A DNA stretch of 64,000 nucleotides from a virus. The DNA is taken from positions 62,278 to 126,277 of the IMG/VR virus record IMGVR_UViG_3300007735_000800. One strand, given 5' to 3'. Position 1 is the first letter of the stretch; every line of letters starts with the position of its first letter. Below, piece after piece: positions 1 to 64,000 of this stretch. The translations under genes were made by a program, and so were the position numbers. Below the pieces are notes generated by a model. That model ran no database searches and was not told the origin of the DNA. It worked only from the letters and a program-made list of their open reading frames with translations.

Positions 1-1
1 T

Positions 2-115
2 GCAGCAATTTTGATTATAGCCGAGTATCAGTACAAATCTGCATTTGCAGCGGATCATGAAATCAATACTATGGCCATGTTGGTACAGATAATGATGGAT
101 TGTGAGTTTGCCTAA
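2..115 (+). CDS. gp44: clamp loader large subunit, C-terminal fragment (partial)
   Basis: Frame 2 reads AAILIIAEYQYKSAFAADHEINTMAMLVQIMMDCEFA*, the typical gp44 C-terminus; stop overlaps the gp62 ATG. Confidence 0.85.
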   Translation, partial: AAILIIAEYQYKSAFAADHEINTMAMLVQIMMDCEFA

Positions 116-504
116 TGGAACTATTTGATTTTATCAACAACATCAATTACCATAAAAAGCCAGTCCTAGATGAGGACGAAAAGGCAGATAAATTTTATCT
201 GCCTTTTATGGTAAATAAATATTATTCTTTTTTTGCAGATACCATATTTTATGCAAATGAGATGAATTGCAACTGGGAGTTAGATAAAAAACTTCAACAT
301 GATTTTTATTTGAATGGAATAAGGAAAAAGAAAAGATTTAATGCTTGGGTTAAGAAAGATACCGAAGACGATATTGAAACTATAAAAAAAGCATATAATT
401 ACACAGAGTCTAAAGCTCAAGAAGTGCTAAATATACTTGGACCCGATGGTGTGAAAAAGTTAAAACTTTTTATGCTTAAAGGTGGAACTAATAGTAAAGA
501 GTGA
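115..504 (+). CDS. gp62: clamp loader small subunit
   Basis: YLPFMVN..SFF.DTI..ANEMN...LDKKLQHDFYLNGIRKKKRF motif; lies between gp44 and regA. Confidence 0.85.
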   Translation: MELFDFINNINYHKKPVLDEDEKADKFYLPFMVNKYYSFFADTIFYANEMNCNWELDKKLQHDFYLNGIRKKKRFNAWVKKDTEDDIETIKKAYNYTESKAQEVLNILGPDGVKKLKLFMLKGGTNSKE

Positions 505-935
505 GTGATATGTCGGAAACATCAGATAAAATTTTTAATAATGTTGGCGTTCATATAAAACTTTTGGATCCAGAAGATTTTATGGTTGTCAGGGAAACCC
601 TATCGAGAATAGGGGTATCACCCAAAGGAAAAAAAGTTTTATATCAATCCTGCCATTTAATACATAAAAATGAAGTTTATATCATAGCCCATTTTAAGGA
701 ATTGTTTTCCTTGGATGGGCTTCCTTCCAATGTATCCGAAGAAGATTTAAAAAGAAGAAATGCAATCATATCTCTATTAGAGGAGTGGGAACTCTTAGAT
801 GTTGTTGACAAAGAAAAAATTAAAGATAAGATGCAAATCAGCGGTCTTAAAATTATAAAACATGAAGAAAAGAATGACTGGCAATTAATACCAAAATTTA
901 ATCCAGGCACTCTACGTAAATTTTTTAATAGTTGA
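501..935 (+). CDS. regA: translational repressor RegA
   Basis: DFMVVRETLSRIGV...LYQSCHLIHK..YIIAHFKELFSLDG signature. Confidence 0.92.
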   Translation: MSDMSETSDKIFNNVGVHIKLLDPEDFMVVRETLSRIGVSPKGKKVLYQSCHLIHKNEVYIIAHFKELFSLDGLPSNVSEEDLKRRNAIISLLEEWELLDVVDKEKIKDKMQISGLKIIKHEEKNDWQLIPKFNPGTLRKFFNS

Positions 936-942
936 GGAAATA

Positions 943-2184
943 ATGTACAATCTAACTCTTAGCATGATCGTAAAAAACGAGGCACCAAATATTCTACGGT
1001 GCTTGGAATCTGTAGCCCCATTTATTGATTATTATGTAATATGTGATACTGGGTCAACAGACAATACCAAAGAGATAATTAAAAATTTCTTTGACAGTAA
1101 AAACATACCAGGTGAAATATTGGACCATGAATGGAAACACTTTGGTCATAATAGAACAGAGGCACTTAAAGCTTGTTATGGAAAAACTAAATGGGCCATG
1201 ATGATTGATGCGGATGATTACCTATCCGGAAAGTTACCAGTAGAAAAATTTGATGATAATTTGGATGGATATGTTGTAAAAATTACAAGAGGGCCATTTG
1301 AGTGGTATAGGGCACAATTGTTTAATTTAGGAAAGAAAAATTGGTGGTATGAAGAACCACTTCATGAATATGCTATATGTGAACAACCTATAAATGTCGT
1401 TAGACTTGAAGGTGATTACAGCTGGGAAGTAAGAACAGAAGGATGCAGATCTAGAGAATCCGGTGGGGACGATAGAGAAAAATACAGAAAAGATTATTAT
1501 TTCCTTAAAAAATATCTTGAGGACCATCCAGATAATGTAAGAACCCAGTTTTATCTTGCACAATCTGCATTTGATGCTCATATGTTTGATGTAGCTGAAA
1601 TAGAATATGAAAAAAGAGCAAAAATGGGAGGATGGGTTGAAGAGGTATTCTATTCTTGGATGAGAGTTGGAATATCCCGGGAATTGCAGAACAAACCTCT
1701 CCCAGAAGTTATAGACGCATTCTTATTAGCACATGAAACTCTGCCAGTAAGAGCGGAACCATTCTGGCAAATGTCGTGCATCTATAGAAAACACAATAGA
1801 CCAAGAAATGCATATGTAATGGCATCTCATGCACTGCAAATACCAATACCACAAGACAATATTCTTTTCGTGGACAAGGGAAATTATACTTGGGGAATTT
1901 TGGACGAAATTGCAACAACGGCAGCACAGGTAGGAAAATTCCATGTTGGCCTTGCTGCATGTGATAAACTTCTTTCGGAATCACATTTGCCACCGGATCA
2001 GAGAGAAAGAGTTATGAGTAACAGAAATCTATATGTTGATGTTGTTTCTAAAATGAATGCTGAATTGATAAAGCAACAGCAAGAAATTTTAGAAAAACAG
2101 CAAAAGGCTATGGAATCGGCTGAAAAAAGATCAAAGCAAACTACTCTTAACATAGATTTATCAAAGCCACCCATTACGTTATAA
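943..2184 (+). CDS. GT2-family glycosyltransferase with C-terminal TPR-like region
   Basis: LSMIVKNEAPNILRCLESV...DTGSTD, DADD motif, HE motif, helical C-terminus. Confidence 0.85.
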   Translation: MYNLTLSMIVKNEAPNILRCLESVAPFIDYYVICDTGSTDNTKEIIKNFFDSKNIPGEILDHEWKHFGHNRTEALKACYGKTKWAMMIDADDYLSGKLPVEKFDDNLDGYVVKITRGPFEWYRAQLFNLGKKNWWYEEPLHEYAICEQPINVVRLEGDYSWEVRTEGCRSRESGGDDREKYRKDYYFLKKYLEDHPDNVRTQFYLAQSAFDAHMFDVAEIEYEKRAKMGGWVEEVFYSWMRVGISRELQNKPLPEVIDAFLLAHETLPVRAEPFWQMSCIYRKHNRPRNAYVMASHALQIPIPQDNILFVDKGNYTWGILDEIATTAAQVGKFHVGLAACDKLLSESHLPPDQRERVMSNRNLYVDVVSKMNAELIKQQQEILEKQQKAMESAEKRSKQTTLNIDLSKPPITL

Positions 2185-2223
2185 TAATCTCTAAATAATT
2201 AATAATGCATTAAAACATTATTA

Positions 2224-2634
2224 ATGGAGATTTTTATGGCCGAAAACTACGACATAATTGTTGTAAAAGGCGATACAGCTAGATGGTCTTCCTTCTTTTA
2301 TAGCCTAACAGGAGGAAATACCTTCGATTTTAGTGGATGTACCATGTACATGCAAGTAAGATCTGGATATTATGCTGAACCCCTTTTGGCCGGCTACACA
2401 CAATACATTTCCGCAGGAGCCTCTTTAGATTATCCTAAAGGATTAACCGGAGGAATATCTGCAGGTGCTACTGGAGGAACTGTATATTTTTGCATAGGTT
2501 CTTCTCAGTCAAATCAACTCACAGCAGATAGAATGTGCAAATATGATGTAAAAGTAGAACATCCCAGTTTAATGGACAAATACACAATCATTAGAGGAAA
2601 TGTTCAAGTATTGGGCAACGTAACTAACATATAA
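2224..2634 (+). CDS. hypothetical protein, probably structural (beta-rich)
   Basis: Intact ORF downstream of TAAATA at about 2192, coupled to the collagen gene. Confidence 0.55.
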
Positions 2635-4646
2635 TGTTCTTCGGAAAGAACAAAACATCTTTAAAATTGTCTAAACCATTCCCTGGATTGGCCGAAGGTT
2701 GTGAATATTTTATAGTGGAGAGTGCAACAAATCCAAAAAAAATAAAAATTGGAAATGGTCTCACTCAATTATACTTGAGAGACAGTGATGGTGAAAGTTA
2801 TTTGATTGAGGGAAATTCAACAAAAATAAAAAACATATTTACACCAATAAAAAATTATGATTCATTGGATGGAAAAATTTACAAATTAAAAAGATCCTTT
2901 GGTTCTTTTGATCAAAATGAACTTGTAAAATTCATAGATCCAACTAATTATGATGAAAAAATACAATTTGGGATTGGAGTCACCGAACAATACATAATCA
3001 AAAAGAGCAATGATAAAGTAATAAAGGTTTATGGAAATTCAAATCAAATAAAAAGTTTATTCGAAGAAGTTCAAATAAATAAACCTCAAATATCAAAAGT
3101 AACAGTACCACAAAAACCAGTTAAAATAATAGAAAAAGTTATAGTAAAAGAATCTATACCTGTCATAGGTGAACAAGGTTTGCGAGGAGAGCGTGGTGAA
3201 ATTGGTAATGAAGGTCCGCCGGGACCACAGGGTCCGGTTGGACCTAGAGGACCACAGGGAATACAGGGAGAGCGCGGTGAAATAGGTCCAAAAGGTGAAC
3301 AAGGAATTCCCGGTCCAAAAGGAAATGTTGGTCCACAGGGAGAGCGGGGACCAAAAGGTGATAAAGGAGACAGCGGAGCCAAAGGTGATAAAGGTGATGT
3401 TGGGCCACAAGGAAACCCCGGTCTAAAGGGGGATAAAGGAGATATAGGACCCAAAGGAGATACCGGAGAACCTGGGTTTGATGGAAGAGATGGTCTTCCG
3501 GGTCCACAGGGGGAACAAGGAATACAAGGTCCTGTTGGACCTCAAGGTCCCAAAGGTCCACAAGGAATACGGGGACCAGTTGGTCCAGAGGGTCCAATGG
3601 GCCCACAAGGAATCGCTGGAAAAGATGGACAGTCTTCTTTTACTGAAGTAGAACACCCTTTGGTGTTGGAAGACAATATATTAAAATTTGATTCCAAGCA
3701 CATAGCAACACTTTTAAGTAAAAGTGGTGGTGGTGATGTAAAAAGTATTTTAGATAAATTGTCATTACTTTATACGAGTGGTGGTGGTGCCGTAGGAATT
3801 AAATTTAATGGAAATTATCTTTTAAAATCTGTAAGTGACGTAAATTTTACTGGAGCCGGTGTAATTGTAACACGTCAGGGTAAAAATGTAACAGTAAACA
3901 TACCAGGGTCAGAAGGAACAGTAACTTCTTTAACTGCTGGTGCCGGAATAACATTGAGCCCATCATCTGGAATAGGCAATGTTACCATAACAAATCTATT
4001 AAGCGTAAAGGGACTTGATGGAACGATTCAATTATCAAATGATGGTGCAACGGATTTAAAATCTGATAATGCATTTCGTCTGGATCCAATTACAGCTAAT
4101 TTAGAAATACCAAACGGACTTAAAATTTTACCTAGTGGCTCAAATGATTATATTGAATTTAAAAATGGATCCACACAAGGAACCGCACCAAATAAATTTT
4201 ATTATCAAACAACATATCCTTCCGGCGTAACTCAAGGTGACCGTTGGATGGATTCCGATAATGGTATTGAATATGTTTATATTTACGATGGAAATACCAA
4301 CCAGTGGGTTCAACCAACTAATACAGGCGGATCTAGCAGCACTACAATTTCTGTTCTTGCAACCACCACAGTTATCGGAGCAACTTATGCGGCTCTCCCC
4401 ACAGACTATTACATCGGTGTAAGTTATGCTGGTCCAGTAACAGTAACACTCCCAGTAAATCCAGAAACTGGAAGAGAAATTGTAGTAAAAGATGAATCTG
4501 GAAATGCAGGCAATGGAGTCAATCGTCAGATCACGATTGTCGGAGCCACTGCATCACATAAAATCGACAATCAAAGTTCAGCGATAATAAACCTAGACAA
4601 TGCCGGTCTCCATTTTATCTACAGATCCGGCTGGAGAATAATATAA
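2634..4646 (+). CDS. collagen triple-helix repeat protein (fibre-like)
   Basis: Long Gly-X-Y run followed by a T/G/S-rich fibre-like C-terminus. Confidence 0.85.
3168..3632 (+). repeat. Gly-X-Y collagen coding repeat
   Basis: [19 protein letters not shown]... continuous triplet periodicity. Confidence 0.9.
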
Positions 4647-5881
4647 TGTCATACCTATACAACGATCTGGTTGGATTTAAAGAAAATTCAGTTGATGCTT
4701 TCAACCGTTTAAAAGTCAGCCAACCATTCACTTTATTTGATAGCCAGCATCGTTATCAGGTAAATGATAAATGGAATTATATTGGTGCAACGGGAGGCAC
4801 GTATTCTTACAATATAACAGAAAGCACGGTATCTCTTACTACAGGAACAACGGTGGGGTCCAAATTATATTGTGAAACCAAAAGAGTGTTTTCATACCAG
4901 CCCGGAAAATCTTTATTGGTCGTTTTAACTTCGGCTTTTAATCAACCAAAATCTGGTTTAAGGCAAAGAGTTGGATATTTTGGAGTAACTGGTGGATTTA
5001 CGGGTGCAACACCATATAATGGAATTTATTTGGAACAAGACGGTTTAACTTTATCAATTTGCATGGCATCGGCATCACTTGGAACAACCACGGTCGTTAA
5101 CCAAAGCAATTGGAATGGTGATAAGTTTGATGGGACTGGTGAGTCCGGAAGAATTTTGGATGTCACAAAAGCAAATATTTTTTGGCAAGATATTGAATGG
5201 CTTGGTGTTGGTGATGTAAGAACTGGATTTTTTGTTGATGGTAAACCAGTTGTGGCTCACACATTTCATAATGATAACATAAATTCAACAACTTATATGA
5301 CAACTGCATGTTTGCCGATGCGGTATGAAATTGAAAATACTGCAGGACAAACTGGAAGTAGTACCATGCGCCAAATTTGCGCAACTGTGATGTCTGAGGG
5401 AGGATATGAGGGATTTACACGAAGATTTAATGTATCCAAAAATGGATCAAATGCAACAGCATTAACTACTCAGGACGTGCAATATCCAATGATAGCTTTG
5501 CGTTTAAATTCAAATCGCTTGGATAGCATAATTGTTCCTTCAAATATTAGTGTTGTTGCCGAACCAGGAATAAACAATAAACCAACCACGGTTCAATACA
5601 GAATATTGCTTAATCCAACTCTAACAGGCAATACTTGGACAACGCATTATAATGGAAATGTCGATTATAATATCACGGCAACAGCTGTAACTGGAGGGAC
5701 CGATATTATCGGTGGATACGTTAGCAGCAGTGGATCATTGGACATTTCTAGCATAAATGATTTTAATTTTCAACTTGGAAGAACACAATTGGGGGTCAGC
5801 GACACATTTGTGTTAACAATGACAGGAATAGAAGATGGAACCAACGTTTATTGCGATCTTTCATGGTTCGAAATCATATAA
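4646..5881 (+). CDS. virion structural protein (putative)
   Basis: DAFNRLKVSQPFTLFDS motif seen in T4-like structural proteins; beta-rich composition. Confidence 0.55.
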   Translation: MSYLYNDLVGFKENSVDAFNRLKVSQPFTLFDSQHRYQVNDKWNYIGATGGTYSYNITESTVSLTTGTTVGSKLYCETKRVFSYQPGKSLLVVLTSAFNQPKSGLRQRVGYFGVTGGFTGATPYNGIYLEQDGLTLSICMASASLGTTTVVNQSNWNGDKFDGTGESGRILDVTKANIFWQDIEWLGVGDVRTGFFVDGKPVVAHTFHNDNINSTTYMTTACLPMRYEIENTAGQTGSSTMRQICATVMSEGGYEGFTRRFNVSKNGSNATALTTQDVQYPMIALRLNSNRLDSIIVPSNISVVAEPGINNKPTTVQYRILLNPTLTGNTWTTHYNGNVDYNITATAVTGGTDIIGGYVSSSGSLDISSINDFNFQLGRTQLGVSDTFVLTMTGIEDGTNVYCDLSWFEII

Positions 5882-5891
5882 ATATTAAGAC

Positions 5892-7910
5892 ATGCCACTA
5901 GATTTTCCTCCATCTCCCGCAGTAAACGAAATTTACACCTTTGGTGGCCGTTATTGGATATGGAACGGCACAGCGTGGGATTCTTACAGTCCAGTTACAA
6001 CAATCACAACTTTAAATGGTTTAACTGGTACGGTAGGAATCACCGCAGGAAGTGGAATGGGTGTTACTGTTTCCGGACAGAACATTGTATTGAACAATAC
6101 CGGAGTTTTAAGTTTTAATGGTTTGACTGGAGCCGTTACTGGAGTAACTACAGGAACTGCAAATACATTTGGACCAGTTCAAAGTTTCAATGGTGGGATA
6201 GTTGCATCTGGTGCGACTTTGACCGGAAATGTTTATATCACTGGATTGACTACCCCATCAGTAGACTCTCAGGCTGCAAATAAAGCATATGTTGATTCTG
6301 TTGCAAGCGTAGGAATTCATTATCATACCGGAGTAACTTTAGCCTCCACAGATTCCGAGACTTTTAATACTGGTGTAACATATGACAATGGGGCATCGGG
6401 AGTAGGTGCTACATTAAGAAAGACCGCATCCTTTGCAAGAATAAACATCGACTCAACAGATGGTTCAACTGGCGACAGAATTCTAATAAGATCCGCAGCA
6501 ACGCAACAGTGGAATGGTGTTTACAGCGTAACAAATCAAGGAAGTGGATCTACCGGATGGATTCTCACCAGAACCACGGATGCCGATAATTACCATCCAT
6601 ACGAAAATGATGGTTTGGGTGGCAATGATTATTTCTTTGTCACTGGTGGCAGTAGCCTAAAGAACAATGCATACATTTGTTCGAATGTCGGTGGAATTAC
6701 TTTTGGCACAACTGCAATAACATTTGCAATATTCAGCACACCACCTGTATACACAGCAGGAACTGGATTGGCTCTGAATTCCCTGCAGTTCAGCAATACG
6801 GGTGTTCTTAGCTTTAACGGTTCTACTGGATCTATAACAGGTGTTTCTAGTGTTCGCGGTCTCACTGGTGCAATAGGAATCACCAACGGCAGCGGAATCG
6901 GTCTAAGTGTTTCCGGTCAAACAATGACCTTCAGCAACACTGGAGTTTTGAGTATTGACGGGGGAACTGGTGCCATTACGAATGTTGCTAGGACTAATGT
7001 AACTAATAATTTTTCAACATCACAAAATGTAAATGGATCTATAGTAGCCTCTAACCCAATTTTTAGTGTAACTGTAAGTCCAACAAAAATTACTTTTTAT
7101 GAAGACAGTCTCGGGTTTTCAACAGATTTATATACTGGTCAATATATAAATCAATCCATTTATTTACCTAGTTACACCACCACTTTAGCAGGACTTTCTG
7201 GGGATCCTCAAACCTTTACAGGTACAAATATATTCAATTCCATTGCATACTTTAATGGTGGTATCAGTGCTGCTGGAGCAACATTCAGTTCACTTGCAAG
7301 ATTCAATGCAGGAATCTCTGCTGCTGGTGGTACATTCTCTGCTCTTACAAGATTCACCGCAGGAATCTCTGCTGCTGGTGGTACATTCTCGGGCACTCAA
7401 ACATTCGTTAATGGCGCAACTTTTCAAGGAAACATAAATGCACCAAATATTGTTACGAGTTTCAATGGACTGACAGGTGCTGTTACAGGAGTTACCACAG
7501 GATCTGCAAATACCTTTACGGCACTGCAAACTTTCAACTCTGGTATTAGTGCTGCTGGTGGTGTTACATTTGCAGGAACTGTTGCATCCGATACAGGTTA
7601 TAGAATTACTTCAAATGCAATAAATGCACAGACAGGAACTACATATACATTCTTGGCTACAGACAATGGAAAAGTTGTGACATTTAACAATGGTTCTGCA
7701 ATAACTGTAACAATTCCTACAGGACTTCCTGTTGGCTTCAACTGCACGGGAATTCAATTGGGTGCAGGGCAAGTAGGATTCACTGCAGCATCGGGAGTAA
7801 CTTTGAATGCATATTCAAGTGCATACAAGATTGCTGGACAACATGGAGCTGCTTCTCTTGTGTCATATACAACAAATATCTACAATCTTTCAGGTTCTCT
7901 AAATCCATGA
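5892..7910 (+). CDS. tail-fibre-like repeat protein
   Basis: Repeated NTGVLSFNGLTGAVTGV and FNxGISAAGGTFS units (45-nt tandem units near 7250-7395); TAAATA promoter upstream. Confidence 0.7.
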   Translation: MPLDFPPSPAVNEIYTFGGRYWIWNGTAWDSYSPVTTITTLNGLTGTVGITAGSGMGVTVSGQNIVLNNTGVLSFNGLTGAVTGVTTGTANTFGPVQSFNGGIVASGATLTGNVYITGLTTPSVDSQAANKAYVDSVASVGIHYHTGVTLASTDSETFNTGVTYDNGASGVGATLRKTASFARINIDSTDGSTGDRILIRSAATQQWNGVYSVTNQGSGSTGWILTRTTDADNYHPYENDGLGGNDYFFVTGGSSLKNNAYICSNVGGITFGTTAITFAIFSTPPVYTAGTGLALNSLQFSNTGVLSFNGSTGSITGVSSVRGLTGAIGITNGSGIGLSVSGQTMTFSNTGVLSIDGGTGAITNVARTNVTNNFSTSQNVNGSIVASNPIFSVTVSPTKITFYEDSLGFSTDLYTGQYINQSIYLPSYTTTLAGLSGDPQTFTGTNIFNSIAYFNGGISAAGATFSSLARFNAGISAAGGTFSALTRFTAGISAAGGTFSGTQTFVNGATFQGNINAPNIVTSFNGLTGAVTGVTTGSANTFTALQTFNSGISAAGGVTFAGTVASDTGYRITSNAINAQTGTTYTFLATDNGKVVTFNNGSAITVTIPTGLPVGFNCTGIQLGAGQVGFTAASGVTLNAYSSAYKIAGQHGAASLVSYTTNIYNLSGSLNP

Positions 7911-8668
7911 GATCAATTCCTTCTGGCAGAGGTTTTTCGGTTGCTTCCCAGATGCTTACTGTTGTCAAGGACAGCAGCCTTCTTCTCAATCTGGACGCAG
8001 GAGACACAAATAGTTATTCTGGATCTGGAACCACTTGGACGGATCGCAGCACACAGGCTGGAAGCGTTACCTTGACAAACGGTCCATCATACAATACCAC
8101 AACATCTCCAAATATTTTGTTTGACGGTGTTGATGATTATGCTGTTGATGGAGGAAACTCTGCAATCAAAGCAATATCAAATGGTGGGAGTTACACCATT
8201 GATGCATGGATGAAATTAAATTCTTTGACTACTAGCCAGTATCTTTGTGGAAATCAAAATGCTACAGTTGGCTCATATGGGTTTGGGTTGCTATTGGTGC
8301 CATCATTAAACAGCGTAAGATTTTTTTATACTTCAGCCACATCTATTAATGTATTAACTTTAAGTGGTATTACTTTTAATACAACTTGGATGCATTTTAA
8401 TGCATCATTTCAATACAATAATGGTTCGTCACCAGCACAGAGTGTATACACAATATACATCAATTCTGTTCAACAAATAACAAGTACAAACAGTCAGCCT
8501 ACAGGAACTTTGGCTAATTCTGCAAATTCTTTTTACATAGGAAGAAGACCCAATGCAACACTTCCGGCTAGTATGAATTTAGCAACTTTTAAACTTTATA
8601 ACAGAGTATTGAGTTCAACCGAAGTCACACAAAATTATAATTCCGGAAAAGGAAGATTTGGATTATGA
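7907..8668 (+). CDS. LamG / concanavalin A-like lectin domain protein
   Basis: LLLNLDAGDTNSYSGSGTTWTD...FDGVDDY...KLYNRVLSSTEVTQNYN. Confidence 0.8.
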   Translation: MRSIPSGRGFSVASQMLTVVKDSSLLLNLDAGDTNSYSGSGTTWTDRSTQAGSVTLTNGPSYNTTTSPNILFDGVDDYAVDGGNSAIKAISNGGSYTIDAWMKLNSLTTSQYLCGNQNATVGSYGFGLLLVPSLNSVRFFYTSATSINVLTLSGITFNTTWMHFNASFQYNNGSSPAQSVYTIYINSVQQITSTNSQPTGTLANSANSFYIGRRPNATLPASMNLATFKLYNRVLSSTEVTQNYNSGKGRFGL

Positions 8669-8904
8669 ATACAACTTATATCATAATAAATGTCTCAGAA
8701 CTTCCTTTGGTGCATTTTGATGATGTATTGGAAAACTCTACAAATACTTTAAGGTATTCTTTGGATGGAACTAAGACAATTGTTAAATGGCAAGGTTCAG
8801 ATCCAGATTTTTTAAAAGACTTGACAACGGTTGAAGGACCTTACACTTTCCAAGAAATTTTACCGATACTTGGAGGAACTGAGTGGACAGAACCGGAGAT
8901 ATGA
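8665..8904 (+). CDS. small hypothetical protein
   Basis: Coupled ORF; TLRYSLDGTKTIVKW motif. Confidence 0.6.
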   Translation: MNTTYIIINVSELPLVHFDDVLENSTNTLRYSLDGTKTIVKWQGSDPDFLKDLTTVEGPYTFQEILPILGGTEWTEPEI

Positions 8905-8919
8905 GTATAATATACTTAT

Positions 8920-9441
8920 ATGATCCTTCAATATTTTAAACACTCACCAGATGTCGTAGACCCAAATTTTCAGACTCGTATGGCAGCATGCTTTGACTTG
9001 GCTGCATATATCCCAACAAACGAGAAAATTAAAATTTATCAGGGCAAAAGTTTCACGGAAGTCTTTCCGGAATATGATTCTTCCAATGAAAAGAACTTCA
9101 TTGCCCTGATGCCCGGAGAAAGGGCTTTAATCCGCACAGGATTGACTTTTAACGTGCCCGAGCAGTATTCCCTCCGTCTGCACCCCCGTTCAGGGATGGC
9201 CCTTAAATACGGTTTAACGCTGGCTAATTGCGAAGGTATTGTGGACGAGGACTATACTCTGGAGACCAAAATTATCATCCTTAACACCAATACTACCGAT
9301 GCTATCAAAATTTATGACAGGGACAGGGTGGCTCAGGCTGAAGTGGTTGAATACGAACAGTGCTATTTTCAGGAAATTTATAAAGAACCTGATCAAAAAT
9401 CAAACAGAATCGGTGGGTTTGGAAGCACCGGAGTCGCTTGA
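8920..9441 (+). CDS. dut: trimeric dUTPase
   Basis: AACFDL, PRSG, GIVDEDY, RVAQ, RIGGFGSTG motifs. Confidence 0.93.
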   Translation: MILQYFKHSPDVVDPNFQTRMAACFDLAAYIPTNEKIKIYQGKSFTEVFPEYDSSNEKNFIALMPGERALIRTGLTFNVPEQYSLRLHPRSGMALKYGLTLANCEGIVDEDYTLETKIIILNTNTTDAIKIYDRDRVAQAEVVEYEQCYFQEIYKEPDQKSNRIGGFGSTGVA

Positions 9442-9669
9442 TTTTTTGCTAGGCCACTTAACAGATTTAAATTCTCTCCAAGCTGTCCAAGCAACTATTG
9501 CCAAAACGATTATATACCAAAAGCTCCATTCAGATGCTTGATTTGGTGTACTGAAGAATGGATTTGGTGTTGTTGTATGGATTGGATTTCCAGCCTTGTC
9601 TTTCATGTAGACAAACTGTGGAGATGTGCAGGATGATAGAATCAAAAATATAGGAATTAGGTATTTCAT
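9400..9669 (-). CDS. lipoprotein with C-terminal TM helix (unimolecular spanin candidate)
   Basis: MKYLIPIFLILSSC lipobox; WSFWYIIVLAIVAWTAW hydrophobic helix followed by a basic tail. Confidence 0.45.
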   Translation of the reverse strand: MKYLIPIFLILSSCTSPQFVYMKDKAGNPIHTTTPNPFFSTPNQASEWSFWYIIVLAIVAWTAWREFKSVKWPSKKSSDSGASKPTDSV

Positions 9670-10100
9670 GCTTTATCTCCAGATACCGAAGTTCCAAAGT
9701 AAAACCCAACAACCGCCAACAGAACTTGTCGATTTTCTTGAGCCAAGAAGTATCCCGGGATCTCCACAAAATATCTTCTAGTGGTTTCGGGAATCATTCC
9801 AAAAATACTTTCGGGTTGTTTTTGCTCAAATTCAGTGAATGTTGGAATCCCAAAGAATGGAAGTACAAAAGGAGCAGCAACCACGGCAAACAAGCATGTT
9901 AAAACAATAAGTCTTCTTACATTTCTACCAACATCCAAAGGAACTCGTTGGGCTGCTTTGTCTTGGTTGTTTGTTGTCTGTTGGTTGGACTTAATAAGGC
10001 GTTCAAACATTTCTTTTTGGTCTTGAGCCCGTTGAGCCCAATACTTGAACAGAAATCCTGTCACGCCCCCACCAATCAAAGATAAAAGTTCTACGCTCAT
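9666..10100 (-). CDS. holin-like membrane protein (3TM-holin type)
   Basis: Three hydrophobic segments ending LLAVVGFYFG. Confidence 0.5.
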   Translation of the reverse strand: MSVELLSLIGGGVTGFLFKYWAQRAQDQKEMFERLIKSNQQTTNNQDKAAQRVPLDVGRNVRRLIVLTCLFAVVAAPFVLPFFGIPTFTEFEQKQPESIFGMIPETTRRYFVEIPGYFLAQENRQVLLAVVGFYFGTSVSGDKA

Positions 10101-10107
10101 AATTACC

Positions 10108-10713
10108 TCAGTTCTTTTGATATGAAAGTTGTATTTCTACCGAATCACGGATACTTTCAAAATAGTCTGTAACGGATTGTGCATTTTCCATGTCAGGTGG
10201 AAAATCAAAATGCCATTGAAGCAAAATAAAACCAATGTTTACATTTTTGTTTCTAATTGGCAGGCAGGCATAATGAGAAATATTTTCATCCTCAAAGAAA
10301 TGCTTTGCATAAGAATTGGACATTGCCTCAACATGATGCACAATTACTTTGTTATCAAGTACTGCGTGGAGCAGAGGAATAAACAGAGAACAGAGAACAT
10401 TCTTGAATTTTAAAGATTGTGAAATATAACCTTTGTGCGACGATTCGTGTGTGATTGAAAACTTACGCATGGAAATTCCATCCATGAAGTATTCACCATT
10501 ATGAAATTGCAAAACACTTACACGCATCGCCTTGCTGTTTATTCTGAGTTCTGTTAATAATTCATGAATTTCTGTGTGTATGGCAATAAAGTTGTCTGAT
10601 TTTGGACGAGATTGTATAAATTTTACTACCCCCCATCCTATTCCCAAAATTCCAAAAACTGCTATGGAAATAACTTCGATAAGTTTAGAAAAATCTGGGA
10701 TTAGTGCCAACAT
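10108..10713 (-). CDS. single-TM protein with GAF-like domain (T4 holin T-like architecture)
   Basis: N-terminal TM, then RVSVLQFHNG..KFSITHE..ACLPI..IGFILL GAF-like pattern. Confidence 0.5.
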   Translation of the reverse strand: MLALIPDFSKLIEVISIAVFGILGIGWGVVKFIQSRPKSDNFIAIHTEIHELLTELRINSKAMRVSVLQFHNGEYFMDGISMRKFSITHESSHKGYISQSLKFKNVLCSLFIPLLHAVLDNKVIVHHVEAMSNSYAKHFFEDENISHYACLPIRNKNVNIGFILLQWHFDFPPDMENAQSVTDYFESIRDSVEIQLSYQKN

Positions 10714-10782
10714 CTTGTGAAATTCTCCGTGTCTTAATATTTAGACTTGACGACCCCTATAACTAGTGTATATTGAACTACC

Positions 10783-11109
10783 ATGACTAGAAGAGAAGAT
10801 TTATTTAAACTACATCAAGATATGTGTTCTGAAGCATTAGAATTGATGAAAAAGAAAAACAATGACTATGCTTCCGGCGTTGATCCATTTATGAATTTTA
10901 GACGAGCAGAATATTTGGGTTTTGCAACGGCAGAACTCGGGGTTCTTATCAGAATGACAGATAAAATGTCAAGAATCTCTACTTTCTTGAACAAGGGAGA
11001 TCTTTCTCTTGCAAACGAAAGCGTCTATGATGCAATTGTTGATATGATCAACTACAGTGTTCTGCTTGCTGGACTGTTGAAGGACAAAGACCAAAAGAAC
11101 AACCAATGA
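10783..11109 (+). CDS. nucleotide modification associated domain (DUF1599/Nmad1-like) protein
   Basis: KKNNDYA..F.NF...RMTDKMSR...ESVYDAIVDMINYSVL. Confidence 0.7.
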   Translation: MTRREDLFKLHQDMCSEALELMKKKNNDYASGVDPFMNFRRAEYLGFATAELGVLIRMTDKMSRISTFLNKGDLSLANESVYDAIVDMINYSVLLAGLLKDKDQKNNQ

Positions 11110-13607
11110 AGTTTTATACTGCCTGTACACTCAAAGGCAATAAAATTTTGGTTCGTGGATACAACAAGGGCAAGAGGTTTACGGACTCCGTGACCTTTAA
11201 GCCATCGTTGTACATTCGTTCAGAAAAAGAATCCAACTACAGAAGTCTCAAGAACATACCCGTCAAGAGAATGATATTCGATTCTCTCTATGACTGCAGA
11301 GAATTCTTGGATCAATACAGAGACATACCGGACTGCCCAATCTATGGAAACACTGATTTCATTACTCAATACCTCATGGAGACTTATTCGGCTGAGGTGG
11401 AATACGATCTTTCCCAAATCAAGGTAGCATATCTTGACTTGGAGTGCGAATCTGAAGGAGGTTTCCCAGATCTAGATTCACCCAACGAAAGAATCAATCT
11501 GATAACCATAAGAATCAACGGTACAACCTATGTAATAAGTTTTACTCCAGTTACCTTGCCAGATTGCAAGGTGATCATGGTTGCATCCGAAAAAGAATTG
11601 ATCAAAAAGATCTTTGAGGTTCTGGCCAAAGAGGATGTTGACATCATAACCGGATGGAACATCAAGCTCTTTGATATGCCCTATATAATAGGTAGGGCAT
11701 TGCTTTTTTACGAACCGGAAGATATACAGAGTTGGTTGCCTTTTGGTTTGATGAAGATGCGTGAGACTGATATAGGCGGAAAGAACTATAAAATTTATGA
11801 GTTCCCCGGCTATACGATTCTGGATTACATGGATCTGTATAAAAAGTTTTCCGGTACCAGCCAAGAAAGCTATGCACTGCAAAACATAGCAAAGGTGGAA
11901 CTCGATGCGCAAAAACTGGATTATAGCGAGTATGGCTCACTGCGTGAGTTTTACAAAAAGAACTTTCAAAAGTTTGCAGAATATAACGTCCAAGACGCTG
12001 TCCTGGTTGAACGACTTGACGATAAACTGAAACTTATCGATCTTGCTGTTTCTATTGCATATGAGGCAAAGATTACTTATGATACTGTATTCTTTGCTAC
12101 CCGTATATGGGAAAGCATATGCTGTGATTATTTGCTAAAGCAAAATATAATTACTCACCTTAAGAAAAAATACGACAAAGATGATCAGTTTGTTGGTGCT
12201 TATGTTAAAGACATAGTTCCCGGATTCTACAACAATGTTGTAAGTTTTGACGCGACCAGTCTGTATCCATCGATTATAATGCAATGGAATATTTCGCCGG
12301 ATACCTGTGTAAATGATGATTCATCATTGAATGCAGATTACTTTTTACAAGAAAATAAAAAAGAACTCCCGGATCTTTTGGAAGATGCCGAGTCCCGAAA
12401 TGCATGCCTCGCATGCAATGGTTCGATGTTCACCAGAGATATAAAAGGATTTATTCCAATTCTCATTGAGAGAACATTCAATCAGCGCAAGGAAGCCAAG
12501 AACAAGATGATTGAACTGGAAAAAGAATATGAACAGACAAAAAATGAAAAACTATTGCCGAGAATCGCGGCACTCAAAGTTCGGCAATCGGTTAAGAAGA
12601 TTCTCGCAAACAGCCTGTACGGTTGTCTTGGCAATCCCGCTTTTGTGTACTCATCTCCTGCACTCGCTACTGCGGTTACCGTCACGGGACAGGTAATTAT
12701 TCGCAAAGCAGAGAATTGCATGAATCAGTACATACAGAAGGTAACCAAGACCGATAAAGATTACGTCATTGCCGTTGATACTGATTCCGTATATCTGCAT
12801 CTAGACGCAATCGTAAAGCAGATTTCCAGTAAAACAAAGATAGATGATGTTACTGATTTCATCGACCAAGTTTGTGAACAGAAGATTCAACCAGAGTTCA
12901 AGAAAGAGATGGAATTGATTGCACATACTCTGGGCTGCACCGAGAACAAGATATTCTTCAAGAGAGAGGCAATTGCATCTGCAGGTATATTCATTGCGAA
13001 GAAAAGATATGCACTGTATCTCCAGGATCTGGAAGGAATCAGGTTCAAGGAACCAAAGCTCAAGATCATGGGTCTTGAGACTGCGCGCAGCAGCACTCCG
13101 GTAGTCGTTAGAAACAAACTAAAAGATTGCATAAAGATTATCCTTACAAAAACCCCAGAGGAGCTGCGAGTTTATGTGGATGAATTCTATGATGAGTTTA
13201 TTAAAATGCCTATTGAGGATATCGCAGCTCCTCGGGGTGTAAAGGGCATTGCTAAGTACGGAGACGGCATTAAAATTTATAAAACTGGAACACCAATTGC
13301 AACAAAAGCAGCTCTACTGCACAATGAATATCTTAGAAAAATGGAACTCACCAAGGACATTCAGATAATCAAAGAGAATGACAAAATGAAGTTTGTCTTT
13401 GTAAAAATTCCAAATCCTTATGGGATAGGTGGCAGGGATGCTGTGATGGGTTTTATCAACAAACCTCCCAAGGAATTTGAATTGGAAACTTACATTGACC
13501 GAAACAAGCAGTTTGAAAAAACTTTCAAAGAGCCTTTGGACAATGTTCTTCAGGCTATTGGTTGGTCGATAAGTAATGAAGTAACACTTGAATCGTTTTT
13601 TGTTTGA
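11106..13607 (+). CDS. gp43: family B DNA polymerase
   Basis: Exo DLE, SFDATSLYPSII, KILANSLYG, AVDTDS, KKRYAL motifs. Confidence 0.97.
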   Translation: MKFYTACTLKGNKILVRGYNKGKRFTDSVTFKPSLYIRSEKESNYRSLKNIPVKRMIFDSLYDCREFLDQYRDIPDCPIYGNTDFITQYLMETYSAEVEYDLSQIKVAYLDLECESEGGFPDLDSPNERINLITIRINGTTYVISFTPVTLPDCKVIMVASEKELIKKIFEVLAKEDVDIITGWNIKLFDMPYIIGRALLFYEPEDIQSWLPFGLMKMRETDIGGKNYKIYEFPGYTILDYMDLYKKFSGTSQESYALQNIAKVELDAQKLDYSEYGSLREFYKKNFQKFAEYNVQDAVLVERLDDKLKLIDLAVSIAYEAKITYDTVFFATRIWESICCDYLLKQNIITHLKKKYDKDDQFVGAYVKDIVPGFYNNVVSFDATSLYPSIIMQWNISPDTCVNDDSSLNADYFLQENKKELPDLLEDAESRNACLACNGSMFTRDIKGFIPILIERTFNQRKEAKNKMIELEKEYEQTKNEKLLPRIAALKVRQSVKKILANSLYGCLGNPAFVYSSPALATAVTVTGQVIIRKAENCMNQYIQKVTKTDKDYVIAVDTDSVYLHLDAIVKQISSKTKIDDVTDFIDQVCEQKIQPEFKKEMELIAHTLGCTENKIFFKREAIASAGIFIAKKRYALYLQDLEGIRFKEPKLKIMGLETARSSTPVVVRNKLKDCIKIILTKTPEELRVYVDEFYDEFIKMPIEDIAAPRGVKGIAKYGDGIKIYKTGTPIATKAALLHNEYLRKMELTKDIQIIKENDKMKFVFVKIPNPYGIGGRDAVMGFINKPPKEFELETYIDRNKQFEKTFKEPLDNVLQAIGWSISNEVTLESFFV

Positions 13608-13621
13608 GGTATAATAAAACC

Positions 13622-14197
13622 ATGACTTGGAAATATAGTACAGATGTTATGAATGGTAGATACACCATTCATTGGAGTCCCAGTACGTATGGAAACCCAT
13701 ATGTCAATTCAATACAACAAATTGATTTGGGCGATATTTCTTTTCAAGATGTGACTTTTGTTTATGATATTAATAAACACTCGGGTTATATTTGTGCTGT
13801 CATAAAAGATAAACAATCGTCGCAAACCTATGACATTCCTACATTTATGGTAACTGGTGCATTTTTGAATGATATGGGTTTGAACTGCGAAGATAAAACA
13901 CCAAAAGACGATAAATTTATTGAAAAAGTAATTTTGATTTTGAACGAAACTGGATTTTGGAATAGCGCATCAACTAAGCAGAAAATGACGAAAAAGCCTA
14001 CTAAAACTTATACCATAAAAAATTTGGAATATGATCCTAATTTGTTTTATGAGAAAAAACCAACTCAAGTAGATGACAGTTCTAAACTCAAGTATGAAAT
14101 AAAACAAAAAGATGCATTGATTGCCGAATTGAAAGAGCAGATTCAGGAACTAAAAGAAGACATTGAAATGCTAAAAGCAGTAAATCAGGAGTATTAA
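13622..14197 (+). CDS. hypothetical protein, C-terminal coiled coil
   Basis: Start placed at ATG 13622, 6 nt after TATAAT (13610-13615). Confidence 0.6.
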   Translation: MTWKYSTDVMNGRYTIHWSPSTYGNPYVNSIQQIDLGDISFQDVTFVYDINKHSGYICAVIKDKQSSQTYDIPTFMVTGAFLNDMGLNCEDKTPKDDKFIEKVILILNETGFWNSASTKQKMTKKPTKTYTIKNLEYDPNLFYEKKPTQVDDSSKLKYEIKQKDALIAELKEQIQELKEDIEMLKAVNQEY

Positions 14198-14200
14198 GAA

Positions 14201-14503
14201 ATGGTAAAGAAACTTAAATCTAGATATGGTGATGAACGAATTATTACGCTTCTTGAAGATGGACGTTACCGAATCGAAGGCAGGTCTCTTTATACTCGCC
14301 ACGGCACTGGTCTATTTGACTTTGAAGGCGGTCCATGCTATATCATTGGTGATAGACTTCTTGATGTTGAAGACACCCCTGTAATAACCAATATAGAAAT
14401 TGATGAAAGCAACCTTGCAGATAACTATGCAAGTGTTATACTTTCCGTTAAGAAAGCAAAAAATGTCAAAGTATCTAAAAAATCTAATAAGCAAAATCGA
14501 TAA
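14201..14503 (+). CDS. hypothetical protein
   Basis: Intact ORF in the replication operon. Confidence 0.55.
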   Translation: MVKKLKSRYGDERIITLLEDGRYRIEGRSLYTRHGTGLFDFEGGPCYIIGDRLLDVEDTPVITNIEIDESNLADNYASVILSVKKAKNVKVSKKSNKQNR

Positions 14504-15485
14504 TCCTGACGCAACTCTTGTATCGGAAGGTATCGATGGGGCGGATGTATCCGGCTTCATTGACACTGGTTCATATGCATTGAATGCATTGCTGTCTGGA
14601 TCCATCTTCGGGGGTTTACCAAACAACAAGATCTCCTGCTTGGCAGGAGATCCGGCAACGGGAAAGACCTTCTATGCCATTGGCATCGCAGGCCAGTTCC
14701 TAAAGGATCACAAAGACGGTGTTGTGATTTATTTTGATACCGAGCAAGCAGTGACATCTGACATGTTCACTGCAAGGGGAGTTGATCCTGAGCGTGTAGC
14801 AGTCATTCCCGTTGCCACAATCGAAGAGTTCAAGACACAGGCACTTAAGATTGTCAATGACATTCTTGAGCAGCCCGAAGAGGATCGCAAGCCGGTCTTC
14901 ATGATTCTTGACTCACTTGGCATGTTGTCTACTCGTAAGGAGATGACTGATTCTGCTGAAGGCAAGGATGTTCGTGACATGACCAAGGCTCAGCAGACCA
15001 AGGCAACATTCAGGGTTCTTACTCTGAAGCTTGGCAAGGCCAAGATTCCCATGCTCCTTACCAACCACACATATCAGGTAATTGGAGCATATGTACCCAC
15101 AAAAGAACTTGGTGGTGGCATTGGACTGAAATATGCTGCTAGCAATATTCTTACTTTGTCCAAGAGCAAAGACAAAACAGATGAGGGTGTTGTTGGAAAC
15201 TTTATTAAGTGCACCAACTACAAGAATCGTTTTGTCAAGGAGAACATGCAGGTTGAGACCCGGTTAAACTATACATCTGGTTTGAGCAGATACTATGGTT
15301 TGACAGATCTTGCTATAAAATATGGAATCTTTAAAAAGGTTTCTACTAGAATTGAATTGCCAGATGGATCAAAGGTGTTTGAAAAAAACATTGACGACGA
15401 ACCAGAAAAATATTTTACCTTGGATATTCTAAATAAACTCGATATAGCAGTTCAAAAGGATTTTAAATATGGACAAAATTCCTGA
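14463..15485 (+). CDS. uvsX: RecA-like recombinase UvsX
   Basis: IDTGSYALNALLSGS, AGDPATGKT, ILDSLG motifs; start at MSKYLK. Confidence 0.93.
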   Translation: MSKYLKNLISKIDNPDATLVSEGIDGADVSGFIDTGSYALNALLSGSIFGGLPNNKISCLAGDPATGKTFYAIGIAGQFLKDHKDGVVIYFDTEQAVTSDMFTARGVDPERVAVIPVATIEEFKTQALKIVNDILEQPEEDRKPVFMILDSLGMLSTRKEMTDSAEGKDVRDMTKAQQTKATFRVLTLKLGKAKIPMLLTNHTYQVIGAYVPTKELGGGIGLKYAASNILTLSKSKDKTDEGVVGNFIKCTNYKNRFVKENMQVETRLNYTSGLSRYYGLTDLAIKYGIFKKVSTRIELPDGSKVFEKNIDDEPEKYFTLDILNKLDIAVQKDFKYGQNS

Positions 15486-15789
15486 ATATAAATTTTTAGA
15501 ATTACTTTGTGAAGAAAACGACACATGCCCAATACAAATTTTAAGCGGGCAGTTTAAAGATATAGTTTACAAATATGGTAAAATTTCTTTGCAAGAATTG
15601 CCTAATGATGAATTGTCTGTAAACATGGATATTACAGTTATAACTTGTCCAGAGAGTTTTGATCAACAAAACAAAGAATTTACTCAAACTGTCGGAGAAA
15701 TTTTTGTAAATATAATTGAAAATAATTTGGCAGAAACAAAAACAAAAGAAGAGCCTATTGATTTGGAAGACGATGTGCATTCTGATTAA
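15469..15789 (+). CDS. gp40-like head vertex assembly protein (tentative)
   Basis: IQILSGQFKDIVYKYGKI pattern; position between uvsX and gp41 as in T4. Confidence 0.45.
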   Translation: MDKIPEYKFLELLCEENDTCPIQILSGQFKDIVYKYGKISLQELPNDELSVNMDITVITCPESFDQQNKEFTQTVGEIFVNIIENNLAETKTKEEPIDLEDDVHSD

Positions 15790-15826
15790 TGCTGGACTTT
15801 TTTGAAAAAAGCGATACAATAAAAAC

Positions 15827-17242
15827 ATGGAATCAGTAATTCTAAAGAACTTGGTCCTCAATGAGGACTATGCTCGCAAAGTTGTACCTTTTCTGCACGA
15901 AGAATATTTTCACGACAAGTGTGAAAAGACTATCTTTGGCATTGTAGGTAAGTTTATATTAAAATATAACAATATTCCCACCAAAGATGCAATTGTTATT
16001 ACTTTGGAGAATGAAAAAACTCTTGGAGAAGTTGAATTCAAGAAGTGTGTCTCTATATGCGATGAGATGTACAAAGAGGGAGAAAAGTCGGATACAACTT
16101 GGCTTGTAGAGAATACAGAAAAATTTTGCAAAGAAAAGGCAATTTACAATGGTATCATGGAATCCATCGGTATCATTGAAGGCAAAGACAAGGAAAAAAC
16201 TCAAAATGCTATTCCTGAAATCATGTCTAAGGCTTTGTCTGTTTCTTTTGACACTAAGGTTGGGCACGACTTTCTTGAGGACGTAGATCAACGATATGAC
16301 TATTACCATAGAGTTGAGGAAAAAGTCCCGTTTGATCTAGACATGTTTAATACCATAACAAGAGGCGGCACAAGGAAGAAAACACTTAACGTTGTCATGG
16401 CAGCTTCTGGTGTTGGCAAGAGTGCATTTCTTTGCCATCATGCAGCCGCATGCCTATCACAGAACCTAAATGTTCTTTACATAACTCTTGAGATGGCAGA
16501 AGAAGAAATTGCCAAGAGAATTGATGCAAATCTTCTTGATACGGACATGCACGATCTTGAAAAAATGCCACTTACCCAATATGAAGGTAAAGTTGAAAAC
16601 CTGAAGAGGACTTGCCGTGGACGATTGATCATCAAGGAATATCCTACAGCAGCAGCAAACGTAACTCATTTCAAAAATCTAATCGAAGAACTCAAGATCA
16701 AGAAAAAGTTTACTCCAGATGTAATTTTTGTTGATTACTTGAACATTTGCTCATGCGCAAGGTTTAAACTTGGAAACGGCATGAACAGCTATACCTATGT
16801 AAAAGGAATCGCAGAAGAACTCAGGGGTATGGCAAAGCAGTTTAATGTTCCTCTCTGGACGGCAACCCAGGTTAACAGAGAAGGCGCAAAGAGCAGTGAT
16901 ATGGAAATGACCGATACTTCTGAAAGTTTTGGTTTGCCACAAACTGCAGATTTCTTCTTTGCTTTGATAGAGAATGAAGAACTCGCTGCATCTGGTCAGA
17001 TCATGGTAAAACAATTGAAGAACCGTGGAAATGACCTCACCAAGAATAGAAAGTTCCTTGTTGGTGTTAATAAGTCGAAGATGAAATTCTATGATGTGGA
17101 CAACACAAACAATAATTTGGTAAACTCCAACAACAACGATGATGAAGATCTTGGATCTGGATTTGATGGAAAAGCATTCAACCCACAATTTGGTAAGAAG
17201 AAGAACAAAGCCTTGAACTGGACCTTTGAAGGCGCTAAATAA
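15827..17242 (+). CDS. gp41: DnaB-like replicative helicase
   Basis: AASGVGKS, YITLEMAEE, IIKEYPT, VDYLNI, TATQVNREG motifs. Confidence 0.96.
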   Translation: MESVILKNLVLNEDYARKVVPFLHEEYFHDKCEKTIFGIVGKFILKYNNIPTKDAIVITLENEKTLGEVEFKKCVSICDEMYKEGEKSDTTWLVENTEKFCKEKAIYNGIMESIGIIEGKDKEKTQNAIPEIMSKALSVSFDTKVGHDFLEDVDQRYDYYHRVEEKVPFDLDMFNTITRGGTRKKTLNVVMAASGVGKSAFLCHHAAACLSQNLNVLYITLEMAEEEIAKRIDANLLDTDMHDLEKMPLTQYEGKVENLKRTCRGRLIIKEYPTAAANVTHFKNLIEELKIKKKFTPDVIFVDYLNICSCARFKLGNGMNSYTYVKGIAEELRGMAKQFNVPLWTATQVNREGAKSSDMEMTDTSESFGLPQTADFFFALIENEELAASGQIMVKQLKNRGNDLTKNRKFLVGVNKSKMKFYDVDNTNNNLVNSNNNDDEDLGSGFDGKAFNPQFGKKKNKALNWTFEGAK

Positions 17243-18219
17243 TGTTGTATATTGATAAAAAGTATGTGAATCTTCTTTCTGGTTCGTTGCAAAAGTTTAA
17301 GTGGAAAAAAGATTCGTTAGCCACATGCAGGTGTTTCAAGTGTGGCGACTCAAAGAAAAACAAATCCAAGACAAGGGGATATTTTTTTGAGCATAAAGGC
17401 CATTATGTTTACAAATGCCACAATTGCGGGTTTTCTTGTAATCTTTATTCTGTACTTGAAAGTATCAGCCCATCTCTCTGCAAAGAATACTCGTTTGAAC
17501 TCTACAAAGAAAAAAATCCAGAACCAAAGAGAGAAATTGAATCCAAAAAGCGTCAACCTGTGTTTAGTGAACTCGGCACAAGGCTTGACCTACTCAATCC
17601 AGAGCATAAGGCAATAAAATATGTTGAATCTAGAAGAATACCGAAAGAAAAGTATAGCAATTTTTATTACACTTCAGATTTTGGTAAGATCATGGATTCC
17701 TTTGATCGTGAAGGAAAAGCAGAAGAAAGATTGGTCATTCCTTTCTACAATGAGGCCGGAGAGCTTATTGGTGTGCAGGGACGAGCGTTCGGTGAGAATG
17801 CAATACGCTATATTACGCTCAAACAAGAAGGTTGCGAACGCCTTTGGTATAATCTAGACAAGGTAGATCCGCGCTCGACTGTTTATGTGACAGAGGGACC
17901 CATAGATTCTATGTTTATACCAAATGGAATCGCAATGCAGGGTGCCGGATGGTTGGCGGAACTTCCAGAGAAGATAAAAAACTCAAAAGTAATTTTTATT
18001 TTTGACAATGAGCCTAGAAACCATGAAATAGTCCAGTTGATTGGTAAGTATATTGATTGCGGAAGAGAAGTAGTAATCTGGCCCGAAGAGATAAATAAAA
18101 AAGATATAAATGATATGGTTTTGGCTTATGGATCACAACAGACAATCAAGCTCATAATCAATAATGTTTATTCTGGACTTAAGGCAAAAATGAAATACAC
18201 TTATTGGAAGAAGGTTTAA
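17242..18219 (+). CDS. gp61: DNA primase
   Basis: CFKCGDS...CHNC zinc finger, VTEGPIDSMF, FDNEPRN, KDINDM. Confidence 0.95.
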   Translation: MLYIDKKYVNLLSGSLQKFKWKKDSLATCRCFKCGDSKKNKSKTRGYFFEHKGHYVYKCHNCGFSCNLYSVLESISPSLCKEYSFELYKEKNPEPKREIESKKRQPVFSELGTRLDLLNPEHKAIKYVESRRIPKEKYSNFYYTSDFGKIMDSFDREGKAEERLVIPFYNEAGELIGVQGRAFGENAIRYITLKQEGCERLWYNLDKVDPRSTVYVTEGPIDSMFIPNGIAMQGAGWLAELPEKIKNSKVIFIFDNEPRNHEIVQLIGKYIDCGREVVIWPEEINKKDINDMVLAYGSQQTIKLIINNVYSGLKAKMKYTYWKKV

Positions 18220-18220
18220 T

Positions 18221-18451
18221 ATGGACGAAAACGAAGACTTATCAGAGGAAGACATTTTAAAGGCCAGCGAAGCTTATTTAATGTTCGTCCATAGATTTAG
18301 TGAATATGTAAAAGAAATGGACCCAAAGCTCTGGGAAAGAGCCAGAGAATATGCAGCTGATTTTACAAAAATACCAGGTGTAAAGATTGAACTTGTAGAT
18401 GAGGATATTAATGATGACACAGACGGAAACCACAAAAACGGATCAGACTAA
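18221..18451 (+). CDS. small acidic hypothetical protein
   Basis: Intact ORF between primase and thyX. Confidence 0.55.
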   Translation: MDENEDLSEEDILKASEAYLMFVHRFSEYVKEMDPKLWERAREYAADFTKIPGVKIELVDEDINDDTDGNHKNGSD

Positions 18452-19145
18452 TAAAGTTTTAGTTTTGGATCACGGCCACGTTGATTTGATTGATTGGATG
18501 GGTTCAGATCTTAGTGTGGTCAATGCAGCCAGAGTTTCTTTCAATAAGGAAAGTTCCTGGGATTATGCAGATAGCCATGTTCCAATCAAGTCTTTGCCAG
18601 AAAAAGATGCTAAACTAATAAAGTATCTTGCAAAGCATGATCACTTTACTCCATTTTGTCACCCTCAGATTAGTATAAGGGTCAAGTGTCCAATTTTTGT
18701 TCGTGCTCAACTAGGCAAACACCAGATTGGTCTTGTTATGAATGAGGTTAGCCGGCGCTATGTAACATTTGAACCTGAAATTTATACTCCTCTCTGGCGG
18801 AATGCACCAACTGACGGAGCCAAGCAGGGAAGCAGTGGTGCAATCGAAGATATGGATACTTGCATTCGTATGCGGCAGGAGTATGATGCCGTTGCAAAAG
18901 AATGTCTGGATCTTTATAGTAAACTTATTCAAGATGGTGTTGCACCCGAACAAGCAAGATCCATTCTTCCCCAAGGAACTTATACGGAATTTGTGTGGAC
19001 TGGTTCTCTCTACGCATTTGCCCGCATTTATAACCTGAGAATCGATGCTCACGCACAATGGGAAATTCAGCAATATGCAAAAGCAATTGACAAATTAATT
19101 GCTCCCCTTTTCCCAGTTTCGTGGCAAACTCTAACAACTAAATAA
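18411..19145 (+). CDS. thyX: FAD-dependent thymidylate synthase ThyX
   Basis: MGSDLSVVNAARVSF, HFTPF, NEVSRRY, EQARSILPQ, RIDAHAQWEI. Confidence 0.95.
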   Translation: MMTQTETTKTDQTNKVLVLDHGHVDLIDWMGSDLSVVNAARVSFNKESSWDYADSHVPIKSLPEKDAKLIKYLAKHDHFTPFCHPQISIRVKCPIFVRAQLGKHQIGLVMNEVSRRYVTFEPEIYTPLWRNAPTDGAKQGSSGAIEDMDTCIRMRQEYDAVAKECLDLYSKLIQDGVAPEQARSILPQGTYTEFVWTGSLYAFARIYNLRIDAHAQWEIQQYAKAIDKLIAPLFPVSWQTLTTK

Positions 19146-19170
19146 AGACACCACTACAGGAGTCTCAAAT

Positions 19171-21060
19171 ATGGCAGAAATTTTATCACCGTTTCAATCG
19201 TTTATTTTCATCTCACGCTACTCCAGATGGCTTCCCGATTACAATCGCAGAGAAAGTTGGGAGGAGTGCGTAGAGCGTTGGTGGAATTACTTTACGAACA
19301 AGGTCCCTCAACTTGCAGAACGCCCTGATGTAAAGGATGCAATTCTGAATCTTGAGGTTCTTCCATCTATGCGTAGTCTGATGACTGCTGGACCAGCATT
19401 AGACCACGACAATACTTGTTTGTACAACTGCTCTTATTTGCCAATTGATTCTCTTGAATCATTTGCTGAGTTGTTTGTCGTTCTCATGAATGGAACTGGC
19501 GTTGGTTATTCTGTTGAGCGTCAATACACAGACAAACTCCCAACAGTTTCAAGCAAGATTGAGAAGCACTTCAACGTGACTTACGTTGTTGAAGATTCAA
19601 AGGAAGGCTGGGGCAATGCAGTCAAGTTCTTGATGGATCATCTATATGCAGGTCGCCACATCAAGTGGGACTTGAGCAAGATTCGTCCTGCTGGTGCAAG
19701 ACTCAAGACATTTGGTGGTCGTGCCAGTGGCCCAGCACCACTTGACAATTTGTTTAAATTCCTTGTCAAGGTTTTCTACAACGCACAAGGACGCAAGTTG
19801 ACTGCTCTTGAATGCCATGATATTTGCTGCGCCATTGCCAATGCTGTGATCGTTGGTGGTGTTCGTCGTTCTGCCATGATTTCTCTCAGCGATTTGTCTG
19901 ATCGTGAGATGGCTCACTGCAAGAGTGGTGCATGGTGGGAGCAGGCTGGTTTCCGCTCATACGCAAACAACTCTGCGGTATATCGTGGTCGCCCACCGAT
20001 GGGTCAGTTCCTTGAGGAGTGGACATCACTGTACAACAGTCACAGCGGTGAGCGTGGAATGATTAACCGCAGAGCCTTGCAGGAACAAGCAGCCAAGTGG
20101 GGCCGCGACGAAAACTGTGAATATGGAACAAACCCGTGCTCAGAGATTATTCTCAAGCCATTTGAGTTCTGCAATCTTTCAACTGTTGTCGTTCGTCCCG
20201 ATGATACTGCAGCAACTTTGAAGAAGAAGATTGAGATTGCCACGATCATAGGAACTGTTCAATCTACTTTCACGAACTTCCCATATCTTCGTCCAGAGTG
20301 GAAGAAGAATTGTGAAGATGAAAGATTGCTCGGTGTAAGCATGACAGGGATTTATGACAACAAACTTACCAGTGGTCTTGAAGGTAAGCCAAAGTTGATC
20401 CGTCTACTTGAAACCCTTCGTGATCATGCAACAGCAACAAATCTCAAGTGGGCAGAGAAGCTTGGTATCAACCCAAGCAAGTCAATCACTTGCGTCAAGC
20501 CAGAGGGAACAACTTCTTGCTTGGTGGATTCTGCATCAGGGCTACACCCAAGATATGCGGATTATTATTATCGTAGAATTCGCATCGACAAGAAGGATCC
20601 AATCTACAATCTCATGAAGGATCAAGGCGTTCCTTGTGAAAATGATGTTATCAACCCAGGAAACACAGCGGTCTTCACCTTTGCGATGAAGGCCCCCAAG
20701 GGAACAATCACCACGGAAGATCTCCGTGCATTGGATCATTTGGATCTGTGGAAGACATATCAGGAACACTATTGCCACCACAAGCCATCTATTACCGTGA
20801 ACTACAGGGACTCTGAGTTCCTTGAGGTCGGCCAGTGGCTGTGGGAAAACTTTGATGTGGCAACAGGAATTTCGTTCCTTCCTGGTGGTGATAGCCATAC
20901 ATATGCTCAGGCTCCATTTGAGCAAATTGATTCTGCTACATATTCGGCACATCCAAAGGTTAAGGTTAACTTCAAGGATCTGTCTAAATATGAAGCAGAA
21001 GACAATACTGAGGCAGCAAAGGAATATGCGTGCAGCGCTGGCGGTTGTCAGATAGTCTGA
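19171..21060 (+). CDS. nrdJ: class II (B12-dependent) ribonucleotide reductase
   Basis: PSMRSL..NCSY, GTGVG, NPCSEI, VKPEGTTS; monomeric RTPR-like size; no beta subunit gene adjacent. Confidence 0.9.
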   Translation: MAEILSPFQSFIFISRYSRWLPDYNRRESWEECVERWWNYFTNKVPQLAERPDVKDAILNLEVLPSMRSLMTAGPALDHDNTCLYNCSYLPIDSLESFAELFVVLMNGTGVGYSVERQYTDKLPTVSSKIEKHFNVTYVVEDSKEGWGNAVKFLMDHLYAGRHIKWDLSKIRPAGARLKTFGGRASGPAPLDNLFKFLVKVFYNAQGRKLTALECHDICCAIANAVIVGGVRRSAMISLSDLSDREMAHCKSGAWWEQAGFRSYANNSAVYRGRPPMGQFLEEWTSLYNSHSGERGMINRRALQEQAAKWGRDENCEYGTNPCSEIILKPFEFCNLSTVVVRPDDTAATLKKKIEIATIIGTVQSTFTNFPYLRPEWKKNCEDERLLGVSMTGIYDNKLTSGLEGKPKLIRLLETLRDHATATNLKWAEKLGINPSKSITCVKPEGTTSCLVDSASGLHPRYADYYYRRIRIDKKDPIYNLMKDQGVPCENDVINPGNTAVFTFAMKAPKGTITTEDLRALDHLDLWKTYQEHYCHHKPSITVNYRDSEFLEVGQWLWENFDVATGISFLPGGDSHTYAQAPFEQIDSATYSAHPKVKVNFKDLSKYEAEDNTEAAKEYACSAGGCQIV

Positions 21061-21067
21061 TCCTCAA

Positions 21068-21141
21068 TCCTCGGTAGCTCAGCTGGTAGAAGCGGGAAGC
21101 TGTTAACTTCCATGTCGCTGGTTCGATCCCAGCCCGAGGAG
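21068..21141 (+). tRNA. tRNA-Asn(GTT)
   Basis: TCCTCGG/CCGAGGA acceptor, GGAAG-CTGTTAA-CTTCC anticodon arm, TTCGATC T-loop. Confidence 0.93.
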
Positions 21142-21146
21142 CATAA

Positions 21147-21176
21147 AAAAATCCTTCCCTTGCGGGAAGGATTTTT
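21147..21176. terminator. intrinsic terminator, probably bidirectional
   Basis: AAAAATCCTTCCC-TTGC-GGGAAGGATTTTT perfect hairpin. Confidence 0.85.
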
Positions 21177-21191
21177 CATAAATATTTTTGT

Positions 21192-21276
21192 CAGCGGCGG
21201 TGGGATATTTCCACGCATTCCTTTTGGGCCAGTCTAAGTATAAACCCATCGTAATGCTAAGGAACCACCGCTGCTG
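21192..21276 (+). ncRNA. long imperfect hairpin, candidate small RNA
   Basis: CAGCGGCGGTGG/CCACCGCTGCTG closing stem, nested TTCC/GGAA, GCATT/AATGC, TGGG/CCCA; TAAATA just upstream. Confidence 0.4.
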
Positions 21277-21294
21277 GCCAAGGTATAAATATAT

Positions 21295-21855
21295 ATGTTC
21301 TTTATGCTCGTAGGGATTGACTATTCTATAACCAGCCCAGCCATCTGCCTTTTTGATGAAAAGCGGGAATTCTGCTTTCAAAATTGCTCATTCTATTTTT
21401 TGACCAATACTAAAAAATTTGCAACAAAAATTGCGCCAAATATTAATGGTGAAGGTTTTGAAGAATATGCCCACGATACAGAAAGATTTGACACAATTTC
21501 TGAGTGGGCAACAAATTTATGTGTTGGTGCTGCTGATGTTGCTATAGAAGGTTATTCATATGGATCTCATGGGAGAATTTTTAATTTAGCTGAAAATTGT
21601 GGTATACTCAAGTATAAGCTCCATAAGCTCGCCGTTCCAGTAACCGTCGTGGAGCCATCCAGAGTGAAGAAACTCGCCACAGGTAAAGGAAACGCTGATA
21701 AACAGGCAATGTACGAAGCCTTCCTAAAAGAGACAAAGACCGATTTGATTTCGGTCTTTGAGCAAAAATCTTTGACTAACCCAGTTACTGATATTATCGA
21801 CAGTTATTATATTCTTAAGTATCTGTTTCAGACAAGAAATAATCAGAATAGTTAA
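21295..21855 (+). CDS. RuvC-like Holliday junction resolvase
   Basis: VGIDYS, AIEGYSYGS, GKGNADK, DIIDS RNase H-fold acidic motifs. Confidence 0.75.
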   Translation: MFFMLVGIDYSITSPAICLFDEKREFCFQNCSFYFLTNTKKFATKIAPNINGEGFEEYAHDTERFDTISEWATNLCVGAADVAIEGYSYGSHGRIFNLAENCGILKYKLHKLAVPVTVVEPSRVKKLATGKGNADKQAMYEAFLKETKTDLISVFEQKSLTNPVTDIIDSYYILKYLFQTRNNQNS

Positions 21856-22111
21856 AAGTTTTAAATTCGTATAATGGTTTAAAATCGGGTGTTGGAGTTA
21901 ATACCACATTTACAGTTTTAATATCATCCAAAATTAAATAATTTCCCTCAAATCCAAAAGATTCAGCCAAGGGTATTATTGGTATATCTGAGGTTTGAAC
22001 TAGAAGATTTGAATCTGGACTTTCAAGTACGTGTCCAAGAATATTCCCTTCATGGAGAATATTATATACAGTGCAATTTTTCATTATAATCTTTTGAAGT
22101 TCGTAGCTCAT
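21815..22111 (-). CDS. hypothetical protein
   Basis: Intact ORF in a small minus-strand operon. Confidence 0.5.
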   Translation of the reverse strand: MSYELQKIIMKNCTVYNILHEGNILGHVLESPDSNLLVQTSDIPIIPLAESFGFEGNYLILDDIKTVNVVLTPTPDFKPLYEFKTFNYSDYFLSETDT

Positions 22112-22119
22112 AAAATTAT

Positions 22120-22422
22120 TTAGTGTCTTTCAAATCGACCTGCATTGAAAGTTCTGGATTGTTCTAATCTATCCTGCATGCTCTGAGGAGCTACCTTTTT
22201 TACTCTATTGATAACATCATTCCATGCATTGCCATATACCTTTAATGGGGTGAGTGTGGTATCGTAGGCAACGCTATTAGCCTGTTCCGACCAATCCTTC
22301 ACTACCTTTTTCTTTTTGCAACTTGGGCATGGTTCCCCTATGGGTTTACTGTTTTCCGCCATCTTCAAAAATAATTCAAATTTATGATCGCAAGCTTCGC
22401 ATTTAAATGAATAGTTAGGCAT
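22120..22422 (-). CDS. FmdB-family zinc-ribbon protein
   Basis: MPNYSFKCEACDHKFE...PCPSCKK. Confidence 0.8.
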   Translation of the reverse strand: MPNYSFKCEACDHKFELFLKMAENSKPIGEPCPSCKKKKVVKDWSEQANSVAYDTTLTPLKVYGNAWNDVINRVKKVAPQSMQDRLEQSRTFNAGRFERH

Positions 22423-22912
22423 TTTTGTCTTTCTTGAATGTTATTAGCATATCATCAAATAAGAATCCATAAGAAGGTTCTTTTGGTTTTGATTTTAGTT
22501 CCATTTTAGCTTCTTTTGGGGTTCTGTTTCCCTTAAACAAATTGCAATCTTTGCAGGCTGCTACCATGTTTGTCCATGTAGACCCACCACCTTTCGACCT
22601 GGGTATCATATGGTCAACTGTGGCGGTTTTATCGCAAAGATCAATACCACAATACTGACATGCATATTTATCACGTTTAAATATGTTTTTTCGTGAGGGA
22701 GCCACTTTTTTAAATGGCAATTTTACATAATACTTCAAAATCAATACTTTAGGTATTTTAATAATTTTTGATACGGATACAACTTCGTAATATTCCCCTA
22801 TGGAATCATCAGCCCACACTTTATCTTTTGTAAGTAATTTAAAAGCCTTTGAAATCGTAATGATATTCAGGGGTGTACTGTCTTGATTCAACAGGAGAAC
22901 CTGTTTCTTCAT
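22415..22912 (-). CDS. HNH endonuclease (McrA-like)
   Basis: VLLLNQD..PL, RDKYACQYCG, TVDHMIPRSKGGGSTWTNMVAACKDCN. Confidence 0.88.
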   Translation of the reverse strand: MKKQVLLLNQDSTPLNIITISKAFKLLTKDKVWADDSIGEYYEVVSVSKIIKIPKVLILKYYVKLPFKKVAPSRKNIFKRDKYACQYCGIDLCDKTATVDHMIPRSKGGGSTWTNMVAACKDCNLFKGNRTPKEAKMELKSKPKEPSYGFLFDDMLITFKKDKNA

Positions 22913-22922
22913 ACTTCTTAAG

Positions 22923-22943
22923 TATTTATGTAAATCTAAATAT
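22923..22943. promoter_or_regulatory. back-to-back late-type promoters (TAAATA on both strands)
   Basis: ...AGTATTTATGTAAATCTAAATATTT... between the divergent HNH and 22953 genes. Confidence 0.55.
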
Positions 22944-22952
22944 TTTACAGCC

Positions 22953-23639
22953 ATGGATAACAAGAATAATAGACAATTTTTTTGGGAAGTCAAGCAATTT
23001 TTTAATAAACCTCAGTTGAACGAGTCTGCTACTCCAAAACCGGATTTACTCAATACAGTAAAAAGTATAATGAGTTCCGACAGAGGGATAGACGGTGGAA
23101 CTGAATTTAAAGTGCGAGAAGGAATTATAAATTCTGGAAGAGATTTGAAACAAAAAACTGCTGATCTTTTAGACAGCTACAGTCATAAAAAATATACACA
23201 GACACCTTTGTCTTCAGGAAAAGGTCAAAACAGAACCGGTAATTTGTTTAACATAAATGAACAAAATATAGATGTAAAAAAACCAAAAGTAACTACTGAA
23301 AAAATTCTTGGGTTGGCTGCACAAAAACAAGATAATGAAGCCATGAATTATAGTTTCAATGCAACAGCTCCCGGAATGCAAAAGGTAAATTTTCCACAAA
23401 ATCAAAAATATGCTGTTCAAGGAACAAATAGAAAAAGTGGAATAAAGTCTGATGTTTATTCTATGGCCAAGGAAAGATTAGCTCTTCAAAAAATGTATAG
23501 CAAAATTGCAACTCCTAGACAAATAAAAACAACAGGTAACGAAGGAAATGTTGGAGTCAATGTAACTTCCAAGTTGAGCAGTCAAGCTCCAGTAAATAAA
23601 ACTGATCCGAGCCAATTAAACGCACAAGAACTATTATAA
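22953..23639 (+). CDS. late hypothetical protein (probable head internal protein)
   Basis: Follows a late promoter; L-x-E motif (QLNE) near the N-terminus. Confidence 0.55.
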   Translation: MDNKNNRQFFWEVKQFFNKPQLNESATPKPDLLNTVKSIMSSDRGIDGGTEFKVREGIINSGRDLKQKTADLLDSYSHKKYTQTPLSSGKGQNRTGNLFNINEQNIDVKKPKVTTEKILGLAAQKQDNEAMNYSFNATAPGMQKVNFPQNQKYAVQGTNRKSGIKSDVYSMAKERLALQKMYSKIATPRQIKTTGNEGNVGVNVTSKLSSQAPVNKTDPSQLNAQELL

Positions 23640-24640
23640 TGATTCCTCCAGTATTACATAAAATACTACATGAAAAATATGTTCAAACGAAGTTTGGTAC
23701 ACTTCGTGATGAAGATGACCAATTAAAAGGTTGGCAAAGAGGTGAATATGGATCATTTGTATATCCAGGGCAATTAAGTAGAGGTGGGGATTTTGGGCAG
23801 TTTCCTCCAGAATCTGGCTTACCACCAACAGAACCGCCCCAAACACCTCCTGGAGGAGGACCGGAGGGACCACGAGGTGGAAAACCAAAACAACCTTCAG
23901 GAGATCGCCCTCCAAGTAGAGCTTCTGAAATGGGAAGAAGATTTAGAGGAGCTCCAGAAAAACCTTCTTATGGTGGTATCCCATCAAGAGAAGGTGTGAG
24001 ATTATCACCATACTTCTTTGATGATATGGGGGGAGAAAACGTAAAATATTTTCAAGATTTGGTAAATAAATATAATCCACCCCCACCACCACAACCACCA
24101 AAATCAAAATTTTCTATTTCTCCTGAAGTAACAGGACTAGGAAAATTTGCAACTTCCATGGCAGCAGGAAGTGCAGCAGGGTATTATCCTGCAAAATGGA
24201 CACAAGAATTAACACAACCTTATCTGGGTGATATAGGCTCTTATTATGCAGGAACAGTGGCTGGAACTGCGGCTGGAATTCCAGCAGCAGAGATTGCGGT
24301 TACTGGAATCCCAGCGCTAATGGCAGGTGAAGGTATTGGTGGGGCAGCTTCATTGACAGCAGCTGCAGCCGGAAGCCAATTATTAAATCCTCTTACTTGG
24401 GTAACTGCCTTAGGTTTGGCAACCATTTATCCAGCAGAAATTATAAAAGCAGAACAGCAGGCTAAAGTGTTGGAAAGAATAGAAAAAGAAGAAAGACTTA
24501 GAGAAAATAAAAGAAAAACCAATGAAATATTGGGAATTAAAGAAGAAGATGATAATTGGTGGGAAGAATTTAAATATGATTTTAAAAGAGCAATGGCAGT
24601 TGGTGGGGCAGATGCAATAATGTCAGGAGGAAGAATGTAA
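23639..24640 (+). CDS. Pro/Gly-rich protein with hydrophobic Ala/Gly segment (probable internal/ejected protein)
   Basis: KILHE leader; amphipathic and hydrophobic C-terminal half. Confidence 0.55.
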   Translation: MIPPVLHKILHEKYVQTKFGTLRDEDDQLKGWQRGEYGSFVYPGQLSRGGDFGQFPPESGLPPTEPPQTPPGGGPEGPRGGKPKQPSGDRPPSRASEMGRRFRGAPEKPSYGGIPSREGVRLSPYFFDDMGGENVKYFQDLVNKYNPPPPPQPPKSKFSISPEVTGLGKFATSMAAGSAAGYYPAKWTQELTQPYLGDIGSYYAGTVAGTAAGIPAAEIAVTGIPALMAGEGIGGAASLTAAAAGSQLLNPLTWVTALGLATIYPAEIIKAEQQAKVLERIEKEERLRENKRKTNEILGIKEEDDNWWEEFKYDFKRAMAVGGADAIMSGGRM

Positions 24641-25557
24641 TGAAAAAATTAAAACCAGTTCTACAAAATATATTATTTAAAAGATATGTAAATTCATTGT
24701 TAAATGAACAATCTATTGCACCTCCACCAATCAGACTTCCATCGGCTGGATATGCACCATGGAAATTACCTACCCCGAATGCAATTAGACCTACTTTTGA
24801 ATTACCAGTTACGCCAACAGAAGTTTCTCCTGGCACAACTACAATTTTTGCAAATCCCAATGTGCCTCCAGGCTCAGGCGCAGAACAAACTAAGAAAAAG
24901 TTAAGCTTTGATGATGCTCAAACCGTAATAAAAAATGAAATAGAATCAGGATTGTCAAAAACAAAAAATCAAAAAGAACTAGTAGATTATGTTTTTGATA
25001 AACAAACAGAACTTTTATCAGATTCTGAATATGGAGATCAATTGTCAATCTATGCCGGAAATGAAATAAAAAATAGATTGGGATTGGCTAAAACAGAAAC
25101 ACTACCAACACCGATTGAACCAAAACCTTTTAAATTTCCAACACAAAATCCGAAAGAAGTAATAAAACCGTCACCATTAACTACGACCCCTTCCACCGCC
25201 CCTGTTGAAGAACCAGAATTTAATTATTCTCCAAAAGAAAAATCTGTGACACCCACTCTGAGTGCATTGTTTCCTTCCATGGTTCCCATTAGGTATTCTA
25301 AATTAAGAGCCTCACCAGATGAAGAATTGGAACTTCAAACAAAGTCTGAGTTTAAAGGACCAGAAAAATTTAAAACAGCAGTTGGTAGTGACGAATTAGA
25401 AATACGTCGAAAAGATGGAATGGGAACATTTCCCGGTATGGAACCATCTGAACAAGATGAAATAGAGCCATACGAAGGTTCTATGTATGATGTTGATGCA
25501 GATTTGTTATTAAAGAACATTTTAGGAAAATATTCTGGAACTTATAGAATTGAGTGA
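24640..25557 (+). CDS. Pro/Glu-rich late protein
   Basis: SLLNE leader motif; coupled to the upstream gene. Confidence 0.55.
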   Translation: MKKLKPVLQNILFKRYVNSLLNEQSIAPPPIRLPSAGYAPWKLPTPNAIRPTFELPVTPTEVSPGTTTIFANPNVPPGSGAEQTKKKLSFDDAQTVIKNEIESGLSKTKNQKELVDYVFDKQTELLSDSEYGDQLSIYAGNEIKNRLGLAKTETLPTPIEPKPFKFPTQNPKEVIKPSPLTTTPSTAPVEEPEFNYSPKEKSVTPTLSALFPSMVPIRYSKLRASPDEELELQTKSEFKGPEKFKTAVGSDELEIRRKDGMGTFPGMEPSEQDEIEPYEGSMYDVDADLLLKNILGKYSGTYRIE

Positions 25558-25565
25558 TATAATAA

Positions 25566-26234
25566 ATGGAAGTGTGTGAATTTAAAAAATTTAATCATCT
25601 TGTAAATCCAATAAAATGTGAATTAAAGGAAGTTACAAAAAACGGAAAACGTTTTTATGCAACTCCGGTTGGAGAATTCCCAAGCGTAACTACAGTTGTT
25701 GGTTTTAAGAAACAGCAATTTTTTGCTGAATGGAGACAAAAAAATCCAGAAGAAAGCAAAAGAGTAACGACTAGAGGAACAAAATTTCATAAAATAATAG
25801 AACAGTATTTGAATAATGAAGTCTTGGATCTAGATTCTATAGGATCTGGAAACAAGGCTTTGTTCCTTTTATTGAAACCAGAGCTCGACAAGATAGATAA
25901 CATCATAGCACTTGAAACTCCCCTGTGGTCAAAAACAATAGGTCTTGCGGGTAGAACAGACTGTATAGCAGAATATGATGGCAAGCTTTCAATAATAGAT
26001 TTTAAAGCCAGCACAAAAGAAAAAAGAAAAAGCGATATTGAAAATTATTTTCTCCAGGCATGTGCATATGCTTTGATGTATCAAGAACAAACTGGGCAGA
26101 TAATAGACAATTTTTCCATCTTAATAGCATGTGAAGATGGTTTACGCCAAGTATTTGAAGACAAACCAATAAAATACGTAAGAGAACTAAAAAATATAAT
26201 AACAGAATATAAGGAACGGTATGGAAATTCGTGA
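25566..26234 (+). CDS. PD-(D/E)XK exonuclease
   Basis: PSVTTVV, RGTKFH, LETPL, AGRTDCI, IIDFKAS. Confidence 0.85.
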   Translation: MEVCEFKKFNHLVNPIKCELKEVTKNGKRFYATPVGEFPSVTTVVGFKKQQFFAEWRQKNPEESKRVTTRGTKFHKIIEQYLNNEVLDLDSIGSGNKALFLLLKPELDKIDNIIALETPLWSKTIGLAGRTDCIAEYDGKLSIIDFKASTKEKRKSDIENYFLQACAYALMYQEQTGQIIDNFSILIACEDGLRQVFEDKPIKYVRELKNIITEYKERYGNS

Positions 26235-26799
26235 ATTAAAAAATATGGAAGATTTTGTTAATAGAAGAGGTTCCAAGTATTGGATTATGATGAATGACAG
26301 CTCAAAGGCCAAACTACACAGAGAAGCTCATATTAAAAAATATGGTGGATTTTTTGAAAAACAGGATAGATTTTTTATTTGGAGATCGCCAGTAGAAGAA
26401 AAAAATGGTTATTGGCTGAAAAATATTCATACTAACGAAAAAACTTTCTTCAGCAATATGAAAGAATTTGGGGAAAAGAATGGCCTTACTGCTGTAAAAA
26501 TATGTGAACTTTTAAATGGAAAAAGAAAAACATATAAAGGATGGACTGCGGTAGAGATAAGAGAAGTCAAGGATGGAGTTGGTTCCAATATAAAAGCCAA
26601 AAATGAACCAAAAAAGAAAATAAAGGTTTTTGAAGGTGCAACTTTCCAAAATATGGAAACAAAGCAAGTGTTCTTTGTTGATAATATAAGTGAGTACGCA
26701 AAAGCAAATAATATCAATGGCGGAAATTTATATAAAGTCGCCAGGGGTAAGATGAAAAGCTACAAAGGTTTGAAACTTTATAACCCACTAGAACCTTAA
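26221..26799 (+). CDS. protein with two NUMOD1-like DNA-binding repeats
   Basis: F.N(M/I)..F...NGL....(I/L)..(L/V)..GK.K(T/S)YKG(W/L) occurs twice. Confidence 0.6.
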   Translation: MEIRELKNMEDFVNRRGSKYWIMMNDSSKAKLHREAHIKKYGGFFEKQDRFFIWRSPVEEKNGYWLKNIHTNEKTFFSNMKEFGEKNGLTAVKICELLNGKRKTYKGWTAVEIREVKDGVGSNIKAKNEPKKKIKVFEGATFQNMETKQVFFVDNISEYAKANNINGGNLYKVARGKMKSYKGLKLYNPLEP

Positions 26800-26819
26800 A
26801 ATTATGATAAATAATTTAG

Positions 26820-29180
26820 ATGAACTTCAAAGATTTATTAAAATTAACAGAAGAAAGCCGCACCAAGGCAGATTCTTTCCGTACAACTGGTGAAGCAACT
26901 CAAAAAGAGCGAGCAAAGTCTAGCGCTCCAGATGCAAAAGCCAAAGATGCCGCAAGAAAGCGTGTAGAAAGATCTAAAAAACTTCCAAGGGATAGAATGC
27001 CAAAGGAGCAACTCATCCGAGAAGTTATCGCAGTAAGAACAGCCTCTGGTAGAGTACAATTAATCTTTAAAGATTCTTTCAATAAAAATGTACATACTAA
27101 AATAAATCGTGGCGACACTCTTACCATGGAGGAAGCCAGATCTTTCACCCAGGAGGATGGGTTTGAACAAACAGGTGCTTCAAAACTTTTGTTTGGAGAT
27201 GTCAAAACAAAAGAACCAACGGATAAAAGAGTAGCAAAAAAGGGGGAAGAGGGAGAAGAAAAGGAAGCTGAAGCCGAGGCAGAGCCTGAGCCCCTTGAAA
27301 AACCAGAGAAAAGAGCAAAAAGACTGTCTCCAGAAGAAATATTTGATTTGATGAGCCAAATGGGTCCAGAACAATTGGCTCAAATGCCATTTGAGGTCAG
27401 ACAGCAATATTTTAAACAAGTAAGAAATCCACCTTCAAATGTTGATTTTGATAACGCATCATTTGAAACTTTAAGCACAAAATTTGGTATCAATCCAATA
27501 TCATCGGTTCCATACAATCAACAAGTTTTAAATGCATTGGTATTCTTGGCTAAGATAAAATCTGGTGCCAGCGAACAGGAGCTGGGTACATATACAGCAT
27601 TAGCCCCAAGTGCACTGGAGTTTACAAAAAATGCATTCCTGCAGGCAAAGAAAATATTGTCACAAATAGGTGAACAATGCATTCAAAACTTAATATCAAC
27701 AATTGAAAATGGAAGCAAGAGCACCTTCAGTGAGGGTGGCGTTGATATGGAATGTGGAAATTATAAATTTAAAATGTCCGTTGGTGGTGAAGTCTCTTTG
27801 ACCACAGATAAGTTTAATCAAGAAGGAAAAGGAATAAGAGGAATTATTGCCACCGCTATAAATCAAACTCTAAACAATCCTGAAACCATGAATGACCCAA
27901 AAGTGAAGGAATTTATATCAACTTCAGGACAAGTTGGATCAAAATTTGGCCAAAAATTAATAAATCAACAAACATTTTCATCTTTAAAGAATTCACCAGA
28001 TGTTATAGAACAATTGAAGCAAACAATGGTCTTTGGAGAAAATGGACAAGCATTGGGACCTTATGTTGATTCAAAAGGAAATCTTAATAAATTTGCATCT
28101 TTTGAGAATTATGAAAAAGAAATAACCAAAGATGCTTCATCTTTGTTTAAATCCTCTAAAGATAAACCAAATGGTTTTGCATCAAATTTTGTAAAAACTG
28201 TTTTGAAAATGTTTTACAGGGGTGATGGAATAAAACAACCAGAATTTGCGCCAACACACATGATAACACAAAATGGGGTATTTCCCATGACGGATGCCTA
28301 TTTTGATGAAATATCAAAAACTGCAGTTTTAACAATGAACAATGTTAAGCCACTGATCAGTGCTGCAAACATAGAATCGGGAAAGAAAAAACCATCTGAA
28401 AGATTGGCTCAATTTGCAACCGTAGTCGAAGAAACACAAAAGCAAAAAGAACCAGATATTTTTATTGATAGATCAAATATAAATCCATTGCAATTAGCAA
28501 TGGCTTCTATATCACAAAGCATGGAATTTGATATCAATGCCAGTCTTTTACCTGGATTCTCTCCAAAAGACCTTAATGCTATACAATATAATATAGTAAG
28601 AATCGGTAAAAAGACTGTAAGAATCCCAGTTGAGAGAAATGACACAGTTACAAATGAGATAATGGCAGAGAGTCATATACTGGTAAATGATATTTTAGTT
28701 GAATCTTTGACAAATAATTTTGTTTTGAATACATTGCTAGCATCAAGATTGATGACTAAAGATGAAGCAATATCAATTACTTCTGAAAACTTTTTGCTGG
28801 AAAGTGCAAATCCGATAAGATCAATATATGAAAGAGTATTGACCAGAGTTAACAAAAATCCAGAGATGTTGATTGCAGTATTGAACAAATACAATTCTTA
28901 TCTCTATGAAAAATATGTCCGTGATTACAAAATGGAATACCGAAATTATCATGGAAAAGCAAAACAGAGAAAAGAAAGAGCAAAAAGAACAGCAGCTAGA
29001 GAAAATCTCATTAAAAAGGGAAGAGTAAAAAAGGGAGATGGTAAAGATATTGACCATAAAAAACCACTAAGAAGTGGTGGTTCAAATGGTATAAATAATT
29101 TACGAATCAGAAATAAATCTGAAAATAGAGCTGATAACGGCCACAAAAAAGGTGAAAAACAAAACAAGGATTGGAAATGA
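26820..29180 (+). CDS. large late protein with C-terminal HNH-like domain
   Basis: MNFKDLLKLTEE leader; KGDGKDIDHKKPLRSGGSN..NNLR..NRADNG at the C-terminus. Confidence 0.6.
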   Translation: MNFKDLLKLTEESRTKADSFRTTGEATQKERAKSSAPDAKAKDAARKRVERSKKLPRDRMPKEQLIREVIAVRTASGRVQLIFKDSFNKNVHTKINRGDTLTMEEARSFTQEDGFEQTGASKLLFGDVKTKEPTDKRVAKKGEEGEEKEAEAEAEPEPLEKPEKRAKRLSPEEIFDLMSQMGPEQLAQMPFEVRQQYFKQVRNPPSNVDFDNASFETLSTKFGINPISSVPYNQQVLNALVFLAKIKSGASEQELGTYTALAPSALEFTKNAFLQAKKILSQIGEQCIQNLISTIENGSKSTFSEGGVDMECGNYKFKMSVGGEVSLTTDKFNQEGKGIRGIIATAINQTLNNPETMNDPKVKEFISTSGQVGSKFGQKLINQQTFSSLKNSPDVIEQLKQTMVFGENGQALGPYVDSKGNLNKFASFENYEKEITKDASSLFKSSKDKPNGFASNFVKTVLKMFYRGDGIKQPEFAPTHMITQNGVFPMTDAYFDEISKTAVLTMNNVKPLISAANIESGKKKPSERLAQFATVVEETQKQKEPDIFIDRSNINPLQLAMASISQSMEFDINASLLPGFSPKDLNAIQYNIVRIGKKTVRIPVERNDTVTNEIMAESHILVNDILVESLTNNFVLNTLLASRLMTKDEAISITSENFLLESANPIRSIYERVLTRVNKNPEMLIAVLNKYNSYLYEKYVRDYKMEYRNYHGKAKQRKERAKRTAARENLIKKGRVKKGDGKDIDHKKPLRSGGSNGINNLRIRNKSENRADNGHKKGEKQNKDWK

Positions 29181-30328
29181 AAGTCAAGAAACTTCTTGAA
29201 AAAGTTTATGCTAACTCTGGTTTAGGAAAATGGTTCAATAAAGAATCTGGTGGTGGTGGTCCGGGATGGGATCGCTATAACACAAAAGGAGATAGAGTGG
29301 GCAAATGCGGAGATAGCGATGAGGGTGAACCATATGCAGCTTGCTTAAGCAAGCAAAAAGCAAAGAAGTTGGGAAAAGGTGGCGTTGGTTCTTTTGTAAG
29401 AAGAAAAAGAGCTGCCCAAAAGAAGGCTGGCAAGGGAACTAAAGGTTCAGTGAAAGGTAAAGGGAAAAAACCTGTATTTGTAAAAACTGGAGTCACCGAA
29501 GTCAAAGAATCATATGATATATTTTTAGTTGAGGGCGCATCTTCTGTTTTCACTATGCAATTTTCACCTATAGAAGCGTGGGAATTGCTGCCATGTGATT
29601 TGATAATAAATGAATCGGGTGAAATTTTTGATGTGGATTATATTGAAGAAAAGGATGGAATCTTAATTGTTGAGATGACCGACGAAATTGGAAATGAAAT
29701 AACGGAATATTTTAATAAAAACACTGTAATGGGATTTTTGGATAATTTGGAAGAAACTTCAAGTAATGAGTTTGGAGATAAGATTGAAGTTTATGAGAGT
29801 GAAGGTAAAAAAGTTAAATTAAACAAAATAATGCGTGGAGATGTTAAAAAATATAAAGTTTTTGTTAAAAATGATAAAGGCAATGTTGTAAAAGTTAATT
29901 TTGGTGATCCAAACATGGAAATCAAACGTGACGACCCAAACAGACGTAAAAACTTCCGTGCAAGACACAATTGCGACAACCCGGGCCCACGATGGAAGGC
30001 AAGATATTGGGCATGCAAAACATGGAGCAGCAAACCAGTTACAGCAATGTTAAAAGAAGAAGACCTCATACTTGAAGCAAAGAAGAATAAGCCCAAAGAT
30101 CCCGCTAAATGGTCTTCCTGCATCTCACAGGCCAAGAAAAAGTTTGATGTGTATCCATCCGCATATGCAAATGCATGGGCTGCAAAGTGCTATAAAGGCA
30201 AAGGAGGAGGCTGGAAGAAGGTCTCCGAAGATGTTGCCCACAAAATGTTAAAAACACTGGAAAATAAAGAATACAATCCGAATTTATTTGGTTTGATGGA
30301 ACAAAGAACTTTTAACAGAGATAAATAA
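29171..30328 (+). CDS. modular basic late protein typical of T4-like phages
   Basis: GLGKWF..GWDRY, RRKNFRARHNCD..KARYWAC, YPSAYANAWAAKCYK modules separated by L-x-E. Confidence 0.6.
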   Translation: MEMKVKKLLEKVYANSGLGKWFNKESGGGGPGWDRYNTKGDRVGKCGDSDEGEPYAACLSKQKAKKLGKGGVGSFVRRKRAAQKKAGKGTKGSVKGKGKKPVFVKTGVTEVKESYDIFLVEGASSVFTMQFSPIEAWELLPCDLIINESGEIFDVDYIEEKDGILIVEMTDEIGNEITEYFNKNTVMGFLDNLEETSSNEFGDKIEVYESEGKKVKLNKIMRGDVKKYKVFVKNDKGNVVKVNFGDPNMEIKRDDPNRRKNFRARHNCDNPGPRWKARYWACKTWSSKPVTAMLKEEDLILEAKKNKPKDPAKWSSCISQAKKKFDVYPSAYANAWAAKCYKGKGGGWKKVSEDVAHKMLKTLENKEYNPNLFGLMEQRTFNRDK

Positions 30329-30337
30329 AATAGAACC

Positions 30338-30871
30338 ATGAAATTTAAACAATTATTACAAATAACAGGACCCATCTATGAAAATTCTGGTGAACAAACC
30401 TTTGGTGGTGGTTTGTTCATCGGTGATCCACAAGCACCAAATAAATCAAGTGCATTGACAGATAAAGGAACTTTCAACATAAAACTTCCTCGTTCTTTAG
30501 ATGCAATTAATGCTTTGTTGTACGGTCTTGGACAAAAAGAATACATTGATCCGGATTCAGTTCTTAATGTTGTAAAACAAAAATTAAATCATTTTGGATT
30601 TGATTTTCAATATATGAATTCCCTTCCAGATGGCGAGACTTTGATCAAGCTATTCCAATATGGAAGTCCATATATCGGTGTTTATGGAATGACTCCTCAC
30701 CAAGACGTAAATGAAACAGGATTCTCTTCTGATGGTATCAAGGAAAAACTTGGTCACGGCTTAAACTTAAGAGTAAATATAGTAAAACAGCCAAACATGT
30801 TACGCAAGGTCGAACTTATGATCGTCCCTGCAATGGATAGTGAGAATTCTGATTGTGGCTGCATGCACTGA
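30338..30871 (+). CDS. hypothetical late protein
   Basis: TAAATA upstream; MKFKQLL leader. Confidence 0.55.
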   Translation: MKFKQLLQITGPIYENSGEQTFGGGLFIGDPQAPNKSSALTDKGTFNIKLPRSLDAINALLYGLGQKEYIDPDSVLNVVKQKLNHFGFDFQYMNSLPDGETLIKLFQYGSPYIGVYGMTPHQDVNETGFSSDGIKEKLGHGLNLRVNIVKQPNMLRKVELMIVPAMDSENSDCGCMH

Positions 30872-30878
30872 TTTAAAA

Positions 30879-31274
30879 ATGCAAAACAATATTTTGTTGA
30901 CAGAGGAAAATTTTATGCTCTTCTGCCAACAAAATTATTTTAATCCACATTGCAGTGGAAAAAATGAATTTATTGATGATTTAAAACGCATCAAATATAT
31001 CAAGCGATTAATACAAAAAATTCATAAACAAAAGACTTTAAAATCAATTCGGGAAAGATTGATAATAAATCACATAGTTATTTTAAAAAATGTATTTGGT
31101 GAGGAAAATTGTGCTAGGATATTATTTTTTAGACTAGAACCTAGATTGCATTCTTATTTAAAATCTTTCATGGTATTTTTGGAATTCAATGTCAAGAATA
31201 TACCAGAAGTTCAGTATAAACTAATAAATACTGATCCTAGAGTAGACAGAAAATTAATAGGTGTAGAATCCTAA
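30879..31274 (+). CDS. conserved T4-like hypothetical protein
   Basis: ENF....NY.NP.C....EF.DDLKRIKYIKRL...RERLIINH..L.NVFG pattern. Confidence 0.65.
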   Translation: MQNNILLTEENFMLFCQQNYFNPHCSGKNEFIDDLKRIKYIKRLIQKIHKQKTLKSIRERLIINHIVILKNVFGEENCARILFFRLEPRLHSYLKSFMVFLEFNVKNIPEVQYKLINTDPRVDRKLIGVES

Positions 31275-31283
31275 ATAATTTTA

Positions 31284-33041
31284 ATGGCTGGCAAAACTTA
31301 TATACCAACATTTTATTTTTATAATTTTGCTGACTTAGTTGCTTCACCATATACTAAGTTTGCCGCATATGCTAGTGGACTTATAGATGAAAAAGGCAAC
31401 TTGACCGGAAATGAATCATCTATAGATCCATTAGAATATTTTGTAATTAAACTAAAGAAGATATTTGAACAATTGCCACCGGGCGTTACAAAATATAAAC
31501 TTGGAAATATTATGGGAATAATGCAATTATTCTCAGAAGAAGTTTCATATTTTGGTGTCACAAAAGATCAATTCAATTGTTTGGTGGAAGCTCACATAAC
31601 AAATATTACGGATGGTAAAGTGAGCTATTTGGAGTTATTGGAAGATATGAGTACTGGAGGAATGGCTGGTGGGCTTGGGAAGCCTGCAGATGCGCCTGAA
31701 GCAAATAAGGGAAACGTATCAGGATATGATCCTGTCATGGGTTCTCTCCAGAGCAGATCGGGACCAGTTAACATGATCGGTGCGGTAGAAATGTTTGGAG
31801 TTCCTTCTTCCGAATTCCAAATGATGAAGAAAACAAATGCATATCCAAAAAATGCAACAGGAAATTATTTGAGAAGATTTGGATTGAGAAATGCCGATAA
31901 AAAGATGGCAATAAGGGATGAAGAAACTGGAGAGATTCACTGGCTCCCGGCTCCAAACAAAAAAACGTTTGTGGAGAAATTTAATTTGAATGATTTAAAT
32001 ATATTAAAAGAGTCTTTTATAGAACCTGAAACAACTCCATCTGGGAATTCAGCTAAATCTGAAGTGTGGGCTTTAAAAGCTGTATCAAATTTTTTAAGTA
32101 AAAATTTTGAACATGTTCCATGGGAAGGCGAATTGGGTCCAGGAGAATTTGCTGTATCTACTGGTGGTAGAGGCAAACTCGATATGAAATTAAAAGATCG
32201 AGATGGTGTGGAAATACCAATAGAAGTAAAAAGTATAAAAGCCAACCCAAGTTATACTGCTTTTAATATGGATTTATCTACGAAAAATAATCCAAAAGGT
32301 GTAGCCACATATGCATCGACTGCTCACGGATTAACTGACATATATGATCCAGAATATGAAGAGCAAATTGATGACTTACTTAGAGGAAGTCCAATAGAAA
32401 ATATTTCCAAACAATTAGAAGCAAGAGGAGAAAAATTTACAGCACATGGAATCCCGAGCATAGGGTATAGATCTCTTCAACAAAGAGGAGTACCAATACT
32501 CGGTAGCCCTCAAAGAGCAAGAGAAAGGGTTTTAGGCTGGAGAAAGGGACTGTTGGACATTGTTGGTAATGAAAAAAGAGGTGTTGTTCTTGCTGTGAAT
32601 CCTGAGATGCGCCATATGCATGTTTTAAATATGGAAACTGGCCAGAATGGTTCTGCAGTTAACAGATTATTAAGAGATATGGGTGGTCTTGTTCCAACCG
32701 GAACAGCATCAACACCAAATGTTGAGAGTGGAATGTATTTGCCATATGTAAAAATGGCAAAAGGATCCAACCCAGAGGAAAGAAAACTAAGAAAAACCTT
32801 GAGAGATCAGGGAGCTAGCCCAGAAGAAATTGCAAGAACTTTGGCAAGTGCTAAAAAGGCTGGAGATATACCACAAGCAAGAAGAATGTTACGTGTAGAT
32901 TATAGATTCTCTCCAGATGGATCTACTGATGATCCATGGGTAAGAAATGGTCAAATCGCATTTGGAGATTTGAATCTGGGAAATAGAGAAAATTTTAGAG
33001 ATTGGGAAAAAGAATTAGAAAGATTATCCAGAGCAGAATAA
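31284..33041 (+). CDS. late protein with possible PD-(D/E)XK domain
   Basis: AYASGLIDEKGN N-domain; SE...LDMKL...IEVKS motif. Confidence 0.55.
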   Translation: MAGKTYIPTFYFYNFADLVASPYTKFAAYASGLIDEKGNLTGNESSIDPLEYFVIKLKKIFEQLPPGVTKYKLGNIMGIMQLFSEEVSYFGVTKDQFNCLVEAHITNITDGKVSYLELLEDMSTGGMAGGLGKPADAPEANKGNVSGYDPVMGSLQSRSGPVNMIGAVEMFGVPSSEFQMMKKTNAYPKNATGNYLRRFGLRNADKKMAIRDEETGEIHWLPAPNKKTFVEKFNLNDLNILKESFIEPETTPSGNSAKSEVWALKAVSNFLSKNFEHVPWEGELGPGEFAVSTGGRGKLDMKLKDRDGVEIPIEVKSIKANPSYTAFNMDLSTKNNPKGVATYASTAHGLTDIYDPEYEEQIDDLLRGSPIENISKQLEARGEKFTAHGIPSIGYRSLQQRGVPILGSPQRARERVLGWRKGLLDIVGNEKRGVVLAVNPEMRHMHVLNMETGQNGSAVNRLLRDMGGLVPTGTASTPNVESGMYLPYVKMAKGSNPEERKLRKTLRDQGASPEEIARTLASAKKAGDIPQARRMLRVDYRFSPDGSTDDPWVRNGQIAFGDLNLGNRENFRDWEKELERLSRAE

Positions 33042-33067
33042 AAAAATTCCCCTTTCGGGGAATTTTT
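33042..33067. terminator. bidirectional intrinsic terminator
   Basis: AAAAATTCCCC-TTTC-GGGGAATTTTT between convergent genes. Confidence 0.9.
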
Positions 33068-33284
33068 AATCTTGTATAAATCCTTTGTTACATTTATTTT
33101 CTGCGCACTGATTTCTTTCTCTCGCTTCTTTAATCACTTTATCGTCAGCATCCTTCCATCCAGTGGCATATTCCTGCCAATAAGGATCTGAACTTCCACC
33201 AACTGCCTGCACTGGAAGTTGACCTCCCGCCATCCTGGATCTGTAACCTTTATCATAACCTTCACCAGGAGTATATTTTGTCAT
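33066..33284 (-). CDS. hypothetical protein
   Basis: Intact ORF, coupled to the upstream gene. Confidence 0.55.
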   Translation of the reverse strand: MTKYTPGEGYDKGYRSRMAGGQLPVQAVGGSSDPYWQEYATGWKDADDKVIKEARERNQCAENKCNKGFIQD

Positions 33285-33697
33285 TTTGATTCCTTCGGAA
33301 TAATTTGAATTTGATTTAACAGTTTATCCAATGCCTTTACATGGGCATGTTGCTCTGTAATAGCAAGATATCCTCTAATTTCTATTAGTTTTAAATAATC
33401 ATCTTGATTAAAAATTGTTGTTTTCTGAGACTTGGAAGTTTTCTTGTTTGGTTGTTTTGATTTGGAATTTAATTCCTTACCCCATTGATTCAACATATCA
33501 TTCATGTTGAGATAGTCTTTCATTCCATCAACCATATCATCAGAATTGTTAATGTTATTCCACAAGTTTTTAAATTTGTCACTCATTGGTCCATAATAAA
33601 AGAAACCACCTTTGGGATTCCAGTTATTTGGATTGTTCATCTCATTGTCATCGCCATTTTGCCAGTTATTGAAATCATTATAATCTGAGTTATTCAT
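33281..33697 (-). CDS. Asn/Asp-rich hypothetical protein
   Basis: Intact ORF. Confidence 0.55.
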   Translation of the reverse strand: MNNSDYNDFNNWQNGDDNEMNNPNNWNPKGGFFYYGPMSDKFKNLWNNINNSDDMVDGMKDYLNMNDMLNQWGKELNSKSKQPNKKTSKSQKTTIFNQDDYLKLIEIRGYLAITEQHAHVKALDKLLNQIQIIPKESK

Positions 33698-33705
33698 TTA
33701 AATCC

Positions 33706-34005
33706 TTAGTTTGTATCAAAAATTTGCTCGTATACTACTTTGCTACGGTTATCAGTAACAGAGATATAACGAACATGACGCTCAAGGGCATCTGTAATAT
33801 TTAGGGGATCATTTGGACCAAAAGTAATATTTTTGATCCATGCTGGGCATCCACCCAATGAAATTCTTACCTCATTTCCGGAGGCATCAGTCCCGTAGAA
33901 ATCAAAAGTGGACTTCTCACCATCGTAATAGGTAAAGAAGCAATCAATAGAATCATACTTTTTGCGAACATCCGCAAGACTCATTTGCGTATCAGTTTTA
34001 GCCAT
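33706..34005 (-). CDS. hypothetical protein
   Basis: Start at MAKTDTQ overlapping the stop of the 33998-34171 ORF. Confidence 0.55.
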   Translation of the reverse strand: MAKTDTQMSLADVRKKYDSIDCFFTYYDGEKSTFDFYGTDASGNEVRISLGGCPAWIKNITFGPNDPLNITDALERHVRYISVTDNRSKVVYEQIFDTN

Positions 34006-34171
34006 TTGGCAATCTTTCCTGCTTGACAGACTTGGGAAGCTGGCCAATCGCGTCAAGCTTGCGAAGTGTACCAACCTTTGCCTCCATGAGGCTCTTTGCG
34101 CGGTTACGGGCAATCCGCTCCTTGCGCTTCTTGTGACGACGAGATGTAATACGTTGCTTAGAATTAGGCAT
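33998..34171 (-). CDS. 57-aa highly basic protein (not in ORF track)
   Basis: MPNSKQRITSRRHKKRKERIARNRAKSLMEAKVGTLRKLDAIGQLPKSVKQERLPNG*; ATG 6 nt after TAAAAT of a TTGACA promoter. Confidence 0.65.
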   Translation of the reverse strand: MPNSKQRITSRRHKKRKERIARNRAKSLMEAKVGTLRKLDAIGQLPKSVKQERLPNG

Positions 34172-34175
34172 GCTA

Positions 34176-34319
34176 TTATTTTACCTTCTTTTTTGTTTTT
34201 GTCAACTTTTTCTTCTTTCTTTTGGGAGTGTTAAAAATTTTATCCCAATTTTTTGAATAAATTTTCATGTTTACTGAACGGTAATTGTCGCCTTTTCCGG
34301 CTCCATATGATTCTTCCAT
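34176..34319 (-). CDS. small basic protein (not in ORF track)
   Basis: MEESYGAGKGDNYRSVNMKIYSKNWDKIF... followed by a Lys-rich tail. Confidence 0.45.
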   Translation of the reverse strand: MEESYGAGKGDNYRSVNMKIYSKNWDKIFNTPKRKKKKLTKTKKKVK

Positions 34320-34367
34320 ATTTTAAATATAACATAGAGCAACCCGAAGGCAAATATAAATAATTTT

Positions 34368-35114
34368 ATGGCAAATAAAATAAACAAATATTCCTGGATT
34401 CATGACTTAAATCGAGCTGCTATTGAAGCACAGATGTTATCTGAAGCCACAACATACTCCAATATGGTTGAATTAAATGAGGCAAAAAGAAATATACGCA
34501 TGGGTCAAATAGAAAGACCTATGATTGACATTAGCCCAGAAGAAAATGCAATTCAAGGATTGGGAAGAATAATGAAAGATATTACTGGCATGTCCCGACC
34601 CAGAATGAAAAGATTTTCAGGTGATATAGTTAACATAGGATCAAGAATTCCTGGTAATCCAAATTTTATTGCGCCTCCAAGTGAAAATGAATTATTGGCA
34701 AATATGGGTGAGGAAGAAAGATTACTAAGAGCAAGATTAGCAAAGGTCAAAGGATCAGTAGATTCAAAACCAAGAGATTTTGATGGTGATGGTGATGCAG
34801 ATGCATTTGACGTTGAAATTGATGCAAAAGATGGAATCATGGGAAATTTTGGAAATGAAACAGTACGAAGACTTCCGAGTTTTGAATTTGCTAGAAAAGA
34901 AGGAGTTCCAGAACCAAGACAGCACCCCGCACCCCAATTCTCAAGCAAGGAAGAGGCAGAGGCGTTTGTAAGACAATTGAACCAACAATCTCGTGGTGAA
35001 AATTCACTAATGGCTGATTTGGACATTGAATTGGATAAGATGAAGGCAAGAGCTGGGCGCAAGGGAACCATGAGTGAAATGGAAGCAATCGCAAGAATTC
35101 TTGGAGGTCGCTGA
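34368..35114 (+). CDS. late protein with an EF-hand-like DFDGDGDADAFD motif
   Basis: TATAAATA 5 nt before ATG; LSE/LNE motifs. Confidence 0.6.
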   Translation: MANKINKYSWIHDLNRAAIEAQMLSEATTYSNMVELNEAKRNIRMGQIERPMIDISPEENAIQGLGRIMKDITGMSRPRMKRFSGDIVNIGSRIPGNPNFIAPPSENELLANMGEEERLLRARLAKVKGSVDSKPRDFDGDGDADAFDVEIDAKDGIMGNFGNETVRRLPSFEFARKEGVPEPRQHPAPQFSSKEEAEAFVRQLNQQSRGENSLMADLDIELDKMKARAGRKGTMSEMEAIARILGGR

Positions 35115-37561
35115 TGAAAAAGTTAGAAGATTTTTTGGTAACAGGTCTGTTGAACGAGCAAGACAGCAAACAGGAAAAATTAGATCAAATAAAGAAAAGA
35201 AGAGCAGACGCACTCAAAGCATGGGATGAAGGTAAAATATCCCCCGATGATTATCGTAGAATAGCTTGGGAGTTAGGTAAAGAAGAGGATATTATAAACG
35301 GAAGATCTAGTGCTCCATCACAGCAACAACCAACATCACAGCCAACATCACAGCGAACATCACAGCCACAGTCAACAGCTCAACCACAACAGTCAATAGA
35401 TCTTGCTTCAATCCCAGATGATCAATGGGATTGGAGAGAACATACTCCAGAAGAAAATAGACAAAGAGGAAGAGCAAAGGTAATAGCAGCACAAGCTAGA
35501 GATAAAAATCTTAGTGACGCACGCGACCCTAGAAGATCACCGAAGTATTACAGTACAAAGACCGGAATCTCTGGAACTCCTACTCAACATGCAGAAGCAT
35601 CTAGAAGAAGAACAAATGAAAGATTAGCACAAGGTGAAGAATTGGATGCAAATGATTTATTTGCTCTTCAATATATTGATAAACTTACACCAGAAGAAAT
35701 TGAACAAAGACATGGATCTGTTTCTGGAAAAGCACCAAAATCTCAAAGTTATGAATTGCCAAAGGCTACCAGCATACTCCCAGATTCAGATCTTGCACCA
35801 TCAACAGATAGAATAAGCTCAGCGTATTGGCCTACTTATGAAGATTTTTATAAGGCGACAGGCCAAAAATATGATGTTTTTAATCCATCACATAAACAAA
35901 TTTTCTTTGATTTAGTTTCAAGAGGTGAATCGACAGTCGCACCAACCGCTGGAGTTGGTCAAGGGCCCGCATATGATTCTCTTGAATATCATACAATGAG
36001 AAGAAGACCAGCACAGATTCCTCAATTTGGACAACCTGAAGCCTGGTATGACACAGAAACAGGGACAACAGCACGCACAACAGAACAATCCAGAAGAAGA
36101 GCACAAGAAACTGAAGACATAGCAAATTTAGAATATGGATTGAAAAAACAAGATGCTGCTATAAGAGACATGGCATCGTGGACAGCCAACAGAGAAGCCA
36201 AACAAGATGCATTGAATCGTCTTCTGGGCCAAAATGCAAGTTATTGGAAGCAAGTTTCGGATCTTGGAAAGAAAAACGATCAGCAGAGACAGAACTATGC
36301 AAATGAAATTCAAAGAGATTTGGAAGGTTCTGCCGGAAGAACAATAGATGACAGTCAGATACCACCATCTAAACCCGGGCAGGGAAGACACATGGGTGAT
36401 ACTGACCAACAAAGAGGTCAGTTCAATATTGCAGACATGGATCTCGGGCCTGAACGACGTGGATCTTGGGACCCAATTGGGTCAGCAGTATCACAGGGAA
36501 TTGTAAAGGCTGGTGAGACTGGACAAAAAGTTGGACAAAAGATATTGGACATGATGAAAGTCCAATTGATGCAACCAACAATTCCACCAGAGATGGGAAT
36601 GCATCCAGCCGATTCTGATTTCCAAAGAGGCCAATTTCCGATTTATGGAGAGGGAGAGGACGTAACTACAGAACCGCAAATGGTTCAGTCTATGAAAGTT
36701 GGTCCAGAACTACCAACCAAGTATGTAGTTCCTGAATCCGAAGAATGGGAAAAATTATCAGAAACTGAAAAAGTTAATATGGCAGTTGCGGCAATGCAAC
36801 GAGGAGAAGCTCACAAATTCTTTGGTGGAAGAGAAAAGAAGACTGGCGGGTTCATGGGAATTGGTGGAGAAAAGACAGGAAGATTTTCTGAGGACAATTC
36901 CGGTCAAACTCCAGAAGAAATAGCAAGATTGAATCGTGTAGCGAAGATGTTGAATTCTTTGTTGGACAAATACGATGCTGGTGTTAAAGGAGATCAGGCT
37001 GAAACTGCTCGTGGTGATGTAGTTGGTGCTGCTGTTTCGGATCTATCTGGCCAAGGCCAAAGCAGACCTCCTCGTAAGGGTTTTAGATATTATTCGCAGG
37101 CTCCCGGTGATGCTGCCAAAATAATCTATAGGTTGACAAAAGGAAGAAAATTTTCCACTAAAGACATGGCACCAGAAGAAGAGGTCAACATAATTCCATC
37201 TGATAGGGAAGATGCCTTCGAAAAAGCATATGAAGAATGGTTGGCTACACATGGTGAAAGACTACAAGTTCCAATGAGAGTCGTTAATCCCAATGAAGAA
37301 GGTGGATATAATTCAGAATTGTTTAGCGGAACATCTGGACCTGCTTCAGAGGAACAATATCAATCTTCTCTGAAGAGAAGTCGAGCATACAACCAGGCAA
37401 TGGATAGGGCCACAAAGGCTTTCGTTTCCGCAACAGGAAAAAGATCTCCACAATCTAACAGTGACATAATTCTATTCAATCAAATATTGATGAAGGAACT
37501 CATGAAAGCAGGATTTGATTATGATGATGCGAGATTCTTAATACCAATGGAAGCAAGATAA
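35114..37561 (+). CDS. large low-complexity late protein (probable internal/ejected protein)
   Basis: MKKLEDFLVTGLLNE leader; Q/R/E-rich. Confidence 0.55.
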   Translation: MKKLEDFLVTGLLNEQDSKQEKLDQIKKRRADALKAWDEGKISPDDYRRIAWELGKEEDIINGRSSAPSQQQPTSQPTSQRTSQPQSTAQPQQSIDLASIPDDQWDWREHTPEENRQRGRAKVIAAQARDKNLSDARDPRRSPKYYSTKTGISGTPTQHAEASRRRTNERLAQGEELDANDLFALQYIDKLTPEEIEQRHGSVSGKAPKSQSYELPKATSILPDSDLAPSTDRISSAYWPTYEDFYKATGQKYDVFNPSHKQIFFDLVSRGESTVAPTAGVGQGPAYDSLEYHTMRRRPAQIPQFGQPEAWYDTETGTTARTTEQSRRRAQETEDIANLEYGLKKQDAAIRDMASWTANREAKQDALNRLLGQNASYWKQVSDLGKKNDQQRQNYANEIQRDLEGSAGRTIDDSQIPPSKPGQGRHMGDTDQQRGQFNIADMDLGPERRGSWDPIGSAVSQGIVKAGETGQKVGQKILDMMKVQLMQPTIPPEMGMHPADSDFQRGQFPIYGEGEDVTTEPQMVQSMKVGPELPTKYVVPESEEWEKLSETEKVNMAVAAMQRGEAHKFFGGREKKTGGFMGIGGEKTGRFSEDNSGQTPEEIARLNRVAKMLNSLLDKYDAGVKGDQAETARGDVVGAAVSDLSGQGQSRPPRKGFRYYSQAPGDAAKIIYRLTKGRKFSTKDMAPEEEVNIIPSDREDAFEKAYEEWLATHGERLQVPMRVVNPNEEGGYNSELFSGTSGPASEEQYQSSLKRSRAYNQAMDRATKAFVSATGKRSPQSNSDIILFNQILMKELMKAGFDYDDARFLIPMEAR

Positions 37562-37565
37562 AAAG

Positions 37566-37772
37566 TTAAAGATTGGGATAACCAATTTCTCTGGTCCAAT
37601 CCCATTCTTCCCATAAAATCTTAGCAAGCTCATCGTCGGGATCAAACCGACGATGTTCTAATTCTGCCAATCCAGAGGCAGAAATGGGAGCTTCAAGCTC
37701 CCATGAATACCAACGCCATTCCTTTTCCCCTAGAAGTTTGTTCGTTATCAAGCAACGAACTTCTTTTTGCAT
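37566..37772 (-). CDS. hypothetical protein
   Basis: Intact ORF. Confidence 0.5.
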   Translation of the reverse strand: MQKEVRCLITNKLLGEKEWRWYSWELEAPISASGLAELEHRRFDPDDELAKILWEEWDWTREIGYPNL

Positions 37773-37773
37773 C

Positions 37774-38022
37774 TTAGTTCATCATTAATCCGGTAACACC
37801 AGATGTCATCGATAAAATTGAGTAAAATTGATTTGAAAAATAATTTGGACCTGCAGCAAGATTGAAGTTAAATGCTATGGTACCACCTTGATCATTTAAA
37901 ACATAGGCAGTAAATCCTGTTGTTGTGGCTGTTGCGCCACCCAACATTAAAAATCCCTTGTGTTTAGGTAATTTTGTTGAGCCTGTTACAAAAGTGTTTC
38001 CTGTTAGATATTTGTCATACAT
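37774..38022 (-). CDS. hypothetical late protein
   Basis: TATAAATA on the minus strand 8 nt upstream. Confidence 0.5.
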   Translation of the reverse strand: MYDKYLTGNTFVTGSTKLPKHKGFLMLGGATATTTGFTAYVLNDQGGTIAFNFNLAAGPNYFSNQFYSILSMTSGVTGLMMN

Positions 38023-38073
38023 GTTATTAATATTTATAAATACTTTTGTACCTGTATTAAATAATAAATAAAA

Positions 38074-38265
38074 ATGAAGAACATTCGTGAAGGAAACCTC
38101 TACAATATAGAAATGGATATCTCAAAAGTTAAAAATCCATCACAAGTCGGGTTGGAGAGTTGGAAACAAAAAGTTAGAAAACAAATATTGCAGAGTTTAA
38201 TTAGACAAAAAACACCAAACATTGAAAACATAATAAAATCAATATTTGGAGAAACGCTAGAGTAA
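38074..38265 (+). CDS. hypothetical protein
   Basis: TAAATA upstream. Confidence 0.5.
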   Translation: MKNIREGNLYNIEMDISKVKNPSQVGLESWKQKVRKQILQSLIRQKTPNIENIIKSIFGETLE

Positions 38266-38267
38266 TT

Positions 38268-39053
38268 ATGGCAAATAAATCAAACTTTCAACTATTGGCA
38301 GAAAACCTTTCGGATGAAATCAAAAATTTAAAAAGAGAAATATCTTTTAAAAAGTTTTTGTTAGAAATTTCAGGTAATCCAAATGTAGATGGTATGGTGG
38401 ATGAATATGCTACTACGCAAGCAGATGCACTAGCTAACACCGGAAAAATAGCAGGTTTGGGTGTAGGAGCCGCAGCAAATGCTTCTGCAATAGTTGCAAA
38501 TCCAAGAGTTGTAGTTCAAAGTTTGTCTTTAAAGGGAGCCGAGCCATTTGTTATATCTGAACCAAATATGCAAGGCGGAACACGAACTGGAAAACCCATA
38601 GTTCAAAATATTGGTTTTGGAATGGGACTTGGTTACGATCAACAGACATTTAACAACGCCTTAAATTTCGTTAGGCAATATTCAACAGTTGATTCTGCAA
38701 TGAGTGATGCAGAAACCGATGATCCAGAACAATCAACTTACATAAATTGGAAAACAATGAACTCTGCAGTTCACAATTACCAATCGCAAAGAATCAAAGA
38801 TCAATTGGCCAGAGCAGGCATGTTTAATGGATCTATTACCGACCCTTATTCACAAGGTTTAGCAGATACATATAATCTTAATTTGATGTTACCTGGAAAA
38901 CTGAGAAAAGTAGTAGATGACACTGCAAACTCAATACTGGGAAAACAAACATCAAAAGGCAAACAAGTAAATGGATACGTAAGAAATCTCTCTAGAGGAG
39001 AATTTGATAGATTTGCAAATACATGGAGTCAAAATTCTAGAAAAAATAAATAA
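38268..39053 (+). CDS. late hypothetical protein with coiled-coil leader
   Basis: LAENLSDEIKNLKREISFKKFLLE leader. Confidence 0.55.
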   Translation: MANKSNFQLLAENLSDEIKNLKREISFKKFLLEISGNPNVDGMVDEYATTQADALANTGKIAGLGVGAAANASAIVANPRVVVQSLSLKGAEPFVISEPNMQGGTRTGKPIVQNIGFGMGLGYDQQTFNNALNFVRQYSTVDSAMSDAETDDPEQSTYINWKTMNSAVHNYQSQRIKDQLARAGMFNGSITDPYSQGLADTYNLNLMLPGKLRKVVDDTANSILGKQTSKGKQVNGYVRNLSRGEFDRFANTWSQNSRKNK

Positions 39054-39071
39054 CAATAGGAATCACAAATA

Positions 39072-40112
39072 ATGAATTACCTCACAAACTATTACAAAAA
39101 CTTATCGGAAAAATTACAAACTCAAGTCAATTTACTTGAGAACAGAGCTCAACAATTAAACGAAGCCATCGCAACTACAACCGTGTATGGCAATCGCCCC
39201 AATGTTGGTGATTCACAATACAGCGGAAGCTATATGTATGGTGATTACAACGGAGATGGCGTTGTTGACGGTGCCGATCTTGGCATCGCCTTAGGTGGAT
39301 ATGGGCAACCAGGATATGATTACCAAAACGTTATTCAAAACTGGACAGGAAACATGCAAGCAGCTGGTCCAGCATTCCGTTCCACAAGAATCAACAGAGG
39401 CCAAGGAGTACGAGGCGCTTCCGATATGGGTGTTGGTTCCGCCCCACAATTTGGTGTTGCAGGTTCAGCAGGTGGATATGGTGGTGCAGCCAGAGCATCA
39501 GTTGGTGGAAGACCAACAATGTCTGATGTTGGCTATGGTGGACAAGCCATGGGAGCTGCAGGCCCAGCAGGTGGTTACGGTGGACAAGCAAGAGGATCAG
39601 GTAGAGGTAGTTCTCCAACCTCAGGTGGAGGAATGGGTGGGGCACAAGGATCTCTTCCCGGAGATTACAATGGTGACGGTCGCGTAGACGGTGCAGACAT
39701 CAGTTATGTCTTAAACAACTGGGGTCAATTCGGCCAACAAGATCTCAATAACGTAAACAGCAACTTTGGTGGCCGGTTTGGAACACCGACACAATTCCGT
39801 TCAACTTCATCTAGAAGAGTAAACAGCAGAGATATGGAATCAGCTGGTGGCTACGGTGGACAAGCAGGTGGAGGCTTATACGACCTAAACGGTGATGGCC
39901 GTGTAGATGGTGCTGATCTCGGATTGATGTTAGGAAACTATGATCAATACGGAAACGCTGGAATCAGCAATCTAATTGCTAACTGGTCTGGTGTAGATAC
40001 AGGCGTTGGAGTTCCTTCTTATAGAGCAGCTGGAGGATCGAGACCTCTACCTCGCCCAGAGCCAGGTAAGGGAACAAACGTCAGCCCATTCAGACGCCCA
40101 AGACCGCGCTGA
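39072..40112 (+). CDS. Gly-rich protein with three dockerin/EF-hand-like repeats
   Basis: GDYNGDGVVDGADLG, GDYNGDGRVDGADIS, DLNGDGRVDGADLG. Confidence 0.75.
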   Translation: MNYLTNYYKNLSEKLQTQVNLLENRAQQLNEAIATTTVYGNRPNVGDSQYSGSYMYGDYNGDGVVDGADLGIALGGYGQPGYDYQNVIQNWTGNMQAAGPAFRSTRINRGQGVRGASDMGVGSAPQFGVAGSAGGYGGAARASVGGRPTMSDVGYGGQAMGAAGPAGGYGGQARGSGRGSSPTSGGGMGGAQGSLPGDYNGDGRVDGADISYVLNNWGQFGQQDLNNVNSNFGGRFGTPTQFRSTSSRRVNSRDMESAGGYGGQAGGGLYDLNGDGRVDGADLGLMLGNYDQYGNAGISNLIANWSGVDTGVGVPSYRAAGGSRPLPRPEPGKGTNVSPFRRPRPR

Positions 40113-40186
40113 TAAAAACTTAACTTTAGAAATAACTCGCCAAGAAATTGGCGAGTTATTATTTAATAAATACTTTGGAGAGAATT

Positions 40187-41536
40187 ATGAATCCACGACT
40201 TCTATATCTTAAAAATTTAACTCAAGTTCTTCAAGAAAAAGTTGTTGTTCTTGAAAATCAATTGAACTTATTACATGAAACAAGTATGTTTACAAGCCCA
40301 TCTGGTGAAGTTGTAGATTTTGATACCACTGCAGGAGGACATGTATACAAACCAAACATCATTGCAGACAAATATGCAATGGGTGTTCCAAATCAAGGAA
40401 AACCAAGTTCTCGTGACAGAACATCTACAACATTCAGAGGAACCACTGTAGATTATGATCCAAATGATCCTTCGTGGCCATGGAACCAACCTGGAGCCAA
40501 CGGACTTGAAGGTGATTTTAATCAGGATGGTATAGTAAATGGTTTCGATCTGGGTATAGTATTCGGTAATTGGGATCAAAATGGATCCGATGGAACCTGG
40601 CAAGTTCCAGGAGGCGGAAGACTGTTTGGTGTTGTTTTGGGTCAATGGGGGCAAACTGCCACAAATACCGGTGGTGGTGGAGGGGGCGGTGGAACCGAAA
40701 CTGGTGGTGGAGCTGGAGGTGGTGGGGGAACCGAAACTGGTGGAGGAGCTGGAGGTGGCGGTGGAGCTGGAGGTGGAGGAACTGAAACTGGTGGTGGGGC
40801 TGGTGGAGCTGGTGGTGGTGGGGGAGATTTTGATCCATCAAATCCCTCATGGCCGTGGATTAGTGGAAACGGACTGTTTGGTGATTTCAACCAAGATGGT
40901 AAAGTAGATGGTTTCGATCTTGGAATTTTTAGTGGAGACTGGGCACCATTATTTCCATCAAGTGGAAATTGGTCACAGTCTTATTGGTATGGACAAATAG
41001 CTGGTGCTGTTGGGAATAGTACGGGTAGTGGTGGAGGAGGCGGAGGTGACGGAGGTGGCGGTGGAGCTGGAGGTGGAGGAACTGAGACTGGTGGAGGAGC
41101 TGGAGGTGGTGGAGGTGGAGGAACTGAGACTGGTGGAGGAGCTGGAGGTGGTGGAGGTGGATCTGAACAACCTCACTGGCCATGGGATTCAGCTTATGGT
41201 GGAAATGGAATAGAATGGGATTTCGACCAAGATGGTACAGTAAATGGTTTTGATTTAGGTATTTTATTAGGTCAATGGGGAGAAAGAGGACCCGATGGAA
41301 CCTGGCCAACCAATATTAGTGGTTTACAGTTAGGTACACTTTTAGGAGCATGGCCCGCAGCACAAACTGGTGGTGGGGCTGGTGGCGGTGATGGAGTCGG
41401 TGGTGGACCAGACTTTGGAGAAAGAACATATGGATCGCCATCTGTAAATCAAGGAAATGTTTCTTATTATGATAAATTCCTTTTCCCAAGAAAAGAAACA
41501 AAATTTTCTAGAACAAGAAGTAGAAAAGGTAAATAA
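40187..41536 (+). CDS. Gly-rich protein with three dockerin/EF-hand-like repeats and GGGTETGGGAGG linkers
   Basis: GDFNQDGIVNGFDLG, GDFNQDGKVDGFDLG, DFDQDGTVNGFDLG; start after GGAG at MNPRLL. Confidence 0.75.
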   Translation: MNPRLLYLKNLTQVLQEKVVVLENQLNLLHETSMFTSPSGEVVDFDTTAGGHVYKPNIIADKYAMGVPNQGKPSSRDRTSTTFRGTTVDYDPNDPSWPWNQPGANGLEGDFNQDGIVNGFDLGIVFGNWDQNGSDGTWQVPGGGRLFGVVLGQWGQTATNTGGGGGGGGTETGGGAGGGGGTETGGGAGGGGGAGGGGTETGGGAGGAGGGGGDFDPSNPSWPWISGNGLFGDFNQDGKVDGFDLGIFSGDWAPLFPSSGNWSQSYWYGQIAGAVGNSTGSGGGGGGDGGGGGAGGGGTETGGGAGGGGGGGTETGGGAGGGGGGSEQPHWPWDSAYGGNGIEWDFDQDGTVNGFDLGILLGQWGERGPDGTWPTNISGLQLGTLLGAWPAAQTGGGAGGGDGVGGGPDFGERTYGSPSVNQGNVSYYDKFLFPRKETKFSRTRSRKGK

Positions 41537-41539
41537 AAT

Positions 41540-41725
41540 TTAATACAAGTTTTTGAAGAACTCAGCAATAGTCTTGCTGAGTTCTTCTTTTGTTTTAATT
41601 AATTTATTGTATTCTTTTTCAGTATCCTTGCCATCGGTTTCAAGTCTTCCAATTTTATATTGTACATGCGCAAACTCAAAGACCATTTCTTCAATTTGTT
41701 TTGAGGTATATTCTTGACTTGGCAT
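41540..41725 (-). CDS. small coiled-coil protein
   Basis: TTGACT-16-TATATT-6-ATG (MPSQEY). Confidence 0.55.
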   Translation of the reverse strand: MPSQEYTSKQIEEMVFEFAHVQYKIGRLETDGKDTEKEYNKLIKTKEELSKTIAEFFKNLY

Positions 41726-41764
41726 GCGCATAATATATACTGTTGAGTGTAAAAGTCAAGAAAC

Positions 41765-41836
41765 GCGGATGTAACTCAATGGTAGAGTGCTAGCCTTCCA
41801 AGCTTGCTGTTGAGGGTTCGAATCCCTTCATCCGCT
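41765..41836 (+). tRNA. tRNA-Gly(TCC)
   Basis: GCGGATG/CATCCGC acceptor, CTTCCAA loop, TTCGAAT T-loop. Confidence 0.93.
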
Positions 41837-41838
41837 TT

Positions 41839-41910
41839 GCCACTTTAGCTCAACGGAAGAGCAGTGCTTTTGTAAAGCACAGGTTGCGGGTTCGAATCCC
41901 ACAAGTGGCT
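41839..41910 (+). tRNA. tRNA-Thr(TGT)
   Basis: GCCACTT/AAGTGGC, GTGCT-TTTGTAA-AGCAC. Confidence 0.93.
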
Positions 41911-41913
41911 TTT

Positions 41914-41995
41914 GCGAGTATACTCAAGCGGTCAACGAGGACGCGCTGTAAACGCGTTGGCATTGCCTACGGGGGTTCGAATCCCTCTGCTCGCA
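41914..41995 (+). tRNA. tRNA-Tyr(GTA)
   Basis: GCGAGTA/TGCTCGC, ACGCG-CTGTAAA-CGCGT, long variable arm. Confidence 0.92.
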
Positions 41996-42034
41996 TTCGG
42001 CAGACTATAACTCTGCCACTATATAAATATTTGT

Positions 42035-42436
42035 ATGCAAAACTTATTTGAAAATTGTTTGACATCTAAAAAACAAGGTTCGCTGGGCGAGGCAAAAGCA
42101 GTTTACGAATATACCAAATTGGGTTTTATAGTTTCAAAACCATTACAAGATTGTGATTATGATCTAATAGTGGAAAAAAATGGCTTATTAAAAAGAATTC
42201 AAGTTAAAACAACCACACAAATTCCCAAAGGCAAATATTTTGTTTGTAATTTAAGAGTTCTTGGTGGAAACCAATCGTTCAATACAGCAAAAAATAGAAA
42301 TCCAGAAGCGTATGATGAATTATTTGTTTTAGCAAATAATGGAGATTGTTGGAGCATTCCAGTAAATAATTTTAATGCATTAAGCACTTTAACTTTAGAT
42401 AAAAGATTTGAACAGTATAGATTGACAACTAAATAA
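42035..42436 (+). CDS. free-standing PD-(D/E)XK endonuclease (homing-type)
   Basis: QGSLGEAKA...P..D.DYDLIVE...RIQVKTT; inserted in the tRNA cluster behind TATAAATA. Confidence 0.8.
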   Translation: MQNLFENCLTSKKQGSLGEAKAVYEYTKLGFIVSKPLQDCDYDLIVEKNGLLKRIQVKTTTQIPKGKYFVCNLRVLGGNQSFNTAKNRNPEAYDELFVLANNGDCWSIPVNNFNALSTLTLDKRFEQYRLTTK

Positions 42437-42442
42437 TTTTAC

Positions 42443-42538
42443 GCGTAGTCAAGCAGCTGAGGATAAACGGCTAGGCTTATATGGACCTAAGTTTCTAGAA
42501 CTGAGGGTTGAGAATGGGTGCAAGTCCCTCGCTACGCT
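42443..42538 (+). ncRNA. oversized tRNA-like fold A
   Basis: GCGTAGT/GCTACGC closing stem, GGG-TGCAAGT-CCC T-arm-like element, internal hairpins; no clean anticodon loop. Confidence 0.4.
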
Positions 42539-42541
42539 TTT

Positions 42542-42655
42542 GGTGATCGGCGTGGTGAGAACACGCAGTCTTGAGAAGAGTCTTGCCAGCGTAAAACGGT
42601 CTACGATTAATTGACCGACAAAGCTGGGCAAATGGGTTTAAATCCCATATCACCT
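42542..42655 (+). ncRNA. oversized tRNA-like fold B
   Basis: GGTGAT/ATCACC stacked on ATGGG-TTTAAAT-CCCAT; GCGTG/CACGC and CCAGC/GCTGG arms, the latter enclosing CGGTC/GACCG. Confidence 0.45.
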
Positions 42656-42658
42656 TTT

Positions 42659-43273
42659 ATGCATAACATTAACATTCCACATTTTTATTGTCTTTTAAGA
42701 AAAGAACATCTTTACCAAGATGAAAAATTTAAAGGTGAATATGAAAAGGTAACGGTTTTTTCAGCTCAGTCTAATCCAGACCGAGCGATGCTTTTTTCTG
42801 TGATGTTGGACAATGGAACCATAAGAAGCAGAGTTCCAATCAATAAACTCTGCAGTAGAGAATCTGCAATTCAACCATTGGATCATTTGCAGCTATGGGA
42901 TTGCTTCTCTATGAATTGCACGGTAATTTCATATGATTATTTGAAGGGTTCAAGGGCAAAAGTAATATTCAAAGATAAGACTTATTCATGGGGAAATTAC
43001 ATGATGACATTTGATTGGTATGACAATCCATACAGCGATGCCCCCACCCAATATAAATGTCTTCATATGATTGAATTGGATAATGGAAATTATGCATTGC
43101 AGCCAAACAACAGAATTTATTGGAAACATATGTCTTTTGTCACAAAACCATTTCCAATGAATCCAGATTACAAAGTTGACAACAAAATTTATAGATGCGA
43201 AGACAAGAGCGACAGATGGATTGTCACCGGTGATGATGATCAATATTATTATGATATAGAAGAAGATAAATAA
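42659..43273 (+). CDS. conserved phage hypothetical protein
   Basis: HNINIPHFYCLLRKEHLY...ALQPNNRI pattern; start at MHNINI. Confidence 0.6.
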   Translation: MHNINIPHFYCLLRKEHLYQDEKFKGEYEKVTVFSAQSNPDRAMLFSVMLDNGTIRSRVPINKLCSRESAIQPLDHLQLWDCFSMNCTVISYDYLKGSRAKVIFKDKTYSWGNYMMTFDWYDNPYSDAPTQYKCLHMIELDNGNYALQPNNRIYWKHMSFVTKPFPMNPDYKVDNKIYRCEDKSDRWIVTGDDDQYYYDIEEDK

Positions 43274-43277
43274 AAAT

Positions 43278-43600
43278 GGTATTGTTGATAACGGATTGAA
43301 ATGCGACAACACAGGGGTTCGATTCCCCTCGGCTCCATTAGCCTAACCGAAGGATTCTGCAATTCCTTAGAGATGGCGATCCAAGTCCTCGTAGCAGCGG
43401 GGCAATCCCCGAAGTCCTAGGCTTCGGGAATCAGGGGCTGAAATGGCTTCGACTGGCGCAGAGTAATGAAGAAGGAGATACCCGTTACTGGCAACGAGGA
43501 ACGTGAAACAACAGTTGCAAATTTAATTGCCGAAGAATTGGCAATAGCTGCTTAAAGCAGTGGGGTTTCCCGGTTTTCCCGCATCTGAAAAACCGGGATT
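43278..43600 (+). ncRNA. ssrA: circularly permuted two-piece tmRNA (acceptor piece about 43278-43337, intervening 43338-43433, coding piece from 43434)
   Basis: T-arm AGGGG-TTCGATT-CCCCT plus CGGCTCCA lies upstream of GGGGCTG...TTCGAC; G3:U70 pair; tag GCA 43517 to TAA 43555 = ANLIAEELAIAA. Confidence 0.88.
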
Positions 43601-43606
43601 TTTTAT
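43568..43606 (+). terminator. intrinsic terminator after tmRNA
   Basis: TCCCGGTTTT...AAAACCGGGA followed by a T-run. Confidence 0.7.
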
Positions 43607-43622
43607 TGGCATAAATATTTTT

Positions 43623-44219
43623 ATGATTATAAAATCTGGAAAACATTGGTTGGTGAAAGATTCCTCTGGTAAGAAAATATTAGGAAGACACCCATCAAAA
43701 GAAAAAGCAGTCAAACAACTGGCAGCTATTGAAATTTCAAAGAAAAAACGCGGTGTGAAAGAACAAGCAGAAAGCATAAATAATTTTATGAATCCAACAG
43801 ACAACTACTTTAAATTAAAATGCGCAGATCTTTATGAACAAAAGAAAATTTTGTTAAATTATTTAAGAAAACTCGATGAGGATATTGCATCTGTAGCACA
43901 ACAACCAACACAACAACAAAATCAACAACAAACCCAACAATCAGTAAAAGGCATGGGGAAGCGTGGAAAAAAGATGATTGGACAACAGGGTGAAGAGCAA
44001 CCTCAAGATCCAAGAATTCCAGTTCAAATGCAAGGATTTGCTGGTACACCACAACTTCAAGCAGCTCGTCTCGATGTTATTCAAAAATATTCTGACAACC
44101 CAATGACACAGCAAATAGAAGAGCCAGGAGAAGTAAGTTGGCAAAATGTTAATGCCAGCATCGGAAATGAGAGACAAGAAGCTTTACGTAAACTAATGAT
44201 TCAACAGAGAATGGCATAA
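43623..44219 (+). CDS. Gln-rich late protein
   Basis: TAAATA 5 nt before ATG (MIIKSG); KKILGRHPSKEKAVKQLAAIEISK module. Confidence 0.6.
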   Translation: MIIKSGKHWLVKDSSGKKILGRHPSKEKAVKQLAAIEISKKKRGVKEQAESINNFMNPTDNYFKLKCADLYEQKKILLNYLRKLDEDIASVAQQPTQQQNQQQTQQSVKGMGKRGKKMIGQQGEEQPQDPRIPVQMQGFAGTPQLQAARLDVIQKYSDNPMTQQIEEPGEVSWQNVNASIGNERQEALRKLMIQQRMA

Positions 44220-44221
44220 AA

Positions 44222-44881
44222 ATGAATAGCAAACAAGAAAAACATTTAATCCAATATTACGAAAATTTAGCAGAAGAGCTATCTTACAAAGTAAATCTTC
44301 TGGAAAAGATTATTGCAAAAAAGAAAGCCGCAAAGAAAAAGGCAAAAAAAGACTACGACAAAGACGGAAAGCTTGAATCACCAGAAGAAGAATGGAAGGG
44401 TTCAAGAGATGCTGCCATCAAGATGAACATGGCAAAGAAATCAAAGAAAAAATTTGCTTCAAAGAAAAAACAAAAACTTCAAGAGGGAACTGTAATAACT
44501 GACGGAGAACTTTGCTACGGTGGGTTCCCAAGAATTTTAAGAGAAAATGAAGAAGAAGGAAACTGGCAAGAATTTATTGGATTGGTAAATCAAGCCCAAA
44601 GAGGTTATTTTGACAGCTTGCCAGGAATAAAAGGGAAAAAAACAATGCCTTCCCATATTGATAGAATGGTAACAGCATTCATTAATGACCCGTCAGAAGC
44701 TGGAGATAATGTTACTGATGATTTAATCCAAGCAGGATTCCCAGCAGAGACAATTGGAAGGGCCGCAAGAATCAGAAGAGCTTCCATTAAGCAGCAGAAA
44801 GCTTCTCAAGGAAGATCTGATCCATCATTGCGTGGCACTTATAGACCAGGCTTTGACAGAAGCGCTTCACCGTTTGATTAA
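44222..44881 (+). CDS. late protein with coiled-coil leader and DYDKDGKLES motif
   Basis: YYENLAEELSYKVNLLE leader; LQE and LRE motifs. Confidence 0.6.
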   Translation: MNSKQEKHLIQYYENLAEELSYKVNLLEKIIAKKKAAKKKAKKDYDKDGKLESPEEEWKGSRDAAIKMNMAKKSKKKFASKKKQKLQEGTVITDGELCYGGFPRILRENEEEGNWQEFIGLVNQAQRGYFDSLPGIKGKKTMPSHIDRMVTAFINDPSEAGDNVTDDLIQAGFPAETIGRAARIRRASIKQQKASQGRSDPSLRGTYRPGFDRSASPFD

Positions 44882-44911
44882 AAAAACACCAAAGAGAGTA
44901 TCTTTGGTCCG

Positions 44912-44945
44912 ACAACCCCGAGATGTTCGGGGTTGTTTCTTTTTA
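44912..44945. terminator. intrinsic terminator between convergent genes
   Basis: ACAACCCCGA-GATGT-TCGGGGTTGT then TTCTTTTT. Confidence 0.8.
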
Positions 44946-45194
44946 TCTCTCTACGAATTCAACCCAGTCTTGGTGGACTACGTGATTTCCTGCATAGCCA
45001 TCTTTGAGCTTGCTTACATCCCACCAAACAACATCACCAACCTGAATGTCTTCGGTCAACTTGTTGCCAACGGCAATAACCCTGGCAGGAATAATCTTTG
45101 ATTTTGATTTTTCCTGGAATATGATTCCGGCTTCGGTTTTCTTTTCACCACCAATTAACGATTTTGCGACGATCCATTTTCCTACTGGTTTCAT
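44943..45194 (-). CDS. groES: GroES/Cpn10-like co-chaperonin
   Basis: MKPVGKWIV...EKKTEAGII...ARVIAVG...IQVGDVV. Confidence 0.75.
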   Translation of the reverse strand: MKPVGKWIVAKSLIGGEKKTEAGIIFQEKSKSKIIPARVIAVGNKLTEDIQVGDVVWWDVSKLKDGYAGNHVVHQDWVEFVER

Positions 45195-45301
45195 TTTTCG
45201 TTCCAATCTTCTATAATGCAGTAAATGCCGTATACAAATATTCCTATTCCTATGGCAAATATAGTTCCTATAATACTCCAACCAATTATCTTGTCCGTCA
45301 T
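45191..45301 (-). CDS. 36-aa membrane peptide (not in ORF track)
   Basis: MTDKIIGWSIIGTIFAIGIGIFVYGIYCIIEDWNEK*; stop overlaps the groES start. Confidence 0.45.
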   Translation of the reverse strand: MTDKIIGWSIIGTIFAIGIGIFVYGIYCIIEDWNEK

Positions 45302-45303
45302 AA

Positions 45304-45374
45304 TTCCTTCGCTAGGATTCGAACCTAGAAAGAGAGATCCAAAGTCTCCCGTGTTACCGTTACACCACGAAGGA
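45304..45374 (-). tRNA. tRNA-Gln(TTG)
   Basis: TCCTTCG/CGAAGGA, GGAGA-CTTTGGA-TCTCT, TTCGAAT. Confidence 0.92.
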
Positions 45375-45923
45375 GGATATCTTGCTGCAATAATTATTCA
45401 TTATTATTCCAGAGGCAGTTCCGACATTGATGCTGCGAACTGATCCATACTGGGGAATATAAAGAACATCATCACACATACTTAGCACGTCCGAAGGAAT
45501 GCCGATTTGCTCCTGTCCGAACACCATTATGTAATGTGTACCGGGATCAAAGTCATAAGCATTTACATCCTTGGACTCGGGAACATTGTCTATTCCGATG
45601 ATTTTGATTCTTTGTCCCCCAGCAACACACTCATTAGTAACATTGACAAAAAAATTGGATAGAGAATCAATATCACGTACATGATGGAAATTAGTGTAGT
45701 GATGCGTTCCAACAGTGCCGCGCCTATCGTATTTTTTCTTTCCATAGATTACGACTTCTTTCGCCAAGAACGCATTAGCGTTGCGAATAATGGTTGCAAT
45801 ATTAAAATCATTGCCAATATTGCAACAGACAACTGAATAATTAAAACGCTTGTCGTCCAAGTCTGCACGAATTGCGTCGTCTCTCCAATACTTGTAGTGG
45901 TCAATCAGGTTCCTCGTGTCCAT
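45360..45923 (-). CDS. SpoU/TrmH-family RNA 2'-O-methyltransferase
   Basis: NIGNDFNIATIIRNANAF, FGQEQIGI, YIPQYGSVRSINVGTASGI SPOUT motifs. Confidence 0.88.
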   Translation of the reverse strand: MDTRNLIDHYKYWRDDAIRADLDDKRFNYSVVCCNIGNDFNIATIIRNANAFLAKEVVIYGKKKYDRRGTVGTHHYTNFHHVRDIDSLSNFFVNVTNECVAGGQRIKIIGIDNVPESKDVNAYDFDPGTHYIMVFGQEQIGIPSDVLSMCDDVLYIPQYGSVRSINVGTASGIIMNNYCSKISSFVV

Positions 45924-46150
45924 TATTCATCTTTGCCTTTGCCCCATCCAATGGGCAAATTAACATTGTTGGGAATGAACTTTGGCTTGTTCAGTTCTCG
46001 GTAGATTTCAAGTTCTCTGTTTGCAGCATCCAGTTGAATGCGCATGACACGAAGTTCTTCGGCAGCGTCACGACAGATATCGGCTGCTTCCATCTGGGCG
46101 TGTCTCCATTTTTCGGAAAGTTCTCTTATTTTTTGTTCAGTCGTATTCAT
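45923..46150 (-). CDS. small coiled-coil protein
   Basis: Start at MNTTEQ, 7 nt after TATACT. Confidence 0.5.
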   Translation of the reverse strand: MNTTEQKIRELSEKWRHAQMEAADICRDAAEELRVMRIQLDAANRELEIYRELNKPKFIPNNVNLPIGWGKGKDE

Positions 46151-46318
46151 GGCAACTAGTATAGCATCTGGTGACAAAATAACAAATTAAAAGCAATCCC
46201 AAAAGATAAAACGCTGAATACTTTCCATCAATTACACCCAATAAAACCCATATGGTTAATGCATATGAAAAAATCATTGACATAAACCAAAGTAATTTTT
46301 CATGTTTTGTACTCATAA

Positions 46319-46392
46319 TGATCCTGACGGGATTCGAACCCGTGTTATGGCCTTGAAAGGGCCGTGTCCTAGACCGACTAGACGACAGGACC
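46319..46392 (-). tRNA. tRNA-Glu(TTC)
   Basis: GGTCCTG/CAGGATC, CTTTCAA loop, ACGGG-TTCGAAT-CCCGT. Confidence 0.92.
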
Positions 46393-46394
46393 GA

Positions 46395-46559
46395 TCAATC
46401 AAACTTAGCACGAATTTCGGATGCCAGGAAACCAACAATCATTCCAATGATGCTACCAACAACAGCACCCTCGTAGTTGTAATGGAAAGCATAGCCTACG
46501 ATGTTGATCGAAATCAAAACCGATATTGGAACTGCAAGTTTGTTTAGTAGAATTTTCAT
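46395..46559 (-). CDS. small two-TM membrane protein
   Basis: MKILLNKLAVPISVLISINIVG...AVVGSIIGMIVGFLA; behind TTGACT-16-TATAAT. Confidence 0.5.
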   Translation of the reverse strand: MKILLNKLAVPISVLISINIVGYAFHYNYEGAVVGSIIGMIVGFLASEIRAKFD

Positions 46560-46597
46560 GATTATTATTATACTATGTATTTTGAATAAGTCAAGAA

Positions 46598-46671
46598 TCG
46601 GGTATGCTGGATTTGAACCAACGACTTCTTGCTCCCAAAGCAAGCGCTCTACCAAGCTGAGCTAATACCCG
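46598..46671 (-). tRNA. tRNA-Pro(TGG)
   Basis: CGGGTAT/ATACCCG, CTTGC-TTTGGGA-GCAAG. Confidence 0.93.
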
Positions 46672-46689
46672 TTAAAGCTAAATATTTAT

Positions 46690-46995
46690 ATGCTTTCCTT
46701 CAAACAATTCCTCGTAGAAAAATCACCCGCATGGCAACGCAAGGAAGGTAAAGATCCTGAAGGTGGCCTCAACAAAAAAGGTGTAGCATCCTATCGCAGG
46801 CAGAATCCCGGTTCAAAACTGCAAACAGCAGTTACCGAGAAGCCATCAAAACTAAAGCCAGGATCAAAGAAGGCCAAGAGAAGAAAATCATTCTGCAGCC
46901 GCATGAAGGGAATGAAGGCGAAGTTGACATCGAAGAAGACCGCAAACGATCCAAACTCAAGAATCAATAAGTCCTTGAGAAAATGGAATTGTTAG
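46690..46995 (+). CDS. basic late protein of a T4-like conserved family
   Basis: MLSFKQFLVE leader; AWQRKEGKDPEGGLNKKG...RRKSFCSRM. Confidence 0.7.
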   Translation: MLSFKQFLVEKSPAWQRKEGKDPEGGLNKKGVASYRRQNPGSKLQTAVTEKPSKLKPGSKKAKRRKSFCSRMKGMKAKLTSKKTANDPNSRINKSLRKWNC

Positions 46996-47297
46996 TTTAG
47001 TCCCAGTTCTTCATCCAATTCAGCAAGCCGCTGCATCGCTTCCTGCGGTCCCTTCCACTTGGCGATCTTGTCCTGCATTGCCTTGATGCGTTCGGGTGTG
47101 CGGAACTTCTCCATGAAGCCACAGGTGCATGAGACAAACTCATCGTCATCGACATGGATGAGCAGACCGTCCCACTCCTCGCACCAATGCCATCCATCGT
47201 TCAGTTCCTCTGCGGTGAGCATGACATCCTCATTGCCATCGAAAGGCTGCATGAGGTAGTTCCAACGCTCTTTGGTCATTTTATGCTTGTTACACAT
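46992..47297 (-). CDS. hypothetical protein
   Basis: Coupled ORF; GWHWCEEWDGLLI. Confidence 0.55.
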   Translation of the reverse strand: MCNKHKMTKERWNYLMQPFDGNEDVMLTAEELNDGWHWCEEWDGLLIHVDDDEFVSCTCGFMEKFRTPERIKAMQDKIAKWKGPQEAMQRLAELDEELGLN

Positions 47298-47712
47298 TTT
47301 CGTCAGTCCTCAAAGAACCGTAACCTTTGCCACGCACAAAGAACTGCTCTTCGTGATGCGTAAATCCAAAGCACTGTTTACTATACTCCAAGATGATTTC
47401 CTTGTCAAACTTATTACAGGAATACACATCAAGAGTGATAAAATGAGTGGGTTCAATTGAGTGAATCTGAATTCCACTCTCAATCAAGGGAACCCATCCG
47501 CTGACACCAGCCTTGGCCGGATAGAGTTCCTTTCCAGCCTTGGTTGGAGCATGTATGACGAATGGTTGACTCATGCGAGTCATTCCTATCTTGTCCACGA
47601 CTCTCTCAAGGAATCTGTAGTGGAGTTCAAGATCATCTGCCGCACCTTCACGGCAGTCATACATGTCCAAAAAGTAAGAATAACCAAACGGATTTTCAAT
47701 TTTTTTACTCAT
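47290..47712 (-). CDS. speD: S-adenosylmethionine decarboxylase proenzyme-like protein
   Basis: G.SG..PLIES autocleavage site, IH..P, LDVYSC. Confidence 0.75.
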   Translation of the reverse strand: MSKKIENPFGYSYFLDMYDCREGAADDLELHYRFLERVVDKIGMTRMSQPFVIHAPTKAGKELYPAKAGVSGWVPLIESGIQIHSIEPTHFITLDVYSCNKFDKEIILEYSKQCFGFTHHEEQFFVRGKGYGSLRTDENV

Positions 47713-47908
47713 TTGTGTCCTCTCTTAAGGAGTCCCATCTATCTCTGTCCATTTCAACTCTTCGATATTCATCAAGCAGGTTTTCGCACTCACGCAGTTC
47801 CTCGCGCAACCGCTCAATCTCATTGGCTGCTTTCTGGCAATGCAGTTCAACGGAACGATCATTGTGAAGAATGCTGCGGAGCCATGTAACGATATCTGTG
47901 TCACTCAT
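47705..47908 (-). CDS. hypothetical protein
   Basis: DIVTWLR...AANEIERLR pattern; coupled ORF. Confidence 0.55.
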   Translation of the reverse strand: MSDTDIVTWLRSILHNDRSVELHCQKAANEIERLREELRECENLLDEYRRVEMDRDRWDSLREDTNE

Positions 47909-48215
47909 CGCCTAGATCCTCATACTTGGGAGGTACTGCCTTGCCACCATCAACTATAACACCATTCATCGTCTTGTCAAGTTTGCCTTCGGGAGTATTG
48001 AAGCAGTCCCATCCCATGCGCTCGGCATGGTCACGGGCAGAGCCGTTCCTAGGAACTCCTCTTTCGTCGCAGCCCAGCGTTTCCTCTTTCTCGCAAGCCA
48101 TCCGCCTCGCCTCGTCACGCTCGCGCTTGAGGATGTTGCACTTCACGATCAGGGCTTGCAGTTCCTGCTCCACGGTGCTCTTGCGTTCTGCGATCAGCGT
48201 TTCAACCTTGTTCAT
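47901..48215 (-). CDS. ERDEARR/GWDCF cassette protein
   Basis: Start MNKVET after AAAGGAG; KRERDEARR...GWDCF. Confidence 0.6.
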   Translation of the reverse strand: MNKVETLIAERKSTVEQELQALIVKCNILKRERDEARRMACEKEETLGCDERGVPRNGSARDHAERMGWDCFNTPEGKLDKTMNGVIVDGGKAVPPKYEDLGDE

Positions 48216-48349
48216 GTATTCTCCTTTGTCAAGTGTTTGATGATGCTCCACACGGCACGCGCCGTGCATTCGATTCCGATCACGAGTCCGACCAGCATGC
48301 CGATTACGAATCCGCCGAGTGCGGCCACGGCAATGGTGCAGTCAGTCAT
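48212..48349 (-). CDS. small membrane protein
   Basis: MTDCTIAVAALGGFVIGMLVGLVIGI; AAGGAG SD. Confidence 0.5.
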   Translation of the reverse strand: MTDCTIAVAALGGFVIGMLVGLVIGIECTARAVWSIIKHLTKENT

Positions 48350-48635
48350 CGATGTTCTCCTTGAAGCAGTCCCATCCCATTTCCTTTGCAATGCTCTCCG
48401 TGGTGTTCTTTTCTCCAAGATTCTTCGTGATCTCTTGGAACGCAATGCAGTAGAGCCGCCTCGCCTCGTCGCGCTCGGCGCGGAGCCGTTCCATCTCCTC
48501 GGTGACATCCTTCAACTGTGACCGCAGGCACTCAATCAGGTGTGTTCCATCCAAGTTGGTGCTGCTCAAGCCACGGGTGGCTTCAAGAATCTGCACGCTC
48601 TTCTGTTCGTAGTTGCAACGGCGGAACTTAAACAT
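48342..48635 (-). CDS. ERDEARR/GWDCF cassette protein
   Basis: Start MFKFRR; RAERDEARR...GWDCFKENIDD. Confidence 0.6.
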   Translation of the reverse strand: MFKFRRCNYEQKSVQILEATRGLSSTNLDGTHLIECLRSQLKDVTEEMERLRAERDEARRLYCIAFQEITKNLGEKNTTESIAKEMGWDCFKENIDD

Positions 48636-48960
48636 CGGTGTTCTCCTTGAACAAGTTGTAAATGGCTTCAAGATGCCCGTTGCTCTCCGCGCCGTGTTCT
48701 ATGCGGCAGTCGATCTCATTGAGGATGCGTGCCGTTTGCAGTCTCGCCTCGTCGCGCTCCTCCATCATGCGGCGCATCTCATTGCAGATGCATGAGTAGT
48801 CACGGCGCAGCCGCTCAATCTCCTTGATGGCACACTCAATGTCGTAAGCGGAAGCCGCAGGGGAGGCAAAGATGTCTGCAATCCCGCCGACCTCCCTAAT
48901 GGTTGTAGCGATCTGCTGAAGGCGGGGGATGGGGTCGAAGTTGTTGGTAGTGTCAGTCAT
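48628..48960 (-). CDS. ERDEAR cassette protein
   Basis: Start MTDTT; EERDEAR...LFKENTDV. Confidence 0.6.
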   Translation of the reverse strand: MTDTTNNFDPIPRLQQIATTIREVGGIADIFASPAASAYDIECAIKEIERLRRDYSCICNEMRRMMEERDEARLQTARILNEIDCRIEHGAESNGHLEAIYNLFKENTDV

Positions 48961-49486
48961 TCGTGTTCCCCTTGAAGCAGTCCCAGCCGCGCTCACGGGC
49001 AATGAGTTCAACGCTCATTACGCCACCACGCGCCCAACGGATTTCTTCGCACAACTCCCGCCTCGCCTCGTCACGCTCTGCAGTCAGACGATCAATCCTC
49101 TCCAAGAAAATTTTATCCTGACCTTCTAGGAACAACTTGAAGTCTTTGACAGACGGTGGAAACCCAAGTCCTTTTGGATGATCCTTGAAGCAATCCCAAC
49201 CACGGGAGTTGGCATAGTCACCAGCAAGGAATCCAGTCAAGTGGTGGAAGCCACAGACTTCTTGCCTCGCTTCATCACGCTCTTCACGCAACTTTTTGTT
49301 CATCTCACCAACAGGCTCACAGGCTGTGCAGGAACCCTCAAAGCCATCGCGGAGCATCTGAATGCGTCTCTGCAAGTCATTGATGTATTCATAAGCCTCA
49401 CCAATGTCCCGCAGAACATCCACAGGGAGATCGGTGCGCTTGGTATGGCAGCGTAGGCGGTAATCTATGGGCTGGTATTCGGTCAT
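48953..49486 (-). CDS. protein with two ERDEAR/GWDCF cassettes
   Basis: Start MTEYQ; two copies of the module. Confidence 0.6.
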   Translation of the reverse strand: MTEYQPIDYRLRCHTKRTDLPVDVLRDIGEAYEYINDLQRRIQMLRDGFEGSCTACEPVGEMNKKLREERDEARQEVCGFHHLTGFLAGDYANSRGWDCFKDHPKGLGFPPSVKDFKLFLEGQDKIFLERIDRLTAERDEARRELCEEIRWARGGVMSVELIARERGWDCFKGNTND

Positions 49487-49487
49487 A

Positions 49488-49766
49488 TCAGTTCTTCCAT
49501 TCAATAGCAGAGGTTCCCTGAAGGTGGATGCTACGTCCATCAGAAGTGGTCAGGGCGACACCAGTTCTATCAATGTACCAAATCTCACAGTTCTCATACA
49601 CAGCGGTAGGAGTAGTTACCGTGGCCTTTCTGTTTACGTGCCAGTCCCACTTTATCATGCAGAACACCAGTGCAATGAACAATGCAGACAAAACAATCAC
49701 CCAGTACTCAAAAAGGATGCTGATGCAGGCTTTTACCAGTGCTGAGAGTTCTTTCACTATGGTCAT
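49488..49766 (-). CDS. membrane-anchored hypothetical protein (start codon uncertain)
   Basis: Hydrophobic helix; the codon at the usual +1 position of its promoter is ATA. Confidence 0.45.
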   Translation of the reverse strand: MTIVKELSALVKACISILFEYWVIVLSALFIALVFCMIKWDWHVNRKATVTTPTAVYENCEIWYIDRTGVALTTSDGRSIHLQGTSAIEWKN

Positions 49767-49786
49767 AGTATACTACACAAAACGAA

Positions 49787-49954
49787 TCAGTCAACCTTGT
49801 CCTTGATGGATTCCAACAGAGCCTTGATGCGATTCTCGCAGAAGGTCGTGTAGATCATCGGGTAGTCTTCGGGATCTTTGTAAGGATTATCCTTTTCCCA
49901 CTCCTTAGAGAATACGGTAGCCATCGCGTCCAACAGGAGTTCTTTGTTTTTCAT
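49787..49954 (-). CDS. 55-aa hypothetical protein (not in ORF track)
   Basis: MKNKELLLDAMATVFSKEWEKDNPYKDPEDYPMIY...KVD*. Confidence 0.45.
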   Translation of the reverse strand: MKNKELLLDAMATVFSKEWEKDNPYKDPEDYPMIYTTFCENRIKALLESIKDKVD

Positions 49955-49956
49955 AA

Positions 49957-50370
49957 TCAAAGATTCTCGTAGTTCTTTTCGATGAAGTTGGCAATCTTCT
50001 TGAACGAGTGGCCGTCATCGTTCATGTGCGACAGGCTTCCATAGTGGCCCTTGTCCATAACATCAAACTCTCCAAGCCTGCCCTCCATGCCAGCCCAACG
50101 CTGAACGGCAACGGGAAGTTCCTCGGCAGCACACTCACCACTGCCGTACTTCACGACATTGAAAGAGGCATCGTGATACATCTTGCCAACTTTGGTGGGG
50201 AGAGCCTTCTTCTTTTTGGCTTTCTGCTCGGCCTGATACATCTCGGTCAGGACACCCAAGCAGCAGTGCTTCTTGCCCTTGCTGGTGATCTGACAGAGAT
50301 ATGCCTCGCCCTGCTTGTACTTACCGGAGCGAAGAGCCTTGACCCATTTCATTGCGATAGTCTTGTTCAT
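49957..50370 (-). CDS. conserved phage hypothetical protein
   Basis: KWVKALRSGKYKQG...CCLGVL...LSHMNDDG.SF..IA.FIE; TATACT-6-ATG. Confidence 0.65.
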   Translation of the reverse strand: MNKTIAMKWVKALRSGKYKQGEAYLCQITSKGKKHCCLGVLTEMYQAEQKAKKKKALPTKVGKMYHDASFNVVKYGSGECAAEELPVAVQRWAGMEGRLGEFDVMDKGHYGSLSHMNDDGHSFKKIANFIEKNYENL

Positions 50371-50400
50371 GTTCCTAGTATACTCCACGAAAGGGGGAAG

Positions 50401-50757
50401 TCAATCAATCATGCCAAGAGACTTGGCAACGCTTGAATACTTTGGCTGCAAATTTTGATCAATTTTTACTTCAACATCCGTCATGGCACTCGGGCGACCA
50501 CCCACGATCTCCTCGGCCTCGACAGACCGGGACAGGTGCATGGACACTCTCTTGCGCTTGCGCTTCACCACGACAGGCTCAAACTCCACATCGAAGGAAG
50601 TCTCGTAGGATCGCATACCGCGCATGATTGGGTCTACGACATACCAAGACTCCAACGAAGTGCAGGGAAGGCTTGGCAGGGCATTGTAGGCTTCCAGAAG
50701 GCAATTGCGAAGATACTGCACCTCGCGCTTGAGTCGTTCAACATCATTGCTTTGCAT
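50401..50757 (-). CDS. hypothetical protein
   Basis: TTGACT-17-TATACT-6-ATG (MQSND). Confidence 0.55.
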   Translation of the reverse strand: MQSNDVERLKREVQYLRNCLLEAYNALPSLPCTSLESWYVVDPIMRGMRSYETSFDVEFEPVVVKRKRKRVSMHLSRSVEAEEIVGGRPSAMTDVEVKIDQNLQPKYSSVAKSLGMID

Positions 50758-50805
50758 GGTCATAGTATACTCTCTGTGGGTGGGTTAGTCAAACTAAATA
50801 GTTAC

Positions 50806-51399
50806 ATGAAAAGTTTTAAGGAATATCTCATGGAAGGTTCCGGTGGTCAGATATTCGGAATCGACCCATTTGGAAACAGGGCCAAGGCGGAAATAATGAA
50901 GATGGCCGCAAATATCGGCTACACGGTTGCAGAAGGCCCGAAGCACACGAAAATAATAAATCCAAAGACAGGTCAACTGGTCGCAGCGATCAGCCATGGA
51001 GCCAACCGAAGTGAGTACAACGAAAGATTGGTTCTCAAGAATCTTGCCAAGGATCTTGAGGCATCGGGAAGCCAACTCCGACCCCAGATGCCGGCCAAGA
51101 CCGTTGCAGACAGAATACGCAGCGGAACCCAACAGGGAAAAATATTCCCAAGAGCCGCAGGACTCCCCGGAATCGCAGCACAGGTAGCCGGAGAAGCCCT
51201 TGCAGCGCCAGTACAGCAAGCAGGAGAGGAATCGGGACTCATTGATTTAATCGCCAGAGGAATAAACGCAGTAATTCCAACGGACATTCTTGCATCAGGC
51301 CCATCACCAGCAGAGGAAGAACGCCAAGAGCAGGAAACAGAGGAAAGATTGAAAAAAATGGGAGTCAATCCAAAAATAATGAGAAGTCTACCAATATGA
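50806..51399 (+). CDS. late protein with CTS-like leader and HicA-like domain
   Basis: TAAATA-5-ATG; MKSFKEYLME; GYTVAEGPKHTKIINPK..ISH. Confidence 0.55.
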   Translation: MKSFKEYLMEGSGGQIFGIDPFGNRAKAEIMKMAANIGYTVAEGPKHTKIINPKTGQLVAAISHGANRSEYNERLVLKNLAKDLEASGSQLRPQMPAKTVADRIRSGTQQGKIFPRAAGLPGIAAQVAGEALAAPVQQAGEESGLIDLIARGINAVIPTDILASGPSPAEEERQEQETEERLKKMGVNPKIMRSLPI

Positions 51400-52106
51400 A
51401 AAGATTCAAAAAATTCTTAATTGAAATGGAAGCAACATCAACCGACAGCACATTGTCATCAAATACAAGTGCATCAGCGCCCCCGGGTTACCACAGACTT
51501 CCATACATAAACCCAACCATGCCGGGTTACCCATATCCCGTTGAACCCGACATGAAACCAGCAAGCGAAAACGAGAACGCACCGCCAAACCCGATAGACT
51601 GGCAGGAAGTTGATGATAGAATGAGAGACATTGAAGAAGGATTCAATGAATGGATGAGGCTTATAAATGCTCTGGGTTGGGATGGTTTCCTACTATGGCT
51701 GAAAAATAATTTAGGCATAAATTTGGGAAATATAAACACAGATGATTTTTTCCTGTGGTACACTAACAGATATCTCGACAGATTTGATCAATGGTTCAGA
51801 GAAAATTATCCAGGCGCAAGTCAACAACAACGAGACACATGGTTCGCTAAAAAAGCTCTCTTGCGTGATAAATTATCTGAAATTTTTAACAGACACATTT
51901 ATCCATCAACTCCCGGAAATCCAAACCCGTGGTTACCATTTGGTGGAGCCGATGATGACAGATACAGGCCCATGGACATAAATGATCCAAGTACATGGGA
52001 GAATTTTGACACTGAAAACAACCCATTTTTGAGACCTTGGTGGCGTGAACCAAATCGCATACGCGATGATCCAATGAAACCATATCCAGGAGTATATCAG
52101 GGATGA
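51396..52106 (+). CDS. late protein with CTS-like leader
   Basis: MKRFKKFLIE; Trp/Pro-rich. Confidence 0.55.
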   Translation: MKRFKKFLIEMEATSTDSTLSSNTSASAPPGYHRLPYINPTMPGYPYPVEPDMKPASENENAPPNPIDWQEVDDRMRDIEEGFNEWMRLINALGWDGFLLWLKNNLGINLGNINTDDFFLWYTNRYLDRFDQWFRENYPGASQQQRDTWFAKKALLRDKLSEIFNRHIYPSTPGNPNPWLPFGGADDDRYRPMDINDPSTWENFDTENNPFLRPWWREPNRIRDDPMKPYPGVYQG

Positions 52107-52480
52107 GAAGATTCAAAGAATTTTTAGAAAATTATGATCCCTACCTCGATGATCCTTCTCAATTCCGCCCGGACGGAACCAGAAAGGGAAAGGGATGGCT
52201 TGGAACATTCAAGAATGCCAAGGGGCAGGATGTATCTGAATATTCGGTATCAGTCCCTACTGAGGAATTATATGACATGGATCTTCCAAAGGGAGCAATA
52301 TTGAACAAGCCAGAGACTCTGATTCCAACATTGGTTCCTGATCTAGATGATTCAGAGGTAGAATCGGTAGTGAAGGCAACAGAGAACGAGGACAGCGAAT
52401 TACCGGATAGCGTCATGAAAAAGGCATTTTCTCATGCCCAAAGCCAAGTAAGACAAGGAAGAAGTCAGTTCAGACAATGA
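52103..52480 (+). CDS. late protein with CTS-like leader
   Basis: MRRFKEFLE; RPDGTRKGKGWLG...LIPTLVP...KKAFSHA. Confidence 0.55.
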   Translation: MRRFKEFLENYDPYLDDPSQFRPDGTRKGKGWLGTFKNAKGQDVSEYSVSVPTEELYDMDLPKGAILNKPETLIPTLVPDLDDSEVESVVKATENEDSELPDSVMKKAFSHAQSQVRQGRSQFRQ

Positions 52481-52944
52481 AAAGTTTTAAGAAATTTTTA
52501 GAGGAAGAAAAACAAAAAGCTTCCATTCAAGATGAGGCAGACAGACGCCTTAAATTTGAGAGGGAAGTCATGGGAATGGAAGATAATGGAACATACGCTA
52601 TTGAAGCAGATCGAAGATTGCAGTTAGTGAATCAAATTACAAAAGAACGAGAAGCAGCTTTCCCCGAAGAGGCCAAAAATAAAAGATTTGACAGAGCAAT
52701 TCAAAAGCATGGTACTGAATTTGCAGCTATGAATATTCCCTATCTTACACCTTGGCTAAAAGGAAAGGTTTTGGCTGCAACAAACCGGCTAAAAGGAAAC
52801 CCAACCGAAAGAGTGAATTCTGAAATTTCAGTTTTATTAAATTATCCAAAAGAATTTGATACAGGTGTCTTGCCGCAAAATACAGTAAGAGTTGCACCTA
52901 GCGCAACAGCCGAACAAAAGAAAAAAGAAATATTTCTACCATAG
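52477..52944 (+). CDS. late protein with CTS-like leader
   Basis: MKSFKKFLEE. Confidence 0.55.
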   Translation: MKSFKKFLEEEKQKASIQDEADRRLKFEREVMGMEDNGTYAIEADRRLQLVNQITKEREAAFPEEAKNKRFDRAIQKHGTEFAAMNIPYLTPWLKGKVLAATNRLKGNPTERVNSEISVLLNYPKEFDTGVLPQNTVRVAPSATAEQKKKEIFLP

Positions 52945-53286
52945 CACCACCATTGGATTTGAAAAAGTATAGAAAAGAACTTTTATATAATCTTACATTT
53001 GGTTTGATGGATGAGAAGGAATAAGACAAGGGGTAAAGAGGGGTAGGAGAAAGTGTGGTAAGGGTAAAGGGTTTTGAAGAAAATTAACAAAATTTGAGAT
53101 TAGAGACCCCACCCCTCAAAGCCCCTCCAAAGCCCTTAAAATCCTTTTAGAGCCCTTCCAAACCGTCCAAGGTAGCCCGAGAGGTCTTTTTTAGAAGCTT
53201 TTTATAGGGCATCCTAGACAGTCAAGCAATTTTTATAAATTTTTAGACAATTTTTGATAAATTTTGAACAATTTTAAAACCCGTTT

Positions 53287-53438
53287 ATCCTGTCCAGGCC
53301 CCGTCCAGGCAATTCTCCATCCTGTCCGTACAAATCCTGTCCAAAGGGGGGTTTTGATCCTGTCCGAGCTCTCCGTAGCATTCCCAGAACCCCCGGATAG
53401 TAGTTTTTAATTTTTTCTGAAATTTTTGAATCCTGTCC
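53287..53438 (+). repeat. five direct copies of ATCCTGTCC
   Basis: Copies start at 53287, 53319, 53334, 53357, 53430. Confidence 0.85.
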
Positions 53439-53542
53439 GGTAAAAGTTTCAAATTTATCTGAAACTTCATAGAGTCCCATAAGTATAGCACAGACCAGTC
53501 CGATAACAACCAGTCCGGTAACTCTATTGAATAGCAACGCCC

Positions 53543-53649
53543 GATAACCCCCAGCCCCTCCCTCACAGTTATCAGACACAGGGGACTGGGGGGTTATCAG
53601 CCGCATGAACAGTCTGGTAACTATACACCATATATGGGGGTAGGTCAAG
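53543..53649 (-). ncRNA. promoter-driven GC-rich hairpin, candidate small RNA
   Basis: TTGACC-17-TATAGT promoter not followed by ATG; about 17-bp inverted repeat GATAACCCCCAGCCCCT at 53543-53598. Confidence 0.4.
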
Positions 53650-53806
53650 CAATGGAGCACAAGTCCGATAACTCAGCCCAGCCGGCTTCCTGGAGAAGAC
53701 CACGTTTCTCCAGAGTAAATTAATTATTATTTGTGGGGTTGTGTATATTGCGTCCCTGGATGGAGAGCTCGGAACAATCCGGGGTCCTTGCCGTCCATGC
53801 CGTCCA

Positions 53807-53871
53807 CTACTATCAGGAGGCGTCCAGTCCATGCAAAAAATCAGGGATCCTCTGAGGATCCCTGATAGTAG
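53807..53871. repeat. CTACTATC...hairpin-GATAGTAG cassette 1
   Basis: Inner TCAGGGATCCT/AGGATCCCTGA stem; T-run follows on the minus strand. Confidence 0.85.
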
Positions 53872-53928
53872 CTGCCGGCCCTGGATGGGCTCTCTCCTTC
53901 CCATCCAGGGCAATGCAGAACTTTTTAT

Positions 53929-56103
53929 TTACTTTGCGGGGGAAATGGCCTGCTGATACTCCGGGGGGAGTCCGGGCTTGATGGCCTGCCCCGCCACGAT
54001 ATCCACATACCGGGTGAGGAACACGCGGCTACCCGCCCTCTTGCCCATCGTCTTGACAAAGGTGTTCTTGATCTTGGTGAAGGTTCCGCTCTCCGCAATG
54101 GCATCCGCGTCCTTGACGATCTTGGGGGTGCGGATCAGGAAGAACGAGTCGTAGCCGGGAGCCATGTCCGGGTGGCAGATGATGGCACCGTCCTTGTACG
54201 CCTCGCGCATGGCGGTGAAGCGGGGCGAGATGCCCGTGTTGCGGAGGTGGTAGGGGAGGTTGAAGTACGCCTCCCGCTCCTTGGTGGACATGCAGAACGC
54301 GAGGTACTCCGTTTCGTGCAGCGTGTTGCTGCCCACGAACATCCCGACAAGCCTAGCGTTGATCGTCTTGCGGAGCGAGTCGAGCATGGAGCCGATGAGG
54401 ACATTGGCGAGGTTCGTGCCACGGTAGTCGTACAGGTTCATGCGGTGAGCCGTCCCGCAGACCTCGTTCATCACGGTCATCGTGCCATTCTCCGCGTGGT
54501 GGTAGTACGCCGTCTGCGACACCAAATCGTCACGGGTGTAGATGCCGTTGGGCTGACCATCGGTGACAACCATGAGGGTCGGAATCTGAATCTTCTTGTC
54601 GGCCACCCACTTGAGCATGAACTGGCTGACCGCAGCGATAGCCTCCACCGTGGGAGTGCCGTGCAGCGAGAGGCAGGCGGGAGCGTGAACGCGATCATTG
54701 TAGTTCGCGGCCTTCTCCTTGGCCTCGTCCACAAACGCACCGTACAGGTAGGCCATCATGCGCTCCCGATCAGCAGCCGAATCGGAGGACGAGAGGAGGT
54801 TGAACAGGCGCACCATGCCGTACTCAACGGAGGTGGGCTTGGGGTTGTTGATCTGCGTGAACAGGGGCGCGTAGTGGAAGTCGCCCTGACCACCCTTGCG
54901 CCTCCAGTCGTTGAAGGCATCATCGTACTTCTTGCCGTCAATGTAGGCGGGGCCGCAGTCGGTGAAGGCGAACACCTCAAACGGAATCTTGGCCTTCTCG
55001 CAGAACCAAACCAACTGGAACAACTGGAGGATGCAGTCGCTCAACCGGACGCTCATGCTGCCTGAGAAGTCGAGCATGAACACCATGCCGTGGTTCTTGC
55101 CGTCCTGCTTGACGATCTTGCTGATGAAGATATCGTCATGGGTGCGGTACTGGTGGAGGCGGTCGAGGTTCAGCATCCCGGTCTGCTTGGGACGCTCACG
55201 CCGAATCTCGTCCGCAGCCTTGCGGCGGTCGAACTGCGCGGCCAACTGGCGAACGAATGCATCGGAGTGGCGAACGAACTCGCGGTAGCCGTCCATGTTG
55301 ACGAAACCGTTGTTGCGCTCCTCAAACTGCTTGAGCAGATTGGACGAGGGGATGATGATGGTGGACAAGTCCTTCACCGGGGAGATGGTGACGCAGGAGG
55401 CGGTGAACTTCTCACCGTCCTTCTTGTCCCCTTGGCCGGGGGTGAACTCCTTGATGGCCTCGTCCATGAGGTTGCTGCCGTCCCGCCGTCCGCCCGCCTT
55501 CTGCTCCTCCTTCATCTGCTCGACCATGCTCTCCATAGAGGGGTGATCGTACAGACGCTTGGCGATATCGTAGACCTCCGCAAAGGTGGTCACGGCATCA
55601 ACCTCGTCCGCGATCTTCTGCTCCTCATCGGTGAGGTTGATCGGCAGGAAGCCCTGAACGCCCCACTTGAAGTGGAGGTTGATGCGGTTGACGAGGCTAG
55701 CCCGGTCAAAGTCCATCTTGGAGAAGCCGAACAGGTCGGTGTCCACGATCTCCTTGTAGCCAAGGAAGAAGTCGCGGCGAGTGCCGGGGAACTTCTCCTT
55801 CATCATCTTCTCGATGCGGACATCCTCGACCACATTGGCGATCCGCTGAAGGATGACCGGGTTGTAGCCCTCCGCCTCCGCAGCCTTGAGGATGGCATCA
55901 CTCTCCTCCGCAGGAGTCCACAGCGCGTGGCTGATCTCGTGCGCGATCAGCATGGTCTGCACGGTTTCCGAAACCTTCCACACCGGGAGGGTGAGGTGAC
56001 GCTGCTTGACATCGAAGGACGCGGTTTCCGCGTTGGGGTCGAAGGCGAAGGACAGGTTCTCGGTGGCGAGTGCGCGGGCGAAAATGGAGAGAGAGGTGTT
56101 CAT
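53929..56103 (-). CDS. VWA (MIDAS) domain protein with N-terminal HExxH motif
   Basis: AHEISH; LDFSGSM, GTPT, VVTDG MIDAS residues. Confidence 0.85.
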   Translation of the reverse strand: MNTSLSIFARALATENLSFAFDPNAETASFDVKQRHLTLPVWKVSETVQTMLIAHEISHALWTPAEESDAILKAAEAEGYNPVILQRIANVVEDVRIEKMMKEKFPGTRRDFFLGYKEIVDTDLFGFSKMDFDRASLVNRINLHFKWGVQGFLPINLTDEEQKIADEVDAVTTFAEVYDIAKRLYDHPSMESMVEQMKEEQKAGGRRDGSNLMDEAIKEFTPGQGDKKDGEKFTASCVTISPVKDLSTIIIPSSNLLKQFEERNNGFVNMDGYREFVRHSDAFVRQLAAQFDRRKAADEIRRERPKQTGMLNLDRLHQYRTHDDIFISKIVKQDGKNHGMVFMLDFSGSMSVRLSDCILQLFQLVWFCEKAKIPFEVFAFTDCGPAYIDGKKYDDAFNDWRRKGGQGDFHYAPLFTQINNPKPTSVEYGMVRLFNLLSSSDSAADRERMMAYLYGAFVDEAKEKAANYNDRVHAPACLSLHGTPTVEAIAAVSQFMLKWVADKKIQIPTLMVVTDGQPNGIYTRDDLVSQTAYYHHAENGTMTVMNEVCGTAHRMNLYDYRGTNLANVLIGSMLDSLRKTINARLVGMFVGSNTLHETEYLAFCMSTKEREAYFNLPYHLRNTGISPRFTAMREAYKDGAIICHPDMAPGYDSFFLIRTPKIVKDADAIAESGTFTKIKNTFVKTMGKRAGSRVFLTRYVDIVAGQAIKPGLPPEYQQAISPAK

Positions 56104-56199
56104 GCCTACAGTATAAGGGATGGTCGTGGGTGCGTCAAGCGAAACAGAAAGATTTTTTTGCGTCCGATAACTCGGCCAGCTGCAGGTACGGGTCTGGGA

Positions 56200-56273
56200 C
56201 TACTATCCGGCACCGTCCTAAGAAATAATAAAGTTCTGCGAGTCCTCGGCCCTGAAGGGGCCTCGGATAGTAG
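56200..56273. repeat. CTACTATC...GATAGTAG cassette 2
   Basis: ACTACTATCCG/CGGATAGTAGT; GTCCGATAAC at 56162. Confidence 0.85.
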
Positions 56274-56324
56274 TTCCCCCTCCCGCTGCCCCGGCCCCCA
56301 CAGGGGGCCGGGGCATGAACAGCA

Positions 56325-56567
56325 TCAGACGGTCACGGGGCTGATGAGCGAGGTCAGGTCGTAGACCCCCCTGCTCACCGCGCTCTTGTAGTCCTTCAGC
56401 ACCCAAGTCGGGATGCCCTTCATGTTGATGGACTGGGCAATGGTCAGGAGTTCCGTCTTGGTGAACTGGCTGTAGTCAGCCTGCCCCCCTCCGCTAGCCG
56501 CCTGTGCGGTATCTGCGAACTGCTTTGCGGCTTGGACGAAACGATTGCGCTTGTTGAGGTATGGCAT
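56325..56567 (-). CDS. stand-alone paralogue of the AAA ATPase N-terminal domain
   Basis: IPTWVLKDYKSAVSRGVY aligns with LPAWLVQDKSRRVGRGLY of the ATPase. Confidence 0.65.
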   Translation of the reverse strand: MPYLNKRNRFVQAAKQFADTAQAASGGGQADYSQFTKTELLTIAQSINMKGIPTWVLKDYKSAVSRGVYDLTSLISPVTV

Positions 56568-56588
56568 TTTCTTTTCTTTCTTTCTTGG

Positions 56589-57899
56589 TTAGGCGTTGAT
56601 CGCGTACTGCGTGTCCCCGCCCTTCAGGTGGGGATCGGTGATGTCGATGGCATCCTGCACCGGGGTTCCCGCCCAATCCTTCTTGACGGGATGATCCTTC
56701 ATCCCCTCCGGGGGAGGGAGGATGGTCGGGTCGATCTTGGTGTAGAGGTTGAAGAACGCATCCTGCGTGGCGGGGTCGAAGCGGGTCAGCGTCAACTTGA
56801 TCGCCTTCTGCTTGTCACCGAAGATGGCGAACGCCTTGCAGACCTCCTCCAAGCGGCGGGTGGTGATGATATCGTCCAAGCCGCCCTCCTTGAAGCCCAA
56901 GCGGATCGTTTCCGCCCACTTGACGAGGTACTGCGCGAACTCCTTGTCCTCGCGCCCATAAGCCTTCATCTTGCGGATGATGATGCGGGCCTCAACGGTG
57001 CGGTCAGCGTAGTCCTGCTCAAACCAGTAGGAGAAGCGGTCAAGGAACGCCTCGTTCATGCACCGGGTGCCAACGAAGCGGTCAGACTCGCCCTTGCCCT
57101 TGGTGTTGGCGGTGGCGACCACATTGAAGCCAACGGCGGGCTTGATGAACGCGCCGATCTTCTTGATGTAGATGCCCTTGCCCTCAAGGACGGGCTGCAA
57201 GCACATCATGCGCTCCGTCCCAAGGTCGATCTCGTCCAACAGGAGGATCGCGCCACGCTGCATGGCCTGAACGACCCCGCCGAACACGAACTTGGTTTCG
57301 CCGTTGATGAGGCGGAATCCACCGATGAGGTCATCCTCGTCAGTCTCGGCGGTGATGTTGACGCGGATGCACTCACGACCGGAGGCCGCGCAAATCTGCT
57401 CGACCATCGTGGTCTTGCCGTTGCCGCTCATGCCCGTGATGTAGACGGGGGCGAACTGCTTGGACTTGAGGATGGTGCTGATGTCATCGTGGTGACCCCA
57501 AGGAACGAAGGTGTCGTTCTTGACGGGGACGAGCGAAACATCGGAGGACGGGGCGGCGAGGTTGTAGTTGCTGCTGCTCATGGGTTCCATTGTAACCGAA
57601 GTTTCGGAGTCGGTCAACTCATCTGAAGAAAGATTCTCATTTTCCTCACCGATTGCATCGGTGACGACGACCATCTCCGGGATGCTGTACAGGCCACGGC
57701 CAACGCGCCGGGACTTGTCTTGGACGAGCCAAGCCGGGAGGGTGCTGTAGTTGTCGTTGGGCGACATCTTGTAGGTGAGGTGGAATGCGTTGATGCACTG
57801 CTCACGGGTGTACCGTGCCTCACCGATGGACGAGGGAGTGCCGTACAGGTCGGTGAGAGCCTTGAGGAACTTTGCCTTGCGGTTGTCGATGCTGTTCAT
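56589..57899 (-). CDS. MoxR/CbbQ/CobS-like AAA+ ATPase
   Basis: GMSGNGKT Walker A, DLIGG, LLLDEID Walker B, NEAFLDRF; start MNSIDN 6 nt after TACAAT. Confidence 0.9.
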   Translation of the reverse strand: MNSIDNRKAKFLKALTDLYGTPSSIGEARYTREQCINAFHLTYKMSPNDNYSTLPAWLVQDKSRRVGRGLYSIPEMVVVTDAIGEENENLSSDELTDSETSVTMEPMSSSNYNLAAPSSDVSLVPVKNDTFVPWGHHDDISTILKSKQFAPVYITGMSGNGKTTMVEQICAASGRECIRVNITAETDEDDLIGGFRLINGETKFVFGGVVQAMQRGAILLLDEIDLGTERMMCLQPVLEGKGIYIKKIGAFIKPAVGFNVVATANTKGKGESDRFVGTRCMNEAFLDRFSYWFEQDYADRTVEARIIIRKMKAYGREDKEFAQYLVKWAETIRLGFKEGGLDDIITTRRLEEVCKAFAIFGDKQKAIKLTLTRFDPATQDAFFNLYTKIDPTILPPPEGMKDHPVKKDWAGTPVQDAIDITDPHLKGGDTQYAINA

Positions 57900-57991
57900 A
57901 CGAACATTGTAAGGCACAATCTTCTTGCCGTCAAGCAATCTTCAAAGTTTTTTTTGAGTCCGATAACCTGCCGGCTCCGCCTGGTCCTGGA

Positions 57992-58062
57992 CTACTATCC
58001 GGAAAGAAATAATAATCCTCACAATCCTCAGAAACCGGCATAAGGCCGGTTTCTGATAGTAG
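57992..58062. repeat. CTACTATC...GATAGTAG cassette 3
   Basis: Inner TCAGAAACCGGC/GCCGGTTTCTGA stem; GTCCGATAAC at 57958. Confidence 0.85.
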
Positions 58063-58121
58063 CTCAACGAACAACCCGGCCCTTGCGGGCCGGGTTGAGT
58101 ATGAGAGGGAACCCTAGCGGA

Positions 58122-58364
58122 TTAGGCTCCCGTGTTGTAGAAGTTCTTGTCGCACTTCTCCTGCGGCTTGCAGCAACGCTCAAGGCTGTTGATGCGAGCG
58201 TAAATCTTCTCATGCTCGCGCCAGTAGTCAGTCTCCAACTCGTTGATGCGGTGGTTCACGGCTGCGCTGCGCTCACGGAGCAGGGCGCGGGTGTAGCCGA
58301 TGGCGCAGAAGAGTGCGAGGCCGGTGAGGGACAGGTACATCAGGGTCGTGGGTTCGATGGTCAT
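58122..58364 (-). CDS. small membrane-anchored protein
   Basis: TTGACA-17-TATAAT-6-ATG (MTIEPTT); N-terminal TM. Confidence 0.6.
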   Translation of the reverse strand: MTIEPTTLMYLSLTGLALFCAIGYTRALLRERSAAVNHRINELETDYWREHEKIYARINSLERCCKPQEKCDKNFYNTGA

Positions 58365-58415
58365 GGTTCTATTATACCTCTTGGGTTGGGGTTTGTCAAG
58401 CAAAAAGTCGGGAAG

Positions 58416-58491
58416 TGGAAGGGGCGGGAGTTGCACCCACATATTCACGCTTATAAGGCATGCGCTCTAACTACTTTTCAGCCACCCTTCC
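58416..58491 (-). tRNA. tRNA-Ile(TAT)
   Basis: GGAAGGG/CCCTTCC+A, CATGC-CTTATAA-GCGTG, GTGGG-TGCAACT-CCCGC. Confidence 0.8.
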
Positions 58492-58630
58492 GTGGGAAGC
58501 CTTTTTACAGATGCTCCGTGTCTGTGCAACCGCAGGTTGCCTCTGTGCGGTTTGTCGAACACCGCCAAACTCAAAATATATTATTCGTCATGTTGATGTA
58601 CATCGTACCTCCTGGTTTGTGTTTGTCAAG

Positions 58631-58704
58631 CGTTCCCGGCTGGATTCGAACCAGCGACCTGCCGCTTAGAAGGCGGCTGCTCTATCCAACTGGGCTACGG
58701 GAAC
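58631..58704 (-). tRNA. tRNA-Arg(TCT)
   Basis: GTTCCCG/CGGGAAC, GCCGC-CTTCTAA-GCGGC. Confidence 0.93.
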
Positions 58705-58711
58705 AGGTCGA

Positions 58712-58831
58712 TTCGGCAGCAGGACTCCCATACCTGCATCTCTAGGATCGTACTTTCGGGTCGGATATAGCCAACATCGGGGCTTTACCACACCTAGCCG
58801 TGGAAGGTTTGCACACGGCGGGGAATCCTAG
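58712..58831 (-). ncRNA. structured inter-tRNA element
   Basis: CTAGGAT/ATCCTAG closing helix with GCCGTG/CACGGC and GTTGG/CCGAC hairpins, then GCAGG/CCTGC. Confidence 0.35.
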
Positions 58832-58901
58832 CGACTTCTCTATACAGCCCATGCCTCATCTCAACTTGGACGGGCTTAAAGAAGCACCGCCTCTCTTTTA
58901 G

Positions 58902-58986
58902 TGGGATTGGTGGGACTTGAACCCACAAGACTTTAGAGGTCGGCAGATTTTGAGTCTGCTGCGTATGCCGATTCCGCCACAATCCC
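58902..58986 (-). tRNA. tRNA-Leu(CAA)
   Basis: GGGATTG/CAATCCC, GCAGA-CTCAAAA-TCTGC, long variable arm. Confidence 0.93.
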
Positions 58987-59001
58987 TTTGGTCGTATTGT
59001 A

Positions 59002-59382
59002 TCAGATCGTTGAGTCTTTGTCAAGTGTGTTGTGTAATATTCTATGGCAATTTGCACAGACCAAAACACACTTGCTGATTTCCTCGTTGAGCGTTTCTAG
59101 ACTGTGTGAGTCTTTAGACAACCAAGAAACGTTTTTATGTTTTGCTTGTGGATCTAGGTGATGAAAGTCCAAACCACATGGATGTTCATTCCAACCACAT
59201 CGGAAACATTTACCAGATTTTTTAATTTCTTGGATGTACTCCCTGTTGCGCTCTCGTAGTTTTTGGTTGTTCTCTCTAAACCGTTCTTTGTTACTCTGGT
59301 AGTATTCTTGAACAGCTTGTTTGTTTTTTTCACGCCAACGACGTGAGGCTTCTTTTCTTGCTTCTGGATCTTTTCTAGGCAT
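59002..59382 (-). CDS. free-standing HNH endonuclease
   Basis: CFRCG...LDFHHLDP...EISKCVLVCANCHRILH; inserted among tRNAs. Confidence 0.85.
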   Translation of the reverse strand: MPRKDPEARKEASRRWREKNKQAVQEYYQSNKERFRENNQKLRERNREYIQEIKKSGKCFRCGWNEHPCGLDFHHLDPQAKHKNVSWLSKDSHSLETLNEEISKCVLVCANCHRILHNTLDKDSTI

Positions 59383-59415
59383 GGATTCTAAATCTCCTAA
59401 AAGTATTTAGAATCC
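59383..59415 (-). promoter_or_regulatory. hairpin containing a late promoter and SD of the HNH gene
   Basis: GGATTCTAAAT/ATTTAGAATCC 11-bp inverted repeat; TAAATA in the 5' arm, AGGAG in the loop. Confidence 0.7.
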
Positions 59416-59424
59416 TAGCAATGT

Positions 59425-59721
59425 CTAGAACAGGTCGGGGGTGTTGTCAACCTTTTTCTTGAAATTTTCTAGACCAAACTTGGCATGCAGTTCCTCGTAG
59501 AAGTCGGAGTTCGGGCGAACCACCGATTCGTGAAGACGGTTGCCGTTGATGAAAAAGGTCGCCTCGTCCACGGCATCGTAGTAGGCATCGATCAGTTCCT
59601 TGGGTGGATTGGCATTGCCTTCCAACCAATGCTCCATGATCAGGTCTGCCACGATTACAACGCGGTCGTAGGCTTGGAGGGCGAGAACCTTGGATTCTTC
59701 CGGCGTTGGGGGGTTGATCAT
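59425..59721 (-). CDS. hypothetical protein
   Basis: Intact ORF directly after tRNA-Lys. Confidence 0.55.
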   Translation of the reverse strand: MINPPTPEESKVLALQAYDRVVIVADLIMEHWLEGNANPPKELIDAYYDAVDEATFFINGNRLHESVVRPNSDFYEELHAKFGLENFKKKVDNTPDLF

Positions 59722-59724
59722 AAA

Positions 59725-59797
59725 TGCCTCCGGTGGGGTTCGAACCCACGACCAATAGATTAAAAGTCTACTGCGCTACCAACTGCGCTACAGAGGC
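59725..59797 (-). tRNA. tRNA-Lys(TTT)
   Basis: GCCTCTG/CGGAGGC, GTAGA-CTTTTAA-TCTAT. Confidence 0.92.
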
Positions 59798-59830
59798 GAA
59801 TGCCCATTGTACCCGATGGGCGCGGGTTTG

Positions 59831-60178
59831 TCAAACCTGATCCATGTCCTCGTCCTCGCTCCACATGCGCTTCTCCTCCGCGCTCCCGTACTTGTCACGG
59901 GTCATGGTGAGGAGGTCAACGAGGAGCATGATGAAGCCCATCGTCATCTGGTCGAGGGGACACTCCTCGCCGTTCTCCTTCATCCGCATGAGCGTCATGC
60001 CCATGTCGGCAGTCGCGCCGGAAACGATGAGGCGCAACTTGTCGTCCTTGTACCATGTCTTGTTCTCGCAGGTCAGCGCGAGGAGCATGGCTGCGATCAT
60101 GGACGGGGGCGGCTTGAAACTCTGCGCCACCTTGGACGGGTCGTTGAAGAAGTTGCTGAACTTGTTGGGTGCGCTCAC
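59831..60178 (-). CDS. hypothetical protein
   Basis: GC3-rich codon pattern; coupled ORF. Confidence 0.6.
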   Translation of the reverse strand: MSAPNKFSNFFNDPSKVAQSFKPPPSMIAAMLLALTCENKTWYKDDKLRLIVSGATADMGMTLMRMKENGEECPLDQMTMGFIMLLVDLLTMTRDKYGSAEEKRMWSEDEDMDQV

Positions 60179-60417
60179 TTGTTGATCTCCTGAATCTTGG
60201 CGAAGATGTCCACCACGAACTCACACTCGTCCTCGCTGCACATGGACGGGTCGCTCATGTTGGTGAGGATGCCGTAGGCAATCGCCATCTTTGCAACGCT
60301 GTCCACATCCTCGTGCCACAGCGGGTTCTCCTGCACGAAGGCGAACATCTCGTTCAGCAGGTCGCTGAAGTCACAGGTGGTGGGCTTGTCGGGGAAGTGT
60401 CGGGGTGGCTTTCGCAT
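60175..60417 (-). CDS. hypothetical protein
   Basis: TTGACA-16-TATAAT promoter and GGAGG upstream. Confidence 0.6.
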   Translation of the reverse strand: MRKPPRHFPDKPTTCDFSDLLNEMFAFVQENPLWHEDVDSVAKMAIAYGILTNMSDPSMCSEDECEFVVDIFAKIQEINK

Positions 60418-60734
60418 GGTGCCTCCATTATAAGGGAAGGTTCAACCTTGTCAAGCAGGACGGTGTAGTTTTTCTTGCTTTTCGACAGGTAGTTCTTGAT
60501 CGCGTAGAAGTCCTTCATGTCGTCCGAAGGAATCTCCACGCGCAGGATGTAGGTCTCGTAATCCGGCATCTCTGCGAACATGGTGGTCTTGTTCAGCGGG
60601 GAGAAGTCATCCTTGCCGATGAAGACCGTGATGTAGCCAAACATGATGTCGTTCATCATCTTGGCGAACCTGCGCTTCACCCAAGCATGGGAGAAGGATC
60701 GCTTGTGTTGGAGCGTGACCGTGAAGGTGATCAA
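60354..60734 (-). CDS. hypothetical protein
   Basis: Coupled to the upstream stop; 3' end overlaps the next gene. Confidence 0.5.
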   Translation of the reverse strand: MITFTVTLQHKRSFSHAWVKRRFAKMMNDIMFGYITVFIGKDDFSPLNKTTMFAEMPDYETYILRVEIPSDDMKDFYAIKNYLSKSKKNYTVLLDKVEPSLIMEAPCESHPDTSPTSPPPVTSATC

Positions 60735-60958
60735 TCGAAGTCCTCCTCGTCAACGAACTCATCGGCATCGAACTCATCCATGTCGGGAACATCCCGGTCA
60801 AGGTCAACCTCGCTGCCCGCGTACTCCTCCGGGTCGTAGTCGCCCACCATGCGGGTGGCCTCGTCACGGCTGTAGCCCTCGTTCATCAGTTCAACGATGG
60901 CATCGTTGGTGTCGTAGAGATCGGACTCGTCATACGGAATGTGGTCGGGGTTGGTCAT
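60731..60958 (-). CDS. small very acidic protein
   Basis: TTGACG-17-TATCAT-6-ATG (MTNPDH); D/E-rich, possible DNA mimic. Confidence 0.6.
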   Translation of the reverse strand: MTNPDHIPYDESDLYDTNDAIVELMNEGYSRDEATRMVGDYDPEEYAGSEVDLDRDVPDMDEFDADEFVDEEDFD

Positions 60959-61041
60959 GCCCCCATGATAAGGCATGAAAGGTGTCCCGTCAAGCAAACC
61001 GGGGAATATTTTTTATTATCGGTCCAAGGGGTCCGGGCCGG

Positions 61042-61096
61042 CTACTATCAGGAGGCGTCCAATAAAATCAGCGGCCTTAGGGGCCGCTGATAGTAG
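61042..61096. repeat. CTACTATC...GATAGTAG cassette 4
   Basis: Inner ATCAGCGGCC/GGCCGCTGAT stem; TTATCGG at 61016. Confidence 0.85.
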
Positions 61097-61225
61097 CCAA
61101 AGGACATGGCCCGCCCTAAAGAGGACGGGCCAGAGGTCTTGAAGGAAGCACCGTACTCCCTGTGCCCAAAGAAACTTGCAAATCTCTCCGGGTTCGCGCT
61201 GCGCGAGGCGCCTGGTGTTATTTGT

Positions 61226-61600
61226 TCAGATCACGGGTGCGCCGAACTTCTCCGTGTGCATCTCCATGAGGCGCATGACCGCATCGTCCAAGTCCACCGC
61301 CTTCTCCTCGCCCTTGGCGCGCATCTTGGCGATCATGTGGTTGTAGTAGGAGATGTTGCCCTCGGAGAGTTCGTTGATGAACTTGCGGGGATCGCCGTAG
61401 AGTTGCGTGATGAGAGCGACCACGATATCGCGCTCCATGCGGCTGAACCATGCCGGGGGCAGGCTGACGGCGAGTTCGCAGAAGGCGAGGGCCGCGTTGG
61501 TCTCCTCCGCGTCCTTCTTCGTGTCGTTGACCATGGCGAGGCAGAGGGCGAGGTTGAGGGCGAGAGCGTCGATTGCGGGGGTTCGGGTGGGCTTGTCCAT
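61226..61600 (-). CDS. hypothetical protein
   Basis: TTGACA-17-TACAAT-6-ATG. Confidence 0.65.
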   Translation of the reverse strand: MDKPTRTPAIDALALNLALCLAMVNDTKKDAEETNAALAFCELAVSLPPAWFSRMERDIVVALITQLYGDPRKFINELSEGNISYYNHMIAKMRAKGEEKAVDLDDAVMRLMEMHTEKFGAPVI

Positions 61601-61636
61601 GGTGCTATTGTACCTGTTGGTGGTGCGAATGTCAAG

Positions 61637-61924
61637 TCACGCGGTGACGATTTCTGTTTCTTTGCTGAAGTCCATCACACCAACGATGGAATCCTCGTGG
61701 AAGCGAATCCAGTCGCCTTTCTTGGTGTCGAACGCGGTGATGTAGTGCGGGTTCTCACCGCGCACAAACTTGGGATGCTTGTCCTTCGGAATCACGATCA
61801 GGTTCCGCGTGATCTTGCGGTCGTGGGTCGTGGTTCCATCCACCTTCTTGAAGGTGACGCGGATGATCTCTCCGTTGGAGAGAGCGGTGCGAATGATACG
61901 GGCGATTTCTTGAGTCGGGTTCAT
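61637..61924 (-). CDS. SH3-like / WYL-like domain protein
   Basis: VTFKKVDGT...T...IP...N..I..FD..K..W..F pattern; start MNPTQE. Confidence 0.6.
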   Translation of the reverse strand: MNPTQEIARIIRTALSNGEIIRVTFKKVDGTTTHDRKITRNLIVIPKDKHPKFVRGENPHYITAFDTKKGDWIRFHEDSIVGVMDFSKETEIVTA

Positions 61925-61995
61925 TTTCTTTTTCTTTCTTGGAGGGGTCGGGTGGGGGGCGGGGCAACAAGCCTCCACCCCCCTAGCACCACCCT

Positions 61996-62232
61996 TTAGG
62001 CGGGGTTGTTGCGGCGGGCATCCTGCCACCGGGTGACGGCCACCTCCACCGCGCGGACATAGCGGATGAGCCGCTCGGCCTCCTCGCGCACACACTTGTC
62101 GGAGCGACCGTTGCGGAGCGCGTTTTCGAGGCCCAAGGTGAAGCCGTTGACCAGTCCGTAGGCGAAGGCCATGCCGAAGTCGTTGGTGGGCGGGATTTCG
62201 ATTTCCGGGAGTTGGGTGGTGCTGTTCGTCAT
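61996..62232 (-). CDS. hypothetical protein
   Basis: TAGACA-17-TACAAT-6-ATG. Confidence 0.6.
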   Translation of the reverse strand: MTNSTTQLPEIEIPPTNDFGMAFAYGLVNGFTLGLENALRNGRSDKCVREEAERLIRYVRAVEVAVTRWQDARRNNPA

Positions 62233-62337
62233 GTCCCTATTGTAACCTCTGTTTCGGATTCTGTCTACCGTCTTGGAAACTTTTTTTTGAAAAAAGGGGA
62301 GGGGGAGATTTCTCTCAACCCCTCCCCCATCCGGGGG

Positions 62338-62721
62338 TCAGGCCGCTTCCTGGTCGCTGAGGTTCTTGAGGATGTTGCGGGCCTCCTGCTCCACCGCATC
62401 GAAGAACAACTTCGGGCAGGCGATGGAGAGGGGAACGATGTCGAAGGTGTCCGCGCACTCCCCGGCCATGATCGCGTCACCGTAGATGTGACGGCCCGCG
62501 ATGCATGAGGCGCGCAGGTTGAGGGGCGCGTCCCGGAGGAGGCCCATCTCATCGACCCACATGGCAGCGTGGTAGTTCTTGTCGAGGGACACGCGCTCCA
62601 CGATCTCGCAGCCGATGATCGGGTACATGGACGAGAGTTCGCGGGTGATCTCCACGACCGTGATCGGCTGCGTCATGGAGGCGGGGATGTGGACGGCGGG
62701 GATGTTGGAGGCGGTGCTCAT
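62338..62721 (-). CDS. DUF3846-like protein
   Basis: LSSMYPIIGCEIVERV...MWVDEMG...PLNLRAS...IYGDAI; TAGACA-17-TACAAT-6-ATG. Confidence 0.65.
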   Translation of the reverse strand: MSTASNIPAVHIPASMTQPITVVEITRELSSMYPIIGCEIVERVSLDKNYHAAMWVDEMGLLRDAPLNLRASCIAGRHIYGDAIMAGECADTFDIVPLSIACPKLFFDAVEQEARNILKNLSDQEAA

Positions 62722-62815
62722 GCACCTATTGTAACCGATGGCGGGCATTCTGTCTAGCGATTTGGAAAGATTATTTCGGGGGCCGATAACGCGTCCTGCG
62801 CCGGCGCGTCCTGGG

Positions 62816-62881
62816 CTACTATCAGGGGGCGTCCGGTAACGGGGGAGCTCCGGGCCGGCCAAGGGCCGGCCCGGATAGTAG
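62816..62881. repeat. CTACTATC...GATAGTAG cassette 5
   Basis: Inner TCCGGGCCGGCC/GGCCGGCCCGGA stem; CCGATAAC at 62783. Confidence 0.85.
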
Positions 62882-62884
62882 TCC

Positions 62885-63025
62885 CTAGCCCTCCCGGGCC
62901 AGTTCCCGCTTTCCGTCCCTCCTCAAAGCCCGAGGATCGCGGGTCTTCTTGCCCCAGGTCTTGGGGCGAAGCCTTATCCCTTGGCGGAAGGCATCGTGTA
63001 CAAAGCGTCCGGGTCGGTTGTTCAT
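62885..63025 (-). CDS. small basic protein
   Basis: MNNRPGRF... start overlaps the upstream TAA. Confidence 0.4.
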   Translation of the reverse strand: MNNRPGRFVHDAFRQGIRLRPKTWGKKTRDPRALRRDGKRELAREG

Positions 63026-63273
63026 TACTTGGCCTCCAGTTCGATTTGCTTTCTGGCGAAATCCAGTTTGTTCTGGATTCCCTTGATCGCGTTCGCATCC
63101 ATCCGACACTCCATCAGCGCATCATCGTCCTGCGTGTCGGTAATGTCGAACGACTTTGAATCCTTGAGGAGTCTAACCAACGCGTCGAACATTGCCGCAT
63201 CGATTAGGGCCAGTTCACGGGCGGAGAACTCGACCCGCGTGGTACGCTTGCGAATGGGGGCGATTGTGGTCAT
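63025..63273 (-). CDS. hypothetical protein
   Basis: Start MTTIAP overlaps the upstream stop. Confidence 0.55.
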   Translation of the reverse strand: MTTIAPIRKRTTRVEFSARELALIDAAMFDALVRLLKDSKSFDITDTQDDDALMECRMDANAIKGIQNKLDFARKQIELEAK

Positions 63274-63842
63274 TAGTCGGCCTTCCCCCGGACGATGATC
63301 CACAGCAGAGCCTGCAGCGTGGCCGGGGCCATGCACACGGTCGGCGTGGCCGCGATGCTGCGGATAGCGTCCGCGATGGCCCGGTACTCGGTGGCCGTGG
63401 GCGCATCCTTACCAAGGTCAGCAGCGCGGCACATCCACACATCGACCACGACCGCGCCCGAATCCCCGGCGATGGCACGGGCGAATGCGTTCGTCTTCGG
63501 CCCCTTCAAGCCCTTGAAGCCTTCCGTGCAGCACCGATCCGCAGCGGCCACATGGGAGCGCAGACCCTTGGGCGTGATGCCCTGCGCGTACTGGAGTGCC
63601 TTGGCCTTATTGTGCGCCCAAGTCACGCGGGGCGAGAACGCGGAGACAACGCTGGCCGCGACTTCCATGCTCCACTCCGGGCGCAGGATGGTCAGCGACT
63701 CTGCGAACGCGTTGGCCTCGGTGTACCATGCGCGGGCCGCGTGGTAATCGGCAACGGTGGCGCGGGACAGGAGCGCGATGAACGACTCGGTGGCGCGGGT
63801 GCGAACGGTTTCGTAGCGGGCGGTGGTGGTGGTGCGCGACAT
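63273..63842 (-). CDS. HhH-GPD/glycosylase-like fold protein (tentative)
   Basis: WY..A...SAFSPRVTW..N...GPKTNAFARAIAGD..AVVVDVWMCRA; TTGACA-17-TATCAT-6-ATG. Confidence 0.5.
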   Translation of the reverse strand: MSRTTTTARYETVRTRATESFIALLSRATVADYHAARAWYTEANAFAESLTILRPEWSMEVAASVVSAFSPRVTWAHNKAKALQYAQGITPKGLRSHVAAADRCCTEGFKGLKGPKTNAFARAIAGDSGAVVVDVWMCRAADLGKDAPTATEYRAIADAIRSIAATPTVCMAPATLQALLWIIVRGKAD

Positions 63843-63935
63843 GCCCCTATGATATCATGGGCGCGGGAATCTGTCAACCGATGCGCGAAGAAATATTTGA
63901 GATTATATTATCGGGCGCACCATCCAGGCCGGCGA

Positions 63936-64000
63936 CTACTATCCGGCGAGCGAAGCGAGCCGGTGGACGGACTCAGGCCGGCGCTGCGCGCCGGCCTGAT
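63936..64000. repeat. CTACTATC cassette 6 (cut by window end)
   Basis: Inner TCAGGCCGGCGC/GCGCCGGCCTGA stem; window ends in ...CCTGAT; TTATCGG at 63908. Confidence 0.75.

Follow-up and report, generated by a model that had tools for sequence, protein, structure and literature searches.

Genes and promoter sites in the window

The window, 64,000 nt of DNA from an uncultured aquatic T4-like phage, encodes the gp41 helicase, CobS- and CobT-like proteins, virion proteins, and many small open reading frames (ORFs); the genome analyzed comprised 126 kb, from a contig only ~70% complete. Distances are given as d, the number of nucleotides between the -10 box (early promoters) or the TAAATA box (late promoters) and the ATG. 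The original prediction listed 14 early and 7 late sites at which a promoter runs directly into a start codon, and all 21 were found in the sequence as described, with only 5 to 6 nt between box and ATG and neither a 5' UTR nor a Shine-Dalgarno (SD) site. The early sites combine a -35 element (TTGAC, TAGAC, TGGAC, or TTGAA), a 16- to 17-nt spacer, a TAnnnT -10 box, exactly 6 nt, and ATG. These sites, with one internal site absent from the original list (57581), are as follows.

13588..13624, +, TTGAAT-16-TATAAT, 6 nt, ATG 13622; 191-aa ORF
15793..15829, +, TGGACT-16-TACAAT, 6 nt, ATG 15827; gp41 helicase
34169..34205, -, early promoter, 6 nt, ATG 34171; 57-aa ORF
41723..41759, -, early promoter, 6 nt, ATG 41725; 61-aa ORF
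50368..50404, -, early promoter, 6 nt, ATG 50370; 137 aa
50755..50792, -, early promoter, 6 nt, ATG 50757; 118 aa
56101..56138, -, early promoter, 6 nt, ATG 56103; 724-aa CobT-like protein, phrog_459
57897..57934, -, early promoter, 6 nt, ATG 57899; 436-aa CobS-like AAA_5 ATPase
57579..57617, -, internal consensus promoter, 7 nt, in-frame ATG 57581; codon 107 of CobS
58362..58399, -, perfect TTGACA-17-TATAAT, 6 nt, ATG 58364; 80 aa
60956..60993, -, early promoter, 6 nt, ATG 60958; 75 aa
61598..61635, -, early promoter, 6 nt, ATG 61600; 124 aa
62230..62267, -, early promoter (TAGACA), 6 nt, ATG 62232; 78 aa
62719..62756, -, early promoter (TAGACA), 6 nt, ATG 62721; 127 aa, DUF3846
63840..63877, -, early promoter, 6 nt, ATG 63842; 189 aa, DUF7178 (Pfam match from protein residue 11, profile position 9)

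Further early sites absent from the original list were found at 34319 (-; d=6) and at 46559 (-) and 46150 (-; both d=7), and ~20 more fused sites lie outside the window. The revised gene starts that the original prediction put forward look right (e.g., 13622, 57899, 58364, 60958, 62721, and 50370), since the longer ORF starts lie 5' of the -10 box. The promoter of 13622 sits within the 3' end of the gene for DNA polymerase gp43.

The listed late sites carry TAAATA followed by 5 nt and ATG in five cases and by 6 nt in two. They are given here with two sites absent from the original list (22111 and 43788) and the counter-example of the major capsid gene.

34357..34370, +, late box TAAATA, 5 nt, ATG 34368; 248 aa, first gene past a strand switch
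42024..42037, +, late box, 5 nt, ATG 42035; 133 aa
43612..43625, +, late box, 5 nt, ATG 43623; 198 aa, residues 2-47 match phrog_3684
46679..46692, +, late box, 5 nt, ATG 46690; 101 aa
50795..50808, +, late box, 5 nt, ATG 50806; 197 aa
22109..22122, -, late box, 5 nt, ATG 22111; 98 aa
43788, +, late site with d=5
26808..26822, +, late box, 6 nt, ATG 26820; 786 aa
31272..31286, +, late box, 6 nt, ATG 31284; 585 aa, TAA of the box is the stop of the upstream ORF
40167..40189, +, major capsid gene: TAAATA, 14-nt gap with GGAGAG, ATG 40187

At the major capsid gene a terminator hairpin is followed by TAAATA and then by a short SD-bearing leader. The late promoter of 50806 overlaps the divergent early promoter of 50757 (-).

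Distances between promoter boxes and start codons

Ten strict matches to TTGAC-N16-18-TAnnnT-N6-ATG occur in the window, whereas 100 dinucleotide shuffles gave 0.08 on average, and genome-wide 15 of 47 TTGAC..TAnnnT hits have an ATG at d=6 (binomial P=6e-15). The distribution of -10-to-ATG distances, which the original prediction had proposed to set against shuffled controls, is thus not flat and has its early peak at 6 nt. Between 45 and 64 kb, 39 sigma70-type promoters were observed versus 13.4 in shuffles, and the 20 best of these (scores of 10 to 12 of 12) are all on the - strand. Ten of the 20 have d=6, two have d=7, two adjoin tRNAs, and the remaining six either carry a real leader or lie at d=0, 9, or 13, so that not every promoter in the genome is fused to an ATG. 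The expectation that most transcripts begin in this way is about right for strong early promoters (12/20 at d=6-7), a figure that covers the early class alone.

The bases around the predicted start site point in the same direction. Transcription start sites prefer a pyrimidine at -1 and a purine at +1, and the early sites fit this preference, with C (79%) or T (19%) at -1 in 48 sites, 98% together, and A at +1. At d=6 after promoters with a 17-nt spacer, the start codon in this genome and its close relatives is ATG in 48 cases and GTG in 2; crude 5'-most-start calls give ~20% GTG/TTG genome-wide. Several promoters have d=7-9, and RNA polymerase may start 1 to 2 nt either side of its modal position. 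Four candidates were set aside: a loose pattern gave d=6 at 8920 and 10783, but the sequence there reads TATAAT/TATATT plus 8 nt (d=8), near-leaderless at best; 47664 has no convincing promoter; and at 49766 the ATG immediately follows the -10 box, an arrangement that as it stands could not yield a leaderless message.

For the late class, TAAATA-N5-ATG has seven matches in the window versus 0.99 in shuffles. Genome-wide distance counts are again not flat, peaking at d=5: among 201 TAAATA hits, an ATG follows at d=5 in 17 (P=4e-7) and at d=6 in 10 (P=0.005). Other distances account for 1 to 5 hits each, except for 8 at d=3 and 10 at d=12, of which only 2/8 and 1/10, respectively, open an ORF of at least 60 aa. 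The TAAATA core, often ATAAATA or CTAAATA, lies 5' of homologues of head-closure, adaptor, tail-tube, and baseplate genes, and the proteins of T4-type late transcription are all encoded (tblastn: gp55, 3e-16; gp33 with the Syn9 query, 3e-6; gp45, 6e-29).

The early and late peaks, at 6 and 5 nt, are found in this genome and in its relatives, where early sites have d=6 in 131/253 cases (d=5 in 2) and late sites have d=5 in 28/124 (d=6 in 5). The sigma70 -10 hexamer occupies -12 to -7. The T4 late box, TATAAATA, occupies -13 to -6 (PMC1524935). With these published positions, +1 would fall on the A of the ATG in both classes, and the one-base difference in spacing tracks the sigma70 and T4 gp55 start-site offsets.

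Real promoters might nevertheless keep a fixed spacing for another purpose, with the A/T-rich box serving as a translation enhancer on read-through transcripts or its TAA as a coupled stop. Canonical terminators are indeed scarce (16 found versus 18.4 expected), which makes expression from read-through transcripts possible, and at 4 of 19 late sites the TAA terminates the ORF upstream. A stop-codon artefact, however, accounts for just those four, and 12/19 late sites have no same-strand upstream ORF. A common enhancer distance would not predict the one-base difference between the classes, and the pyrimidine rule holds at -1. In addition, the ATGs of divergent gene pairs are just 26 to 38 nt apart with two opposed TAAATA boxes between them, leaving no room for leaders; any promoter farther upstream would have to lie within coding sequence. 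We consider this explanation highly unlikely and favor start-site placement as the reason for the spacing.

Conservation and comparison with known phages

More than 100 related contigs retain the layout, even though their promoter sequences have drifted. Upstream of gp41, 38 of 44 distinct relative variants have d=6 with ATG, and the start codon is ATG in 44/44; upstream of CobS, 6 nt is kept in 14/15 relatives and is 7 nt in one. A gp4-like gene has d=5 in 33/41 distinct variants and d=6 in 6 more, and the spacing of the gene opposite gp4 varies from 5 to 9 nt across relatives. Homologue and profile alignments of gp41 and gp4 begin at residues 1-3, indicating that these starts are genuine. 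For the ORFs at 13622 and 26820, the loci compared included too few relatives for an upstream comparison of orthologues.

GC content jumps from ~35-40% to ~60% in the early block, making it ~20 GC points richer than the remaining genome, as would be expected had GC-rich and AT-rich elements been joined in a chimeric assembly. Yet at least three independent contigs of 68 to 137 kb hold both the gp41 and CobS modules, and with AT-rich and GC-rich modules together in several long contigs, chimeric assembly is ruled out. Chance or compositional bias fares no better against 10 early matches versus 0.08 in shuffles and the repetition of the layout in relatives; altogether, this class of explanation has a negligible probability.

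T4 is the textbook model of phage gene expression; its messages of both classes, early and late, have leaders with SD sites, on which RegA and other factors act. Neither T4 nor cyanophage Syn9 shows the early or the late spacing peak, and cyanophage-like CobS loci have 0 to 2 fused sites each. The core box, the gp55/gp33/gp45 genes, and the placement of the box 5' of virion-gene homologues are common to T4 and this phage; however, the ATG here lies 5 to 6 nt past the late box, whereas the distances in T4 show no 5-nt peak and are highest at ~21-24 nt (d=23 in 4 and d=24 in 3 of 32 boxes), leaving room for SD-bearing leaders. The cultured T4-like pelagimyophage HTVC008M, with a gp41 54.5% identical to that of this phage, does have the late peak: of its 14 TAAATA-N5-ATG sites, 12 begin ORFs of 85 to 687 aa. 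Unlike this phage, it lacks the early d=6 peak.

Lambda cI transcribed from PRM is the classical single leaderless phage mRNA. Leaderless messages are also abundant in certain bacteria, such as the mycobacteria (PMC4633059). Both resemble the sites described here in having a -10 box a few nucleotides 5' of an AUG that serves as +1 and start codon, but they are single genes or host-genome features rather than a program of two promoter classes in a T4-like phage. The precedents are the leaderless mRNAs of phiYS40 and the SD-bearing early cassettes of T4-type phages. phiYS40 (and P23-45) of Thermus thermophilus makes leaderless middle/late transcripts whose 5' ends were mapped experimentally (PMC3594737). 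It is likewise lytic, and in one temporal class most of its transcripts begin at the start codon, although it is unrelated and its thermophilic host is one where leaderless mRNA is common; in the present T4-like phage, both the early (sigma70) and late (gp55-type) classes appear fused, as judged from sequence alone. The promoter-early stem-loop (PeSL) cassettes of RB49 and phi1 end in an SD site before the start codon (Arbiol et al. 2010, PMC2839356). They share with this phage arrays of strong sigma70-like promoters in a plastic region, where each promoter precedes a single small early ORF or a short run of them, with some terminator hairpins. Here, promoters and some junction hairpins (61132-61067 and 53866-53840) are present, but the cassettes are free of leader and SD and lie in the GC-rich block. 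A literature search for "leaderless" with T4-like phages, cyanophages, or HTVC008M found no description of this layout.

Predicted leaderless messages and their possible function

We infer that, at both promoter classes, the first nucleotide transcribed is the A of the start codon. The host sigma70 RNA polymerase would read the early sites (TTGACA, 17 nt, TAnAAT), and the late sites (TAAATA core) would be read by polymerase carrying the phage late sigma factor gp55, together with gp33 and the gp45 clamp. Every fused unit would then have its first gene on a 5'-AUG mRNA with neither 5' UTR nor SD site, on which ribosomes would bind the terminal AUG directly; later genes of the unit would use SD sites or tight stop/start coupling. 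That many early and late units begin with a leaderless gene, the gp41 helicase among them, with +1 at the A of the ATG, is well supported by the genomic evidence, and the fusions should place about one-quarter of genes on messages without a ribosome-binding leader. At the level of sequence, the structural part of the original prediction holds, given the 6- versus 5-nt offset, the pyrimidine at -1, the ATG-only starts, the conservation among related contigs, and the absence of the layout from T4 and Syn9; its functional speculation is not supported.

According to that speculation, leaderless genes could be translated selectively once SD-led initiation had been shut off, with RegA and tmRNA acting in the same scheme. 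The phage might disable SD-dependent initiation, or shift the balance of initiation factors, in favor of 5'-AUG messages, and both proposed helpers are encoded in the window.

501..935, +, regA homologue, 41% identity to T4 RegA
43278..43555, +, permuted two-piece tmRNA, first base 5 nt past a TAAATA box

phiYS40, with its leaderless middle/late mRNAs, offers a precedent: it reportedly increases IF2 and decreases IF3 (PMC3594737). The phage itself, however, uses SD sites: an SD core precedes 27% of its 5'-most starts versus 7% in background, strong GGAGG/AGGAG sites occur at 35114, 19171, 24640, and 52103, GGAGG/AGGAG sites are found in late operons, and the major capsid gene has its SD-like leader. 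Early genes, moreover, would be leaderless before any takeover could act. RegA and tmRNA are present, but nothing links either to the layout, and no initiation-factor-like gene was found among the ~30 proteins scanned. Takeover by these means is therefore unlikely. We are similarly doubtful of its broader form, in which a whole lineage of abundant aquatic T4-like phages would run its early and late program largely on 5'-AUG messages and actively tilt the host's translation machinery toward them, for example by altering the balance of initiation factors or modifying ribosomes, while the phage tmRNA clears ribosomes from host messages; if true, such an active bias would be a new translational takeover strategy in the T4 superfamily.

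The likeliest reason for the layout is that the phage has adapted to a host proficient in translating leaderless mRNA and has compacted its genome, ahead of any role in takeover. Taken together, the fusions probably are real, yield leaderless first genes, and represent a design common to the whole clade, an uncultured lineage of aquatic T4-like phages. This large branch of the T4 superfamily appears to have lost the leaders of many units' first genes, whether the promoter is early or late. Confirmation would change gene-start and promoter calling for thousands of environmental phage genomes, since many fused sites are given the wrong start when the longest ORF is taken. It would also provide a sequence-only marker of the lineage, and perhaps of hosts that translate leaderless mRNA well, and would make HTVC008M on Pelagibacter a cultured system for asking whether a gp55-type polymerase can make leaderless mRNA.

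Regarding the host, psbA was not found in the contig (~70% complete), and comparison of the tmRNA among named phages gave no useful match; its best clan model is the betaproteobacterial two-piece type, with a score below that model's cut-off. The high GC of the early block, together with phage tRNAs that read A/U, may hint at a high-GC host.

Start codons adjoining early and late promoters

The early and late layout of this phage is real, statistically strong and conserved clade-wide. All 14 early sites (sigma70-type promoters abutting an ATG) and seven late sites (T4 gp55-type TAAATA boxes) of the original prediction are present with the geometry it described, the early sites comprising a -35 box, 16-17 nt, TAnnnT, exactly 6 nt and ATG, and the late sites TAAATA followed by 5 nt (five sites) or 6 nt (two) and ATG. 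The 14 early -35 boxes are mostly TTGACA/G/T, with TAGACA twice and TTGAAT and TGGACT once each. Comparison of the -10-to-ATG distance (d) with shuffled controls, which had been proposed alongside that list, revealed a sharp excess at d=6: the window has 10 instances of the strict early pattern versus 0.08 in 100 dinucleotide shuffles, and across the whole contig an ATG stands at d=6 for 15 of 47 TTGAC..TAnnnT matches (P=6e-15). For the late class, TAAATA-N5-ATG was found seven times in the window versus 0.99 in shuffles. TAAATA-to-ATG distances over the whole contig peak at 5 nt (17 matches) and 6 nt (10), with 1-5 per distance elsewhere except at d=3 (8) and d=12 (10), and ORFs of 66-786 aa open at 19 of the 27 late matches at d=5-6.

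Sites additional to the original prediction (single positions are those of the ATG), and one divergent pair
34319, minus strand: early site, d=6
57581, 46559 and 46150, minus strand: early sites, d=7
22111, minus strand: late site, TAAATA-N5-ATG
43777-43790, plus strand: second TAAATA-N5-ATG (ATG 43788), in frame within the ORF starting at 43623
Contig 12498-12532, outside the window (L169), both strands: gp48-like/gp4-like divergent pair, 33 nt between ATGs, two opposed TAAATA boxes

The ATG at 43788 could be an internal start or a chance occurrence. About 20 further early and late sites lie beyond the window; five early cassettes at the contig's left end are among them. Early or late fusion concerns roughly 40-45 of about 170 genes. 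Among the late-fused genes are homologues of head-closure, adaptor, tail-tube, baseplate-wedge and tube-cap proteins. At twelve of the 19 late sites no ORF precedes on the same strand, so each of these genes is the first to follow a strand switch or an RNA gene. In divergent pairs only 26-38 nt separate the two ATGs, a space occupied by two opposed TAAATA boxes; relatives retain this layout, with the same range of distances, for the gp48-like/gp4-like pair. Alignments open at residue 1 for gp41 homologues and for the head-closure profile, at residue 3 for the adaptor match, and at protein residue 11 (profile position 9) for the DUF7178 match, and the fused ATGs are judged to be real start codons. 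At 46672-46692, the palindromic TAAATATTTA presents a TAAATA box on either strand, one 5 nt before ATG 46690 (plus strand) and the other 11 nt before tRNA-Pro (minus strand), and is possibly a bidirectional late promoter.

Spacing, transcription start and conservation

The modal gap differs by promoter class in both the phage and its relatives, being 6 nt at early and 5 nt at late sites; among relatives, 131 of 253 early sites have d=6 and only 2 have d=5, and 28 of 124 late sites have d=5 and 5 have d=6. In sigma70 promoters the last base of the -10 hexamer is at -7. Since that of the T4 late box TATAAATA is at -6 (PMC1524935), this one-base difference is expected if RNA starts at the ATG. 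A generic A/T-rich translation signal would not move by one base from one promoter class to the other. The base preceding the ATG is C in 79% and T in 19% of 48 distinct early sites, fitting the preference of transcription start sites for a pyrimidine at -1 and a purine at +1, and ATG outnumbers GTG by 48 to 2 as the triplet at d=6. Five lines of evidence are thus concordant, and the spacing points to transcription starting at the ATG. In the most likely mechanism, host sigma70 polymerase would begin early RNAs on the A of the ATG, polymerase with gp55/gp33/gp45 would do so at late sites, ribosomes would bind the 5'-AUG message directly, and downstream cistrons would depend on Shine-Dalgarno (SD) sites or stop/start coupling. 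The analysis demonstrates the motifs with their spacing, statistics and conservation, and the presence of the late-transcription genes; we infer both the +1 position and this mode of translation. At the sequence level, the layout amounts to T4-type transcription units, early and late, in a leaderless form.

The window makes up positions 62278-126277, the right half, of one virus contig of 126,277 bp, which is about 70% complete (CheckV) and belongs to a T4-like phage. Homologues of T4 gp43, gp44, gp45, gp46, gp47, gp55 and RegA, and a homologue of cyanophage gp33, were found in it by tblastn. Its gp41 helicase shares 54-55% identity with the helicases of cyanomyoviruses and of Pelagibacter phage HTVC008M; the gp41 comparison yielded no close cultured relative and hundreds of IMG/VR contigs with about 90% identity. 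Upstream of gp41, a promoter, 6 nt and ATG recur in 38 of 44 distinct sequences, with spacer and 6-nt gap sequence varying freely. The CobS gap is 6 nt in 14 of 15 relatives and 7 nt in one (71-81% protein identity), behind -10 boxes reading TACAAT, TAAGAT, TATAAT, TAAAAT or TATCAT. The gp4-like head-closure gene follows TAAATA by 5 nt in 33 of 41 distinct sequences and by 6 nt in 6; the gene opposite has a looser gap of 5-9 nt, so very short leaders occur too.

When the same scripts were applied to T4 and to cyanophage Syn9, neither genome gave an early or a late peak; in T4, TATAAATA-to-ATG distances are highest at about 21-24 nt, leaving room for SD-bearing leaders. In HTVC008M only the late peak is present, with 14 sites, of which 12 open ORFs of 85-687 aa. 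In the set of 58 CobS-linked loci, those of 17 close relatives and of a further one at 49% identity carry 2-20 d=6 sites each, except that one GC-rich locus has a single promoter match, likewise at d=6; the cyanophage-like CobS loci have 0-2 d=6 sites each. Early fusion therefore marks one uncultured lineage, and late fusion is wider.

Leaderless mRNAs are familiar from mycobacteria, among other examples (PMC4633059), and a phage-wide leaderless middle and late programme has been shown in Thermus phage phiYS40 (PMC3594737). PeSL promoter cassettes, known from T4-type phages, are similar to the early cassettes here but end in an SD site (PMC2839356). Literature searches combining leaderless with T4-like, cyanophage, late promoter or HTVC008M returned no description of the layout; the Melnitz/HTVC008M paper predicted promoters without comment on spacing.

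Exceptions and Shine-Dalgarno use

Among the best 20 sigma70-type sites between 45 and 64 kb, 10 have d=6, 2 have d=7, and two stop 8-9 nt short of mature tRNA 5' ends; the other 6 either lie at d=0, 9 or 13 or are followed by a real leader that contains GAGG (47297, 47908).

Consensus TTGACA-17-TACAAT promoters before tRNAs
59797-59834, minus strand: ends 8 nt before the mature tRNA-Lys 5' end
58986-59024, minus strand: ends 9 nt before the mature tRNA-Leu 5' end

The 5' leaders of these two tRNAs would thus be no more than 1-3 nt long. At 60417-60454 (minus strand), a perfect TTGACA-16-TATAAT promoter leads into GGAGGCACC and an ATG (d=9); the SD-like GGAGG there would lie upstream of the predicted start and therefore function only on read-through transcripts.

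According to the original prediction, leaderless translation could let the phage go on translating while SD-led initiation of the host is shut off, in concert with RegA and the tmRNA. Both genes are present, but nothing connects either to the layout, and the takeover interpretation is not supported because the phage itself uses SD sites, including at internal genes. By a crude count, a 4-mer SD core precedes 27% of 5'-most starts versus 7% of random positions (45% in T4 by the same crude count). Clear GGAGG/AGGAG sites occur at 35114, 19171, 24640 and 52103, and the major capsid gene is preceded by a terminator hairpin, TAAATA and a 14-nt gap with GGAGAG before ATG 40187. The simplest cause of the layout seems to be a host in which leaderless mRNA is handled well, combined with selection that favours compact intergenic regions.

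Within the CobS ORF (56589-57899, minus strand), a consensus promoter (57579-57617) is followed by 7 nt and an in-frame ATG at codon 107. In one relative locus, L124, CobS starts at the equivalent of this codon behind a d=6 promoter; the phage protein therefore carries a 106-aa N-terminal extension, and two isoforms may be made.

RNA genes and base composition

The window holds 11 tRNAs and a permuted tmRNA. At 43262-43278, a TAAATA box lies exactly 5 nt before the start of the tmRNA (43278 by the Rfam model), so the tmRNA precursor would begin at the predicted late +1. The best clan model for the tmRNA is the betaproteobacterial two-piece type, and a proteobacterial lineage fits best, with a score below cut-off. 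GC content is 34-42% across most of the window versus 57-63% in the early gene block (54000-64000), a contrast noted together with contig 1-1400; CobS neighbourhoods of relatives have a similar mix (0.43-0.60). Nearly all phage tRNAs read A/U-ending codons. Together with an early block at 60% GC, this points to a high-GC host and to two codon regimes within one genome. A tRNA-Ile with anticodon TAT (58415-58491, minus strand) is unusual among bacteria and phages.

Follow-up and report, generated by a model that had tools for sequence, protein, structure and literature searches.

What kind of RNA does a phage produce from a gene that resembles a transfer-messenger RNA (tmRNA) cut in two and rearranged, where does such a gene come from, and what is the RNA that lies between its two pieces? 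These questions are raised by a locus in the final 64 kb of a 126,277-bp IMG/VR virus record, which is estimated to be about 70% complete and carries T4-like phage genes; no psbA was found in the phage. This stretch of 64,000 nucleotides is called the window in the following, and all coordinates are positions within it. We consider it very likely that the locus, which lies in the tRNA gene region of the phage, encodes a functional two-piece tmRNA (ssrA). As a kind, two-piece tmRNAs of phages are already known (PMC9004378, PMC11915505). Buchholz et al. (2022) described one in the T4-like OM43 phage Melnitz and obtained 53 permuted calls from 18,146 phage genomes, mostly aquatic ones (PMC9004378), and the tmRNA database of 2025 contains 97,179 sequences, of which 11,946 are permuted and 79 come from phages (PMC11915505). 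Given these numbers, the original prediction, made from the sequence of the locus, overstated its case in calling a permuted phage version unusual. What is new here is a family that lies outside the alphaproteobacterial, betaproteobacterial and cyanobacterial models, has no counterpart in deposited phages, and carries a conserved spacer RNA that occurs only inside this gene.

Detection of the gene and its relatives

ARAGORN called a permuted tmRNA on the plus strand in the region 43267-43606 of the window. The Rfam model of permuted tmRNAs (tmRNA_permuted, RF04321) aligned over its whole length (model positions 1-213) to 43278-43555; the score was 75.7 bits, the cut-off being 47, with an E value of about 1e-12. 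The nine relatives on which the model was tested reached 72.6-87.1 bits, all above the cut-off, and between 43200 and 43700 no Rfam family other than tmRNA_permuted, and no riboswitch, matched at E ≤ 10. The circular permutation initially read from the sequence is thus borne out by two independent detectors and by the family-wide covariation described below. The gene order is also as predicted, with the T-arm, the acceptor 3' strand and the discriminator base lying 96 nt upstream of the GGGGCUG of the acceptor 5' strand, and with no encoded CCA (Table 1).

Relatives were collected in two scans. Searching viral contigs for the 24-mer formed by T-arm and acceptor strand, followed by ARAGORN, yielded 21 further contigs, and a second scan, for the spacer motif, picked up members whose acceptor stems differ, giving 45 viral contigs in total. 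With 36 further copies of the gene from a scan of metagenomes, the family comprises about 80 contigs. The 15 relatives checked for synteny share the order tRNA-Gly/Thr/Tyr, tmRNA and then tRNA-Gln/Glu/Pro on the opposite strand; from this common gene order we conclude that the phages are related and that the tmRNA is an established component of their tRNA region.

In relatives the distance between tRNA-Tyr and tmRNA ranges from under 0.1 kb up to about 2.3 kb, which suggests inserted mobile genes; in the window an ORF of the PD-(D/E)XK endonuclease family lies in between (42035-42436, plus strand; PF11645, E 1.5e-13). The ORF directly upstream of the tmRNA (42611-43273, plus strand) is a member of phrog_3704, a family whose representatives in deposited phages carry ferredoxin or PurM-like annotations. 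It is most similar to a homolog in Flavobacterium phage immuto (56% identity), which has no tmRNA beside this gene, whereas the gp43-type DNA polymerase of the phage is closest to those of cyanomyoviruses (at most 43% identity). On the other side, an ORF for a SpoU/TrmH-family RNA 2'-O-methyltransferase (45360-45923, minus strand; PF00588, E 1.3e-22) adjoins tRNA-Gln. Between 48000 and 64000 the G+C content rises from about 0.38 to 0.50-0.60; this part encodes a CobS-like ATPase (phrog_249), a peptidase (phrog_459) and four tRNA genes and is not obviously a chimeric join, since phage-type genes and tRNA genes are still present.

Table 1. Features of the two-piece tmRNA locus, with positions in the window
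Feature	Position	Strand	Basis or remarks
T4-type late-promoter-like motif GATAAATA	43265..43272	+	7/8 of TATAAATA; putative function
Acceptor piece	43278..43337	+	60 nt before CCA addition; RF04321 alignment and pair counts
P2 outer strand GGUAU	43278-82	+	within acceptor piece
P2a strand	43302-09	+	within acceptor piece
T-arm	43313-43329	+	within acceptor piece
Acceptor 3' strand CGGCUCC	43330-43336	+	pairs with 43434-40
Discriminator A	43337	+	no CCA encoded after it
Intervening segment (spacer)	43338..43433	+	96 nt, structured
Spacer closing stem GCC/GGC	43341-43/43375-77	+	conserved fold
Spacer hairpin 1, loop CUGCAA	43350-54/43364-68	+	covaries
Spacer hairpin 2, loop UAGCAG	43387-91/43398-402	+	conserved fold
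Spacer hairpin 3	43408-14/43422-28	+	compensatory changes at 5/7 pairs
Coding piece	43434..43606	+	about 171 nt; RF04321 alignment and pair counts
Acceptor 5' strand GGGGCUG	43434-40	+	7 pairs including G3:U70
P2a partner	43453-60	+	within coding piece
P2 outer partner AUACC	43478-82	+	within coding piece
PK1, tag, P5 hairpin, 3' pseudoknot, U-run (in this order after the P2 partners)	43483-43604	+
PK1	43483-43518	+	stem 1 43483-86/43500-03; stem 2 43491-95/43514-18
Tag frame GCC...UAA (AEELAIAA)	43529..43555	+	ARAGORN call, frame test
3' pseudoknot and U-run	43560..43604	+	stem 1 GUGGG/CCCGC 43560-64/43578-82; U-run 43599-43604
3' pseudoknot stem 2 CCCGGUUUU/AAAACCGGG	43569-77/43589-97	+	covariation

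Structure, tag frame and 3' end

The structure model is well conserved in the family. In an alignment of 22 sequences, 96.8% of the cells are paired and 16 pairs have changed on both sides, and a second set of 22 sequences gave 97.9% and 15 such pairs; none of 500 shuffles reached the observed level, and slid controls stayed at 36-52%, with 38-50% for the first of the two sets. A brute-force all-against-all covariation scan was swamped by phylogenetic noise and was left out of the results. Over the 45 contigs the acceptor stem occurs in five variants, each fully or nearly fully paired, and the T-stem in four, all of them paired, with covariation at two of the five pairs of the T-arm. The G3:U70 pair, which had been recognized in the 7-pair acceptor stem of the window gene, is indeed present there and, like the discriminator A (A73), invariant across all 45 contigs, and CCA is never encoded.

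Three contacts between the two pieces had been proposed, of which one stands. The pairing TGGCGCA/TGCGACA corresponds to helix P2a (UGCGACA/UGGCGCA), where compensatory changes are found at five of six pairs. The short pairing TAAT/ATTG is broken in about half of the relatives. The third, CCGUUA-UGGCAA/UUGUUG-UAACGG, can be drawn in the window sequence, but is only 85% paired in the relatives against 77% in one slid control, and it excludes both the outer P2 helix and stem 1 of a pseudoknot, PK1, each of which is 100% paired with covariation; it was therefore rejected. In the outer P2 helix (GGUAU/AUACC) the covariation extends to four of five pairs. PK1, for which the original prediction had seen no clear candidate, lies upstream of the resume codon. 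Its stem 1 takes the forms CGUU/AACG, CGAC/GUCG and CGGG/CUCG and covaries at two of four pairs, with three pair types each, while stem 2 (GCAAC/GUUGC) is also 100% paired and changes solely from G-C to G-U.

A further pseudoknot is predicted at the 3' end. Here, CCCGCAUCUGAA forms the nearly invariant 12-nt loop of a terminator-like hairpin, and the CCCGC within this loop is complementary to an invariant GUGGG just past the stop-codon hairpin, giving an H-type pseudoknot (43560-43597) in a region that had been thought to leave no room for pk2-pk4. Stem 2 is found in covarying forms (CCCGG/CCGGG, GCUGG/CCAGC, GGUC/GACC and GAUUC/GAAUC), whereas stem 1 has no variation or one-sided variation only; for this stem, as for stem 2 of PK1, the proposed pairing rests on conservation and complementarity rather than on covariation. 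The fold energy at 43560-43604 is -20.1 kcal/mol. The terminator that had been noted directly after the tag hairpin exists as a 9-bp hairpin plus U-run (43569-43604), but the same hairpin is also stem 2 of the conserved pseudoknot. In five relatives (L216, L150, L161, L205 and L155) the pseudoknot stem is short (GGUC/GACC), and a terminator of its own, CCCC...GGGG with a U-run, comes after it; in the subgroup of the window, pseudoknot stem 2 and terminator appear to be merged in one hairpin that has the form of an intrinsic terminator. With both PK1 and the 3' pseudoknot present, the RNA is not pseudoknot-stripped, and the description of a minimal RNA of that kind is not supported, also because its tag has 8 residues and not 12.

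The tag frame was decided by comparison within the family. In 43 relatives the tag always has eight codons, in 11 variants that follow the pattern A-[N/A/E]-x-[L/M]-[A/R]-[M/I/V]-A-A, with turnover among four synonymous Leu codons, alternating Ala and Pro codons, and both TAA and TGA stops. The 12-residue tag proposed earlier would begin at a GCA (43517) that lies inside stem 2 of PK1 and is out of frame or replaced by GTA in 10 of 22 relatives. As the only frame conserved in the family is that of eight codons, the tag of the window gene is read as AEELAIAA from GCC 43529. The resume codon follows the end of PK1 by 10 nt and is preceded by UAAUU; in the family this distance is constant at 10-11 nt and the preceding bases are U(A/G)A(U/A)(U/A), a spacing and an upstream U-A that we take to resemble the resume-codon determinants of the E. 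coli tmRNA. The stop codon UAA (43553-43555) is situated in the loop of a CUGC/GCAG hairpin (P5), as had been anticipated.

Such conservation would be needless for an RNA that acted purely as a decoy. A role mainly as decoy or inhibitor of host trans-translation, by titrating SmpB or AlaRS, has been reported for the RNA of mycobacteriophage DS6A, which consists of the tRNA-like domain only (PMC4131195, PMC11915505). Moreover, SmpB was not found in the record of the window or in those of five relatives (phage records 3-76% complete by CheckV), so that the SmpB of the host is what the phage RNA would have to compete for. However, the tag frame with its synonymous turnover, the stop codon in the P5 loop, PK1 and the distance from PK1 to the resume codon are all conserved in the family, and we regard a main role as decoy as very improbable. 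We take the phage two-piece tmRNA to be genuine and probably functional.

Transcription, processing and host factors

T4-type late promoters have a box like TATAAATA some 6 nt ahead of the transcript start. The motif GATAAATA ends 5 nt before the first base of P2 and shares bases with the stop codon of the preceding ORF; the TAAATA from which transcription had been suggested to start is present within it (ATAAATA, 43266-43272). In 13 of 22 relatives (N)TAAATA is found 5-7 nt from the start of P2, in three different upstream contexts, and in six of the other aligned relatives a TAAATA box stands ahead of a tRNA-like gene that abuts the tmRNA. For the full motif TATAAATA, 2.1 occurrences are expected in the window and eight are present; six are on the plus strand, and five of the six lie no more than 15 nt ahead of a listed ORF start. 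We take the T4-type late motif to be the probable promoter of the tmRNA. At 43221-43249 a sigma70-like match could allow transcription earlier than the late motif implies, but matches of this type occur at chance frequency in the window.

In the unannotated tRNA-like gene between TAAATA box and tmRNA (L066:6412-6515, L035:5365-5470 and L059:10780-10885), the acceptor stem is 7 bp long (GCGUAGU/ACUACGC), the variable region is extended and the T-loop (UGCAAGU) departs from the canonical form; the gene was called neither by ARAGORN nor by the Rfam tRNA model.

All 11 tRNA genes of the phage (window 21068-59797) lack an encoded CCA, and in nearly all of them the discriminator is followed by U or UU, as in the tmRNA (A followed by UUAGCC). 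This arrangement implies that the phage relies on RNase Z-type cleavage and on the CCA-adding enzyme of its host. No CCA-adding enzyme was found in the incomplete phage DNA examined, and its absence together with that of SmpB is consistent with dependence on host factors. Taken together, the missing CCA, the U(U) after the discriminator and the failure to find either protein make a combination of RNase P, an RNase Z-type cut, host CCA addition and host SmpB the simplest pathway.

Along this pathway, one precursor would be made, with the late-type TAAATA motif as its most likely promoter; it would begin at about 43278 and end at the hairpin and U-run near 43604. RNase P of the host would cut 5' of G43434 and an RNase Z-type enzyme behind the discriminator A43337, as with the phage tRNAs, which also lack CCA; the acceptor piece would then receive its CCA from the host enzyme. 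The products would be an acceptor piece of roughly 63 nt and a coding piece of roughly 171 nt, joined by the acceptor stem and the P2 helices, and the structured 96-nt spacer would be released. The complex would be charged with alanine via G3:U70, with host SmpB as partner, and would rescue stalled ribosomes during infection by adding the tag AEELAIAA. The sequences themselves show the anatomy of the gene, the constraint on structure and coding across the family, and the lack of smpB and of a CCA-adding enzyme in the phage records examined. We infer when and where transcription starts, which enzymes process the precursor, that the RNA is charged and tags proteins, and whatever the spacer RNA may do, and we assume compatibility with SmpB, AlaRS and proteases of the host.

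The spacer RNA and the ancestry of the family

The mean pairwise identity of the spacer core is 0.89, compared with 0.91 for the T-arm, 0.88 for PK1 and 0.41-0.46 for the flanks. All 65 copies of the spacer element (29 viral and 36 from metagenomes) directly follow the discriminator of a tmRNA, even where the acceptor stem is a different one. Hairpins 1 and 2 have complementary loops (CUGCAA/UUGCAG), which may form a loop-loop contact (43357-62 with 43392-97), for which one compensatory double change is seen (CUGUAA/UUACAG in L059). The z-score of the spacer fold is only -1.8. Judged by conservation and covariation, the 96-nt spacer is a conserved structured RNA and not a neutral linker; it could be a released small RNA, an aid in processing or folding, or a selfish insert.

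A resemblance of the spacer to twister motifs was considered. With the spacer (43325-43445) as query, no Rfam family except tmRNA_permuted matched at E ≤ 10, and this included the covariance models of twister, hatchet, pistol, HDV-like and hammerhead ribozymes, leaving the idea of a twister-like ribozyme without Rfam support at this threshold.

The spacer is also variable in kind within the family. Six members have a spacer of 6-12 nt, others carry the element in a length of 71-99 nt, and several lack hairpin 3. In L102 and L054 the spacer is 122-123 nt long and holds a different, tRNA-like insert, including a GAAGGUGCAAAUCCUUC arm. Since the same position can be occupied by a few nucleotides, by the element or by a tRNA-like insert, the spacer appears to act as a slot with alternative contents.

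These variants also bear on the question of which RNA is the main product of the locus. The spacer RNA could itself be the principal target of selection, with the tmRNA scaffold serving as a vehicle for its release by RNase P and RNase Z, or, in a variant of this idea, it could be a cis-acting and possibly self-cleaving aid. The core is conserved to the same degree as T-arm and PK1, the stems covary, one compensatory change affects the loop-loop contact, and the element always abuts the discriminator base. However, the six members with 6-12 nt spacers and the two with tRNA-like cargo keep all tmRNA features, which indicates that the tmRNA is selected on its own; neither the modest fold z-score nor the lack of a ribozyme or other Rfam match speaks for this explanation, which we consider very unlikely.

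The lineage-specific models of Rfam do not place this tmRNA in any of the bacterial two-piece lineages. It scored 11.7 bits in a local match to the alphaproteobacterial model (alpha_tmRNA, RF01849; cut-off 50), 35.9 bits to the cyanobacterial one (cyano_tmRNA, RF01851; cut-off 70), covering model positions 60-117 only, and 51.0 bits to the betaproteobacterial one (beta_tmRNA, RF01850; cut-off 84). A beta-lineage ancestry, considered because the last match is full-length, was dropped: in a sample of 151 Pseudomonadota genomes, 36 scored 40-72 bits with this model, all below its cut-off, an alpha-type gene at 42 bits among them, and the 51 bits of the window gene lie within the range of such cross-hits, which alphaproteobacterial tmRNAs also give. 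In blastn searches against 50,697 deposited phage genomes no similarity beyond the T-arm was found. One-piece tmRNAs that share the identical 24-nt stretch of T-arm and acceptor strand, and alpha-type genes, are similar to the window gene over 27-28 nt only, which is not informative on origin. In the one-piece and two-piece groups compared, nothing outside the tRNA-like domain ties the gene to any of them.

The exact acceptor and T-arm sequences in permuted order with a spacer of 1-31 nt were not found in 185,579 bacterial species genomes, and the 3' pseudoknot motif had a single hit there, a chance match. This hit, in a Rhodobacteraceae MAG, falls within the ORF of an IS transposase; the MAG has a tmRNA of its own, which is of the ordinary alpha type, and was discarded as a source. 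Capture of ssrA from hosts or prophages has been discussed as an origin of such phage genes (Buchholz et al., 2022, PMC9004378), and on this ground the gene might be a non-functional passenger, namely a host gene fragment or a decaying pseudogene picked up by the phage. This is already contradicted by the covariation data, with compensatory conservation across about 80 contigs; the G3:U70 pair and the tag frame are intact, the synteny in the tRNA region is fixed, and no matching copy occurs in any of the bacterial genomes scanned. We hold a passenger to be extremely improbable.

A comparison with known systems helps to delimit the family. The aquatic T4-like myophages Melnitz (a Methylophilales phage), Pelagibacter phage Mosig and their relatives likewise have a permuted ssrA; no smpB has been reported from them, the use of host factors is presumed, and within a phage group the gene is common without being universal (PMC9004378). 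The Melnitz gene, however, is placed with the alphaproteobacterial lineage, has a stated early promoter and is accompanied on its 3' side by a glutamine riboswitch (PMC9004378), whereas the window gene hardly matches the alpha model, is preceded by a late-type motif, has no riboswitch match and contains a structured spacer. The alpha (Caulobacter type), beta and cyanobacterial two-piece tmRNAs (Keiler et al., 2000; Sharkady and Williams, 2004; cited in PMC9004378 and PMC11915505) share with it the gene order, the break between pseudoknot region and P2, a reduced number of pseudoknots and the alanine identity. In contrast to these lineages, the window gene has a tag of eight residues and a long, conserved and structured spacer, and it lacks the CCA that is encoded in the permuted consensus and in the alpha example examined. 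The one-piece tmRNAs of mycobacteriophage cluster C (Bxz1, Catera) and Bacillus phage G also lie beside tRNA genes and use host SmpB (PMC4131195), but neither they nor the DS6A RNA are permuted, and just 27-43 nt of T-arm and acceptor strand align with the window gene.

It is tempting to speculate that the roughly 80 contigs represent a fourth, phage-borne lineage of two-piece tmRNAs that arose by its own permutation and not by capture from alpha-, beta- or cyanobacterial hosts, and that the spacer is a dedicated structured RNA, a third product freed by tRNA-processing enzymes or by self-cleavage. This combined proposal is tentative, and we rate it as rather unlikely. The conserved spacer RNA and the ancestry of the family are, in our opinion, the most interesting part of what is left to explain.

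Phage tmRNAs bear on how large lytic phages sustain host translation or redirect proteolysis late in infection. With about 80 natural variants of a compact tmRNA that has an 8-residue tag and two pseudoknots, one of them merged with the terminator, the family offers a handy minimal model of trans-translation. If it is a true independent permutation, the rearrangement of tmRNA would be easily reached in evolution. If the spacer RNA is functional or catalytic, three RNAs would be derived from one precursor, and its confinement to the tmRNA gene adds to the hints that phages may use the spacer cut out of their two-piece tmRNAs as an expression slot for extra cargo.

Follow-up and report, generated by a model that had tools for sequence, protein, structure and literature searches.

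Box-hairpin-box cassettes as candidate boundary elements of the early-gene island in a clade of uncultured T4-like phages

The early genes of a T4-like phage are separated by six box-hairpin-box cassettes, in which an 8-bp box and its inverted copy flank a palindromic hairpin. The box is strictly invariant over about 90 cassettes from related phages despite turnover of the hairpin core. They are best read as elements, specific to a clade of uncultured freshwater T4-like phages, that mark boundaries within the early-gene island. We tentatively regard them as akin to the promoter-early stem-loops (PeSLs) of other T4-type phages, whose boxes would be bound by a factor specific to the lineage, probably a DNA-binding protein; this interpretation, drawn from sequence comparison, is given a probability of roughly 0.4.

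Cassettes and promoters of the early-gene island

In the window, i.e. the whole 64-kb stretch of phage DNA that was analysed, the box CTACTATC occurs 12 times on the two strands, against 0.74 +/- 0.82 in shuffled sequences, none of which reached 12 in 100 shuffles. There are five complete inverted box pairs and one half copy (63936) truncated by the end of the window, which is also the end of the contig. The box-hairpin-box observation of an earlier, sequence-only reading, which described six copies partitioning the early region, is thus confirmed. The two ends of the contig overlap (final 163 nt, initial 165 nt) with 152 identical positions, all mismatches falling inside one 12-nt promoter spacer, and past the half copy the sequence at the contig start goes on ...CCTGATAGTAG. 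The AGTAG that had been predicted to follow base 64000 can be read across the self-closure of the contig, which sets the number of cassettes per genome at six, not seven. Only three boxes lie outside cassettes in the whole 126-kb contig, where about four single occurrences are expected by chance, and all six cassettes are confined to an early-gene island of 58% GC inside a genome of 35% GC. The principal features are as follows:

53396-53403, minus strand: single box CTACTATC(CG), about 230 nt inside a conserved small membrane-protein ORF
53620-53648, minus strand: promoter TTGACC-17-TATAGT, downstream of cassette 1; heads a conserved control region and the small membrane-protein ORF
53807-53871, minus strand: cassette 1, after the CobT-like gene; box 1, 12-bp hairpin with T6 run, GGAC spacer, box 2
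53879-53910, minus strand: hairpin A of cassette 1, upstream of the cassette; 11-bp stem, conserved AAGGAGAGAG loop
56110-56138, minus strand: promoter TTGACG-17-TATACT of the CobT-like gene (predicted leaderless), preceded by an A-tract; GTTATCGGAC at 56162-56170
56200-56273, minus strand: cassette 2, between an 80-aa gene and the CobT-like gene; tandem G.A mismatch in the inner stem
57906-57934, minus strand: promoter TTGACG-17-TACAAT of the CobS-like gene (predicted leaderless); GTTATCGGAC at 57958-57966
57992-58062, minus strand: cassette 3, upstream of the CobS-like gene; 12-bp hairpin, spacer GGATTG...ATTATTATT
60965-60993, minus strand: promoter TTGACG-17-TATCAT, downstream of cassette 4; CCGATAA at 61016-61022
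61042-61096, minus strand: cassette 4, upstream of the MTNPD... gene; 10-bp hairpin, then TTTTATTGGAC
61107-61132, minus strand: hairpin A of cassette 4, terminator-like
62728-62756, minus strand: promoter TAGACA-17-TACAAT, downstream of cassette 5; TTATCGG at 62783-62789
62816-62881, minus strand: cassette 5, downstream of the DUF7178 unit; GC-rich 12-bp hairpin without U-tract
63849-63877, minus strand: promoter TTGACA-17-TATCAT of the DUF7178 gene, downstream of cassette 6
63936-64000, minus strand: cassette 6, upstream of the DUF7178 gene; cut by the window and contig end, full copy at contig bases 101-170

Every cassette follows the end of an operon and precedes a promoter of the sigma70 type. 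Along the minus (sense) strand the boundary runs from the gene stop through a GC-rich hairpin (hairpin A), box 1 (CTACTATC) and a perfect 12-bp hairpin, after which there is often a U/AT run plus TTATTGGAC, to box 2 (GATAGTAG), GGAC repeats, GTTATCGGAC, an A-tract, the -35/-10 elements, 6 nt and the ATG. A second GC-rich hairpin of type A stands ahead of nearly every cassette, and in 56 of 65 distinct cassettes from the clade the 50 nt upstream of the cassette reach a folding energy of -12 kcal/mol or lower. The promoters are near-consensus -35/-10 pairs with 17-nt spacing, 30-60 nt past box 2. As had been described, a motif (CCGATAA/TTATCGG) lies 20-40 nt from the cassette and is followed by an A-tract, which almost all copies have between TTATCGGAC and the -35 box, and by a strong minus-strand promoter; there are 20 promoter-like sites where 4.6 would be expected, and 17 of the 20 lie on the minus strand. 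The cassettes accordingly split the minus-strand early-gene block into promoter-led units, in line with the promoter-gene modules of the sequence-only reading. Since the ATG lies only 6 nt beyond the -10 box, there is no room for a Shine-Dalgarno site, and the mRNAs started at these promoters should be leaderless.

The inner stems are perfectly paired over 10-12 bp, with the exception of cassette 2, whose 10 pairs are broken by a tandem G.A mismatch that is kept in relatives (L019, L021, L037 and L040 share this type) and which lacks a U-tract directly after the hairpin. The proposal that the 3' arm has two possible partners also holds: ATC(A/C)G of the left box is shared between box 1 and the 12-bp hairpin. 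An outer repeat invariant over 8-11 bp had been claimed; the part without any variation is 8 bp, and the extension to 10-11 bp (11 bp of outer complementarity in cassette 1) is common but variable. Only cassettes 1 and 4, the two that had been read as minus-strand terminators, score as canonical terminators among the six.

As observations on the phage itself, which is an uncultured freshwater T4-like virus, its early island shows leaderless mRNAs by prediction, GC3 near 0.9 and tRNAs for A/U-ending codons, and the rest of the phage is AT-rich.

Conservation and variants among related phages

Related cassettes occur in about 27 IMG/VR contigs carrying some 90 further copies, and the same architecture was found at 34 IMG/VR loci. 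The outer repeat, whose conservation in relatives had been proposed as a check, is present in every relative with a CobS at least 71% identical. The architecture is absent from 185,579 prokaryote species genomes, which yielded only nine chance-like single matches, indicating that it is not a host repeat. Among the 65 distinct cassettes the boxes are invariant, the stem is 12 bp in 38 and the loops are 3-4 nt; the perfect 12-bp inner palindrome is fully replaced among relatives while both boxes stay fixed, and the loops are flipped in five of six same-stem pairs. The 74 expanded cassettes all have canonical boxes, and all eight minimal cassettes carry exactly one position-2 variant.

Variants of boxes and cassette layout change in concert within genomes. 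The base before box 2 is uniform per genome (all T or all G), and the T-type and G-type genomes may each have arisen from a single change; position 9 of box 1 is not uniform. All four cassettes of one relative (L065) are minimal, with a canonical box 1 and a variant box 2, and are placed after a separate hairpin-plus-T-run terminator, the U-run following hairpin A. Another contig (L052), the sole example of a direct-repeat form, lacks the hairpin and has just direct repeats of GATAGTAG at three sites; a hairpin is found in all cassettes except those of one genome. In a third (L053) a 27-nt insert is common to three of four cassettes, the fourth having just its last 4 nt. The single in-gene box is kept in 8 of 10 relatives regardless of reading frame, is tandemly doubled in two relatives with 11-12 nt spacing, and agrees at position 9 with the box-2 type of its genome in all five clear cases. 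Purines flank the boxes on one side and pyrimidines on the other, with no covariation, and the box-box spacing (46-84 bp) showed no helical phasing. A U-tract after the hairpin is clear in 31 of the 65 cassettes, weak in 12 and missing in 22. With only about half of them having a U-tract, and given L065, L052 and the single in-gene box, the cassettes are not just terminators; the role beyond termination suggested by the sequence-only reading agrees with boxes that persist without a U-tract, without a hairpin and as single copies.

An RNA device of the type of lambda sib/tI offers one alternative. RNA stopping at the inner hairpin would keep a short protective hairpin, and read-through RNA would pair box 2 with box 1 and be marked for RNase III-type processing or decay, so that operon messages are separated. 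As in lambda, an upstream sequence can pair with one past the U-tract to form a long stem in read-through RNA only: the 5' half of box 1 precedes the hairpin and is complementary to a sequence beyond the U-tract, and the minimum-energy fold of the read-through RNA includes the box 1:box 2 stem in 53 of the 65 cassettes, at an average gain of 3.8 kcal/mol (-3.8 kcal/mol in folding energy). All expanded cassettes have one and the same orientation with respect to transcription, and the conserved tandem G.A mismatch of cassette 2 is stable on the sense strand only. Unlike the lambda element, there are many copies here, their sequence is invariant, and the 22 without a U-tract have no 'terminated' state. 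The boxes do not covary. An apparent pairing covariation at position 9 disappeared once genome of origin was controlled (80 observed against 80.7 expected in within-genome shuffles); no base-pair covariation was left after this control, and none extends outward. The covariation test thus does not support selection for pairing, and unpaired variants are fixed in L065, with a systematic U.U mismatch in the stem, and in L052, whose direct repeats are unable to pair. A lone box 1 is conserved without a partner, and no phage RNase III gene was found. We consider this explanation unlikely.

The cassettes might alternatively be plain PeSL-type punctuation, the hairpins being terminators and the boxes a conserved stem base kept identical by gene conversion among copies, with no specific binding partner. 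Conserved stem bases are indeed seen in the PeSLs of other T4-like phages (GN-loop-CN, A3-4G3-loop-C3T3-4), cassette features are homogenised within genomes, and canonical terminators do occur (cassettes 1 and 4). However, gene conversion works within a genome; it cannot account for an 8-mer that stays the same in about 27 phages, with CobS identities of 71-88%, next to a stem that is free to change. The boxes of L052 without a hairpin, those of L065 outside the terminator and the single box conserved inside a coding region also speak against this view, which appears improbable.

Exchange at the cassettes and comparison with known elements

The flanks of one cassette form a three-way mosaic, with flank identities of 0.97/0.65, 0.57/0.88 and 0.57/0.62, and discordant flanks were found in 8 of 20 informative pairs at cassettes vs 11 of 75 at control offsets. 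These flank mosaics put crossovers inside the cassettes. In L018 homology begins exactly at box 1. High-identity matches end at cassettes 13 times against 8.9 +/- 2.8 expected, an enrichment that is not significant. The six syntenic cassette positions are identical in about 20 relatives, among which whole-module reordering at cassettes was not found, and the closest pair (G000 vs L014, 94% identity) differs by indels at repeated promoters and an HNH gene rather than at cassettes. Of the proposed shuffling, then, the mosaics with their internal crossovers stand and the rearrangement of modules does not.

The sequence-only reading also pointed to hairpins of the attC/REP type. In this view the cassettes are site-specific recombination sites, at which a dedicated enzyme would recognise the folded hairpin with its sequence-specific base, cut and join, move promoter-gene modules and replace cores. 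The layout is like that of attC sites and REP/BIME elements in its conserved inverted outer motifs around a variable paired centre of variable length between co-oriented genes, and, in common with REP elements, the box has GTAG/CTAC at its end. The single mismatched base of every minimal cassette could act as a strand mark; the loop flips, the mosaic junctions at boxes (including L018) and the homogenisation of cassette types within genomes also fit. Nevertheless, no Y1 HUH, tyrosine or serine recombinase gene was found in the self-closing contig, with no match to PF00589 (IntI-type tyrosine recombinase) in its 126 kb or to PF01797 (Y1 HUH transposase, RAYT) in the genome. The attC core sites RYYYAAC/GTTRRRY (R''/R') do not occur in the boxes, integron cassettes are promoterless whereas every module here is headed by its own promoter, and the many bacterial-chromosome copies expected of REP/BIME elements are missing from the species genomes searched. 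The constant slots, the indels of the closest pair and the insignificant match ends count against it too, and T4-type phages recombine efficiently on short homology with no special enzyme (PMC2839356). The recombinase-driven reading is not supported and appears quite improbable.

The PeSL analogy of the sequence-only reading proved to be the right one, and its interpretation as a whole is partly supported. PeSLs are known in RB49/phi1, T4/PST and KVP40/nt-1 (Arbiol et al. 2010, PMC2839356; Comeau et al. 2014, PMC4122927), and their authors speculated, without evidence, that a specific protein might bind the conserved stem motif. Like PeSLs, the cassettes lie between small early genes of a T4-like phage and unite a stem-loop with a strong early promoter of the sigma70 type, whose -35 box is preceded by an AT-rich tract; they also cluster in a plastic region and have a conserved stem base. 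Shared too are copy-copy crossovers giving mosaic relatives, promoter-bounded single-gene indels and an association with indels or replacements between close relatives (here the flank mosaic and discordant flanks). They differ in having an invariant 8-bp box twice, inverted, at a hairpin base with two alternative partners; an extra upstream hairpin; additional GGAC and TTATCGGAC motifs; an ATG 6 nt past the -10 box in place of a Shine-Dalgarno site and start codon at the 3' end; only six copies per genome, in conserved syntenic slots; boxes that outlive hairpin or terminator in some relatives; and a location in a GC-rich island of an AT-rich genome. To our knowledge, PeSLs are the only mechanism described for targeted gene shuffling in T4-type phages.

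The stoperators of mycobacteriophages L5 and Bxb1 are 13-bp asymmetric repressor sites in short intergenic regions, where one protein reads duplex DNA and affects passing transcription. The boxes resemble them as short, asymmetric, invariant sites scattered intergenically in one phage lineage. Stoperators, however, occur singly, keep a single direction with respect to transcription and have no link to a palindrome, whereas the boxes are paired and inverted around one.

A candidate boundary element with a putative dedicated factor

In the preferred reading of the cassettes as PeSL-like boundary elements, the hairpin or hairpins would end or stabilise the upstream early transcript, and a trans-acting factor peculiar to the lineage would recognise the 8-bp box. 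It would most likely be a protein reading the box as duplex DNA, either as an ordinary duplex or at the base of an extruded or folded hairpin, and might insulate or regulate early units, e.g. by roadblock termination, early shut-off or activation. As the sole identical stretches between otherwise diverged intergenic regions, the boxes would also be favoured places for crossovers by the homologous recombination of the phage itself, which would exchange hairpin cores and flanking gene modules as at PeSLs. Against this reading, a pure duplex site leaves unaccounted for both the perfect core palindrome of all but one genome and the canonical box 1 with variant box 2 of L065. The box spacing is unphased, pairing of box 1 with box 2 is indeed favoured when read-through RNA is folded, and no candidate box-binding protein was found among the island proteins, which match only DUF7178, WYL_2, DUF3846 and CobS/CobT-like families.

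There is a slim chance that box and perfect palindrome together are the substrate of an undescribed phage-encoded factor reading both sequence and structure, which would mark early-operon boundaries and actively drive targeted core replacement and promoter-gene module exchange. If true, the region expressed first in T4-like phages, possibly a terminal repeat, would harbour a cassette system resembling integrons but lacking any known recombinase family.

With its 8-bp box invariant across about 27 diverged phages, this clade provides a much sharper case than the stem motif of PeSLs. The invariance of the box, its separability from terminator and hairpin and its concerted change within genomes make the question of a dedicated factor directly testable with a defined oligonucleotide. 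The finding also records the punctuation of an early region adapted to a GC-rich host inside an AT-rich phage.

Boxes, cassettes and the GC-rich early island

The window has 12 copies of the 8-mer CTACTATC, referred to here as the box, counting both strands, where 0.74 would be expected, and ten of these copies form five inverted pairs, 55–74 bp long, each enclosing an inner hairpin. A further copy starts a sixth cassette that is cut by the window end. The family of cassettes described in the sequence-only reading is thus borne out. Outside the cassettes, the 126,277-bp virus contig has three single boxes, close to the number expected by chance.

Box-bearing features of the window (cassettes by start position; minus is the sense strand)
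53396, minus: single box (box count)
53807, minus: cassette 1, complete inverted pair (box-pair count)
56200, minus: cassette 2, complete inverted pair (box-pair count)
57992, minus: cassette 3, complete inverted pair (box-pair count)
61042, minus: cassette 4, complete inverted pair (box-pair count)
62816, minus: cassette 5, complete inverted pair (box-pair count)
63936, minus: cassette 6, started by one box copy and cut by the window end (box count and contig overlap)

The last 163 nt of the contig (window 63838–64000) overlap its first 165 nt (contig bases 1–165) with 152 identical positions, and all mismatches are confined to one 12-nt block, the DUF7178 promoter's spacer. The related contig L014 (94% identical) has the "start" allele of this spacer ahead of the same gene. 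These two observations indicate that the contig closes on itself and that the genome holds six cassettes. The continuation foreseen for the sixth copy is present in the overlap at the contig start, as ...CTGATAGTAG. IMG/VR labels the contig as linear and 70% complete, yet it closes on itself. The 12-nt difference between its ends also means that two alleles of the promoter spacer coexist in the sampled population.

The phage, which is uncultured, is a T4-like myovirus with a family-B DNA polymerase 43% identical to that of cyanophages, and it has genes for a DnaB-type helicase, a ribonucleotide reductase and tail fibres. No match to the region came from a megablast search of 50,697 phage records, and no cultured relative was found, the best identities being 43% for the DNA polymerase and about 45–56% for CobS. 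The genome backbone has about 35% GC and a GC3 near 0.2, and the cassettes are confined to a block of about 12.9 kb (window 53600–64000 plus contig bases 1–1700) with 58% GC and gene GC3 values of 0.85–0.92. More than ten IMG/VR contigs assembled independently share this compositional split, which makes it a property of the lineage rather than a chimera or misassembly. On its minus strand this island encodes the DUF7178 protein, two WYL_2 proteins, a DUF3846 protein, several small unknown proteins, four tRNAs, an AT-rich HNH endonuclease gene, a CobS-like AAA+ ATPase and a CobT-like protein.

Selected genes of the island
58415–58491, minus: tRNA-Ile (UAU), Rfam
58630–58704, minus: tRNA-Arg (UCU), Rfam
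58901–58986, minus: tRNA-Leu (CAA), Rfam
59002–59382, minus: HNH endonuclease gene, GC3 0.35, AT-rich codons inside the GC-rich island
59725–59797, minus: tRNA-Lys (UUU), Rfam
63273–63842, minus: DUF7178 gene, encoding the most conserved island protein

A promoter scan of the island stretch found 20 promoter-like sites where 4.6 would be expected, and the minus strand has 17 of the 20. Rfam detected only the four tRNAs in the region, and nothing at the cassettes. All four tRNAs read A/U-ending codons, which are those used by the AT-rich backbone. At least two of them are preceded by a near-consensus promoter ending 9–10 nt before the mature 5' end, so that the primary transcript should have almost no leader for RNase P. 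The DUF7178 protein is modelled (pLDDT 89.5) with an HhH-GPD DNA-glycosylase fold; its best structural match is the 8-oxoguanine glycosylase Tm1821 (Z 12.2, 166 residues aligned), and almost all of the next 20 matches belong to the same superfamily. Phages of Mycobacterium, Rhodococcus and Gordonia encode sequence homologues of it, a hint that the host is actinobacterial. The absence of the HNH gene from L014 makes a recent insertion of a homing endonuclease probable. Two genes at the island's left border (contig bases 907–1626, outside the window) diverge from the remaining genes and show the same leaderless promoter geometry on the opposite strand.

On the sense strand of a cassette, the stop codon is followed by a GC-rich hairpin (hairpin A), box 1 (CTACTATC) and a perfect inner hairpin whose 5' arm starts within box 1, at ATC(A/C)G. 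Then come a spacer, often TTTTATTGGACGCC or ...ATTATTATT..., and box 2, usually in the form C(T/G)GATAGTAG. Beyond box 2 lie GGAC repeats, GTTATCGGAC(GC), an A-tract and the −35/−10 boxes, and only 6 nt separate the −10 box from the ATG, which predicts leaderless messages. The last letters of the inner hairpin's 3' arm, C(T/G)GAT, are also those with which box 2 opens. The ATC(A/C)G of box 1 consequently has two possible partners, the inner 3' arm and box 2, in agreement with the alternative pairing noticed earlier. In cassette 1, hairpin A is the one that follows the CobT-like gene (53879–53910, minus); its AAGGAGAGAG loop, which is Shine-Dalgarno-like and placed in the 3' UTR, is kept in relatives while its stem covaries (CCCTGGATGGG versus GGACTGG...).

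Distribution of the cassettes and pairing of the boxes

An exact pattern search of IMG/VR recovered the cassette in 34 loci, two of them chance matches, and a search with the CobS-like protein contributed further loci. Boxes are present in every contig with a CobS at least 71% identical and in none with a CobS at most 53% identical, some of which have TTATCGGAC-like motifs. Words resembling TTATCGGAC or GTCCGATAA stand upstream of CobS in four more distant T4-like contigs with CobS identities of 43–49% (L069, L071, L075 and L086), from which CTACTATC boxes are absent, which makes the operator-like motif older and more widespread than the boxes. A scan of prokaryote genomes, bacterial and archaeal, from 185,579 species found the architecture in none of them; its nine palindromes were chance matches.

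Across 65 distinct cassettes neither box varies. A 12-bp inner stem occurs in 38 of these, loops are 3–4 nt, and mismatches or wobble pairs are rare. With the added loci, "expanded" cassettes (n=74) all have canonical boxes, and "minimal" cassettes, which consist of box-stem-loop-stem-box with no spacer (n=8), each differ from the canonical form by a single change, which affects position 2 in one of the two boxes.

Folding of the full cassette RNA joins box 1 and box 2 in 53 of the 65 cassettes, with a mean gain of 3.8 kcal/mol, and this pairing follows the same logic as the lambda sib/tI site. Covariation tests gave no sign of selection for it. Position 9 of box 1 does match the base before box 2 in 52/65 cassettes versus 37.6 in a global shuffle, but this is an artefact of genome-level box types, as a within-genome shuffle gives 80 observed versus 80.7 expected. 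The base before box 2 is uniform in each genome (all T or all G) and position 9 of box 1 is not; a purine precedes box 1 and a pyrimidine follows box 2, and these flanks do not covary. A sib-like RNA device, which the fold favours, is therefore unlikely, given that the pairing covariation vanishes within genomes.

Separable parts and the nature of the boxes

Of the 65 cassettes, 31 have a clear U-tract behind the inner hairpin, 12 have a weak one and 22 lack it altogether. A terminator scan of the window accepts just copies 1 and 4, exactly the two that had been read as terminators. In the relative L065 all four cassettes are minimal and without a U-tract, and they lie directly after a separate hairpin and T-run that form an obvious terminator; box 1 is canonical and box 2 is GATAGTTG in 4/4. 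In L052 the inverted pair and the hairpin are lost, and three boundaries instead carry 2–3 direct repeats of GATAGTAG, 12–28 nt apart, the whole 137-kb record showing no other arrangement. A scan of viral contigs for such direct repeats returned at least 118 loci, and all matches listed were chance ones without promoter context. In L053 a 27-nt insert before box 2 is common to three of four cassettes; in the fourth, just the final 4 nt of it are present.

The single box at 53396 (minus) lies about 230 nt into a conserved small membrane-protein ORF and is present in 8 of 10 relatives. It stands in another reading frame, doubled, in L053 and is doubled as CAACTATCAG in the related locus L056; being kept across frames and doublings, it is conserved as nucleic acid rather than as codons. 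The cassettes without U-tracts, the separable parts in L065, L052 and L053, and this conserved single box together support the suggestion that the box has a role past termination. The surrounding control region at the island end (52945–53660, minus) is conserved and comprises a promoter, the ORF of about 110 aa (MRLITPQ...) and about 300 nt of AT-rich non-coding DNA; the ORF's DNA is dense in regulatory words, with about four copies of TTATCGGAC, five of GGACAGGAT and one CTACTATC box, which may be either binding sites or by-products of the coding sequence.

PeSLs (promoter-early stem-loops) are composite stem-loop/promoter elements between T4-type early genes that terminate and promote transcription, recombine mutually and form mini-circles (PMC2839356, PMC4122927). 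That the cassettes are plain PeSL punctuation fits the terminators scored at copies 1 and 4; set beside a box role past termination, we regard it as unlikely, slightly more so than the sib-like device.

The boxes occur inverted, direct or single, stay invariant amid change and shift in concert within a genome, so that they look like putative sites of a co-evolving trans-acting factor. The single box matches its genome's box-2 type in the five unambiguous genomes. Duplex DNA is the only form that makes box 1 and box 2 one object. However, the core stays a perfect palindrome almost everywhere, the two boxes of L065 differ systematically, and box spacing ranges over 46–84 bp without helical phasing, all of which run counter to a simple duplex site.

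Several specific identities for the box were rejected. For an IHF site only the WATCAR half matches, with no TTR after it. Against a Chi-like site, an AT-rich 8-mer would hardly be expected to be common in a GC-rich host, and boxes also lie away from the island edges. As a three-frame translation stop, TGA-TAG-TAG falls in one frame only. For a MotA-like box of an antisense promoter, a −10-like AATAAA lies 11–13 nt from box 2 in some expanded copies and in no minimal one. The DUF7178 protein is a poor candidate for the box binder, its modelled HhH-GPD glycosylase fold belonging to a family that is not sequence-specific.

Recombination and relation to known elements

In gene-order maps of about 20 relatives the cassettes occupy six constant slots: one on either side of the DUF7178 unit, one ahead of the MTNPD gene (named by its protein start), one ahead of CobS and one on either side of CobT. 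Genes turn over within modules, and the expected shuffling of genes by module reordering is contradicted by these constant slots. This phage (G000) and L014 show three differences, none at a cassette: a one-gene promoter module between repeated promoters, the HNH gene and an 880-bp insert. The module (contig bases 543–890, outside the window) comprises a promoter and a 115-aa WYL_2 protein; its deletion in L014 lies between two copies of the leaderless promoter, a textbook PeSL-type indel.

Despite their fixed slots, the cassettes are crossover points, as a comparison of relatives shows. At the slot before the MTNPD-like gene, the upstream flank (U), hairpin core (K), spacer (S) and downstream flank (D) are combined in three ways, namely U1-K1-S1-D1 in L042, U1-K2-S1-D2 in L016 and L027, and U2-K2-S1'-D1 in L011, with flank identities of 0.97/0.65, 0.57/0.88 and 0.57/0.62. 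Homology of L018 to L036 and L011 begins at the first base of box 1 and extends only onward from it. One flank is alike and the other unrelated in 8/20 informative cassette pairs versus 11/75 control offsets, the pairs being non-independent and the island mosaic elsewhere too. An end-of-match breakpoint test at the cassettes was not significant and is confounded by conserved gene segments. Where cassettes have the same stem and different loops, the loops are exact reverse complements in 5/6 cases. Such reversal is a DNA-level flip of the palindrome, and flipping also explains the perfectly Watson-Crick stems.

The contig contains no gene for an HUH, tyrosine or serine recombinase, and none for RNase III. 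Dedicated site-specific recombination would account for crossovers at the cassettes, and with no such recombinase gene it is the least probable of the alternatives weighed here. T4 homologous recombination requires short homology only (PMC2839356), and the phage's own homologous recombination can account for the crossovers in full.

The cassettes share architecture, setting and mosaicism with PeSLs, as had been proposed, the one defining feature missing being the Shine-Dalgarno site; what they have beyond PeSLs is an inverted 8-bp box that never varies, a second hairpin and additional motifs upstream. The defining features of attC and REP elements were looked for and are absent from the cassettes, which, with no recombinase gene of these classes, speaks against the attC/REP-type reading. 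We therefore file the cassettes as a PeSL-type element in a new form, and not as attC or REP. Of the original interpretation, the PeSL-like boundary with a function past termination stands, and the attC/REP-type recombinase sites do not. Beyond the alternatives discussed, the remaining probability belongs to something not yet thought of. The reading that we tentatively prefer, at a probability of about 0.4, is that the cassettes are PeSL-like boundaries whose boxes are putative sites of a lineage-specific factor, with recombination as a consequence.
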